From: Glaucostegus cemiculus
Lineage: Eukaryota
Assembly (NCBI GenBank): GCA_976551045.1
Contig: CDPCPM010000033.1
Span: 11,346,001-11,410,000 of the forward strand
Direction of reading: 5' to 3'
DNA: 64,000 nucleotides
This document shows, piece after piece, positions 1 to 64,000 of this stretch. Numbering within the stretch: position 1 is the first letter of the stretch; every line of letters begins with the position of its first letter. The notes under the pieces were generated by a model. It saw nothing but the letters and a program-made list of their open reading frames with translations, was not told the DNA's origin and searched no databases. The position numbers were made by a program, and so were the translations under genes.

Positions 1-3000
1 GAAGTATGTGAACATGTGCACTGCACATGGCATCCTCATGATGCATTGCTACCAGAAGCAGGCTCAGCTGCTCTGTCAGCAGCCCAAATATCCGAAAAAA
101 AACTGGTGAAATAAGGAAGGAAATCTTTGCCCTCATTCAACCTCCTTTATCCACCACAGAAACACTTTCATTTGTATTCTGGATCTACTTTCGATCATTG
201 CTTGGAGTATTTCTATATTGTATTTGTCCTATTGTTTTCTAAAATTCGTCCTTGCTTACGTTTCTTTTCTAACTTGGATGTTCTACACAAAACAAATGTC
301 CAAGAGTGCTTTCGCGGGACCTTACAGCACCATCGCTGATGAAATAACTATACTGCAATTGGTTGTGATAACAATAAAAGTAAAAAAAAACTTTAGTTTG
401 ATTTACATTTAAACAGCGAAATTTCAAATACGTAATTAACAAGTAAATCTTTCCTTTTTTCGTGTGTATTTTTTTAAAGCACGAAATAGAATTAACGATA
501 AAACATATGAATAGTAGCGAAATGGTGGTCACGATCTGAAAGCTAAGAAACTATCTTAAGAATCTCATTACCTTTCCCTGGGAAAGTTTAATCTCTGCGC
601 AGGTCTCGTTTAATAAATGGGGGTCAGCATACATGCACGGATTCAAATGTTTACTCTTTCAGGTACGTTGCCCGAAATCGGTGAACGCACGAGCAGACAT
701 AGAATGTAAACTTTCTTCAATGCGTCGTTGATCGCTAAGAACTATTAATAAGTATAAAGATAATTGTAATTTTCCATATGATTGAGCAAAATAAAGCAAC
801 GCTTTACAAAGAATAGCATATAAAGACTCGCCAGCATAAAATGTCTGCGATTGATACTTGTTGGGCTATTTGATTCAAATATGTCTCAAGTACTCAAGTA
901 GAGACAAGTAAACCTAATGACTTGTTTTTCAAAGTTGTTTCTTTACCTTGACCTTGTACATGTATAGCTCACTGATATGTAGTTTCTACATATACGTCTT
1001 CTTATCTGCTCAATTCACTACTGTAACTGACTAGAGATAATTAAACTTATTCACCATTTCATCCGAAAAAAAACTGGAAATAGTTATGCCGCTTCAAATG
1101 CTTAAACCACATCTAATCACAATAAACTGTATTTGCAACTTGATTAATTTCGAAATGCCCAGTCCGAATGAAATGCTTGAAAGGCCAGCTGTATGCATTA
1201 ATTGATTTGTTAGTGTTTAATATTGTGTGTACTTTATTGTAATTCTTTCTGTCGTGCTATTTCGTGAGTTTTCTGTATTATCCAGGCAGTTCAGACTTTA
1301 AGAATGTTTAGTACCACATATGATTGAGGCCCTAATGGCAATAAATACCGAGTTTTAAAGTTAACAGTATTTCTGGTGAGAAAATGTATTAAAATCTCAC
1401 ATAATACAACAATCTATTGATTACCGATATTATATGTAATAAAGTTACAGACTTAGAACAATTCTCATAAATACAATTAGTGAAATTGATGTATTTTGTT
1501 TGAATGTTCTGCGGTTTCTCCATGAGTGATTCTCCAACACCAGTTGGTGTTATTTATTGTGTGAAATAAACCTAATTATTTATTTCCAGAGCGTACCGTG
1601 TTTCAGGTACATGGTCAAACTTGATATTCTGATAAGTCAATAAAGTTGGAAGAATATTATTAAATATACAAGGAACGTAATACATGGTTGCTAAAAGATT
1701 TGTTTATCAGTTGAGGGACGTATTCATACTTAGTCATTGAAAAGACCAATATCAATTTAGCATTCAACCGTGTCAATTGCAACGTTCTGGACGGAATGTT
1801 TGGAAAGTCAATTGATGGCCAATTATTTACACCTTAAGTCTGGTTGGACCAAAGAAAGAGTCAAGAAATGAGCAAACCCTTTAAATGCTTGTGCAGCTTT
1901 TATAGTTGTTTGCCGTTTACTTACAATGTAACCTATTTAAATGTTTACCGAAAATGGTACAGATTCTGTCGCAGGCTACTAAGTCACCCAAAGTTAAAAT
2001 TATTTGATTTAAGAATCCTCTCAAATACAACTTCGGACAAACTGAAATTCAACCTGCTTAGAAATAATGGGTTTTCTCGTTGTTTTGAATTCTTTGAAAG
2101 ATTTGAATTAAATTGTTTTTCGTTAAAATCCTACTTTCTAACGTATTATTTGAAGGATAGCATAAAGACAAAAATACGGAGATTATTTGTTTTTCAGATT
2201 TCCTTCCCCTCAAACAATCTAACCATTTGCAAATTGTGCATCATATATTTCTTGGTGATCTAACTTTCCTACTTATTGTGTCCCTTGCAATAGACTGCAT
2301 AAGAGTGCATTCTGTAGCATGATAATGACATTTATTGAAGTGTTTGTTTCTGAAATCTGACTTTTAAATGTTTCTTAATTTGTGTAGCAAATTTCACGTG
2401 GCCAGCAACGGGTCACCTCAGGGCATGTCAGCATATACAACTGTCGTGAAAATTATTAGTAATACTTTTTCTTCCTTTGTGTAGAAGCACATGTATATTC
2501 ATGGGTCACTTTGTCCTGGTCAGTAATTACTCTTTTCCAGTCTGCAATGGTGAGGTGAATTTGAATGATTTGCCCCTCGTTTCTGTGCTTGCTTGTTCTG
2601 ATCTACATTTCGATCAATTTCTGCCACGGAAAAGTTTCTCATCTTTCTCGTTGTTTTGCTTTTAAGTTTTGATTTTTTTTTGATTTGTGATGGGATTGCA
2701 ACCAAAGGCTTTTTGTAGAATTATTATGTCCTTTAAACGTAAAATACTGTACAACTGATCTTCCCACTGGTTAACTTTTATTGGGTTAGCTGGTCTGATT
2801 CTCTATCCTGTAACGGCCTTCCAATATTGATTAATGTCGTATCTGGTAATTCTTAGCAAGACCTTGCAATTATTCGTTTGCCGTTTGCAATATGTTGTTC
2901 AAGAGAAACTTCTAATGAAGAAACTGCTGCCAATACAAGGTATTTTTTAATTATTTATAATCTTTTCTCGACAAAGCTTCGGCATTACACTGCATCCTTC

Positions 3001-6000
3001 AAAACGAGCTAATCTCATTTTTCGGAAAGTGTATGTGATATTAAATAAGTGCCTTAGCGTTACTATAATCAGAATCTGATGCAACCCTGGAAAAAATCAT
3101 CACGTATTTTGAACTGACCGAATAGCAAAACAAAAATGGTATGGAATTCTTTAGTTTATTATATAAGCAGATAATATGATTGTTCATCCGTAGGATTTAA
3201 TTCCAGCGTTTCAGTGACAGCAAATTATTCAGTTGGTGACATTCACTGAGGTTGCCTTATTTTGTAATATCGCTGTAAATCAAATAAAAACACAAGTCTC
3301 ACTTCTTGACCACAAAGCTGTCTCTCTCACGCGTAAGTATTTCAACTGAATAATTAAAGAATGTAAAAAAAACATAAATGCATTACGGTTTGCACATGCA
3401 ATTCCTCCAAATTTCATAAGTACCATCAAATAATTTATCTCAACAGTCATTGAACTGTTAGGGAGTAATTGTCCCGTATTTTGCAGTTGTAATTGTCCCG
3501 TAATCTTTATGATGTTTTAAAATACTTCAGTAAAAGTAAAATGTCTGCAGATTGAAATAATAATTTACATCTGTTCCATTTTGTCGTACAAAGTATGATG
3601 ATTTAGAATTTCTAAGTAATATGAACCATTAATTTGTACGCTTTTTTTAGATGACTAATGATATCATATAAACGTGAGCACGCCTCTTCGGCTGCTGCTG
3701 CGCAAGTGGAAATTGTTGGAACACAATTCCGAACAGAATGACCTCTTTTTTGGTTCACTGGGCAGAACGAGCAAATGCGAACTGCACCGACGAAAACTAC
3801 TTTATTTCAATCAACTTGCCAGTTGTTCATTTCCAGAAATAAACCTAGATAACTTTTGCTACCATCTGAAATTCTGTCAGTATAATTTATCTGAAGAGAG
3901 ACTCTAAATGGCAGGACTTAAAATATGGGCGTGGAGAAACCGGAGCAGGATGTTCTTGTATTCACCTATGTCTTTCAATCCACACACCCAAAGACTTCAC
4001 TCACAAAAGTCGTATGTTTTTGAATTAATGTGCTTGAGAGACATTAAGTGGAGAGAATGTCATTTCCAATTTGAAACTATTTTAGAAGTTTCGGCCATGT
4101 TGCTTTGTAGTTTACAACACGACAGTCAGCACCAGAAAGCTACGTTGGTTAAATAAGTCTAAGAATTCAGGTAAAGCCGAACAAGCACTAGACCTTTGAT
4201 TCTCCGAAATAATACATTCTTTGAACGTATCCGCCATAATGATGCTAAATATGTAGAGATTTACAGAGCACAACACTAGACGATCTGCTAGAATTGAAAC
4301 AAACGATATACATGTCGAGGTGTTCATGAAGTGTACATGAAGCCGCAGTCACTGCGTGAAATACTGACTTGGCATAATAAACCCGAGCTCTATAGATACA
4401 TTTCGATGATGATTTTGATTATCATATGCTGAGAATAAAGTAAACGGGAACTAGGAAAACTCGAAAAATAGGAAGCATAATTTGAATCCATTTCGATACA
4501 AGGACGGAATTGTCTATTTTTTCCTACATATTTAGCTTTCGGAGATGTAAAATAAAAATTGAAAGGACGGATGGGAGCTGGAAACTTATTAAAAGAGCAG
4601 TTTGTTTGGCAGATTTCTACGTAGATTGTGCTATCAAAGAATATCTAATAGTTTGTTCACTTTGGTTTTTAGGTATCATTGGTGTAACGCTTACAATATG
4701 CGACGTGAAATCGTCTGTTAAACGTAGGAAAGAGTTCTTTCCTTCTGATTGCAAAAGCTTAGTTGTTGGTTTGCCCTGCTCGAAAACGCAGGCTTCTGAT
4801 TGCACGTGTCAGATTGCGCAGAACAACAAATGTCAAGTTGGTAACTTTGATCTGCCCTGAATATTTTGCATATCTCGAAAAGCAGCCGGAGTTCGCGTTT
4901 TGTCATGCAAAAAATGAAACTATGAATGCATAGGTGTATCTAGACTAAACCTACGTTGGAATTATGTACTCAACTTTTAGAGCTAGGAAACTACTTTTCA
5001 ATAATTTTAGGGGGGATATTCAAGAACATGATTATTGTATAAGAATCAAATAGAAGTTGATAATCACACCAGTATGGCTTTATACATTCATGCGCTGCCC
5101 TCCAGATCTTCCCAATCCGTTTATCATTGTTCCTGTATAACCAGAAGTGAAATATGCAAGCCATAAATTACCAACATAATCAGCTCTCCACTGCTTATTC
5201 AACTCACATCTGATTTTAAGGGCACCACTAACTAAAACATCTATCGAATATTCTTATTAGGCTAATAACCGTCAGACATTGTGTGTTCTTTTAATGCATC
5301 CTCGTTGTCCAGAATCTGCTCTTTGACCCCAAAAGGAAAGCCGCCTCTCCCGCCTCCTTCTTGCGTCTAGTGTTATTCCGGAACAGGGCCACAAACGACA
5401 AGGTGACTGACGGAAGACATAAGATTGGACCCTCCAGGGCGCCTTATAGCAGTGGAACTGGCATGTCATTCTAAAAGATACCTGCCAGTCGACGGAAATA
5501 AATACCCACACTATGTATTAGATACTCTACACTTCACGTTACATTCACATTAAAATCAACCTAAACGCAAATATATATATATAACGTGTGAATATGTCCA
5601 TGGGACATATTGGCAGCATATGGACATAATCTTGACGAACAGTTGAATGGACGACTTTGCCGAGTGAAAACCGTGATTTGATTTGTCTTCTCCCTATAAT
5701 AAACCTGCGAATGTGTTACAGATGTGTATAGTATGGACAAGTGTAAACAAAAAATTTTTAGGGATATGAATTCTCAGATTTATGTCTCCGATTTTTAAAT
5801 GTTATGCAGAACTGCAAAATCTAAATGTCCATTAACATTCAGACTACCCATTATGATCAAATGCCGCGCACATTAAGATGATACAACTTTTATTACTGAA
5901 AGCTGCAAGAACGCTTCATGATCCATTTAACTTTATTTTCTGCTTTAACCACCTCAGAAGATGCCTATATAAGTGCACGTATTTCTATTATTCATATATG

Positions 6001-7158
6001 CATACAGCTGAAAAATTGCCTATACTTAATAGATCATCATATGATAACATCAGCAGTGTCAAGTTCCTTTGTATTCGCTAAGAAGTTCCAAAGTAGATGC
6101 CTTTCAATATGTACTTTGCAATAAAAGTTTACGATACAATTCACTGGGTGATGCGACTAGAGCCAATTTGACCGCACTTCAATTATTTATTTCAAGTATT
6201 ATATAAACGTTATATATTTTAAACTTGCACTGTGGTTTCCCTCATAAACCTACAATTTGTACCTCGTTAACAATCCAGCTGAAAGAGTCATTACCCAAAC
6301 TTTGCCATGTTAACCAAGTTTATTTTACTTCTTCAACATGTTTTGTGATCAGCAGTTGGTATCCACTTTCCACTTCATACTTCAGCGTATTTTATTTCAA
6401 TTTTTTTTTAACCATCTGTTACGTACTGGAGAATGTTGAAAGCTTATTTTATGCGTTTTTCTCAATTATGCCTTAAAAATATCCCTGTCAAATATTAAAA
6501 GTGAACTATGATCTTATGGCTTTTGACATAAATAAAGAATTGAACTAACTGTCGTATGTTTAATCTTTGTATATAAATGTTAGTCGGCATAGATCACATG
6601 AGCTTCTTTGACAAATTCCTTGTCGTAGACTTTCTTACCTGAGCCTTATTTCTTCCTCTGTTTTTAAGTTGGCTTAATAGCGAAACAGATAGGCTACGAA
6701 CTAACCAAGATGCGGACATAAATCCGTACATTTCTGTTTTAATGGAACATTATCCATTACGTAATAACTGAAGTTGTTGAAAAAGGGCACACGTGTGTTT
6801 TAAACACATTTCATTCCTTCCTTGGAAAACATCAGCGGTTTCTGCCAGAATTCAGGAAAAATATTTAAAAACCAACAAATTTTAGACTAGTTCTTTTAAA
6901 AAAATTAATACTACATATATTTAAAGCTCTAATTTGCAAAAAAAAGGCTTCGTTTGTGTATAAACTTTTGGTTAAGAAAACAAATGAAAGCAAGGTGATC
7001 TGCAACATCTTTTTAATGTGTTAGACTTTGTACTAAATTGTTGAACAGCAGAATATTTTGTTTGTCTTCAATAACTAAACAACTCAAAGTTAGTGTACAT
7101 TAAGTGCGACTGAGAAAATATGCTGCGCTGCTCATTGCACAGAATTTGATTTCAACCA

Positions 7159-7173
7159 AAGCTAGAGGGCGCT
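7159..7173 (+). promoter_or_regulatory. CTCF-like motif (weaker)
   Basis: AAGCTAGAGGGCGCT matches the CTCF core at 12/14 positions but lacks the leading CC. Confidence 0.4.
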
Positions 7174-8609
7174 GATTTGAATTGTCTCGCGTGTCTATCT
7201 ACAGATATGAATTCGTACAAAAGGTCTCTTTCTTTCGGTCAATGTTCACATAACATATGAATTACATTCTCATATAATGGAACTACTTTTAAATAGGAGC
7301 TAAACTGATTATTGTTTAAGTCTGGCAATTCCTCGCAACATGCTTTTAAGGATCTCGCTGAAGCAGCAGAGATTGCATGTTTAGCAATGCGTCACAGACT
7401 CCTTGGAAATGCTTCAGGGGAGCAATTTCTGCAAATCTGGAAAGATGCACGAAATATAACGAAAGGCTTTGTTTTACTACCCTTCAGGAAATAGACTATC
7501 TATGCATCCAGCCAAAAACAATAATGTTTGTTTGGCATTATATAATCTCTGAGAACGAAACAAAACATCAAATTAGATCCAAAGCAATTTATTTCCCCCC
7601 TTTTGGTCGCAAATATTGAAGAGAGCAATTATTCTTCTCAACAAGACAAGCAAGTTCCTTTCCGAAACACCGCACCTCTATTCCACAGGTGTTGAGCTAT
7701 ACATGGTTGTTAATTGTAATTTCTGTGTGTTGCAAGTCAGCAAAATATCATTGCCACATTGCCACGAGTACACTGCAAATTCACCCTCGCTCCTTGAACA
7801 TTTACGTACTGAGAAGGTTGCGACTTTTGACTGAAATGAGGAGGTAATTTTCTACCAAACATCAGCAAATATATTGAGGATATTTTAAACATATATTTAG
7901 ATCAAACACTAACTGTTATTGCACATGAAATTAAGAAAATCCTTCTGATACTAAATTTTACAGCTATAAGCATTCACTTTAGAAAACTAATGTTAAAGGA
8001 AATGCATTTGTATAAAACAACGTTCTGATTAACTGAAATATATTTAGGTTTATATTTTTGCTGCTTATACCAATATTTAAGAAATCAAGACGCGACAATA
8101 TTCCTGACGTATTTTAAAGTATAATGCTTCTTTTACTGTGGTTATTACAACTTAAAATCTATGTGGGCGTATATTAGGAAGTAATGTTATTTTGTATTTT
8201 TATTCCAGATTTTGTTGTTCATAAAGTATTTTCTGGCACAGACTACATGAAATAATGCGAAAATCGTTGGGTTTCATTTGTCATCAATAATTTAAGAATT
8301 TGTAAAACCAATACCAGGTATCATAGCGATTACTGAATTATATTGTAACAATCGTCTTGGCAAGTCACATTTCGAACTACTGTACAACGTATCTTCAACA
8401 TACGTCCCCCTCTTTCTGTCTTTCAATATTCTCCAGTTGTTAATTAGCAACGCTATTGCTTTCGCCTTGCTGCAGGTAAGTCAGATTTCATCAATTTCTG
8501 TCTAGCAGGCACGTGGTTATGGTTGCTTCAGTGTTTCCTCTGATCGCTACATTTAAGGAAATGTTCTGTCAATTTTGGCTACAAATAATTAACAAAAGGG
8601 ACCTTGCTC

Positions 8610-10113
8610 TTTATTTACGATTTTAACACGACATGACCGGGAGTAAATATTTTGCTACTTTAGTAATCTAAGAACTGGTGATGTGGAATTTACGAGACTA
8701 TGGAGTAAGGAACGAATATCAGCAACAGTACAAACAACAACTCGCCAACAAGACTCTTTGCTGGCCTAAAGTTGGTATCGAATATTTTATTATGTTGTTT
8801 AATAAGGAAGCAGCTCACAATGACTGAAAAAAAACCATGCACTTATCGAAAAAGTCAATTTCACAAGAATCATATGGACGGTTCCAATGATATCATTTTT
8901 TTTTTCTTTTTTGGACGCTGTCTCCAACTGTTGGGGTTTATTAGTCATGTTTATGCCAATTAAGCAAGAGTGGTACGGAATTTTTAATGAAATTTTCTGT
9001 CGAAAATATATATTTGGGTTCCTTTTTGTGTAAAGCAAACGTGATCATACACGAGCTAAATGTCGTTCATTAATTGCTCACCATTTTGTTTCAGGAATTG
9101 AAATGTAATTAATGTCAGTCTAAAATACACAAAAGAGGAATAAATTTGCATCTCCGTGTAATTTTAAATAGACGTTCTAAACGAAAAGCCTTGAAAAGGT
9201 TGTCCAAACTCAGCTTTAGATGCAACATACCTAAATGCGTGCCTTTACAAAAATATGGAAAATCATGTGGAAACTGCTTCTCCAAAATCACCCTATAGAG
9301 TATATGAAATCAGTACTGAGTCAAATACTCAAATGTCGATTATAAGCTGTTACAAGATTTTTTTCCCTCAAGTGCCTAAAGGCGCTTCACGGTAAAAAAA
9401 AAATACAGGTTATTTTAAGGAAGCGATATAAAAATTTGGAGTTAAAAGTGATACATTATGCTTACATATTCATACTTCTGAAGAAATAAATATTTAAAAT
9501 GCTAGATGCGTTGCGTTTTACAGGGTAGAAATCCTCCCTATTTAAAACGAGCAGTTTTTTTGCTCGCCACAAGAGCCAAGGATTCTAGCTGATGCATTTA
9601 ACTATTATTGCTATCTTTAATTATCACGACTATCTTTTTTCTTTCCTTGACGCATCCTGTGCGGGCCCTTTAAGTCAAATACAGAGCTCAGAAAAAAGAG
9701 TACGATACCAAACTATTAGTCAGAATGTGCACCGAGCACAGTCTACACTTTATTTGAAGCTACATCATTTCTCAACATAGTAAAATCTTTGGCATGTAGC
9801 GGCGATTCATTACGTAGTCTGTTTATATTTCTGAACAAGTTCAGAAAAGACTGGGTTCACATAAAATCTCTAGACCTGACATTGACTAAAACAATTAGCG
9901 ACAACATTGAAAACGGAAATGATAAAATCTCGGTCAAGCAGGGATTTCTAGACATCTCCTTACCTGAAATTAAATATATACAACGTCATAATGTGTTTGG
10001 TTATATATAATTTTAAAATGCTTGTATTATAATTCAGTCCATATAGATACACGCAGATCCAATTTAAATAGCACCTGTCACAGTCCTTTATTTCAACAGA
10101 ATAAAACGGAACA
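8610..10113 (-). other. en1: Probable en1 3' UTR region with several candidate AATAAA signals
   Basis: Minus-strand AATAAA (plus-strand TTTATT) at 10087, 9749, 8937, 8786 and 8610. Which one is used is unknown. Confidence 0.5.
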
Positions 10114-10433
10114 TCAGTCACTGTCCTCCTTCTCGTCTTGAATTGTTGTAGTGGAATGATTATAAAGTCCCTGGGCCATTAGATGGAGAGCCAAGCCGTT
10201 CTTCAGGCCACTGGCTTTCTTGATCTTGGCCCTCTTGTTTTGGAACCAGATTTTGATCTGGGATTCGTTCAGATTGAGTTCTTGTGCTAAAGTTTGCCGC
10301 CTCTGCTCGGTGATGTAACGATTGGTCTGGAACTCTGCTTTGAGTCTTTGCAGCTGCTCGGCTGTGAACGCTGTCCGTGGCCGCTTGTCTTCCTTCTCAC
10401 TCTTCTTCTTCTTCAGTTTTCTAGTTCGGGGAC
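10114..10433 (-). CDS. en1: Engrailed-1 coding exon 2: EH3, homeodomain, EH5 ([106 protein letters not shown])
   Basis: Translated by hand; the ORF track misses it because it lacks a start codon. Acceptor tttgctgtttccacag| at 10434, TGA at 10116-10114. 505+320=825 nt, i.e. 274 aa plus stop. The residues [22 protein letters not shown] and GLALHLMAQ are En1-type rather than En2-type. Confidence 0.97.
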
Positions 10434-13098
10434 CTGTGGAAACAGCAAATTAAAAACACACACATAGTCACACTTTCAAATTCTCCCTTTAAACCACTTT
10501 CCGACTAACCTTTCAGAGACCTGTGCAGCTAAACATACAAAACAAAGTGCACAGCCGCCCTTTAAATAGGCGGCCATATTTATGGTCTTAAAATTAACAA
10601 AATGGCGCAAAGTACATATCCCACCACAAAACAATACTGGTACAGGGAAGCAGCATTTGATTTTATGTCTAATCGTGTACGGAATCTGGTGCAGCAACGT
10701 TTGATCCTTTGCCCTGCAGGGATTGCAGGGTGCATTTTTACTTCGTTTGGATATTTCAGTATATACAAGTTTATTAACATTAGAAAGGGTTGCACTTTTT
10801 GTCTAATTAGCTGGCCAATGGTTACTAGATGTAAGACTGCGTGCAAAGAAGACGATAAAACTGCAGGAGACAGCGAAAAACGTAAGCATACTTTGCAGTA
10901 AAGGTAAAAACTGAACATTCAGATCATCACCCATGGACGGAATCCCCCCTCTCCATTTCTTTTCATCCTTGAGCAGAAATAAAACATTTAATTCAGCTGT
11001 TTTCAAATAGTCGTGGAGGTATATGGCCTGCCAGTGAACAACGGCGAGCAGTTAGGTCTGTTGATGAACCCACACTCACGGGAGTAAAATGTACCGCTTT
11101 TTAAAGAACAATAAGTATGATTTGTGGATTACAATAGGCTTGGTTTAGAACGGGAGGGAGTTCAACTTCTAGCCTGCTGCTGCTGTTCTTTCCTAGCCAC
11201 CTTCTAGGTGTGTTGTCGACATTCTGCCATCTTCTTAAAATTGGGCAAGATTCTTTTATTGTAAATAATAAAGAAATGCTATAAATTTAGATTATTGCTT
11301 TCAGACTGAGGTGTCCCAAACCGCCAAGAAAGAAACAAAGCTACATGCGACGGAATATCCTATTTTGTATAATTTTTTTTACAGAAAATATCACAGTGCT
11401 TTCATAAACTGGGAAATCTGTTGTTTCGTTTGCAATGGTTTCATTCAAGATTCAGAGAAACCGAATTACGATCGCATCGGCGATTAACAGCAATTTTATT
11501 TCACAAGGTTTCTGTCACAGAATCTTCTATATTACCTACCTCTATTGACGTAAGATTGTACTGACCAGCGATGTGTGTGCAGAGGATAAAGTAAAAAAAC
11601 ACGGGATATAAACATTCTAGGCGCAGTCCTGCGTTTTCCTGAATGGTGTGATTACATTTGACCCGTAGTTTAAACTCCCCTTATCACCATTTAAGACTAC
11701 TGTAAAATGAACTTTTAAAAATCCCACAGATATCGCATCCATTGAAAAACGAGCCTAAACAGCGCTGGTAAATGTTAATAAAATCATTTTACTACTTGAT
11801 TGAAAAGCTAAAAAGTGACGTTTTGCTAAATGTTTAGCCTGACAGCTCAATCAATCAATCAACTAGTCAATCAAGTTGGCTTTTCTTAGTTTGTGGAGCC
11901 CGGCGCCATGATTAGCTCAAACTACACTACATGGGCGCAGAAGTTTGCAGGATCGCTTTCAGTGAGAGAACATTTCTCTTCGCCCTCTGCAAATCGCGAG
12001 CGTAACCATCCCGCCAGGCCTCCGCACACAGGAGCCAATGCATAAATCATCTGCTTAGACCTTTAGTAAACGTATACACGAAAGCAGACACCAAATGCTT
12101 CCTTAATCAATGCTTTCCGATTCCCGAGTTTCAGGGAAAGGATCTGTCTCGATTGTGCTATTTCTATCTTGAGGTGATTCCTTGATGTTTTTGATTTTAC
12201 ACTGACTATATGAAATTCGTCAATCTGCTATTTTCGGGTAAAATCACTATTTTTCTGTCACAGAAAGAACCCCGATGCGGGCAAATATTCACGAATAAGA
12301 ATTAATCAGCTGAGAAATTATTTTAAATCATAAGAGACAAGGACGAATCTACCTTTCCTTTACTGGGTTTCAACGCCATCAAAATAAGCACCGGCTGACT
12401 CTGATTTTCGCTAGCAAATTAAGCCAGGAATTGATAGATAAATATATTTCCAGAATGGATCGTTGAACATAATCTAACCGATTACTAAATTATAGGTTTT
12501 TTTTTCCTGAGCGTGGGAAGGTACTGAACTGAATTCATTCTACTCGCACTAGCAAACAATCTCCTCCGACATTTGCGCGCTCGAGCAATAAGCGCTGTGA
12601 TTTATAAAAAAATGTCACAATTCTCTAAATTTCGATCCTTTTGCTTTTAACATCAAGAACGCGGTTAAACTGCAGTGAACGCTGTCTCTTTCCTATATCC
12701 CTTCAGTCCCCTGCCTGCCAAGACCAACACCAAGGCCCAAAACTTCAAGACCTGCTTCGGGTTGCTGCTCCACCGTTGTGTTTGCCAATTGTTTCGATCG
12801 CATAACTTCAACACTATTGACCTGACATATCCAAAAGTTTAATTCCTGATACAATCGCCTTCATTTTATGGCTGTGATTAGCCATTCTTTTACCGTGCCA
12901 CTTTTTTCAGATACTAAAAAATAAACCAAAGGCGTTAGATTAATGCTCTATAAGATTGAAAACTACACTCACTGCTTTCAGTTTTCATAGGTGTTTTTGA
13001 AAAATCAGTAGCCTGTTGTAGATATAGGAAAAAAGTTGTATTTTTGTTGACCGATTGTACTGTTTCTTGTTTGCGTTATAAGTTTTATAATTTCTTAC
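10434..13098 (-). other. en1: en1 intron (2665 nt, GT-AG, phase 1)
   Basis: GTAAG donor and polypyrimidine-CAG acceptor join the two exons in frame, at the position conserved in vertebrate engrailed genes (RPSS G|PR). Confidence 0.95.
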
Positions 13099-13603
13099 CA
13101 GAAGACGGTCTGTCTGAATATCTAGTGCAATAAACCCAGGCAGGCCACATTAGAGTCGCTGATGCTGCTGTTTTGATTCCATCACTGTTGGATATAGGTT
13201 CTGCATTAGCCCCCATAAGCATAAGCGCCGAGCCAGTGTTTTCTGCATACTTTGTCGAATTAGTTCCATTGCCTTCGTTTTGCTTTGGTTGGGATTGCTT
13301 GGACGGCTGCGAGGAGCTGTCACTGCAATCTGAATCCGCACTTAGACTCGATGCATTTGACGGCCTTGTCAGGGGATTGACGTTCTCTCTCCCGGACGTC
13401 TGCGCCCGATCTCTCTCCTTCTTGCACCCAAAGTCCGGCCTCAGGATATTATCAATAAAAAAGTTCGTGTTTCTGTGCGGCTGCGGCGCCGCTGGATGGG
13501 GCTGTATTTGGGGCGACTGGAAGGGCGGAGAGATGGAAACGCGATCCGCCTCGCTCGACTCCCTGCTCTCCACGCGGATGTTTTGATCCTTTTGCTCTTC
13601 CAT
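13099..13603 (-). CDS. en1: Engrailed-1 homeobox protein, coding exon 1 (MEEQKDQN...; EH1 HRNTNFFIDNILRPDFG, EH2 WPAWVYCTRYSDRPSS)
   Basis: ATG at 13603-13601 in a strong Kozak context (aatATGG). EH1 and EH2 engrailed motifs are present in ORF 13085..13804. The exon ends ...TCT TCT G|GTAAGA, a phase-1 donor at 13098. Coding length 505 nt. Confidence 0.97.
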
Positions 13604-14130
13604 ATTTCGAGCTGTCAGTTTCACCGGCTTGATCCTTGCCCCACTTGATCGGCGGCGTATCCAACACGACGAAAGCCAAGCCCCCTTCTCCGCTCGCCTT
13701 TTGGCAGCCGCTTCCCCCCTCCACTCTCTCTCTCTCTCTCTCTCTGAGCGACAGCTGCTCTTATGGACTTGGCATGGTGGGTGTCTCGGTGCTTTCACCT
13801 CCACTTTTCATGCTTGCTGTGCCATGCAAAGCTGGCACTGCACTGATCTTTGTCTGGAGTCCGTGGCGATTCTCTGACACTGCGAGCTTTGCAAACTCCT
13901 AAATCGCAGCCTCTCCCGGCCACTTTTTCCAGCGGCCGGAAGCACGTGAATGGCAGGCACGTGCGCTCCGCCAATCAGCGGCGCCGGCGTCAGGCCCCCG
14001 GGGTGGACTCCCGGTGACAGCGGCCGGGCCGGCCAATCGCAGGCGCCGCTTCCCCAAATAAATAAAACCCCAGATGAAACGTAAGAGATATGTTGGTTGG
14101 TGGGAGGGAGGGGTGGGGGGGGGGGGGGGT
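13290..14130 (-). promoter_or_regulatory. en1 CpG island and proximal promoter
   Basis: GC- and CpG-rich stretch. Two CCAAT boxes (13971, 14033), two CACGTG E-boxes (~13943, ~13958), a CRE-like half site GGCGTCA (~13986), an AT-rich element at 14056-14067 and a G-rich tract at 14102-14129. The transcription start cannot be placed from sequence alone. Confidence 0.8.
13724..13745. repeat. (CT)n/(GA)n microsatellite in the en1 5' leader
   Basis: About 11 CT units seen directly. Confidence 0.9.
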
Positions 14131-16332
14131 TCACCACTGGGTCTTGCAAATCCACTTCCCAGGGTCTTTGCAATAAGCAAACGTGACAAAAAGAGAGATC
14201 TTACCAAAATGAACACTCCAATTTTAGCTAAACTTGTGAGCAATCCCTCATGATCAGTTATTGCATTTCGAAAGAAAGTTTCTCACGAAACTGTTTAGCA
14301 AACAAAAAAAAAAGGCTTGATGCTCTCCTAGGTTTCAATAACTGGAATTCGGTCAGTATATTAACTTGTGTTGCAGAACAGAAGCAGCATTCTTTTTTGT
14401 TGTTTATAAAACAGTGAGTACAACAATTGCTGTGAGCTTCATCGCGGGAGAACTGCCAGATTTAATTCACGAATTATGTAATTCAAGTTTCAGACCGTAC
14501 TTCCGTTAATGATGTGACGACAGTCGTGTTTTGAAACGATGCTATGTAGATCTATGTGCCTATGTTTACCAATGCAGTTGCGTCGTTCAAGGCAAAACTA
14601 ATTGAATTTTGTTTTCACAGATGCTGAAACTTTCCACCTTACCGTCATAAATTCATCTAATAAATTCACCCTCCAGTTTTCGTATTGGTGAAGGTGTCAG
14701 TGCTCACAGCTGTGTTAGTAGCTTAAGCCAAATAGGGTTCTGTTGAGTTTTCGATGATGCTTACCTGTAAGCTCCAAATGGAGTGACCCTCTTCGAAAAA
14801 CTGTCATAGATTTGTGAGATATAATGTGCCTTCGACTTGTTGGAAAACGTATCTTGCCTCTTTTATGCATGCCGAAGTGAAAATAGCAAACTCACGCATG
14901 ACAGCTGTGAAACAAGACAAGGTAGAATCCACGAAAAAGGATACCATGTTATGGTGCCATGGGAAAGGTCCAGAACAAATTAATATTTCTAGCTTGCAGT
15001 TATGGCGCAGTTCTATAGATTTTTTGACAGAATATATTATTAATGGGTACAGTCCGTTTTTCCAACAATATATATTTTCCTTATGTAGAGGTTTTAGGTT
15101 CACTTAAGCCTGCACAGAACTTAACTCTGATAATATAAAAGTAAGCAAGACTCTTCAATCAAACAATGATCATTCATAAATACTCAATACGTGTTTTTTG
15201 GGATCGCCAAAATAACTATACTTGATCAATGATCCAATACTTTCTCCCCGCCTTACTACAACAATCTCGGCGCCAGTGTAATGCCGGGTAGATTAAAATG
15301 CGTATAAATAAGTTAGGAAAGAGTGATTCAAATATAAAAAAAAGCGTTTTTGCCATTGAACATGCCAGCAATTATCTACTATTAACGTTGTGCAAGTTTT
15401 ATGACATTAAGATTGATAACAGTATCTAAATGACAGCCTGTAAACCCAATTGTAATGGACACTAGTTACAAAAGTCAGAAAAGATGTATTCTTTCATTTA
15501 AGTTTTTTTCATGAAATAAGAATATGCGGGTTCACATTGCAGTAATTAATTTTCACAAAACTATAACCTAAATCGTTTGAACATTCAGAATCAAATAATT
15601 ATGGAATAATGATAAATTAAGCAAACCGTGCCGCAGGTATTCTTTCGTTTGAATAAATCTGCGTGTTACTTACAAGACTCAGGAAGTTTAAAGAAAAAAT
15701 CCCCAATGCCAGTCAATCTAAACAAAAAGAACATTTAGAAAAAAGTGAAAGGCAAAATATTCAATACTGCCGCTTCAGTTTCCTTTTGAAGAAGTTAGAG
15801 TGCAAAACAACGGCTATTCTTTTAAAAAGTAGGAAATAAGGAAACCGTTGTTTCGAAGTAGGCGAACAATAAGCAGCAATTAAATATGGTGCCGTTTCCA
15901 CAAAAAAACAAGCTTCCTTTGGAACCAAAGGTTTATTTATATTTAAGTTAGCAAAATTGAAATCTTTATCCCAAAAGCGAGCCTGGGTACTTAATTAAAT
16001 TCTAATTACGACACTATCAATATCCCATTTAGCCACGTAGCTATTGTTGGATTCAGCCCTTTTCATGCAGTAAATGGAGTATCGGTGGCTTATCTCGACT
16101 GCAAGAGACGCCTTGAGAAGCGCTGCAAAAGATAATTTATAGGTTTTAATTACTCTTCATTCCGCCTGATCAGCTTGGCGTTCATCACATGTGAGTGAAT
16201 AAAATCTGGTCAAAAGCACTGTCAGTATTCCCTGGCAAGACGCTTAATCAAAGTAAGCAGGGCGATATTACACGCTGAGAGATCCTAAACGTAATTTAGA
16301 AGCTGCTGATAAAGCTGGTTGAATAATGCCCC

Positions 16333-16464
16333 NNNNNNNNNNNNNNNNNNNNNNNNNNNNNNNNNNNNNNNNNNNNNNNNNNNNNNNNNNNNNNNNNNNN
16401 NNNNNNNNNNNNNNNNNNNNNNNNNNNNNNNNNNNNNNNNNNNNNNNNNNNNNNNNNNNNNNNN
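16333..16464. other. Assembly gap (132 N)
   Basis: Run of N characters. Confidence 1.
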
Positions 16465-19396
16465 TTTTATTATTGAATATAATGCACACACCCATTGCAA
16501 ATCCTATATATACATCCTAGAGCTAAGGAAACTACAAAACGAGCCGATGAAATTTATACACAGAGACGCCTAAGAAGGAAAACGTTTTAGTTGTGTATCA
16601 TAACATAAAGACTCAGAGATTTGTCAGGTGATTTACTCCTAAATATGAAAAATACAAAATGTAAATTATAGGTTCCAAGTGAGTGTGTTCAACTGTCTGT
16701 GTGATAAAGTAGAACATACTTTGTAATAAAAACTATAGATTATGCAAGACACGTAAAGTAAATCACTATTAAAACCAGTAATTCTAAAATAGTGCAAACA
16801 TTTTCATCAATTTTCTGATTTGCCTCCTCGCCAGTGCTTTCTTCTTATTAACCAGTCTGTTATGACACTGAAATATATAACTTCTCTGTCCAACATATCT
16901 AAAGGTCGTGATCAAATCACTTTCGGCTACTCCTTGAAGGACGTAAATGAGTTGTTCCCATACAATGGATTTCATCGCTCCTACAGCGAATCGGTGACCA
17001 GGGGTTTTGTTTGAATTGAATACGAATAGATTTCTTCCACAAATGCACCATTCTAATTAGGAGCTGTAAGGTCAAGCCGTACACATTCTATGTCCCTAAC
17101 GCTAGACATCGGAAATGTGTGGGGCAGCAAGTCATTACCTGCCGATCCTTTCATTGTACTAATTCAACTCGGATCAAATGATTTGGTACCAATTTGTAAA
17201 GGAACCTTGCAGACCCCATTAGTTTAAGAAAGTGTAATAACGTGTTCATGCAATCTAATTACATAGCACGTTTGAGAAAATAGAATTGCATTTTCTGACC
17301 AATCTTGATGGGATTAGATGCAGCATTGCAATTACTTACTCAGACGTTGCAATGCAATATATTTACACATATTAAATATATTTGGAATACAGTAATCAAG
17401 TCGCCATTTTTGCTTTCGGGCTTGCAAATAAATACCTTTGTAGATTACATCGATATTTTTTTAAAAAGAGTTTGGAAATATTTAAAAATCATATGGAATG
17501 ATTTTGACAAAATGATTTAAATTTCAGCCCAGAGAGAGCGCTCAAGCCTTCATTTAGTCTGGAAACAAGGTCTCTGACGGTAAATGTATTTTGAAATACT
17601 GCCACCAGCAGAAGCCGGACAGCTTTGAACGGAGGGTCCACTCTGATCGGTTTGGAAATGCGAGTGTCACGTGCCACGGTTTGTGACTGTGTTCCTTGTG
17701 GTCTCTGGCTTCACTTCTGAATAAAATCTGTAGCTAACGAATCATTTAACGCTCAACTGCATCTCCAAGCACACAGTAGACGGGTCTTAAGCTCCGGGAA
17801 ACCAGTACTTTGAGAGTTCAGATATAAGCTTACGCACGCACCACGTTTTCAGTGAATAATACACTTATAGGAAGATGCGACGGTTAAGGCGACACGTTTA
17901 TAAGGTTATTAAGTAATACTGTGGCTTTAGACCTTTTTTTAATTTCACATGCTTTTTTCAAGTTTGAATATCCGCCGCATCATGGTGTTGATGCATGAAC
18001 GTCAAAGGAAATTAAGCGTGCAGCGAAGTCCACAAAATAAATGAATTACTTCACCAAAAAAGCGCCAAATAACACGTAGCGTTTGTATTCGCGTAACCCC
18101 CGTCAATCCGTGGATCAACTGCATGTCCATCTATAATGCTCTGATTGCCAAAATCGCTTTGTTTTGATGATGCTTTATGTTCTTATTGAATTCATGCCAA
18201 ATGTTTGCCAGCCTTCTTAAATCAAATCCGTAAATACATCCGTAAATACAGTTCTGTTATGATAATGATTATTGAATTATTGTTTTGAGCTGAACAATGA
18301 GTAAAAGATTTGCCTCTTTGGTTTGCTGGTTCTAACTGTATCCACTAATCGTTCCTGCCACACACACTTCAGAAGGTTTTGCAACTCTTTCGTTATCGCA
18401 GCAGTAACCAAAATCAGCACCAAGGCGAGCCAAAAGGTAAATGAACGGCAGTAACATATGTTATTTACAGCCCATACTGCTAAAACGATTTTTCGTACAA
18501 TACTAAAAAGCCGCTAAAAAGTTTTACAAACTGGTGCAAATGTGTACTAGAAAACAAAAAGTCCGTCGGTGTTGAATGAAATAGTCTGCGTCGGAGCAGA
18601 CTTTTTCATGATGTAATTCTGCTGCGGCCCAGTGGTAGCTCAAGGAATTAATCATCCCAGTTATTGGTACATGAAAAAAAAATCGTAAATAGCTGCAGGC
18701 CACCATTCTCACTTTCTCTTGATTCAACAAACTATGCACAAGGCCTGTATGTATTGGAAATCATGGGTGGGGATTGCGTTTCTGAGGTAAGTGACCAAGC
18801 GAAATAACCAACTCGGGGTTAACGAGGAACAAAAAAAAGTCAGACGGAGGATCCAATTTGCCATGTCCGATAATTTACAATCGGAAAGCATTTCCTTCAA
18901 TCCTTCCAAACTTTGATGTTTAATAACAGGGCACTTTATCAAAACATCTTCTCTGTGTATTTAGCAAGGCATGCGGAATTCACAACGTAGACTTTAAAAT
19001 GGCATTCTTTACTTCACCTGAGGCAAATTGTGACATTGCATTTCCTTCACTCTAAACTGGCAGATTTATTTGAATGGAATGGAAATATTGCAGGGAACCT
19101 CGGAAGCGTTTCTGAATTTCCAAAGTTTTTTTTGAGAAGGGCAGAACAATGATACCATTGTAGGTGCAGTGTATGATTTCGTTAAATGTTTATATATTCT
19201 TTCAGTTTAGTTGAGGAAACTAGCCACTTAAGTTTGGTGTCGATTAATAATAATAATACAAGTAAAATACAAATGGTTCCTTACTTTCCCTAACAATTTT
19301 CCACTACATGCCAACCAGGATACCGCGATGAAGTGTTTATTTTTGATTTAGGTGAAACAAGTCTTCTCACCTACTTGTGCGGCTCGAAGACCGGAA

Positions 19397-19410
19397 GCGC
19401 CACCTAGCGC
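19397..19410 (-). promoter_or_regulatory. CTCF-like motif
   Basis: Minus strand GCGCTAGGTGGCGC matches the CTCF core CCRSYAGRKGGCRS at 13/14 positions, next to an ETS-like CCGGAAG. Confidence 0.6.
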
Positions 19411-22400
19411 ACTTGATCTGGTCTGCGTTAAGCCGATCTCCCCAAACAATTTTAAATTACTATTTGAAAGAATATAAGAAAGGACTTAAAATGTGTAACA
19501 TAATTCTGGCAGCGTGAAGCAATGATCCATTCAAATGCTTGCACTATTAGGTTATTTGCACGTGAATTGAATAGATTATTGCAATTTTGCGGTTATAAAT
19601 TTGCGCTTAGCATGTATTCCACTTTAAATATGGACGTGTTCGGTCAGAATCTAGCTCCGTATTTATGGCTTAACTTACTATATATGATATCCAAACAATT
19701 CAACCATTCCGCCAAAACCAAAAGGTCATATTGATTTAATTACAAATTAAATCAAATCATCTTTTAACGCTATTACAGTTAGATATTTCATCATTGTTTA
19801 TTTAGCAACGAGGTAAAAGTCAATGCTGCTTTGAGGTAAAGTACTGTAAAAGTCTCATCGCTAATGTGAATATCTGGAGCTTTCCCTGTAAAAAGGGAAG
19901 GCAATTCTCAGCAGAACAAATCCTGCTGCATCAACTGTGCTACCATTGTTCTTTGAGAGTTTCGCGAATAGTGCCCGAGATCCTCTGAACTTTCGAACGT
20001 CGCTGTAGTAGCAAATTCTTTACAATAATTAAAAGTTGCAAAAACCGTGCATCATTTTTGGTAAAATTGGGCTTATTTCATCTACATTTGCCCATAAATA
20101 AAATAATATCAATTTCATGGTGGCTTATAAACAGGAGATTTTCTGTTTAATTGCAGTTCACGGTCAATTGTATTGATTTGAAATAATTTAATAGTTCTTG
20201 CTCGTATATTGCAAAAGGCTTAAATGTGTACACGATTTTCAATACTTTTACTAACGCAATGTGGTGAATTCTTGTTACCTAGTATATATCATAGACAACA
20301 AATATATTTCTCTCATTAAAACATTCTAGCGGATTAAATTACTGACATATCTAGCACCAGAGCTCAATGTTTATTTCTTTAATTGTAGAGTAGCGGCAAC
20401 AAGCAATTGCGATCAGGTCTATGCACTCCATTCTTATGGGGAAAATGTATATAAATTTTGCAATCAAAGTAAACGGTGCTATCAAATTTTGAGTAAATAT
20501 GTTTAATCTGCGGTAATATACATTAATCAGCAACTATTATGGATGGGGCAAGTTATTGTGTAGTACCCGCAGTAAACCCTAAGGGGCGCGCAATATGCTC
20601 GAACGGATGCATATCGTGATGAGATCGCCTGCTGCCTGTGGTGACCGAACTAGTCAACATTCACAATAGAACTTCTTTTTCTCATTTTCACAACTTCCAA
20701 TTTGTTCTAATTGTAATCACACAAATTAAGCAAGTAACAATACTCTTCTTCTGTTGATGTAATTATTTCTTAAACTATAATCTTCAAATATGAGAACTCA
20801 GCGATTGTTCAGTACCATTCCAATTTCTACAATTTTGCATCCTTTTAATGTCGATTCGTGATGTCTTAACTATTTGCATGCACATCCATTTGATGCATTT
20901 TTGTTTTGCAGATTAATTATTTAAACTTAGTAATTGTTTAAGGGAATTGAACAGAATGACTGATTTTGTATGTGAATGCTCTGGAGGTCAGGACGATATT
21001 TGAACAGGAGACTTAAATCGAGGTTTCTCGAAGATTGACCCTTAAAAAGTAAGCTCCATTCATTTGTTGTTGTTGTAGATTTTGCAATCTGTTCCTCATA
21101 CCGCCTCCCGTCCAACCCCATTCCCCTCATCTCCCCCCTTCCCCTACCACCACCAATAGCTAACTTATCAGTGCCACATGGTATTAGCCTCGTAGTTTAT
21201 AGAAACGTTATACATGGCTCTGTCAGTGTTGGGTGGCGTGTCTGGTTTTCTTATGCAGTCTAACAACTTCATTTAAAGACAGAACAACATTGTATTAGTT
21301 TATATTCTACGTGAAAAAGATCCACAGTAGAACTGTCCTCAAATGTTTTAGAACACTGAAATGATAAGGCGCAAGTGTGGTGTGAATCATTAAGTGATTC
21401 ATTCAGGCACTGAATTCCGAAGTGTCTGGGTCGAAGGTTTGCAGGAAATGTGCAAAGTAGAAAAGGGTTTCCTCCGTATGATACTGATAAATTAGGTCAT
21501 TCTTTTCTGGCTGTAAAAGTATGCCATGGGCAGCTTGATCTGGAATATTTTTTTTAAAAAATCGCTGTTTTATATTATTATTTTTATTGTTTGAAGGAGC
21601 TGGCTGAAGTATTCATTTCTGCGCAACGTAGACAGTGCTGGCGCCAGAACATCGACTCACCAAAGGCAATCGGGTTCAGAATGCTATCTGCAGATTTAGG
21701 GTATTTTATGCCTGGTGAACCGCTACAAGTTTCGAATGAGTTATGATGCTTTCGGAGTAATCACTACATTGAAACAGGAAGCCTCGCCTTGTTTGTCACA
21801 TTAATATTTACCCTGGTCAAGGGGCAGATAATCTAGATTTACAATATTTTGTTTTTCCCCAGATACTGTAAATATCTAATCACACCCAATCTGCCATTTT
21901 ATTGTTCCAGAGACATGTATAATGGTTCTCGTTTTCGGTTAATACGGATAGATTCTTTCACGGATTGCAGAATCCTCGACCAACATATCAAATATAAACA
22001 CCTTTAATCTAATGTTTGTATCAACTCATTCAACATTGCTAGAATATCAGTAACTACCGAAATCTTTGGGATTTAGGAAACGTTTATGGGTGGCCGTGAG
22101 TTGGTGTCGGGTTACTTCCAGAATGCTTCGTTTCTGCAGTTTTTGCTGAAGTTGCAGTAGATCACCTCACGCGAATGGGGCAACATTTCTGATGAGGATT
22201 AGTTTCTAGAATATGCGCAAATCCGTCCAACTCAAAAGTGCAGCGAATTATCTGAGTTATTGCGAGTAGAATTCGACTAACAACACGCTGGATATAGTTC
22301 CCCAATGACAAAATAGTGTTAACCATATGTGCCACCCACAAGTGCCTCCCTGGATTAGATTAGTCATCTAATAAGTATGGTGTCATTTTGAGGTTAAGGC

Positions 22401-22739
22401 ACTAATCAGTGAAGATTATCGAGATCATTTTGTACTCACTTCTGTTAGTATCTTTTCAAAGATAGAGCTGGCTTTGCAATTCCCAAAATAACTTCTGTAT
22501 TCTGTCTCCAGCTTCTTCACCAATCCTATGATTTTAGTCAACAAACCCCTCTAAATATAGTTCATATTTCCAAAACTCTTCTGATCTCCATAGGGTGACA
22601 TTCTTCTTTTGAAAAAAAAATGAAATCATACACGCTTTTATAATGTGTAATTAATGGTTGAATTAACTGTTGCAATAGCAAGAGCAGACAATTTAGAAAA
22701 GACCAATTTCTGGGAATATCATTTGCTGATGGCTTAACT

Positions 22740-23620
22740 ATAGTTTCTACCCATCAGTTGTCAGTGTGTCAACAGCACTGCCTTCTCCTCCAATGGTGCC
22801 CACAAGAATCTTTTCTTGGATGCTTCATTTCCTTATCTACCTGATGACCCTTAACATCCCGAAATATGGCACCACTTTCTACACAGATGATGACAACATC
22901 CAGTTCTCCCTCCAGCTAACACTTCTTCTGACCCCTCCATATTTTAATTGACTTTCAGGTTTGGGTGAGCAGAACTTTCCCCAAACTAAATATTGGGGGG
23001 AGGGTGGAAACCCAGGCAACGTCATTATTACAAACTCTGTCTCTAGCCACTGATTCTGACTCCATCCCTTGTATCTGTCTGAAATGGAATTAGATTGTAC
23101 TCAATCTTGGTGGAACCTATCCAGTTTATCACAAAAAAACACTTGTTTCTATGTCTGTGACATCTTTGCATTAGCTCACCTGCTGCCTGTGTTACCTGGA
23201 GACTTAACCTTTCCAATGGTCTCCCAGCCAAATTTTTCATAACTTACTGTCCATAAACCTAAACTCCATCAAACTAATATTCATAGCTTGCTCCAAAACC
23301 CATTCACGCGTCATTTTCTAACCACACTTGCTCCTGATTAAATAGCATCACGATTTCTAAGTTCTCATGTTTACTTTCAAATCCTTCTACTATTTTGCCT
23401 CACCCTTCTCTGTATTCTTATCCAAACTCTGTGGTATCTGCTAATTTTTTTTTACCTTTTTCTCATCACCCAAATTTAATCATCACACCAAACATGTCTT
23501 TAGCTGCCAAGGCCCTTGAGCTCTGGAGAATTACCTTTCTAAACCTCCACACCCTCCTTTAAGATCCTCAGTAAATCTTACTCCTCAGACAAAATTTTGG
23601 TCATCTTCTTAATATCTTCC
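22740..23620 (+). mobile_element. Highly decayed L2-type LINE 3' fragment
   Basis: FYTDDDNIQF resembles the RT YADDTQLY motif. Downstream relics resemble L2 'FKILLLTFKSL' and 'FSCQGP..W..FK.LLK.YL' segments. Confidence 0.6.
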
Positions 23621-23764
23621 ATTGGAAACAACCTTTCATTTGAAAACACTCCTCTGAAAGGACCTGCCTGTTGCTGGTGTTAAAAATCTTGTTGTCGTGG
23701 TTGTAGGCTTAACAGTCTTTCCTGTTAGTTAAATTCTATTTCAGAAATTTAAGATAGTGCAGTT

Positions 23765-24040
23765 TAAGATAAGATATCTTTATTAGTCACATGTACATCG
23801 AAACACACAGTGAAATACATCTTTTTGCGTAGTGATTTTGGGGGCAGCCCGCAAGTGTCACCATGCTTCTGGTGCCAACATAGCATACCCACAACTTCCT
23901 AACCCAGTACGTCTTTGGAGTGTGGGAGGAAACCGGAGCGCCCGGAGGAAACCCACACAGACACAGGGAGAACGTACAAACTCCTTAGATACAGTGGCCG
24001 GAATTGAACTACGCTAACCGCTACACTACCATGCCTGCCC
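23765..24040 (-). mobile_element. tRNA-derived V-SINE (HE1-like), A/B-box spacer deleted
   Basis: V-domain gtgggaggaaaccggagcgcccggaggaaacccac...gagaacgtacaaactcc. tRNA head with TAGTGTAGCGG and GTTCAATTCC on the minus strand. Tail ...gatgtacatgtgactaataaagatatc. Confidence 0.85.
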
Positions 24041-24089
24041 AATTTTGAAGCTGGGCTGTGCTGTAAAAATTAAGCTGAATTTCTACCTG

Positions 24090-24350
24090 CTCTTCCAGGG
24101 GACTGTATAAGATTTCACTGCAAGATATGAAGAAAAAACACAGAGAAACCCTGCCTCTAACCAATTAGCTATATTACCAACATACCCAATTGGTATTGGT
24201 ATTACTGTTTGTGAGATCTGACCATGCACAAATTGGCAATTGCAACATTTTACCTTAGAATATTGATTAAACTTCAAAGATGCTTTGGCTGTGAAGTTCT
24301 TTGAGAGCCACTGGGGTCATGTAAGGTGCTCTATCAACACAGATTCTTCC
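24090..24350 (+). mobile_element. Ancient Deu-domain SINE relic (SacSINE1/AmnSINE1-like)
   Basis: The stretch actgtttgtgagatctgaccatgcacaaattggc...cttcaaag...ttggctgtgaag...ggtcatgtaaggtgctctat follows the DeuSINE core and tail pattern as I recall it. Confidence 0.6.
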
Positions 24351-25779
24351 ACTTGCAGTGAACAACAGCTACTAATCCATGCATATCTTCAGAATTAATC
24401 ATTTAATCTCTAATGCCAGTACAAATGCTGAAAAAAATAACTAATCCAGTTTTGTGAGATTTACTTAATGGCAGGTGAGAAAATGGTTTATCACTGTGAA
24501 TTGTTGGCATGAGTGTTGATGGTGGTGAACTCAGAAATATACAAAGGAGATGATAAGGAGATGATGTATCTTACAAAGAATGAGTTCTGTCTATTCTAGT
24601 CAAAAGATCTGGCAGATGGTGAGAAAAATAGTTTAAATTAAAGAGTACCAAAGCAGTGGGACTGTTTCAATCCAAATAGATAAAAAGGATGCAAATAGTT
24701 TGACTAACTAAAGAATTCCACAAAAGTACAGTACTGAAGTTTAGGCATGATGGCACAGTATGAAACATAGGGCCAGTGGGAAAATTCAGTATAATTCAGA
24801 AGTAAAATTTGATCTTGCTTGCACATTAATTATTCTTAGAATTAAAATTCAAGTTATGAAAACAAACACAATCTTAGGTAACTGTGGGTATTCCTATATA
24901 TCGATAAAGTTATCAGACTTCTTTTGGTTAGTTTTTGATTTCTGTATCTCTATTTCATTACCTGTATATTAATTGTATTCACATAACTTTGCCCAGGTTT
25001 TCTGGTTGTAATGATTCCTAAATTGTTGGCTTTTCATGTCATCACATTGAAAAAGACTGCAATTTCTAGACTTTACGTTTGTGAAGTTAAGTATAAAAAT
25101 CCAGACACTGCTGTCAGCTCTAGTCTATCCCTCCGCAGGGTGTGCTTTTGAAGTCCTTGCAGATGGAAATGTTTTTTGAAATTACTGAATCTGCAAGACC
25201 GTCAACTTTTATTGCACTATTCTTGGTGTAAAACAGCTTTGAAAAAGTTAAGCCTTGTTGAATCAGGATGTAACATTATCAGTTTATAAAGCCATAAATA
25301 CTACCAAGTACTTCTCTGGCCATGAAAAACTATGTATGAGTACAGTGCTCTCAGAATAAATAGCTTAAAAATTAATGAATAAAAATAACTTTAAAGTTTA
25401 TTTATATTTCAACTGCAAGCATAATTTCACATATTCCTTCAAATTATTATTATCTAAACAGAAGATTAAAAAGTTAGCTTTTTACTTCTTTGTTTGCTTT
25501 ATGAGACAGTTAAAATGTGATTGGCTAATTAACTACTTAAGTGACATCATTACCGCTGGCTGCCAGAACTTCCTTGTCATAGAGTGAAATTAATATTGAG
25601 AAATGAGAAATTTGTTTTGCAGAAATTACTAGATCCTTTCTCAGAGCTTGGTGGCAAGCAAATTCATTTCTTAACTGATTGAAAGATTCCAGATCATTCC
25701 TGGAAACCACTTCTTTCCTGATTACATTAATTTTTAGACATGGAGTTTAGTACTAGGATGACTCTTGTTTTGGATATAT

Positions 25780-27690
25780 GTCATTGACTTGTGGGTACAG
25801 AGCACAATATTGAAAATGGAAAACTTGGAAGTGCACTAAAATATGAAAATGATTGTATTCAGGAAAGTGGTGGAATGGCTGAGCATATGGCAGATGAAAT
25901 CAATGCGGAAAAATGGGAGATCCTGCATTTTGTTAAGAGGAATAAGTAGAGGCAATACTTGATAAATAATACAAGTTTAATGAGAATGCAATAAGGAGAT
26001 GAGCTGCAAGAGTGCACATCTATTTGGAGGATAGGTTATTAACGCAGTTAATAAGCCACATGACATTCTGGCCTTTATTAATAGATAAACAGTGTAAAAG
26101 CCAGGAAGTTGTGATACAGATACAAAATAGTACCACTGCATCAGCTTGTTTACACACCAACTATAGAGGGGCTCTTGGCCTGGGAGAGACTGACATTGCT
26201 TTGATTATTCCTTCAGGGAATTTAGATGACTTTGGTGATATTTTTCCTATGCCTTGAGTTGTCTGCTTTAAGCTGGGATGTGGGAGAGCCTCAAACAAGG
26301 GGACATAACCACAAGGTGTGGGTAGTGGTCATTTAAAACTGAAGTTCATAGAAATTTCTTCTTACAGAGGGTGGGGATTCTCTGGAATTCTCTGCCCCAG
26401 TGGGTGGTGGAAGCGAAATGATTAGAAATATTTAAAGTAGATCTGGATAAATACTTGATAGATTGAGGAATTGACAGATATGGAGAAATGGCACAGAAAT
26501 GGCCCTCAGGTTGGGTGAGACTAGAACAAGAGGTCATAGGTTCAGGGTAAAAAGACAAATGTTTAAGGTGAATCTGAGGGGAAACTTCTTCACTCAGAGG
26601 GTGGTGCAAGTGTGGAATGAGCTGTCAGCGGAAGTGGTAGAGGTGGCTTCAGTTGTAACATTTAAGAGAAGTTTGGATAGGTACATGGATGAGAGGGGTT
26701 TGGAGGGATATGGTCTGGGTGCAGGTTACATCACATGTTAATGCTGAGCGGCTGCACTGCTTGCCCCAGCCCATCCAAAACCAGGCTATCCACAACAAGC
26801 CATGGGGCAAGCAATTGCTGGATTCACTTCAAGTTCCTAGTACTATAACCCACAGCAGTGGAGAAGGGATGTGTCCACATCGGGTTCCAGGCACAGCAGC
26901 ATTGTCAATAATGCTTCTCTCTATATATAATGTTATAATGGACCCATTTATCACTGATTCCATTTGGGAGCTTGTTCCTAGAACATACTGGATCCTCCGT
27001 GCCAAACAAGGAACCAGGGGAGAGGGCACAAATGAGCATGTATCAATGAAGGTGGCACAGCAGTTGAGAAAGTGGTTAAGAATGTGTATGGAAATTGGTT
27101 CTTTATAAAGAGAGACATAGCTTACAAGAGCAATGAAGTCATGATGAACATTTATAAAACACTGGGTCAACCAGAGCTGGATTATTGTGTTTACTCCTGG
27201 ACACAATGCCTTAAGAAATATGTGAGGACGCAGAAGAGATTCACCAAAACGTTTCCAGAAATGAAGGCTCTTACTTTCATATGTGGACAGACAGAAGAAG
27301 TTTGTGTTTTTCTCCTTGGAACAAAGAAGGATACAAGGAGATCTGAAAGAGGGTTTTATAATCATGAAGGTTATAGTAAGTCGAGATTGAGAGAAATTGC
27401 TCCATTTGGCAGAGGGATCAAGAATTAGAAGACACAGAGTAAAGATACTTGGCAAAAGGATTAAAAATGACATGGGAAACAAATCTTTTACACAATGAGT
27501 GGTTAGAGTCTGGAATGACTGCCAGAGATAATAGTGGAGCAGATTCAAGCCGGGTAAGTATCCAAAACAAAACCAGGGCTATGGGGAGAGAGTGAAAATT
27601 GGGACTGGCTGGATTCCTTTCACGTGGACCTGTTACAGGCAACAAGCCAAATGGTATTCCTTTGCACTGTGACCATTCTATGATTCTGTG
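25780..27690 (+). mobile_element. Cluster of nested or adjacent CR1-type LINE 3' fragments
   Basis: RT C-terminal relics such as RTRGHRFRVK..LRGNFFTQRVVQVWNEL and ELDYCVYSW. CR1 3' end ctgtgaccattctatgattct at ~27670-27690. Confidence 0.85.
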
Positions 27691-28049
27691 ATCTTGTTCT
27701 TCCTTCTACCATGCAGCATTATCTTTGTAACTGGGGACATAGTTCATTTATGACTTTTTCTGGTTTGCATTATATTGTTTTGACTAAATGGCACAGCATT
27801 CTATTGTTTTTGTTGATTGTTACTCTGGGTGGCATGTTAAGTATTGACTCTACTACAACTCTATTATATTCTCCTTCAATTTCCTTAAGACCCATTTTGG
27901 CACTATTCATATATGAGACCATATTTACTTTAGCTAATTTTCTTTTTACATATCTATAGAAGCAAAATCTGTTTGTATGTTTCTTGCCAGCCTATTTCAT
28001 TTTCTCCTTTGCCTTAGCAACACTCTGGCCATCTTTCTGAAGAGGAGAA

Positions 28050-29810
28050 ATTTAGAAGTTTAAAGAGAAAGGACAAAGTAATAGTGCAGGGTATCAAAAT
28101 GGGTAATAATAGTCAGAGTCCACCAGGAAGGAACAGAGCAGGCAGACATAGACCTATACTTCCATTTAGAGTTAATGTAAGGAAAAATGATAAAAAGACA
28201 AAATTGAAGACTTGTTATGTGAATGCATGCAGCATTCCTAACAAAATGAGTGAATTAATGGTATAAGTAGAAATAAATGAGCACAGTTTACAAGCCATTA
28301 CAAAAATGTGTTTGCAAAGAAATCAAGGCTGGGAATTAAATATTCCAGGACTTAATTTTTGCAAGACATAGACAAAATGGAAAAGAAAATGAGATAGCAT
28401 TGATTTTATAGAATGGAGTGGATGTAATGAAGAGGAAGGATCTCAGCTCAGAAAATCAAGAAATTGAATCATTTTGGGTAGTGCTAAGAAACAGCAAGGG
28501 ATAGAAAATATTGCTAGAAATTATTTGTGGACCATTAGTAGTGGTAATGCAGAGTATTGTAGAATCCAGAAAATTAGGGGAAACATAAAAAGGACAATAT
28601 GATAATCATGGTGTCACCCTACACTACATATTGACTGGGCAAGTAATAATGTTGAGGATGAAGTCACAGAATATATAAGTGATGGTTTTCTAAATCAGTA
28701 TGTTGCAGAACCAATAAGGAAACAGGCTTTTTAGACTGAGTATCATGTTACGAAAAGGGGTTAGTTAAGGGGCCTTTGGGGAACAGTGATCATAACATTA
28801 GAATTGTACATAAAAGTGATTTAGTTCAATATCCAACCAGGATCTGAAATCTGAGTGAAGCAAACTACAAAAGGCATGAGGCATGAGTTGACTGTGGTAG
28901 ATAATGGCATGGCATGAGTTGGCTTTGGAAAATTACATTAAAAACTGTGACATCAAACAAATAATGGCTAAAGGATTAATACTTAGATTGCAAATAATGA
29001 AAATCCCTTTAAGGCAAAAACAAAACAGGAAAAATAGTCCAACGATAACTATCAAGAGAAGCTAAAGATTAAAGGAAAGGCATATAATGTTGCCAAGAGA
29101 AACAATAAGCCTGAGAATTGGGAGATTTCAGAATTCTGCAAAGGATGACCATAAAATTGATAAGTAAATGAAAAGCAGAATATGAGAGCAGTCTTGTGAG
29201 AATCATAAAATAAACGGCAGAAGTTTCTATAGATATGTAAAATGGGGAAAAAAATTAGCTAAATTAATATGAGTCTTTTTCCAATTATAGCAGACCCTTG
29301 TGATAATGAATCTGGAATGTTGTATGGATGTCTGGCCTCCCTACCTAATGAAAGATAATATTTGGGGTAGAGGGAGTGCTCAAAAACTCAGCAAATTGGT
29401 ACCTGGATTGGTGCATTTATTGTATGAGGAGAAGGTAAACAGACAGGCCGCTCCTTTGTGTTTAGAAGAATGAAAAGAGATCTCATTGAAAATGAAAGTT
29501 TTATGAAGTTTGCAGAGTAAATATGGAACTGGTGTTGCCTTTGGATGGGATGTTCAGAATCAGAGCTCACAGCCTCAAAAGGAAGGGTTGGCCATTTAGG
29601 ACAGCAATGAGAAGAAATTTCTTCACAGGAGAGGAGTGAATTCTTGGAATTCTCTATGCAAGAGGACTGTGGAGGCTCAGTCGCTATATTCAAGATTGAG
29701 ACTGATAGATTTTTAGAGATTAAGGAAATCAAGGCTAATGGCTTAAAGCTATAATCTTTCTGAATGGCTGAGCAGGCAATAGCCTACTAATGCTTATATT
29801 TCTTATGTGC
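28050..29810 (+). mobile_element. Decayed CR1 LINE with AP-endonuclease region and 3' end, internally deleted
   Basis: YVNACSIPNKMSEL matches the CR1 endonuclease start (YxNARSIxNKxxEL). A 'LGNSDHN' relic lies at ~28780 and a CR1 3' segment at 29300-29810. Confidence 0.8.
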
Positions 29811-30049
29811 TTAACTTATGCCCCTGTCTGACTATTTAATTTAAACCCTTTTCTATAGTGCTAGTTATTCAATTCAATTGTCCCAGACCAATTCAAGAAA
29901 AGCCTGCCCAAATGGAACAGCTCTTTATTTGCCCAGTGCCAGTGTTCCATGAATTGAGACCCATTTAAAGTCACAAAGTCATTGAGTCACAGCATGGAAA
30001 TGGTTCCACCCAAATTCGGCCAATCCAGTCTCCCCTTATAACTGAAAAG

Positions 30050-30720
30050 CTCTATCCCAGTCAACTTCTTTTTTGCACCCTCTCCAGTGCCATAATGTTC
30101 TTTCTATGATGTGGCAACCAGAACTGCACAAAGCACACCAGGTATAGCCTAACAAATGTTTTATAAAGTTGTACCATAACCTCCCATTTTTCTGACACCA
30201 TTCTTTAATCCAAGCATTCAGTTCTTTGATTTTTTATACCATTTGCCTGTGACTTAGTAATCCAGGAATCATGACTTTTGCATTTCTACATTTTATTTTG
30301 AACTTTACCTGCTCATATTTCTTCAGCAGAAACTCATTTGTCCTCTCTATATCATTGGTTCCCACATGCACGACAACAGCTGGAACTTTCCTCTCGAACT
30401 TCACGTTCCTCTCTAGTCCTAAAGAGGTATCCCTAATCCTGACAAGGGAATGCAAGATCTGGAAATTCAGCTTGTGGCTTCAGAGAACGATATCTGTGTC
30501 TCTAATTATATTGTCCCCTATTACAACTTAATTTATTTTCACTCCTTGAACCATGGTGCTGCGGTCAATTTGTTTACCCACTCTTCAGCCTTTGCCCTCA
30601 TCCACACCAGTTGCAAGACTCTTTTACATCTTAGAGAAGAACAAGGATTGAGCCTCCTCCAATATGCTACCTTCTGGATCCCTATTCTTTCTTCACTTAT
30701 TGCCACACTCACTCTCAACT
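30050..30720 (-). mobile_element. CR1 fragments including the ORF1 SGNH/esterase domain
   Basis: ORF 30234..30455 contains VVVHVGTNDI, typical of the CR1 ORF1 esterase. An ORF2 fragment lies at 30050-30190. Confidence 0.8.
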
Positions 30721-31489
30721 GATAATACCCCAACACCATTTTTCATGCAAATATTTTAGCTCTTGCATGAATAGAGAGAATAGAAAAGTAAGAGATAATT
30801 ATACATTATTTCAAATTGATTTTAGATACTTCCAATCATTCTTAACTATTCTTAAATGTTTGTAAGTATTTTAGCTTCTATTTCTCTTTATGTTCTTGTT
30901 TTTAAAGTAGTTTAATTGATTTTTAATGGCTTTTGAATTTGAAAATATTCAGAAGTCTTTGGAGGTTTGACTGTTGGTTAAGTTAAGTATATTGGCTTAG
31001 CAGGCTGTCAAAATTTTTTCAGCTGATTGTAGGTGGGGCTTTTTCAGGCACCCCATCTTCCCTTACGTAATAACGTTTATATTTGCCAGGGTCTGCTGCT
31101 GTGCAGGATTTTACTATTGCAAACCAGTTCTGTACTCAGCAGCACTGCAGGTAGGTTTAGACTCTTTTTCGTATGTCAGCAATGTAGATGGGTTGCCTCT
31201 GGTAAACAATTCTGGTCCAATATGTAGCAATATAAACACTGGTGTAAAGCAGGTTAAACCAGTTATACAGAAATTACCTTGGAACAAATGAACATAATTC
31301 CAGATCTGAACTACAGTTACACTGTAACTTCCAAGAAATTTTTTCCTTTTTACTCTTTGTTTGATCTCCCTTTCCAGATTCTTTCATCTTGCTCTCTGGT
31401 TAATAATTGCCTTTCATAATGGTGGCATTCTACTGTGGTTTGTTTTGATCAATATTAGAAAAGGTAATTCCAGCTCTTGTTTAGGTAAT

Positions 31490-31840
31490 GCTTCAATAGG
31501 TGCTTCATCTCTGCCCCTGTGCCATTAGGGTACAGTAATTCTTCATAAACCCACACAATGTATGTTTTCCTTTTAAGTTTAGTTTAAACAGAGCTATTTT
31601 ATTTGGTATTTCCAAGCATCTTTCTACCACTCCATTGACCTGTCAATATACTGTTATCTTCAATGATAAAATTTAGGATATACTCACATTGCTGGAATTC
31701 TGCTCAGTTAAATAATGCATTTTATCAATCCTGACAGCTTTTGGAATTCCTTGAACTACAAAGATCTTATCCAGCAAATGTATTACAGCTAGAGCAGATG
31801 TTACTTTCAGAAATTCAGTTTCTGGAAATACTAAGTGCAT
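31490..31840 (-). mobile_element. Ty3/Gypsy LTR-retrotransposon integrase relic
   Basis: ORF 31673..31900 reads FPETEFLKVTSALAVIHLLDKIFVVQGIPKAVRID, like the rve core (FPEV..TS..VI..L..IF...GIP..V.SD). An NGVVEK relic follows at ~31636-31619. Confidence 0.7.
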
Positions 31841-32169
31841 TCCAATGCTCTCTTGGGCAGCCTCCCATCCTTCACCCTCATTAAACTTCAGTTTATACAA
31901 TGCTTGGCTTCCTTTATCCCATCCGTCACCTCCATTTTCTAATTCTCATCCTCATGTTTAAATCCCTTTATGGTCTTTAAACCTCATCCAGCCCTACAAG
32001 CTCTGTAACCATGTTTGATTTCTCACTGGAAATTTACGTCTTTCACTATTAATCCTACAACTGTAGCAAGACTTTGGATAAAGCTGTACATGACCATCTC
32101 CAGAAAGCTTCCCATCACAGTGGTGTTTTGTCTTTTGGGATTCTAGTTAGCCACAATCCTACTTTTACA

Positions 32170-32285
32170 TTTTTCCTACAAGACAACAATGATGAAATTT
32201 CAAAATGACTCTATTGGCTATGAAGCACTTTGGGGGTATCCAGTTATCATGTAAGCAACTTTATAATGAAAAGTTCTTCCCTTAC
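32170..32285 (+). mobile_element. DeuSINE/L2-type tail relic
   Basis: ttcaaaatgactctattggctatgaagcactttggg... is similar to 24270-24350. Confidence 0.45.
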
Positions 32286-33289
32286 TTCTTTCATTAGACC
32301 TGGTGATAACAATATCCTCCAAATATATTTTTAAAACATTTATTTAGTTCTTATTAATAACATTTTTGTGACAAAGCAAACATTCTTCTTTGCTTTAACC
32401 TTTTTATTGAGGTTCATAACACTGCATTGAGTTTTACTTGGCTAGATGCCTCCTACTCTGACTATGCTGCACCAATCCTCCAGTATGTACCATCTGGCAA
32501 GATGCACTAAAATAGCTCAGCTTGACTTTTGCAACAGCAGCTCCTAAGTTTGTGATGCTCACCAGCTAGAAGGATAAGGGCAAGAGTAGAATGGGAAATA
32601 ATTACCTCCAAATTTCCGTCCAAGTAACACATCATTCTGAGGATCAAAATCCCGAAACTTCCTACTTATCAATATTGTTTTATATTTTAAATTTTGAATT
32701 AACATTCCCTTCATTTCTTTTGAAATCACAACTGAATCCTTAGAGTTTTCCACTGCTTTTAGTAACTCATTGTCTATCTGAACTACTGTTATCAAACTAT
32801 CTCTTTCTCCAGGTTCCCAGCTATCTTTCTCCCAGAACTGCTACAATTTACTTTGCTGCTGTTCTACTTTTACCTTTTGTTTACTGCTCAGCCTCCAAGA
32901 TTTCTTCTCAGCTCTTTTTGTCAATTCTACTTACTCTGGTGAAAGACAGCATTGTGAAAAATATTTTTTTTCCCCATAGGATCCAACTGATTTCTATTGC
33001 TAGGGAGAGTGTCATGTCATTACATCCCACCTCAAAGTGACATCCTTTGCCCTGTATTAATGTGTTCTATTGCTCGGGTCCTCAGGTCTTAATACTTAAA
33101 TGTGCTACATGTAGTTTTGGTCTTGTACTCCATCTCCACATCCTTTGCTGAGCTTCCAGATAAGTCGACTGAGTGTACGAGCTCAATTACTTTGCTCAGC
33201 TTCCTCCAATAGCCAAGATTTCTGTCAATCTTCCACTAATATTACACTATCCAGTTGCAACAACCCTTGCAAAATTTTCTTTTTAATTT

Positions 33290-35030
33290 TAGGGATTTGG
33301 CATCACTGGCAAGGCCAGCATTTGTTGCCCATCTGCAATTCTCCTTAAGTAGGTGGTGGGGAGCTACCTTCCTGAATGCTGCAGTCCTTCTGGCAAAGGC
33401 ATCCTCACAGTGTTGTTCAGGAGGGAGTTCCGGAATTTAGATCCAACAATGAAGCACTGGTGATATACTTCCAAGTCAGTGTGACGTGCAACTTGAAGGG
33501 CAACTTGAACATGATGATGTTTCCTTGTGCCTGAAGACTTCTTAATGGCAGAGGTTGTGGTTTTGGGAAATGCAGTCAGAGTAGCCTGGGCAAGTAATGC
33601 CAGTGCATTTTGTCATTAGTACACACAGTAACTACTGTGCACCAGTGATGGTGGAGGGATTGAATACTTAGGATGTTGGATGGGGTAACAGTCAAGCAAC
33701 TATTTTGTCCTGTATTGTGTCGAGCTTCATAAATGTTGGTAGAGTTGCACTCATCCAGGGAAGTGGAGAGTATTCCATTGCATGCCTGATATGCCTTCTA
33801 GGTGGTGAAAGGGATTTGGGAAATCCAGTGATGAGTCATTCACAGATTCCAACCTGCTTTGGTAGACACAGAATTCATGTGGTTGATCCAGTTGAGTTTC
33901 TGGTCCATAGTGACTCCTCAAGATACTGATGGTGGGAGATTTTGTGGTTGTAATGCCATTGATATCAAGTGTAGGTAGTTGCACCCTCTCTTGTTGGAGG
34001 TGGCCATTGGCTGTCCCTTTTGTGGCACAAATGACACTTGCTGCTTATTAGATCATGCCTAAATGTTGCCTTGGTCTTTCTGTTTGAAGGCACAAACTGC
34101 TTCATTTGCTGAGGAATGGAACTCTGTAAAATCATCAGAGAACATTTCCATGTCTGACCTTGTGATGACACAGCTGAAGACAGTTGAGCTTTGGGCATTT
34201 CCCCGAGAAGCTCGGGCAGTGATGTTCTGGGGATGGGCTAATTGACCTCCAAGAATTACTGCCATCTTCCTTTCAGCAATGATTCCAACCATCTTTTCTC
34301 CTTGAAGCCCATTGACCTCATTTTTATCAGGACTCCTTGATCAAATCTGGCATTGATGTCACACATGGGTAGTCATTCTCACCTCGACTCTGGAATCCAG
34401 TTCTTGCTCCTTGTTTAGACTAAGGCTATGATGAGTTTTGGAGCCAAGTGGTCCTGATAAAGCCAAAATGAGCATCAGTGTGCAAGTTATTGTCAAATAA
34501 GTACTGCTTGGAAGCACTGTCCATGATACATTCTATTATCCTGTTTAAGATTGATACTGGGCTAATTGGATTTGTCCTGCTCTTTGCAAAGGGTGCACTT
34601 CTCAACAATGTTGATAAGATGACACTGTTTTAACTGTATTAGAACAGCTTGGTCAGAGAGGAACTCATTCTGGATCACTGGTCCTCAGTACTCAAGTCGA
34701 GATGTTGTCTAGTCCCAGAACCGTTAGCGTATCTGGTGCTCTCACTCTGCCTGAAGACTAACTTTTGTGATGGTGGGGAACTTAATAGAAAGAAGAGATG
34801 GATCATCCACTCAGCACTTCTGGCTAAGCACAGTTACAAATACTTTAGCCTTGTCTTCTGCAACTACTTGCTGGGATCAACATCCATGAAAATAGAGATG
34901 TTTTTGGATCCTCTTTCTCCAATTCATTGTTTAGTTGTTTACCACCATTTATAACCAAATATGGTAGGGTTAAAGAGCTGTGATCTGACTCATTGTTTTT
35001 GAGATTGCTTTAGTCTGTCTATTGCATGCT
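33290..35030 (-). mobile_element. Decayed LINE (CR1/L2 group) RT region and 3' end
   Basis: ORF 34426..34608 PISPVSILNRIIECIMDSASKQYLFDNNLHTDAHFGF matches RT subdomains 1-2 (RPISL...LL...QFGF). A 'DMEMFSDD' (FADD) relic lies in ORF 34059..34292. Confidence 0.75.
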
Positions 35031-35175
35031 ATTGCGGGACCTTGCAAACTGGTTGCTGAATTTCGTGCATTAAAGCTGTAACTCCTTTCAAAAATACTTC
35101 ATTCACTGTAAAGCATACTGATTTATTCTGAAAGTGATGTGAAAAGGCTTTACAAATGCAATACATTTTTTTCTT
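35030..35175 (+). mobile_element. DeuSINE tail relic
   Basis: ttcaaaaatacttcattcactgtaaagcat...gtgaaaaggctttacaaatgca resembles the other Deu-like copies in the window. Confidence 0.5.
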
Positions 35176-38100
35176 TCATTAATGAATAATTTATTTAATT
35201 TCAGAGTTGTAAAGCATCTAGCCTTTGGGACTGTGTAAAGTCAGAAGTTTCTTTTGTGGACGTCCTAAAAAATTAAGGATGAAATAACACTTATTTCAGA
35301 CATGGTCTGTGAGCTATGTGAAAATGGATTTCTTTGTAGTCATGATTTATCAAGAAGATTGTGTCAGATATTTCCCCTCATCTTCCAGTTGAAATCCAGC
35401 AGGTTTTAACAGCAGCTTGGGACTCCAGAGCACCGGCTGAAATCCAGACCTCCACTCAGCTAAATACTGATCCCATTGTGCCTGCACTGTGTGGGTGGAC
35501 TTCTCATAGAGTTCAATGGGACCGCACAGATTTTCTCAGATTTCCCAGCACATACAACTAGGCCTATCAAAATCAATAGGAAGACAAGGCTGTGCATGGA
35601 AGAGTGAGTAGAAGTTAACTTCCTCTATATTTGATTTAATTCACTTATTTTAAATGTATTCCTTTGTGTTTAAATGTGTGTGCATTTCTGTGTGTTTTTT
35701 TAGGAATTTTAATTTTGTACTAGTATTTTTGTTATTTCATAATTCTTGAATGCTTGAGAATGCCAGAGGTGTTTACAAGCATTCAACTTTACAGGTGATG
35801 AGCCTGGAGATGAGCCTTATTGGCTGTCAAAGGTATTCTGGAGCATTGGCCCTTGCACTCGCAGGGGCTGCATGTTCTCCAGGGTCTCACTCCTAGAAGA
35901 AGAGGGCATTTTGCAAGAAAGGACATGCTCCATGGATAAGTAACCAACAAGCTTACTAGGCACCCTCATCAGCGGAAGATTCTTCCCACTTATCCTCCTG
36001 TAATATATTATTCTCATCAGATAATGATGTTTAGTTCAGTTAGTCATGTGCAATATTAGTTCATCTGAAATTCCTTGCTTTACCGCTTTGTAAATGTTTG
36101 CATTAAAGTTGTAGGAAGAGCAATTTCATATGAACATGCTAATATTACACAGCATGATTTCATACTAAATGTAGATTAAAGATCTGATTTCAAAGCCTAT
36201 TTGAAAGTTCTGTAAAACAAACCACAAAATATAATTTTCCTTCCGCCTCAGAAGTTGTAAATTGTTTGCTTTCATTATAAAGTTGCTGGAGCCATTATAT
36301 GATCAGACCTTCACATCCTGCCTACAATACTTAGCTTTATAAGCAAATCACGTATCATTATTACTCTTAGACTTAAAAAAATTGCTTCCCTACGTCTTCA
36401 TTTAATTGAAACATATTCCTAGTTATCACATAAATTGTAAATTGAATGCATTTGGAAAAGCAATCATGAAACCTTGTCAACAAGGAAAGGTTTACTTTTG
36501 ATTGCAATATTTTTTGCATCTGTTTGTATTTATGTCATTTATTGAGGCAAAATAGGAAACTTTGGTCATAAAGTTCTGAAGAAATTTTAAAAATTTGCCT
36601 GTTTTAGTTGAAGCATGGAAGAATGAAATTAAGATTAATTTAACTCTTAGTGTGAATTATCTTCCAAATATTTTCTCCTGTTCCATTTCAATGAAAGACA
36701 GATGTTTAATTTTAGAACTTCTTTTTGGGAATAGATAGTTGGTTCACTGATTTTATTGAAATGATGTAAAATTTTGAATGATGGATGATCTTGAATATTG
36801 AAACTTCCGTATCCTGTGATATCATTTGGCTTTTATTGCTTGATATTGTGATGTGGTTTGGAAGAGAAATGATCTGAAGAGTTTTCTTTCAGAAATATTT
36901 TATTGGCATTTATCTAAGACCAAACTAAATAACCCAGTACAACTGGCTTCATACTTGCATTTGGAATGTACCTTTTAGTTGTGGTGTATTGTTGCTGGGT
37001 GGGATCAGGCTCCAATGGGGGCAGTGGTTTCTGAAGGACCAGAAAGGCTGCTTAGCAGCAATTAAGAATTAATGCATCATCAAAAGGGTGCTTACACTGT
37101 CATGCACAGATCCTAGTATTCCATAATGAGTTTCTTTACTCTCCAAGTATAGGAATTTTAGTTTTGCAATGCCTTTCAATGATGAAGAAGATGGTGAGGT
37201 ACCTGAAAATTGTTTGGGTCTCAGCTTTAGATTTGGGATAGAGGCACCATTGTTCAACTGACTTTGTATCTGTTTGTTGGAATTAAAAGTAATATTATGA
37301 ATTTTAAGTGCAATAATATTAATATTTCTCCTATAGCTATCACATTTATTTCAATGTTACGGTTTCACAACTGCAGAGTTTGGGGGTGAGGGAGTTTTAA
37401 TTTTTATACCTTAATTTTCATTTCAGCGAACCCCAAATTTTACATTGTACAACAACAAAACATTTCTATAATTTACATACATGATCCATTGACACAAAAG
37501 CTGTTAAGCATTTCTGACCATCTTCTGTTTTGGACAATCATTAGTGATTGAGTATGTTTTGATCAGAGCCTTTCACATTACACAAATTTCAAATACTGCT
37601 CTTACAAGAAGTCTTTCTTGTTTGATGTGGATGAAGTTTTTCTTTTACTTAAATTTTTTCTGGTGAAGGCTGAGTTAACAAGATATTCTAGGGTCTTAAT
37701 GCTAAAGCAGGCTCTTCGTCAAACATTTGCAAATGTGTAAGTTTTCTTTTTGTCTACTCATGTTAGTTTGTTCTAAGCTCTTCGTTCGTCTTTAACAACT
37801 AACCTGAATTTCTATGATGAAATTTGAAAGAGTACAATACCAAGCATCAGATGCATTATGTGCTGATTTTTCTAACAGTTCCTTCCTGCACTAAGCCTTG
37901 CACCGGCTTATCTCAGATCATTTGCCAACCATATGTAGTTATTTCATAGTCTGAAAAATTAACTATTAAATACAGGCACTTTCTTGTGTGTCAGTAAAAA
38001 TACTTCAAAATTTCAAGAATAAAAATTGCTTGCAGAGTACAAACACACAATAGTTTTGGCATAAAACTAATACTGGATTTTTTTAAAATAGCTGTCTAAA

Positions 38101-38774
38101 TATATTTCTGATTTTCTGGTATGTGTTTGTGATTTGGGTTTGCAGAATAATGGCACCTGTAACATGAACTGCAGATTCCTCCTGTAGGTGGCAACAAAAT
38201 ACTGTGGTCTTTTCAAGTCTGTGTCTGATAAAGGCAACTGTGCATTCTCTCCAATTATTGTAGCAAAAGTTGTTCATGAATGTTAAGTTGTATTCATTCA
38301 CATAAAAGCAAACACAAGCTAGATTAAATTAATTTTGTATTGGTTCATCCTTGTTGTCATTATTAAACTCATATTAATCAATGTTACAATCATCCATTCT
38401 CTCATTATTCCTTCTTCAGATTTTACATGAAAAGTGTAGGGAAAGACAAATGGGCTTTTATATGCTGTTAATTCTAATGCTGAAAATTATTTAGACATTG
38501 CAGATTTACCAAAAATATAGGATACAAATTAAAGACTGCAGCTATGACTAATATCAGCAGGGTATAAAACTCATATAGCACAAAGCTTATTGGAGAATAT
38601 ATCTCACACTAAACTCAGTTGTATCCTTAAATCCACACATGAATCTCAACCACATGAGTGACTAATTTTAATACTATGAAAGTACAGGAAGAAGGAAAGA
38701 TTCTCTTATACATGAAAGAGATTTAAAAATGTGGTTAATATGCAAGCCTAAGCAATTATTAAAATGTTGCATAT

Positions 38775-38868
38775 GTTCTGACAAAGGGTCTACGATCTGA
38801 AACGTTAACTCTGTTTCTCTTTCCCCAGATGCTGCCTGACTTTCTGAGTGTTTCCAGCAATTTTTATT
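38775..38868 (+). mobile_element. Penelope-like terminal-repeat relic with degenerate hammerhead core
   Basis: gttCTGACAAagggtctacgatctGAAACGTTaactctgtttctct...cagatgctgcctgac...tttccagca. The same repeat is seen about 7 times in the window. Confidence 0.75.
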
Positions 38869-39619
38869 GCATGTGAGGCTGGACTTGCAATTTCAACTGA
38901 AAGCAGAGTTGGCCTCATTTCTGCATTTGACTGAGTTCATGAGTCAGCTCAAATCCTAAAACCTGAGTTAAATTAAAAGTTTCATGTGTCTTCAGCCTTT
39001 TCGCTATGCCAATGCCCATTTTGCATCACTTTGCAGCCTTACCCTAAAAGTGAAAATGATGGATCCAGTTAATCTGATGAAATTCAGTTGATAAAACCAA
39101 AAATGGGCCAATGGTTCTCCCACACATAATTTGAATGAATTGTGCAAGTTAATGGAATTAGGGTATTAGCATTTAACATGTTTCTTAGCCATCAAAATAT
39201 TGCTAGCCATAATAATTCTGCTACTGTAGTGACCATACTGTAGTTAATCATTATTTCTACGTAACATTTTACATCTATTTATTATTTACCATACACTAGC
39301 TGATCTCAAAGAACTGAACACAATAAATGAGAGAATGCATCTTTTTCAACAATATTGATAGTTGGCAATGGAATAAACAAGATATTGTTTCAGTGTCATT
39401 GATTTAAAATGGGGATGGTATGTTAGAATTTGGCAGGTTTGAAAGGGAAAATATATTAACAAAAAAGAGGAACCAAGAGTTTGGAGGCATTATGGAAGTG
39501 TTGTTGGGGATTACCAACACTATTGCTGGAATATTGAGCTGCAGAAGCATAATGGTGTCATGAATTTGGAAGCACTAAGAGGTGGTTCAGTGTTTTAACA
39601 ACATGTTAAATTATGTCCA

Positions 39620-41220
39620 TGGGTTCATAGACTCATGCAGCATGGAAACAGCTCTTTGGCCCACTGTGCCCATGCCAGTCATCAAGTACCTATCTATCTT
39701 GACCCTGGTCTCCCAGCATTCAATATATATCCTTCTATGTCGTAGCATTTCAAATAGTCCTTATTAAATGTCATAAGATTACCTGCCTCCATCTCTCCCA
39801 CAGGCACTATATTCCATGTTTTAACCCCCTTTGGATGAAATAAATTCTTCCTCAACTCATTCCTAAGTCCCCTGTGCGCTTCCTTAAGCCTGTACCCTCT
39901 GGTTGCAGGTACCTCTATTATAAAGACGTTTCTCCAAGTCAATGCCCCTTACAATTCTGCGTATCTCAGTCAGGTCATCCTTAATCCTACTCTGCTTCAG
40001 TGAAAAACTCAGTCTATGCAATCTCTCCTCAAAGCTCAAATGCTCCATCCCAGGCTGCATCCTGGTGAATCTCCTCTGCACCCATTCCATTGAAAATCTC
40101 ATCCTTCCTATTGTGTGGCAACCGGAACTGCACACAGCACTCAAACTATGACCTAACTAATACCATATTTAAATCATAACCCCACGGTCCATATAATCTT
40201 TGCCCCGGCTAATGAAAGCAAGTATCCCATAGGCCTTCTTAACCACCTTATCTACCTGTGCTGCTTTCGAAGATCTTTGGATAAGCACTCCAGGATCCCC
40301 TTTTTCCTCAGTACTTCCTAGGGTCTTGCTATTCATTATGTATAAATTAACCATATTGGTCCTCCCAAACTGTAACACCTCACTTTCTTTAGGATTAAAT
40401 ACCACCTGCTATTTCTTTGCCCATTTTACCAACTTATTAATGTTGTTCTGTAACCAAAGGCTATTCTTATTATCAACAAACCCATAAATGAACTTAATAA
40501 TAATACCTCCTGCATTCATGTCAAGATTATTAATGCATAGAAAAAACAGCAAGGGTCCCAACACCTATCTTTGTGGTACACCACTGATCAAAGGCTTGCC
40601 ATTGCATAAACAAACCTCAACTAGCACCCTCTGCCTCCAATACAATTTGCCAAATTGCTCTGGATCCCTTGGACTATTAGGTTTTGTACCTGTCTTCTAT
40701 GCCCCATCTTTATCAGTACACTTAATCACCTCCTCAAAAAGTTCAATTAAATTAGTCAGACAGGAACTCCCTTAACAAAACCATGCTGACTAACCCTGCG
40801 TCTCCAAGTGCTGATTAATCCTGTCTCTCAGAATTTTTTCCAACAATTTCCCTACTCACCATCTATAAATACTTGGCTTATCCCTGCTGCCTTTCTTGAA
40901 TATATGTACCACATACTCTGCCCTCCAGTCATCAGGCACCTCATCTGTGGTCAGAGATTATTTGAAGATGTCACTATTTCATTTTTGAATGCCATTACTC
41001 ATTGCCTATAGACTTACCTGCAACTAAATACTACCAGTCTGTTTTCTTTGATATGTCTTATCAAATTGAAATCAGCCTTCTCTCAGTTCAGGACCTTAAT
41101 TTCTGGTCAAATCATTCTCCATAACAATCTTAAAACATATTGAATTACAGTGTCTATCTTCAAAAGATTAGATCCAGTATCCTCCAGAACCTTAGAGTCT
41201 GGAAATACTTGTATGAAACT
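39620..41220 (-). mobile_element. CR1 LINE, 3' ~1.6 kb, decayed
   Basis: Minus-strand ORFs give VQRRFTRMQPGMEHLSFEERL and AQVDKVVKKAYGILAFISRG, from the CR1 RT C-terminus. Confidence 0.9.
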
Positions 41221-41499
41221 CCTGAGTGTGTAATCACTGGAGTATTGTTGAGCGGGTGTGAACGGTTGTTGGGGCTGCTGATGTGCAGAGCTTGGTAGAA
41301 TCTGGAAGGAAATCTTTGTTTGAGAGACTGGTCTCTTTCAGTGAGGAATCAACCATTGGAGAGGGAGTGCAATGGTTTGGTAGCTCAAGGCAACAATCTA
41401 GGAAGCTAATAATTAATTTTAACATGAAACATATTTCTACAAAAAAATTGCAGCTGCAAAAATAAATTATAGACTTTGCTGCATAGTGGTGGTTTGGAA

Positions 41500-42140
41500 C
41501 TGTTTCTTTTCTGGCAGTCCCTTGGGATCAAGGATGACTTGCTTCCCCTCCAATTCCCTGGGTTCTGCAATGGCTAATGAGGCCAATGTGTGAGCTGCAG
41601 TCTCTGCCAAATGTAAGGCAGAAGGCCCTGATAATGTGATGATCAGACATGTGCCAGGGACTCACATGAGTTGGTGTATTTTTAAGGAAGGTTTGAAGAA
41701 TTTCCTCTGCCCATTTGGAAATGGCTTGCTGTCTTCAGAGTAAGTCAGCTGTTTCAGGAGTTCAGTGTGAGGTGTGCAAATTATGTGGCCTGCCCCAGGG
41801 AGTTGGCTGAGTGTAATTGGAATCATACTGCTGGGGATGACGGCCTGGGAGATGACACTAATGTTCTTTCAGTCATCGTGCCAATGGATTTTGCTGAGAC
41901 AGCATTGGTGGTACCTCTCCAGGGCTTGGAGGTGTTTGTAATAAATTGTCTAAAGCAAGCAGATAACAGGAATCACTGCTTTCCAGTAGAGCATGAGCTT
42001 TGTGTTGGGTTTGAGGTCATAATCTTCAAACATCCATTCACTGGGGCAGCCAAGGGCTGGGCTGATACATTGGAGATGATGTGAATTTCAACACTGACAT
42101 CTTCCTTCATTCAGAGGTAGCTTCTGAGATATGAAGGTGG
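41500..42140 (-). mobile_element. RTE (BovB-like) LINE 3' fragment
   Basis: The minus strand reads FEDYDLKPNTKLMLYWKAVIP, characteristic of the RTE ORF C-terminus, and is homologous to 47285-47900. Confidence 0.75.
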
Positions 42141-42289
42141 ATGCATTATACTTAAATCTCCAATTCTGATCCTGATTTCACAACTTTTATGTGTCCCTTA
42201 GTTTGTTGCTTCCCTCTAACTGCCCTAATTAATTTATCAACCAGATAGTTTCAATAATAATTTAATTCCACAGTATTCCAGGTTTCACC

Positions 42290-42760
42290 CTTTCAGAAAC
42301 ATTCCTGATGCTCTTTCCAGTTCCCCCCCACCTTGCCTGTAACTTAAAACCAACTTATTTTGCTTAAATTAAATTAAATTAAATTTTATTTACAGCGTGG
42401 TAACAGGCCCTTTCAGCCCAACGAGTCTGCGCCGCCCATTTTAAAACCTCAAATTAACCTACCCATATGTCTTTTAGAATGTGGGAGGAAATCGGAGCAC
42501 CCGGAGGAAACCCACGCAGACATGGGAGAACGTACAAACTCCTTACAGTCAGCGACGGGAATCGAACCCCAACCACTGGCTCTGTAGCAGCGTCGTGCTA
42601 CCCGCTACACTATCGTGCTGCTCTCGTTTCCAATTCTAGGGCTTTTGGCCTGAAACATTAACTCTATTTCTTTTCACGGATGCTGCCTGGCCTGCTGAGT
42701 ATTTCCAGCATTTTATGTTTCGATTCAGATTTCCAGCATCTGCTGTTTTTTGATTTTCAC
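42290..42760 (+). mobile_element. Penelope-like terminal-repeat relic interrupted by the V-SINE
   Basis: 42290-42364 joined to 42622-42760 aligns by eye with 61750-61940 (ttcc..cacct..tgt.act.. / ttcc.attct..cctgaaacattaact..gatgctgcctg). Confidence 0.7.
42365..42621 (-). mobile_element. Full-length V-SINE with CR1-like tail and (AATTT)n terminus
   Basis: V-domain at 42481-42545. tRNA head with A box (TAGTGTAGCGG) and B box (GGTTCGATTCC). Tail gggctgaaagggcctgttacc, and aaattaaattaaatt at 42366-42385. Confidence 0.88.
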
Positions 42761-45589
42761 ATTGATAATAGTGCCCATGTATCTATATCTTTGAGGCCCA
42801 GGATTTCTCTGCTTTCTCTCAAAGGAGAGAGCAAGGGAGACAGCCTTTAAATTCAATTTGTATTACCTTAAAATCATTTGGGAAAACACAGAAATTGAAA
42901 AATATTGCAATGCCTTAATGAAAAATGAATGTGCCAAGAAAAATATATTCTCTTCAAACAGATATTCTTCTTGATTTATATCAAAGTATTGTTAACTATG
43001 CTTGTGTGTCTTTAGACCTATATCTTTCTGTTTCAGAAATTCAATTTATTTGTAATAGAAGTATAGACTACTTTTTATATAAATTACTTACTTAAATAGT
43101 TTTTAACATTTATTATCAGATATAGTTTTGTAATCATTCTGAAAAACAAATGAATCCATGTTGTTACAAGTATGGAAGAACATGCCTGCAACTAAGCATC
43201 GAGGACTCCTATGAAGAAACTCTGAGGTATCTTATGCATTGCACAATATCACTTTGATTGAGGTATATAGTTTTACGCAATAATTTGGTTCATAAAATGT
43301 AAAACAAGCATTTGAGACATTTGTAATATATATATAAATCTTTATGCAATTATCCTGACCTTTACATTGCTATTCTATTTTCATATCGTTATTTATGATA
43401 AGTTGCTTTAAATTATATCATGGAGTAGGTAGCATTGAATGTATGTTACCCTCTCTAGAGACTTTCACAGGATTTTAAAATTTAATATTCTCATAACCTC
43501 TGCAGTAGGTGCTTGTCAAGTTAGTTGACACTTAAAGATGATTCCATATTCTCGGAATTCAGGTCAGACCCCATTCTCAATTTATATTTGAAAGTTTAAT
43601 GTCAATAAGAAACTAAACTTGCTGTGTGAAGTACCATTAAATATTCAATGTAGAGAATGGGGAGAAGAAAATTTCTGATACGAAGCACTCTTGAGAGAGC
43701 TTTCTTCCATACTAAAGGCATATACTGAGCCCTCTACTAAACAGGATATTTAACGTCTAGCCAGAGAGAAGTAAAATGGTTTAAGTGGTCTGGTAATACC
43801 AGCTATGGCCTCAAGTCATATTTTGTTACTTTGACACTGCATTTGAATTATACTCCATGTCAAATCAGGGCAAGCTTCTCCTTTCTACAGTGTCTCATTC
43901 AGCATCCTTGTGGAGTTATATTTAGATATTGGCTCCAGATTTATACTCTTCCAATTTAGAATTTTTGCAAAGCTGAAAATATGTCAAATCCCATGCTACA
44001 GTGTAAGCCTAGAAATTCATTCATGGTCATTTGTGCTAAATGTGTTATATAGTAGTGTCAGCATCATGTACTCAGCGCCTAAAGTCCACTGAAGTCAATG
44101 TACTACTGCTTAGGAATGGACTTCTGCATCGTAACTCAAATGCACTCGAAAAGGAGTGTCATGTAGAGCTTGCAAAATATGTCATAAATGTCCATATTTT
44201 CTAATAAATTATTATGCAACATTTTGACATCAATTTATATGTTTTCAACTACAAAATAGTGAAGTCATAGTATTTTTCCCCACCATTTAATCTAAAACTT
44301 CATACAGTTGTGTTTGATCCTTTTCAACTTGATGGATTGTTCCTCCTCTTATTAGGTATATGGTTCAGCTTAACCTAAGGTCAAAAAATGGACACCTTTA
44401 ACTTTGGAAATATTTATTACAAAGTCTGTTTGGACAGAATGAGAAAGACATATTGTTTCAGCTTGAGACAAGGTAAGGCAAGGTTTCAATATTAATTTGA
44501 ATAACTAAGTTCAAGGATATTTTCTTTCATGTTTTTGTGCTGTGTTGAGAAACTAATCTGCAAAAAATTGTAAATAACTGCAAGTCATAATATATTGTTT
44601 TGGAACACATGACAGCTTAATGGATTGTCAAAATGGCATACACAGCTGCTTTTTCAACAAATCAATTTTCTTTGATGAAACATTATTATGTGGAAATGTT
44701 GTTCCAATACCATGGTCCAGTTAGTTAGTTATCAGGGCAGGAAACATACCTGAATTAGAAGTCATTATACCATTTTGGTATTAAATTATACAAATCCAGG
44801 TTTTTTATACATGTAAATAGACATTGATAAAATGTATCAATGACAAGGAATTAGCTCAGCAACAATTGTAACCATGCTCTTTACATTTGATAATTTATTC
44901 TCCTCTATTTAGCACTCTACCAAAGACAAAGATGATCTTAGTAATGTAGAAGAAACAGCCTTCTGTATTAAAATTATTTGTGGAAAAGATAAAACACAAT
45001 CATTTTGTGTTATGAAGGTACGAATATTTACAGTGAACTAAGTGAACTTTCATATGGCAAGCTGTATACAAAAAGCCTGGTCTTCATCCAAGGCTGTAGA
45101 AAGATAATACAAAGTTATAAATCATTCATTCATCCAATAAAGATAATGAAGACAATCAGAAGAAAGTGTATATGCTGGAAGAAGCTCTACAGAAAAAATC
45201 ACCAATAAACCGATACTGCAAATACACGATTACTCATTCACTAAAAGTAAAAAGCACTTGAATTGCTATAATCATTGCATTTTCCACATACATTTTAAGA
45301 GAAATATATTTGCTTTGTTTGGTTCCTTATTCATGCCTTAATGAACTAATTAAACCTTTCCATATTTAACAAAAAGTTTTATGTTACATACTTAGGCAAC
45401 TGAATCCTAAGTGCAGCATTAGAAAACTAATATCAAAAGCTGAGTATCAACTAACTTTTTGGAGATTCTATTTGGTAAATAAGTTTATTGCACATGAATA
45501 AATTAGTCCAAATTCCATTGTTCTTATAGTAATCATGAATGGACTGTGCCCAAATTGCCTAATGTTTTAGGCTTCTCATTTAGGAAGGG

Positions 45590-46270
45590 ATTTAGGTGCA
45601 TTCGAAGGAGTTCAGAGAAGGCTATGTCAATTCCTGGAATGTTGTCCTTAGAAGAATGGTGACTCAAGTTGGGCCTTTATTCATTAGAGTTGAGAAGAAT
45701 GAGAAGTAAGCTTATTGAAACCTGAAGGAACTTGATACCTCATTTGCCAAGAGATAATTTAGGAACAGCTTCTTCTCCTCCACCATCAGAATTCTGAACG
45801 ATCCAAGAACACTACTTCATTATTCCTTTATTTTGCACTATTAATTTATTTTGTAATTTACAGTAATTTTATGTCTTTGTACTGTACTGCTTCCACAAAA
45901 CAACAAATTTCATGACATATATGTCAGTGATAATAAACCTGATTCTGATTCTGATTCTCTTGGGAGAATCTAGAACTAGAAGACATAGCTTCAGAATAAG
46001 GAGCTGCCTATTTAAGACTGGGATGAAATAGATTTTCTTTTATCAGAGGGTCATGAATCATTGGAACCCTCTACTTCAAACAGCTGTCAAGACTAAATCA
46101 TTCACCATGTTCAAGTCTGAGACGTACTTTTGATCTATAGGGGAGTTATGGGCCCTGAGGAAACATAAAGGAATATGGAGCAGAGGCCAAGATTGGATTA
46201 GTCATGATTTTATTGAACAGCAGAGCAGGCATGGATGACCACATTGCCCAATCCTGTTCCTATTATTTAT
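45590..46270 (+). mobile_element. CR1 3' fragment containing an inserted Rex-Babar 3' end (~45755-45958)
   Basis: CR1 relics flank a segment tttaggaacagcttcttc...ccatcaga..ctgaac...gataataaacctgattctgattctgattct that is near-identical in type to 61510-61705. Confidence 0.8.
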
Positions 46271-46299
46271 GTTTTTAACTTAACATCCTGTAGTCATTT

Positions 46300-46820
46300 G
46301 CTATTTAAGCAATGTTCTGCTTTTCTATCCTTTTTACAAAAGTGGATAACTTCAAATTCCATACATTGTAAATTGTTGCCAAATTTGCCAAATATGCCAA
46401 ATTTTTGTCCATATCCATTTGCAGATTCTTTGTGTCCCCCTCACAATTTGCTCTCCCTCCTGTCCATATCATCAGCAAATGTAGCCTCAGTACATCAGGT
46501 TCCATCATCTAAGTACTTGTTATACATGGTCATTGAGATCTCGGCACTGATCCCTTTGGTACCCCAGTAGTTACTTCTTACAAACCTGAATGTGATCCAA
46601 ATATCCTGCTACTGTTTTCAGCTAATTCTCTGTTCATATTACCCAGTACACTGTAGCTACTGGTTCTCCTCTATCCACCATCCTTGTTACATCTTTAAGG
46701 AATCCTAATAAATTTATCAAAATAATTCCCTTTTCCATGTTCACTCTGCTTAATTTTGTTATGATTTTCTAATTGCCCTGCTACAATATTATTTTCTTCG
46801 TAATGGATTCTAGCATTTTT
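46300..46820 (-). mobile_element. Decayed CR1 RT fragment
   Basis: Minus strand ...ggggtaccaaagggatcagtgcc (GVPxGSV) and acatttgctgatgat (FADD). Confidence 0.75.
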
Positions 46821-47284
46821 TTCAGTAATAAATCAGTTCTGTGTCCATCATTCCCATTTGGCTAGTTCACAGAAAATTTATCAGTTGCTCTGAGTATTCA
46901 ATGCAATTTAAAACTATGGGAATCTTTCAAAGAGATAATAGTAATCTTCTTCTTTTCTGTGTTCTTTGACCCAAACAACAGAGATGCAATAAAACTTGTT
47001 ACAACTGCACCAGTTTTTGATGTTTTAGACAATCACCAAAAAAAAGTTGTAGTGATGCATTTACACTCTTTGTAAATCCAAGGCAGCTGTCAGGACACTA
47101 ATGAAAAATTACCACGTTGGTGTCTGTTCAACAGTCTCCCAAGTGGCATCAACATCTGACAATCTAAATGTCAGTACAACTGTACTTTTTAAGAACTGCA
47201 TATACTGTGTGGTATGACTTTGATACCTTGTTGTTCCAGGCACTTCTGTTAATTGAGAGTTACTGCCTCAATTTCACACCAAGA

Positions 47285-47900
47285 CCCTGGAAAATGTGGA
47301 CCACTTTCCATACCTCAGGAGCCATTCTTCAGCACAGGCAAATATCAATGATAAAATTCACCACCATCTTCAGTGCACTAACACAACTTCTGGTCGATTG
47401 GGGAAAAGGATGCTTGAAAGTCAAGGCCTCAAAACTGGCATAAACTCATAGTCTACCAGGCAGCAATGATTCATGACCTCCTACGTGCTTCTGAGACTAT
47501 CTGTAGCAGGATTTTCAAGGCACTGGAAAGATATGCTACCTCTGTAAAATCCTTCAAATTCACTGAAAAGATAAGCAATATCAGTCTCATCTCATGAGGC
47601 AACATCCCCATAATTGAGGGCCTAGTGGCATTCAGCTCCATTGAGCAAACCATGTCACACACCTGAAACATATACTCTATTTTGAACTCTACCGCAGGAA
47701 GGTACTACCAGGCATTCAGAGGAAAATATAGAAGGATGTGCTCAGAGCATCCTTGGAAAAATGCAGCAACTCCACCGACTTGAGAATTCTAGGCCTGTGA
47801 CCGTTCAGACTGGAGAAAAAACACTTGGGCTGATATTGAGAACCTGAGAGGTAGGATCTGTGATCCTCAAGTTGGTCTCATCAATCAGCTCACAACCTGC
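47285..47900 (+). mobile_element. RTE (BovB-like) LINE fragment
   Basis: Hand translation LENVDHFPYLRSH..QANINDKIHHHLQC...GRLGKRML contains the RTE F.YLGS motif region. Confidence 0.8.
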
Positions 47901-47904
47901 AAAA

Positions 47905-47977
47905 CCAGAGATAGAGAAAGATATAGAGAGACAGAGATAGAGATATTTTTATTAGTCACATGTACATCGAAATACAC
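47905..47977 (-). mobile_element. Truncated tail of the 23.8-kb SINE family with a GA/GATA-rich repeat
   Basis: tttattagtcacatgtacatcgaaa is identical to 23779-23803. Confidence 0.75.
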
Positions 47978-48674
47978 CCAATCCCAAGGAAATACCTCTT
48001 GAGAAGACTGCCTTAAATAAAGAATGATCTAGGTATCGCGCTGCCTCTGTTATTTGCTTTTCAAGAAGCAACTCAAAGAAACTTACAGAAATTAATTTGG
48101 TGTTAAGTTTCTGCCACTTGAGGGAAAGTTGGTTGAACTTAAGGAACAGGTAAAAAGGTATGATTTCCACACCATTATAGATAGACCTTGTTGGATTGCT
48201 TAGTTTGTGGAAACCATTTAATGTAGTGGAAAAGGTATTCAAGGGAAAAGGTGTAATAGCTATGAGGGTGGAAACGTGAGTCAGCTTCACTCAGAGCATG
48301 GTTCCACTGTTCATTTGGTGAGCAAGGCCATAGAGAACATCATAACACATGGACTTCTTCCATGCTGCCAAGTCATGTGGAGGCTACAGATAGGTTTAGC
48401 AGGGAACTAGTAAGTCACATGAATGCAACGGATGGGGTGGCTACAGGTCTGTGAGGGCATAAGGCCAAGGGTGTTAACTTCTTCAGGGGCTTGCACCAGT
48501 TAGAATGCAACCTAAAAGCTATCCAGTCTCTTGAAAAAGGCCTATTTATTCCTCTTGCTTGCTTCTTGTCGGTCAACTAATTTTCAATCCATGCCAATTT
48601 ATAATCCTCAATACCATGCACTTTAATTTTGCACACTAACTTTTTATACCATGCACTTTAATTTTGTGCAAGCC

Positions 48675-49625
48675 TTGATCAGCAAGTTTGAGGATGACAT
48701 GAAATTAGGAGGTCTTGTTGATAGTGACAAAGGTTATTGTAGATTACAGGAGGATCTTGCTCAGTTAGGGAAGTGGGCTGAGGAGTAGCAAATGGATTTC
48801 AATACAGACAAATGTGATATGATGTAATTTGGAAAGTCAAACCAGAGTAGGACTTATGCTATGAATAGTGGGGCACTAGAGAATGTAATGGAACAGAGGC
48901 ACCTAGGAGAACAAGTGCATAGCTCGTTGAAAGCAGCATCACAGGTAGACAGGGTGGTGAAAAAGGCATTTAGCACACTGGCCTTCATCAGTCAGGGCAC
49001 TGAGTATGGGAGTTAGGACATTATGTTGTAGTTGTATAAGTTGTTAGGGAGGCTGCAGTTAGAGTACTGTGTATACGTTTCGGTCATCCTATTATAGAAA
49101 AGACGTGGTTAAAATGGAAGAAGTGTAGAGAAGATCTACGAGGATGCTGTCAGGACTAGAGGGCCTGAGTTATAGGGAGAGGTTGGCCAGGCTCGGTCTT
49201 TATTCCTTGGAATGTAGGAGAATGAGGGGCAACCTCATAGAGGCGTTTAAAAATATGAGAAACATAGATAAGGCAGAGGATAACAATCTTTTCCCCAGGG
49301 TAGGGCCGTCCAATACTAGGGGGCATAGATTTAGGGTCTGATGGGAAAGATTTAAAAAGGGTCCTGAGGGGCAACTTTTTCATGCAGAGGAATGAGCTGC
49401 CAGAGGACGTGTATGGAATGAGCTGCTAGAGGAAGTGGTTGAGGCAGGTACAATAGTATCATTTAAGAAGCACTTGGATAGGTACATAGAGGGGCAAGGC
49501 ATAGAGGGATATGGGCCAAATGCAGAATGCAGGAAATTAGGACTAGCTGGGTGGTCACTGTGGTTGGCATGGACTGGTTGGGCCGAAGGGTCTATATCCG
49601 TGATGTATTGCTGTATGACTCTATA
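48675..49625 (+). mobile_element. CR1 LINE 3' ~950 bp, relatively well preserved
   Basis: ISKFEDDMKL (FADD), GLEGLSYRERLARLGLYSLECRRMRG and a typical 3' UTR gggccgaagggtct...tgtatgactctat. Confidence 0.92.
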
Positions 49626-49639
49626 ACCTATTGTGTGGA

Positions 49640-50210
49640 ATTTTACCAAAATCTTTCTGAAAAACTAAGTACATCATATCTACAGGCTTTCTTTTGTCTA
49701 TCCTACAGTTTCATTCTCAAAATCCTTCAGTAGTTTTTCAAACATAATTTCCTTTTAAGAAGTCCACTTTGACTTGTTTAATCCCATTGATGGTTTGCAG
49801 GTGTTCTGTTCTCTCATTCTGTATAATAGACTTTAGCCCATGTTAGGCACCAGTAGTTTCCTGTCTTCTTTCCCCCTCCTTTTTTTTTTAATAGTAGGAT
49901 CACATTTTCCATCTCCAATCTGTAGCAACTATCCCATAACCTACAGAATTGTGGAAAATGATAATCTATGCATCCACTATTTCTACACCCTCTATTTGGA
50001 GGCAACTTCAAAGCAGCAAAGATCTTTCGAAGGATGCTCCAAATGCATTGGATTCAAATTAGATATGGTGCAGCCAGAAAGTGCAAGACAGACTGAATAC
50101 AGTTATAGAGTAACACAGCATGGAACAGGTCGTGCTGACCAAGATGCCCATCTAAGCTTGTCCCAGTTGCTCACGTTTGGCCCACAACCCTCGAAACCTT
50201 TCCTATCCAT
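49640..50210 (-). mobile_element. CR1 fragments (RT N-terminal relic and a 3' end)
   Basis: NVILLLKK...KTGNY in ORF 49814..50011. An inverted 3' end atagagtaacacagcatggaacagg lies at 50105. Confidence 0.7.
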
Positions 50211-50559
50211 CACGTCAGAGGCAAAAGCAAATATGAAGTAATGGCGATATTAATGGAGATATTGATCCCTCTTAGGTTTCAAAGTTGACAGTTTAGTGAA
50301 AACAGGTGATGTCAAGAAAATACTCAGAGTATATAACACACTGCATACAGTTAAGAAGACATTAATGTTGAGGCATTAATTGTAGAACAAGATGTGAGAC
50401 TAGATATATGTGGGGACGACTTGCCAAGACCTCCTCTGGAATTACTAGTGCCTGGAGTAGCTTCTTCAGAAACGGCAAATGTAAATTGCAGTAAAGAGTT
50501 CTGTGAACAAAAAAGTCAAAAAATCAAGTAAATTTGTAGTTAGTTGAATTTCCAACATT

Positions 50560-51680
50560 ATATTGATTTAGGTATTTAACGGATTGCATACATTCATCTG
50601 CATAAATAGTTAATAGTGTGTATGATTTGATGCTTTTCTAAAGGTTAGCAATGAGGTGTATATCAGTGTAAGTATAGCTTTGAAAAATAAGTATAGATAT
50701 GGTATGACTTTGAAACCATGTTCTACAAATACCACTGTTAGTTGAGAGTTACTGGATTTTCTATTCAAGTTGGTGGGCTGTGACTAGTGGTGCTGCAGGA
50801 ATCTGTAGGAGGAGTCTTCTCCTACAGAGGAATCTGCTGCAGGAGTCTTGGATCCCACATATGATGATATGAAACTAAGTGGGAATACAAGTAATGATTA
50901 AGATGCAAAGCGGCTTCAAGGAGACTTGGGCAAGTGAAGTGAATGGACAACAACATGGCAGATAGACTACAGTATGGGAAAATGTGAGGTTAAAATTACG
51001 CTGTGTTTTTAGAAAAGAAAAAGAAAAGAAATGCTGAGTATTTATTTAATTGTGAAAAATTGGAAAACACCTATATGTCCTTGTACATAAGTCACTGAAA
51101 GATAACACGCAGGTGGAGCAAGCAATTAGGAAAGGAAATGGTATGTTGGCCTTTAATGCAAGCGGATTTGATTACAAAGATAGAGGTGTCTTACTATAAT
51201 TACATAAGGCATTGGCGAGACCACACCTGGAGTTCTGTGAACAACTTTGGTCTCCTTACCTAAAATTATATACTTGCCATAGAGGAAGTGCAGGAAAGAT
51301 TCACCAGGCTGGTTCATGAAATGGCAGGTCTGTCATAAGAGAGTAATTGGAGAGTTAGGCCTCTATTCTTGGCTTTGAAGATTGGAGATTACTTCATTGA
51401 ACTGTGCTACATTTTTAGAGAGTTCGACAGGACAGATGTGGGAGGAAGCTTCTCCTGTTTGGAGGATTGCAGAACTAAGGCTCCAAATAAGGCGGAGGCA
51501 ATTTAGGACTCAGAGGGTAGTGAATCATTAGAATTCCCTACCTGAAGTTCTGTGATGCTCAGCCATTGATTGTGTTCAAAACCTAGATCAATAAATTTCT
51601 AAATAATGGAAGATTCAAGGGCTAAGGGAATAAGGCAGGAAAATTATGTTTAAGGAAAACAATCAGCTATAATCTTCCTG
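50560..51680 (+). mobile_element. Decayed CR1 LINE RT and 3' region
   Basis: Relics read QVEQAIRKGNGMLAF, LARPHLEFCEQLWSP and IEEVQERFTRLV. Confidence 0.85.
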
Positions 51681-54219
51681 CATTGTTGATCTTCTACCAT
51701 AGACACCATTTTAGGTAGGACCTCAGCCATACAGAAAGGGCCTAATCAAGCTCCTATAAGTTGTGGTATAGCTCTTCCTATGGTATTGTCTTGTCAATAA
51801 ACAATGCCAAAGAACCTATAGATGTTACATCACCTGTGTTCAGAAGTTCAAGTGGTAGGTCATTTCCTCAAGTATTTGTACTGTTGTAAACTCGGTAGTT
51901 GCAAGATAATTGTGGGTTCCTGTTTCAGCTTTTGGTATAATTTTACCTTCAGAGTTACCACTGGTGCTAAAGGTTTCAGGATATTTGTTCTTTGATTGTT
52001 ATCACAGGCTACATTCAATGCTAAATTATATCAAGTGTTTAAATGACAAGAAGTTTAATTTTTGAACATTTTCCTAAGAATTTAAGCATTTTGGCCGCAA
52101 TAGCGTGGATAAACAGACACTTGGTAATGGTGCTATTGTATGTAAAGGTAGAATTTCATACAGCACACATTGTCAGATGTGATAGTCAGTTCTGTACTGC
52201 TTTAACACTAGTAAGCTTTAAATGAAAATTAATCAATGATTGTTATACAGGCTACAAATAAATACCTCTGAAATATAAAATAAATTTAAGGGATTACACT
52301 TATATAGAATTCGCTTTCTAAGATCATTAATCTCAATCACAGTCACCAAGAGGCAGTTCTACACAGCCAAGCTTATGTGAATATCCCAAACTCTCTTTCA
52401 AATAGTTCTTTGGAGAATATGGCAAGAACAATTGATTTCTCAAAGCATCTGTATATTTCAGTTTCACAAAAGACCCTGTGGACCATATTCTTACTTTGTA
52501 AACCTAGTTTAGCATTGAAATTATAATTCAAGTGGAAGTTCAGTAATTATTTTCAGTTTTCCTAAGTTGTTTCAAGGGATACACAGTCTTCAAATGGATG
52601 CATGAGTCTGTACTATGCAGTACTCTGAACCATTCAGTCTGGCATAATTTTCAGCTCATTAGATGTCTCCTACACATGATTTCATGATTAGCCTTTGAGG
52701 ACAGAGATGAAATAAAGGAGAGAAGCAAAGAATATCTGAAACAGTTAAGTGCAAAACAAGGCCTGGATCCTCATCTTTCCATTGGAATTGAGCTAAGGTA
52801 GAATTTTTATTTCTTTCTTTCTGACCTTGCCGTGATCCCATTCCATTTTCTTGGTTCAGGATCAAATAAGGAGTCAGTCTTTACAGCACCAGAAATGGAT
52901 TAACTGAAGCTAAGGGTAGTTGGAATCCCTATATGATTAAGGACAGGAATTTGGAAAAAGCTTGACAAATCAATGTTTCAACACAATATATTAGATCAAG
53001 AGAAACTGCCTGCCAGCCAGTCTTCCTGCATCTACATCCCAAGTTTTCCATGTGACCTTCTTCCTTCTGGGCTCATGATCATTGGTACGATCGGACTGGA
53101 AGAAATCTTCCACATCTTCTCTCTCAGTAATCTCTCATGATGTTAGTGGGAGTTAAGCAATATCCATCTCAGTGAATGGTAATCAGGGGGCAACTGGGGG
53201 TTGGGATAGGGTTTGTAGAAAACTTTCATGGCTAATTTTAGTAACATAGCATACATCTCCATTCCAAATTAGTAAGGATACCCAGCTTATGAACAAAGAA
53301 TTCTTGGAGAAGAATATGTCTAGGAATCAAAAGCAGAAATACAACAAATAAAAGGAGCAGAAGAAGAAGAGGGACAATTTAAAAAAATATATATCATGCC
53401 TAGACATAAGGACATACACAGGAAGATTAGAGTTTCTTAAACAGAAAGTAACACCAGGAAAAGGCAGAACTTTATCTGGAAACAGTTTTATATTGATAAA
53501 TGACTTTGACACATGATATGACAAGCCCATATAATTCTTATATTATGGTGATATGTTAGTGTTGTAGTATGTCAGAGTAAGTAACATGTCAAAATTGTGA
53601 CATAAAGATACATCATATCAAATGTCATGACAGTGGCAGGTGCTGTGACAACCTGAAGCAGTTATAAGAGATGAGGTACCATCAGTACAGGTTGAAGATG
53701 AATATATTGTAATAACCAAGCTAAGTCTCTCTGAAAAACATTAGCATCCAGGATGAAATGTGTGATGATTTTTTATGAGAAAAAAATAATTCAATTATGG
53801 GTCAGGCGGTAAAGCTTAAATAATTTTCAGTTGCTGATTTTTCTCAGGCTAGCATACAGAGCTAAAGGTAAATGGGTCAAGTATTCACTGTGCTTTATTT
53901 GCACTCCTGTTATAACTCTATCTGAATACTAAGAGAAAGCCATTACTAAGTTCTGGGAAGGGAAGGTTGCTGAAGTTCTTTTTCCAAGTGGCCTCCGAAC
54001 TTAGGGATGCCATTGAGATTGTAATCTCCTTAATGAAAAGGGAACATATGGGAGCCCAGACCTTTGTCATTTAATATCGGAAATCTAACAAGTTTCCTCC
54101 ATAACTTTCTGACCTTCTTACTGGGGCTTCTGATCGTGCAAATTGTGTGTGTCAAAATGATGTGGGTTTTGGTTATCACATTGATTCTGTGCAGCTTCAA
54201 CACCAGCACAGATTGGAAT

Positions 54220-55150
54220 TATAGAAATGTAGAAAATTAATGACACAGAAGGAAGGAAGCCATTCAGTCTGTTGTATCCATACTTATTGCAAAAGAGATA
54301 CCAAACCTAATTCAACCTTCCAGCCCCAGACATCTTGGAGGTTACAGTTCTTCAAGGGTACATCCCTGTGCTTTTTTAAAAAGTTTGAAGGTTTCTGTCT
54401 CTGCCTCCCTTTTAATGAATTCCAGACCCCTTCTGTCTTCTGGGTGAAAACATTTTTTCTCATTTCCATTCTAACCTTTTTACCATTTAGTTTAATTTGT
54501 GCCTGCAAAGGGAAATAGGTCCTCCTTCTTACTGGGCCCCTTATCATTTTATATACTTCAATTAAGTCACATCTTAGCCTCCTCTTTCCCAGGGTAAACA
54601 ACTCCAGCCCATCCACTCTTACCTCATGGTCAGAATTTTCCATCCTTGTAAATCTCCTCTGCACCCTCTCCAATGCAATCACATCGTTCCTGTCATGAAC
54701 CAGAAGTCTATGCAGTATTCAAGCTGCAGTCCAACAAATTTGTATACAATTGCAGCATAAGCTCCCTGCTCTTACATTCTGTGGATCAGCTAATAAAGAA
54801 AAGCATCCCATATTTTTTCTAACCACCTTATCAACATGTCATCCTAACTTTAAGGATCTTTGTCATTATGGGAATATTTACCCTGAACCTCTTGAATCTT
54901 CTTGATTGCCTCCTTTGTTCTGAGACTGATTTACCTTTGTTACTGTTTCTAGATTACTTTTACTTAATCACTTCTCAATCTAGAAATCTGGCCTGTCCCA
55001 CACTGGAGCATTTACTCCTGTTTTACCTTTGTCCTTTTCCATGGCTCTGCTAAATCTAACCAAATTATAATCACCGGAACAAAAAATGCTCTCACTTGCC
55101 CAGATACATTTTCTAAAACTAAATCCAGAACCGCCCCATTCCTAAAGCCT
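54220..55150 (-). mobile_element. CR1 LINE 3' fragment plus an adjacent endonuclease-region relic
   Basis: ORF 54284..54682 reads IALERVQRRFTRM...RRLRCDLIEVYKMIRG. Confidence 0.85.
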
Positions 55151-55194
55151 ATTAAACACAATTCCTTCTCCAATCAGCTTGGCATTCATCACTT

Positions 55195-55280
55195 CAACCT
55201 AAAACATTAACTCTATTTCTCCTTCCACAGATGTTGCATGCCCTGCTGAATGTTTCCAGCATTTTCTGTTTTTATTCTGA
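55195..55280 (+). mobile_element. Penelope-like terminal-repeat relic
   Basis: aacctaaaacattaactctatttct..ccacagatgttgc..cctgctgaatgtttccagcattttctg. Confidence 0.7.
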
Positions 55281-55829
55281 CCCTACCCCATTAAAGTTTT
55301 ATTTGGCTTGTTAAATTCTTCCAATGGAAAAAAAAATCTCTTGAAAACAATTTATGAATTCTCAATAATTTTTGCACTTACTGCATCCCTATTAGTACTG
55401 GAATAATTGATATCCCCACTACAATTGTTCAATTGTTTTTGCATGTCACAAGTTTGCTCTTCTATCTCCCTCAAACTGTTTGGTCTACAGTACCATTAAA
55501 GTAGTGTGGTTACCCCTCTTTTGTTCTTTAGTTCACCCATAATGCCTCATTTGATGACCTTTGTAACATATCGTCCTTTCTCACAACTGTGATTGCTTTA
55601 CTAAACAATATTACAATTCCCAACACATCTCCTTATTTTGTCTAACGAGAACAATCACAAGAATCACATAATAATTGTGATTTATGATTTGCAAATCAGA
55701 ACCTAATGAAAACAAACAATATTCATTTTTCCAGTGCTTTAAGCCAGAAAATAGCATTTCAAAATGAATGACATTGTTTGAGTTGGGATTTCGTACAAAT
55801 CTGAGTCACCTTTTGTGTGGAAAAGGGAA

Positions 55830-55935
55830 AGTATATGTTTTTATATATTAATTCAAGATGTTTTAAAGTGCTTCACAACTGATGAAGTATTCTTGAATTG
55901 CAGACACTAGAGAAATGCTGCAGTCAATTTGGCCA
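55830..55935 (-). mobile_element. DeuSINE tail relic
   Basis: The reverse complement caaattgactgcagcatttc..ttcaagaatacttcatcagttgtgaagcacttt matches the other copies. Confidence 0.5.
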
Positions 55936-56619
55936 AACTAATTTATTAACTTCTTACTGCTGATATTCAACATTGAAGCCACAGTCAATGTGAATCAGAA
56001 CATGAGTTACAGTAGGAAAATATTCTTTAGCAGTGTCTCTTTGGCACTTTAACTACAGTATTGATGTGGCTGAAGCAATTAGGCTTCTGGTGAGAATTAA
56101 TACTTCAGATTTTGATGATATCACTGGGCACTGTTTCACACCCTCAGGTTGTGCTGTGGATAAATTGGAGCAACTTTTCAAGAAACTATATGGGCATATT
56201 GATCTGGTACCTAGATGTAGAAAATATACTACCAGGATGATTTTCTGTCTAATGGTGATGTGAGCTGAAATAGACACTGCTATCTATTATGATGTGAACA
56301 ATATCCATATTGGCAGAGATTGCTAAGATCACAGTGCTCATCAAATTTAGTGCAGGGGACTGGTACAACATCCCCATTTCCATAACACTGTTGCATTATG
56401 GTGTCATAGATATTCACAACAGGATTGCAGGCTTTCCAGTGAAGCAGAAGGCTATTGGCTCTACTTATTTCACACTGCTGGTATCTTGGGAGATCAACTG
56501 GAAAGCATTCCACTCCCTGAATATATAGCAGTTGTGTGACCATAAGCAGCCCATCACAATGATAAGTACCTGATATCCTGTTGGCAGTCATAATTCACTC
56601 ATTCTCGACTAGTCCACAT

Positions 56620-57005
56620 TATGTTACAACTTTATAAAACACTAGTTAGACTGCACTTAGAGTATTCTGTGCAGTTCTGGTCACCACACCATAGGAAGGA
56701 TATAATTGTGTTGGAGAGAGTACAGAGGATGTTGTCAAGATTGGAGAATTTTAGTTATGTGGAGAGATTGGATAGGCTGGATTTGTTTGACTGAGGCATA
56801 TAAAATTATAAGAAGCATAGGTAGGTGGAGTCAAATATAATTGCTGCGTTTAAGAGACATTGAGATAGGCAATTAAACAGGCAAGGCGTAAAAGAACACA
56901 GACCTAATGCAGCCAAATGGAATTAGTGTAGATGAGCAAAAAGATGAGCATGGATGTGGTGGGTTGAAGGACCCGTTTCTGTGCTGTACATCTCTATGAC
57001 TCTAC
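56620..57005 (+). mobile_element. Internally deleted CR1 3' fragment
   Basis: LQLYKTLVRLHLEYSVQFWSPHHRKD, and 3' end tgtgctgtacatctctatgactcta. Confidence 0.88.
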
Positions 57006-57299
57006 AGAGACTGAATAAGTTCCCTCACCAAATTTGGACTTAGTTCAGAACCAAATGCCAGGAAAGCAGTAATTGTCCATCCAATTACCGTTGACACTTA
57101 CATCATGAATCAGCAGCCATGTTAATAGAGAAAAAACTAAACTTTTAGCAATTTTCTATTTGCATTTATGCTTCATTAGCTAATTATGGAATGATTTGGT
57201 TTCAAAAGATATGTAATGGCTGCAGATCAATGGCACTTCTCTTCAAAGTAGTTCACTTTCCATGTGTTTTGAAACACAATCCATTAATATACAAATGCA

Positions 57300-57438
57300 A
57301 GCAAAAATCAAAAACTTGCAGATGCTGAAAATCTAGAATAAAAACAGAAAATGTAAGAAGTACTCAGCTGATCATGCAGCGTCTGTGGATACAGAAACAC
57401 TGAGTCAATGTTTCAGGTTGGTGACCTTTCATGAGAAC
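57300..57438 (-). mobile_element. Penelope-like terminal-repeat relic with degenerate hammerhead
   Basis: Minus strand gttCTCATGAaaggtcaccaacctGAAACattgactc...cacagacgctgc.. Confidence 0.72.
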
Positions 57439-57539
57439 GAACCAGTTCCAATACAAACTGGAAAAGAGTATTATCTGAAATTCTTGAATTCAACATCTTG
57501 TTCTAAGGGCCATAAAGTGTTCTTTGCAACAGTGGAGGC

Positions 57540-57905
57540 TGAGGGGAGACTTAATTGAGATACATAAAATTTTGAGGGGCCTAGAAGACTAAGTAGAAAA
57601 TACCTTTTTCCCTTCTGAAAGAGTCTAGATGTAAAGTTATTGTTGAAGGACTCAAGTGGAAAAGAGGAAAATATTTTCACCCAGAGGGTGGTAGTAGTAT
57701 GGAACTCACTACCTGATAGAGAAATGGAAACACAAACCCTTATCGCATTTAAACAATCCCTGGGTGTGGACTTAAAGAGCTGTGAACAGCAGGGCTACGG
57801 ACCCTCTACACAAAGGTGGGGTTAGACTGAAGGGTTCCTTTTCAACCAGCACAGACACAATAGGCTGAATGGTCTCCTTCAGTGTTGTGAAATTGGTATG
57901 ACTCA
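57540..57905 (+). mobile_element. CR1 3' end fragment
   Basis: NIFTQRVVVVWNSLP and 3' UTR ggctgaatggtctccttc. Confidence 0.82.
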
Positions 57906-58319
57906 TTGATCATGTCAGTACAATTTGCCCATACATCCTACAATCATCTCTCAAACCCTTTGCTTGGATATGTGACCACTCATTATAGGTTTGTTCTCAA
58001 TTTATAAATTCTGTGCACTGGTTTTCCTGTTGTTATATTTACTCTTCAGTTCTTCAAAGTCATTTTTTTCTTGTGTATTATTGAAATATGTGTTGGATTT
58101 TTTAAATGAACAGTGAGACCTACATCATAGCATTTATATTTTTTATGCCATCAATATTAAGATCAAAAAGGTGCTTGAATGTTCTGTTTTTGGATGAATG
58201 TGAATTAAAACTAATTTTTATATAAAGAAGTGTATTTTAGCCTCTCTTTGAGCTTTTCTATTCCACTAATTTACAAACATTTCACATTTAGATATATGCA
58301 AACAAAATTTACAAGATGA

Positions 58320-58532
58320 AAATCAAAAAGCTGTAGACGTGACTATGCTGACAAAGTTCGTAAGGTCAGGCAGTATTTGTGGAAAGGGAGAGAGTTAACC
58401 ACTTCAGACAAACTGTTTTCTACCTTTGCCAGTTCTGACACAGTGTCTCTGGTCTGAAACATTAACTGTTTTTCTTTCCACAGATGCCGTCTGACCTGCT
58501 GAGTGTTTCCAGCATTTTTTGTTTATATTTCA
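58320..58532. mobile_element. Inverted pair of Penelope-like terminal-repeat relics
   Basis: 58320-58408 (minus) and 58430-58532 (plus) both carry ctgaa..ttaact...ttccaca.at.c.g.ctgacct. Confidence 0.7.
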
Positions 58533-59694
58533 AAATTCACAGAACATTTGAGTACAACTTGACATCATTAGAATGGGCACAAGAAGAAGTGAATTATAGT
58601 CCAATCTCTGGAGTTGCGTGCACATTGCAAACTCCTGGGAAAAATGTTTTCATCTGCATTTTATTGAACAGTACTATGGCTTCAAAGTTAATGACATAGA
58701 AATTGGACATGTTGCTCCCATTTCCCAGTTGGAAAATGTGTGTAAGTAACTCCAGCCTCTTCTGTCCAAATAACTTCCAAGGCCAAATTGGATGGAATAT
58801 TTTGGGCAACAGATTATCTGGCTGGTGCCTACAGCAGATGTTAGGGTTTGAAATGTGGAGGAATATGCCCTTTGACCCAAACCAGACGTTTGTTTAAATT
58901 AAGCATAGCAATATCTTACATTAAAGTTCCCAAGGTATTCAAAGTGGCCTAACCAGCAGTCTACATTTTAACTGCTAGCCACTAGCAGCATGAATCCCTT
59001 CTCCTCCTCATAGTTATGATATTTATAATACTGTCTGAATCTGCATTATGTTGTTGGATATTTTGGGATATAATTTAATCTTTTGATTATTCCCTCTGAC
59101 AGTTTCCGAAGCCACAATTCATGGTTGTGTTTAGAGCTAAGATAGCTACAGTTTGAGATTGTAGGCCCATAATGTGTGTGCTCAATCAGAATTGAGACAT
59201 CAGCCTTCAAGTTCTCCATCATGGTACAGCAGGTGCTCTGCTGTAGTTGGATATCCATTGCACATTGGGTAAAACTGGCACTTACACTATTTTTATCCCT
59301 GGTTCCAGCTAATTTGTTTCTGATGATCCACCACATGCACACCTCTAAATTACATGTTGTCAGTATCTGAGCTGGTGGCTGTAACAGTGAAATTACGTGG
59401 TGGTAATTCTTCATCTCTGCTGTCTTCTTTTACCACCTGGGCTGCTTGACATTCTTCATGAAAAAGATATGAGATAATGGCAGTGTTGTGTTGAGGAACT
59501 GGGGGAAAGCAATAGCAGCAACTTTTGTAAGATGTAAGACAAGAGAAAGAGGATTAGGAATATGCATACTCTTTAATGGCAACAGCCTACTGAAGCATTT
59601 TATCAATTGGCTTTCCCATAATGGCCTGTTCCTTCTTCTCAATAGGCTTTACTACCAAAAATGCCCATTACCCAATTAAGATTTAAAAATATTT

Positions 59695-59822
59695 ATTTGT
59701 TAGTCACATGCAAATAAAAACACACAATGAAATGCATCTTTTTATGTTACTGAGAATGTGCCAGGGGCAGCCCGCAAATGTCACCTCTCTTCCGGCACCA
59801 ACGTAGCATATCCACAGCTATG
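59695..59822 (-). mobile_element. 5'-truncated copy (tail only) of the 23.8-kb SINE family
   Basis: ttagtcacatg..cacacaatgaaatgcatcttt..ggggcagcccgcaaatgtcacc..ttccggcaccaacgtagcat aligns to 23783-23893. Confidence 0.8.
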
Positions 59823-59929
59823 CTCACTTGGTATGAGCCAAGAATTTCCCTGCTTTTAGTTGCTAGTGTGTCATTTTCTGTGCCATTGTCTCCATCAAAA
59901 CAACAAGAAATATGTCAGTGATTATCATG

Positions 59930-60375
59930 TAATACGTTTTGATTGAATAGCTAGCATTTGTTGCATCTCATTCCCTCATCCATTATTGATATAGATTGAG
60001 AACAGCTAGAACCCCAGCACTGATCCTCATGCTACCTCATGCATCACATCCTGAAAGTGACTCATATTTCCTTCTCTCCGTTTTCTTACCTTTAACCAGT
60101 CCTCAGTCCATGTAGTATATAACACTATGTACTAATTTTAATAATTTGTATAGCACCTTATCTGCTGGTTACAAATTCAAAAAACATTAACGAATTTCTC
60201 AGACATAATTTCCTTTTCATAAGTTCCACATTGACTTTACTCAGTTATATTATTATGATTTTCTAGGTGACCAATGCATTTCCTTAATTATTGATTCCAG
60301 TATCTTCCATACTATTCTGAAGTTTTGGGTATAGTTTTGGTCATATTTAAGGAACGATATTAATGCATGGGAATT
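59930..60375. mobile_element. Decayed CR1 fragments
   Basis: ccccagcactgatcct (GSVLG on the minus strand) and ataatttccttttcataa segments are shared with other CR1 copies in the window. Confidence 0.6.
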
Positions 60376-60709
60376 ATTTCAGAGAAAAAAATCTCTGGAT
60401 AAACGTGCACACCACATCAGACACACAGATTTAATTTCCAGATATTTGTGATCTTTAATGCTTAAGCATGGCATAGTCTCTCAGATGTACAACTTAGTTG
60501 CCACAAATAATTAACAGGTGAATGAATGTGGATAACTGCCATGTCACATACATGGTGCCTAAACACACAGAAAATCTGCAGTAACTTGTTTTTGTGGTGG
60601 ATGAGTGGCATATTACCCATTGCTTGGAGGCTTTAAATATACTCCTGGTCGATTCTGTTCCAAGGGGGTCTGCTTTAAAATTCTGTAGAAAAGGTTCCCC
60701 TACCTTTCC

Positions 60710-61940
60710 CAATCTCCAGGGACCCAAATAGTCTTTCCAGGTGAAGCAGAAATTCAGTTGCACTATTTCCAATCCAGTGAACTACATTCAGTGTTCACAA
60801 TGTGGCTTTGTCCGCACTGGAGTAACCAAACTCAGACCATGTGAGCACTTTGCAGAGTATCTATACTCAATCTAGAGTAGTGACCCCAAGCTCCCCATTC
60901 CCTACTATTAATTCTCCATTTCACGTCCACTCTTGTCGTCTCCTGCACCGTTACAAGGTCCAAAAGCAAACCTGAGGGCCAGCACCTCTTTTCCCCTTGG
61001 GAATTTTGCAGCTTTCTGGATGAAATAATGAATTCTCCAAGATTAGCTAACTTTTCTTTTTGTCTCTATCAGAACTGGCCATTTCTGCCTGTATCAGAAC
61101 TGGCCATTTCTGCCAGTCATCCAACTATGAGTTTGGCTCAGTTCTTCCTTTTCCATTAGTATGACTTGGCCTGTTGAGCATGTTCACAGCACTGCTATTA
61201 GTAATACATAACTCAGGCAAAGATGACAAAGAAATATCTATAGACGAATGATGGAGAGGATTCTGACTGGTTGCATCACAGCCTGGTATGGAGGCTCAGA
61301 TGCTCAGAGTTGCAAGAGACTGCAGAGGGTTGTAGACTCAGCCAGCTCCATCCTGGGCTAAACCCTCCACACCATCGAAGATATCTTCAAGAGGCAGTGC
61401 CTGAAGGAGGTGGTGTTCATCATTAAGGACCCTCAGCAGCTAGGACATGCCCTCTTCTCATTACTACCATCGGGGAGGAGGTGCAGGAGCCTGAAGATGC
61501 ACACTGAATGATTTAGGAACAGCTTCTTCCCCTCTGCCATCAGATTTCTGAACGGTCCATGAACCCATGAACGCTACCTCATCGTTCCTTTTTTTGCACT
61601 ATATATTTCATAATTTATAGTAATTTTTATGTCTTTGCACTGTACTACTGCCACAAGATAACAAATTTCACGTCAAATGTCAGTCATGATAAACTTGATT
61701 CTGATAATATACTTCTAATTGCCACATTAACTCACTTGTTCTCACCTAATCAGAGATACTTCCTTTGTTCTACCAATCCTTTCCCCACCTTCTCTGTGAC
61801 TTGTTTACGCTCTTTCCCAGTTCTGACATTGGGTTTTGGACCTGAAACATTAACTCTTGTTTCTCCTTCCACAGATGCTGCCTGACCAGCTAAGTGTTTC
61901 TGGAATTTTCTGTTTTTATTTCAGATTTCTGCAGTTTTAT
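60710..61940 (+). mobile_element. Penelope-like (Poseidon-type) element relic: GIY-YIG endonuclease pseudogene plus terminal repeat
   Basis: Hand translation from ~60717 gives QGPK*SFQVKQKFSCTISNPVNYIQCSQCGFVRTGVTKLRPCEHFAEYLYSI, a decayed form of 'FTC.S.NVIY.I.C..CG..YIGET.R.L..RF.EH'. The terminal repeat lies at 61750-61940. Confidence 0.82.
61250..61705 (+). mobile_element. Rex-Babar LINE 3' end nested inside the Penelope relic
   Basis: ILTGCITAWYGG..KRLQRVVDSASSI..HALFSLLPSGRRCRSLK..FRNSFFPSAIRFLN, with tail gataaacttgattctga. Confidence 0.88.
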
Positions 61941-63781
61941 TTGAGTTCCACCTGGTCATTGGGGTCTGGTGCATCTGAGTCACAGTTAGTTTTCCAACAA
62001 TTCCAGGGTATCTTACTAGAGTTACAATGAGAGTGCATTGTGAATTTTCAGCTTCATGTGTTCTGCCACAATTCTCACTCCTTGACTCAAAAACTGAATC
62101 AGTCAGATTTATTGTCACTTCCATATACACATTCAGCATGCATGGGAGCGAAATACCGTACTCCACAGATCAAGGAGCTGGTCATATTAAAAAAAAACAA
62201 TGAAAGATGCAAAGACAGAAAGACATTAATGACATTGGAACCGTACAAATTAAAAAGAGACTCCAGTAAAACATTCTTAGAATGAGCGTACTGAACTGGT
62301 GGCTTCAAATGAAGTCTCTAAACAAAAATTTAACTTAGAACAATAAAAAAAACACAAATATAAAATACTCTTTCAGAAGAGGGGATTCTTTACCCCGGTT
62401 ATCCAACTGGATACCATTTCACTTCATACTCAAGAGATGCAATTAAGAGAAGTCCTAGCTAATGACACTGTGCATGGAATACTTTAGGTCAAGATACATT
62501 TTAATAAACATTTGTGGAAGTTCTTCATTTGTTTGGCCTCATTTGAGGATTTGAGGATTTCAGTTACATTCTAAAACACTATTTTATTATGAAGTTTCAG
62601 AGAACACTTCATAGTCTTTGATATAAAAAAAAATTCAACTTAGTCTGGACTACTGGCTATCTTGCAGCAAGTCAGTGAGTAGAGCTGATTTTATGAGAGA
62701 ATTTTGGTATCAGAAAACCACATCCACCAGCAGAGTATACTTAGAAAGTTACTTCTCTATAACTTAATATTCAAGTTCTAATGACTTACATGGGATGAGT
62801 TTGATCATTTCTCCGCCAGGTTACCCAGTGGAACCCAAATGATGGGAATCAAAGTCAACCCCTAAAGATCGATTGCAGTGCAATTGTCTACATATTTGTA
62901 AGTAATTCTCATTTGCCTGCTCTTCAGTTAAACATAATCATATATGAATAATGAATAAAAAAATCAATATTTTATTATCAGACTAGTTAAAAAATTTCTA
63001 TCAATATTTGTCCCTGAATCCACTACATGCATTAACTTACTGGGACCAATGCTTTTAGAATTAAATGCTTTCTGCTTTCTCTGTGTTCCTTTCTTCCAAT
63101 TTTGTCCACTTTTATATATATACAAATTTCTTGTCATTTATAGTTATACTTCACAAATTGCAATATGTCATTGGTTTACTATAGACACCTTCTCTGTTGG
63201 CTCTTTGAAAGCCTGTATATAGAGATATCTTTCATTATATTATGCCACGCATATCACATCATGAATATAACTTAGCAATATGATAGTTGACTTGGTCGGG
63301 TGTAAATCAATGGGAATGATCTTGAAATCCACATATGATTTGATATTTGTGTTTCTATTTCTGAGGTGATTAATTGTGAATGTCTTCCATATTTTTTCAT
63401 ACATTCTATGCAATGCCCTGTTTCTAACTAATTGAATATTTATGTTGCAGTGAAATTTATGGAATCAGGTTTAAGAAGTGAGAACTGAAAATTTGGAGCC
63501 TTCACTCATTTCTACTTACCCCTACTTAGGAAGCCCAGTAATTGCAAGAACACGTACCAAGAATTAAAGTGCAAGTTGACATGCTCAAAGCATTAAAATG
63601 AAAACTGGCACATGATTTAATTGATTATAACATCACATGGTTAAGTACTGCAGTGCTCTGAGGATTCTTTTTGAAATAGATTACAATTTCCTGGCAAAAT
63701 CCTTGAATAAATATGGAAATCTATCTAATGACTTGCAATCGGCAGACCATTTACTGACTTTACTTTTGTGATTTGGTTTTC

Positions 63782-63880
63782 ATTTCTGAGGAAGGAAGAA
63801 GTCCAAAACATAAGCCTATATTTTTCCCTTCACTGAATGTTATGTGCAGCACTTCCAACACATCTTGTTCTGTTTCAGGG
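63782..63880 (+). mobile_element. Older Penelope-like terminal-repeat relic with hammerhead-like core
   Basis: CTGAGGA-a-GGA(agaag)TCC-AAAACAT, followed by a weakly similar downstream sequence. Confidence 0.45.
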
Positions 63881-64000
63881 AAGGCAATTATTCCCTTGGT
63901 TCTGCTCCATTATTCAATGAAATCATGCATGATCCATATCCTAACTCCATTCATTTTTAAGCATTGGAGTGTCTGAAAAATTGTGATACTATTTATCCTC

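Follow-up and report, generated by a model that had tools for sequence, protein, structure and literature searches.

Decayed 3' ends of a Penelope-like retrotransposon with minimal hammerhead motifs in Glaucostegus cemiculus

The hammerhead-like copies dispersed through the window, the whole 64,000-nucleotide stretch of contig CDPCPM010000033.1 analysed here, are very probably 3' ends, decayed and truncated on their 5' side, that were left by an old, very high-copy Penelope-like retrotransposon whose pseudo-LTR (pLTR) carries a minimal type-I hammerhead motif, a reading to which we assign a probability of about 0.88; the copies themselves are likely inert and do nothing. The preliminary description had seen minimal-hammerhead relics in Penelope terminal repeats, and this part is borne out by genome-wide evidence and by the published consensus. 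Its further inference, that an ancestral self-cleaving RNA family was spread through the genome, needs qualifying: the spread was that of a retrotransposon whose 3' end took the motif along, and not of an independent RNA family.

Six of the seven copies listed before are real, with profile E values of 4e-21 to 6e-30. The seventh, at 63786, scored 6.7 bits (E 0.16) against 10.4 bits for the best match in the reversed window and was dropped; the segment around it (63777..63873, plus strand) is in register with a score that is not significant, and is carried as a doubtful, possibly very old copy. The lineage-A 3' stub at 38775..38868 (plus) starts at +2 of stem I and holds a minimal-hammerhead relic with G8A and the ACGT kept, while the plus-strand stub at 42631..42745 has its first catalytic box deleted and that at 55195..55278 (plus) starts only within the 3' strand of stem II and has no CUGAnGA box. 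On the minus strand, a stub with its tail (57316..57438) also starts at +2 of stem I and bears a relic with G5C and ACAT. The stub at 58420..58542 (plus) has the perfect 5-bp stem I (CAGTT/AACTG, 58430-58468) that had been pointed out, together with a core broken by G8A, A9C and ACAT. Head-to-head with it lies an inverted partial copy (58342..58406, minus) absent from the earlier list; such a pair is an arrangement typical of Penelope.

Every confirmed listed copy has broken or missing core parts, in agreement with the earlier statement that no core in the window is intact, and a strict intact-hammerhead descriptor gave 0 matches both in the window and in 400 kb sampled. The loop-less ACGT palindrome that had been ascribed to the family is found in the 38775 copy only; the other five all read ACAT, which is CpG decay of ACGT. 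Nor was it confirmed that several window copies preserve stem II pairing despite sequence changes, the differences being scattered transitions that leave G-U wobbles. An Rfam scan returned no hammerhead match at E<=10, a silence that is expected because the motif has no helix III.

The reported link between the copy at 61818 and a GIY-YIG relic was confirmed, the two being collinear once an insertion of about 490 nt is skipped. The relic is the 5'-truncated end of an endonuclease ORF (60696..61050, plus), interrupted by stops and frameshifts, which matches the ORF of genomic copy L089 at 49% identity over 47 aa (E 2e-13) and the element profile at E 4.7e-38. It is followed by the beginning of the non-coding 3' region of the element (61051..61223, plus; collinear with copy L044), by the later insertion that splits the element (61224..61712, plus), which was judged by eye to be a LINE-like 3' end and has a second copy at 45754-45949, and by a pseudo-LTR remainder (61713..61930, plus) with a minimal-hammerhead relic from 61818 that shows G8A, A9U and ACAT. 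We also considered 58430-61930 as a single full-length element of similar spacing (3,388 nt) and rejected it, there being no RT or 5' ORF similarity in between.

Genome-wide, the family extrapolates to about 6x10^5 copies. Intact copies of the motif, none of which lies in the window, do exist elsewhere, with 1,174 exact genomic matches to a strict intact pattern against 0 in the control. The consensus drawn by eye from the window matches lineage A of the genome (8 exact copies versus 0 in the reversed control), and the genome-wide consensus keeps CUGANGA with an extra base, GAAA and the NUH core in lineages A, B and C. Across four or five lineages the hammerhead pattern is kept on changed flanks. 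The closing pair of stem I is U-A in 66 of 95 lineage-A copies and C-G in 87 of 103 copies of lineage B, 9 of 18 of C and 18 of 25 of D, lineage B also having an A-C mismatch in stem I; the first pair of stem II varies between G-C, G-U and A-U. Two-sided covariation is present between genomic lineages only and absent among the decayed window copies, and it is clear at just two stem positions, amounting to few independent events; in alignment A1, 13 of the 19 rows were chosen by pattern. Position 7 varies between U, C and A and position 17 between U and C, the positions that a hammerhead leaves free. At the palindrome site, which has no helix III, CG, CA and TG occur at near-equal shares, pointing to an ancestral CG.

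As judged from sequence, the source element is an EN+ Penelope-like element of the Neptune/Nematis type, the two clades taken together. The near-full-length copies L257 and L242 carry the motif in both pLTRs, flanking the ORF at spacings of 3,000 and 3,455 nt, so that the anatomy is pLTR(motif)-ORF-pLTR(motif) with RT, Cys linker and GIY-YIG domains. Among 48 endonuclease-anchored loci, 37 have a same-strand motif 300-1000 nt past the anchor start, 2 an opposite-strand motif and 1 a motif upstream. Long ORF remnants match RVT_1 at E 4e-4 and GIY-YIG at E 0.013, values that fall short of the Pfam cut-off, and Pfam gave a relevant match in 0 of 7 short endonuclease relics. The reconstructed protein contains DKG, YIDD, a CX4CX2C linker and CCHH endonuclease motifs, of which the linker and CCHH motif recur in the natural ORFs L089, L096 and L098; the top relatives come from sharks and rays (proteins with 55-62% identity). 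All sampled copies of the element are broken. A single ORF in which RT and Cys linker precede a C-terminal GIY-YIG recalls the Neptune/Nematis EN+ elements, as do partial tandems, inverted 5' copies and a tail of 30-40 nt (PMC8557442).

The motif itself is like the minimal hammerheads in the pLTRs of metazoan Penelope-like elements: both have a U-rich leader and CUGANGA with an additional base, their stems I and II are short, GAAA-CG-NUH includes a palindromic ACGU, helix III is missing, and most copies are solo and decayed (PMC4209133). In the portion of that paper's supplement compared here, the consensus is CUGANGAH G..C GAAAN-palindrome-NUH, the closest rows are Crassostrea and Acropora (Neptune), and cartilaginous fish are absent. 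The family extends Penelope minimal hammerheads to cartilaginous fish, at very high copy number: an extrapolated 4x10^5 or so motif-covering copies here, against 4,000-9,000 found with a descriptor in coelacanth and in Xenopus, figures that are not like-for-like (PMC4209133). The only fresh points are a lineage that spread with a changed core letter, and copy starts that pile up at the first bases of the motif and not at its predicted cut site.

In 800 kb sampled, 75 of 181 copies start at -4 to +11 of stem I, with flanks that are 46% pyrimidine compared with 72% in longer copies. No peak of 5' ends was observed at the predicted cut, the 16 nt around it holding 13 of the 181 against 25 and 7 in the adjoining bins; the 5' positions, obtained by locally aligning copies that have diverged, are uncertain by several bases. 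The 3' ends of 111 lineage-B copies form two groups (31 and 44 copies) about 35 nt apart, the Penelope 'tail', and a head-to-head partner accompanies 25 of 73 stubs. The lizard element PAc, a Poseidon element of Anolis carolinensis, similarly has a hammerhead in its pLTR, and its 3' ends fall at two points separated by about 35 nt, which correspond to two RT start sites; its ORF starts within stem II (PMC11167929), whereas here about 130 nt separate the predicted cut from the probable start codon downstream.

In active master copies, the motif would have stood at the extreme 5' end of the element RNA. An Inr-like TCAGT at stem I and a TATA-like box at -31 in lineage B may represent the promoter, a motif likeness in one lineage whose letters fit a 3' splice site equally well. 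The RT of the element would have begun copying at either of two internal sites of this RNA, in most cases while it was still uncut, and such copying would leave many short stubs starting at stem I, often as head-to-head pairs. Cleavage is predicted 3' of GUU/GUC; going by the literature, it would be slow and would need a second motif, through pairing of the ACGU palindromes, and/or the element protein. Self-cleavage of minimal hammerheads is reported to be low (PMC4209133), and that of PAc to be protein-assisted (PMC11167929).

Nearest-neighbour folding of isolated natural copies did not favour the double hammerhead, which for genomic copy L001 reached -14.9 kcal/mol against -31.7 for a plain duplex; the monomer gave -8.5 kcal/mol for the hammerhead fold versus -9.4. 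The dimer energies cover 4 of 7 copies, modelled with a 5-bp stem II; in lineages B and C this stem has 4 bp plus a 4-nt loop. At 80% likeness, thousands of RNA reads from three runs of one study fall on L257 and L001, on both strands. Most are less than 90% alike to these copies and therefore come from other copies or a relative, and their ends show no pile-up at the predicted cut on L257 and L001, in fragmented libraries and on dead copies. No RNA dataset is listed for L257.

Whether cutting matters at all is brought into focus by lineage D (40 of 181 copies), which has its own endonuclease-linked 3' region, keeps its stems and palindrome, and carries C at core position 9 in 84% of 25 copies and in 21 of 23 copies of a second set. 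In unselected scoreable copies, position 9 of lineage D is C in 8, G in 2 and A in 0 of 10, compared with A in 34 of 35 from the other lineages, and the C9 lineage has 221 exact genomic matches. Its CUGAUGC core is non-consensus, is missed by the 'cuganga' descriptor and is absent from the supplement rows of PMC4209133 considered here. The main reason for keeping the motif might have been its role in the template as a structure at the RNA's 5' terminus or as a protein-binding or promoter element, cleavage being dispensable for amplification, a rival that we rate as possible at best. The spread of lineage D with an altered core speaks for it, as do the copy starts (75 of 181 at stem I versus 13 near the cut), the finding that insertion of PAc in vitro is unaffected by hammerhead mutants (PMC11167929) and the proliferation of Naiads without a canonical hammerhead (PMC8557442). 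Every core base is nevertheless kept in three other lineage groups, CUGAUGCA may have gained a single base ahead of A9 and may still cleave, and active natural core variants exist (PMC3088659). What this rival disputes is the function of the motif and not its membership, so that part of it can stand beside the Penelope-derived origin favoured here. Taken together, the C9 lineage, about a fifth of copies and of the order of 10^5, in which C has replaced or displaced the conserved A9, and stubs mostly made from uncut RNA starting at stem I tentatively suggest a hammerhead serving as a 5'-terminal fold and start signal with cutting optional; if true, lineages C and D would be a natural matched pair on the need for cutting.

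The CAG of stem I could also be a 3' splice site, the pyrimidine-rich 3' region then being a retained 5'-UTR intron that ends at helix I. All lineage consensuses have a polypyrimidine tract and CAG just before the core, CTAAC lies about 20 nt upstream in A1, in 4 of the 5 consensuses a GTAA overlaps the stop codon of the ORF, and Penelope of Drosophila virilis offers a precedent (PMC4209133). We consider this unlikely: the genome holds 0 exact spliced-junction copies, an ORF lay upstream in 0 of 20 near-matches inspected of 684 (most sequences picked up by the junction pattern were plain copies of lineage B), no CT..AC joint occurs among the 15 listed of 37 RNA-read joints on L257 (fragmented libraries, dead copies), and the donors lack a +5 G, GTAA arising by chance from NNG-TAA. 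Far less probable is an autonomous, retrozyme-like tandem-repeat RNA family spread apart from the coding element, even though the majority of copies are short and lack coding sequence, some loci have two same-strand motifs 400-1,700 nt apart, and one chondrichthyan is reported to contain non-LTR retrozymes (10.64898/2026.07.22.740005). Those retrozymes share a type-I hammerhead in short non-coding repeats related to Penelope pLTRs (PMC7229834; 10.64898/2026.07.22.740005), but they form tandem arrays, whereas the copies here are dispersed solo or head-to-head stubs; no tandem array in the window, the mark of a retrozyme, holds the motif, and the stubs are co-terminal with the pLTRs of ORF-bearing copies and stop at the element's two 3' ends. 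A chance likeness inside an ordinary repeat, which the shortness of the motif and the Rfam result might suggest, is hardly credible given a motif that sits where it should in the element and agrees exactly with the published Penelope consensus, the compensatory stem I pair and the free positions 7 and 17.

The locus itself is a set of fossils of no importance, and it is the family that matters. It bears on the role of the hammerhead in Penelope elements, which has been called unclear (PMC8557442), and the C9 lineage together with the distribution of copy starts offers a cheap and direct way into whether cutting is needed.

A dispersed repeat of about 95–135 nt is present at the coordinates named in the preliminary description (38775, 42631, 55195, 57404–57438 on the minus strand, 58430, 61818 and 63786). 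Searching the window with a profile made from 154 genomic matches recovered six of these copies with E 4e-21 or better and added a partial, inverted copy at 58342–58399; the 63786 copy aligned in register yet scored 6.7 bits, below the 10.4 bits of the best match in the reversed window, and was thus not confirmed. As originally proposed, stem I is without mismatch at 58430–58468 and every window copy has a damaged core; ACGT is retained in the 38775 copy only, with ACAT in the remaining copies, and an Rfam scan returned no hammerhead, its 10 weak matches all being unrelated. The window copies cluster in lineage A, and their stem II differences, previously taken as re-pairing with different sequences, are decay rather than covariation. 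The rest of the window shows no reverse transcriptase (RT) similarity, which makes each of the six copies a truncated insertion of its own.

Across the 2.85-Gb assembly, the by-eye consensus has 8 exact matches (none in the reversed control) and a degenerate intact pattern 1,174 (control, 0). Clustering of 278 distinct matches gave lineages A, B, C and D. Excluding 37 matches chosen by pattern, the stem I closing pair is U-A in 66/95 lineage-A copies and C-G in 87/103, 9/18 and 18/25 copies of B, C and D, while the first pair of stem II is G-C in B and D and G-U or A-U in A; across lineages, position 7 takes U, C or A, and position 17 either U or C. CG, CA and TG occur at similar shares in the palindrome, which points to an ancestral CG there. 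An alignment of 19 rows, 13 of them pattern-selected, had 91% of its cells paired, and its covariation score was reached by 0/500 shuffles, a result leaning towards a hammerhead structure. The motif's pattern fits the published minimal consensus in the excerpted supplement of PMC4209133. Every lineage also has a second palindrome across the predicted cut site (GUUAAC, GUUGAC or GUCGAC, positions 16.2 to 1.3), in which positions 17 and 1.1 vary jointly and which could compete with a catalytic dimer.

Lineage D has the consensus core CUGAUGC-A: position 9 is occupied by C in 84% of 25 copies, in 21/23 of a similarity-picked set, and in 8/10 scoreable unselected copies versus 0/35 in other lineages. 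Its pattern has 221 exact genome matches (control, 0), its endonuclease-linked 3′ region is particular to this lineage, and it makes up 40 of the 181 copies scored in 800 kb (60 arbitrary stretches plus 20 adjoining the window). In contrast, position 9 is A throughout the excerpted rows of the PMC4209133 supplement; a literature search for an A9C hammerhead ribozyme found no paper, and the consulted part of PMC3088659 gives other core variants.

The repeat represents the terminal part of a Penelope-like element. The window is collinear with L044, a locus elsewhere in the genome, across 60721–61223 and again across 61713–61920, so the endonuclease relic at 60696–61050, which shares 49% identity with a long ORF remnant across 47 aa, belongs to the same element as the 61818 motif, and that element is interrupted by an insertion of about 490 nt. 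This confirms the GIY-YIG link suggested for one copy. A 25-nt tandem duplication lies at 61057–61126, within the element's 3′ non-coding region. The proposed terminal-repeat origin is borne out by 48 endonuclease-anchored loci, with a same-strand motif downstream in 37, an opposite-strand motif in 2 and a same-strand upstream motif in 1, and by two loci (L257 and L242) in which motifs flank the ORF at a spacing of 3,000 and 3,455 nt, the likely start codon lying about 130 nt past the predicted cut. Among 111 lineage-B copies, 3′ ends cluster at two places separated by about 35 nt, corresponding to the tail described for such elements. Long ORF remnants match RVT_1 and GIY-YIG, both under Pfam cut-offs; natural ORFs and a computed reconstruction contain DKG, YIDD, a CX4CX2C linker and a CCHH endonuclease, features that mark Neptune or Nematis elements in the consulted portion of PMC8557442, which points to one of these two groups. 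Shark and ray proteins top the database matches at 55–62% identity, which makes a cartilaginous fish the likely host. Gene models from rays that are annotated as kinase, chitinase-domain or mucin isoforms (P0004, P0010 and P0054) contain the ORF, likely through annotation read-in.

Forty 10-kb stretches, taken at round coordinates on large contigs rather than drawn at random, held 90 matches of at least 20 bits (reversed, 0); extrapolating from this arbitrary sample gives 6.4x10^5 copies (bootstrap 4.5–8.4x10^5), 3.8x10^5 of them covering the motif. None of the matches in these stretches satisfied a strict intact descriptor, which puts the share of intact motifs far below 1% of copies. Window positions 1–38774, the 38 kb around an engrailed exon, hold no copies versus 2.25 per 10 kb elsewhere, and 10/40 of the arbitrary stretches are likewise copy-free. 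That first coding exon (13088–13807, minus strand) is presumably engrailed-family, given its EH1 FFIDNIL and WPAWVYCTRYSDRPSSG. Two further loci, L099 and L004, bear LINE-type RT frames that are long and almost uninterrupted (548 aa in L099), as would fit a family much younger than the Penelope element.

Copy starts in the 800-kb sample concentrate at −4 to +11 of stem I (75/181), with 19 in the 56 nt ahead and 25, 13 and 7 in three successive 16-nt bins that follow. The predicted cut falls in the bin of 13, and the score filter used under-counts short copies starting late. Flanks of 73 scoreable stubs are 46% pyrimidine, whereas 38 longer copies have 72%, which shows these starts to be genuine ends; a head-to-head partner accompanies 25 of the 73 stubs. 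The template RNA would have begun at stem I and mostly been copied while uncut. In lineage B, TATATAT lies 31 nt upstream of the A in TCAGTC, which we take to be TATA-initiator spacing; the likeness is less clear in other lineages. The TCAGT-region letters of stem I could alternatively be a 3′ splice site, as in the D. virilis precedent; however, splicing was unsupported in genomic and read tests. The D. virilis Penelope promoter is internal and TATA-less in the part of PMC2377424 consulted. All lineages have an upstream ATG in the pseudo-LTR, about 25 nt past the predicted cut and in a different frame from the main ORF. In lineage B this ATG starts a short ORF (about 16 codons). The stretch from the ATG to the start of the main ORF contains several polypyrimidine-AG sites.

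Folding of seven natural intact copies recovered stems I and II in the minimum-energy structure or close to it, and did not favour a double hammerhead. Excerpts of earlier work describe monomers of such motifs as not cleaving and dimers as cleaving weakly (PMC4209133), and the lizard PAc hammerhead as cleaving only in the presence of the element's protein, its mutants being unimpaired for insertion in vitro (PMC11167929).

Literature searches on shark and hammerhead ribozyme found nothing describing this family. Partial texts report a Penelope expansion in the whale shark (10.1101/443036) and retrozymes in one chondrichthyan (10.64898/2026.07.22.740005), the supplements of which may list this family; the consulted part of PMC7229834 names no shark, and the element is probably already in Repbase. 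Penelope minimal hammerheads are already known, those of fish Neptune elements included. The observation in the preliminary description is largely confirmed and its overall interpretation correct: this family is a further case of the known Penelope minimal hammerheads.
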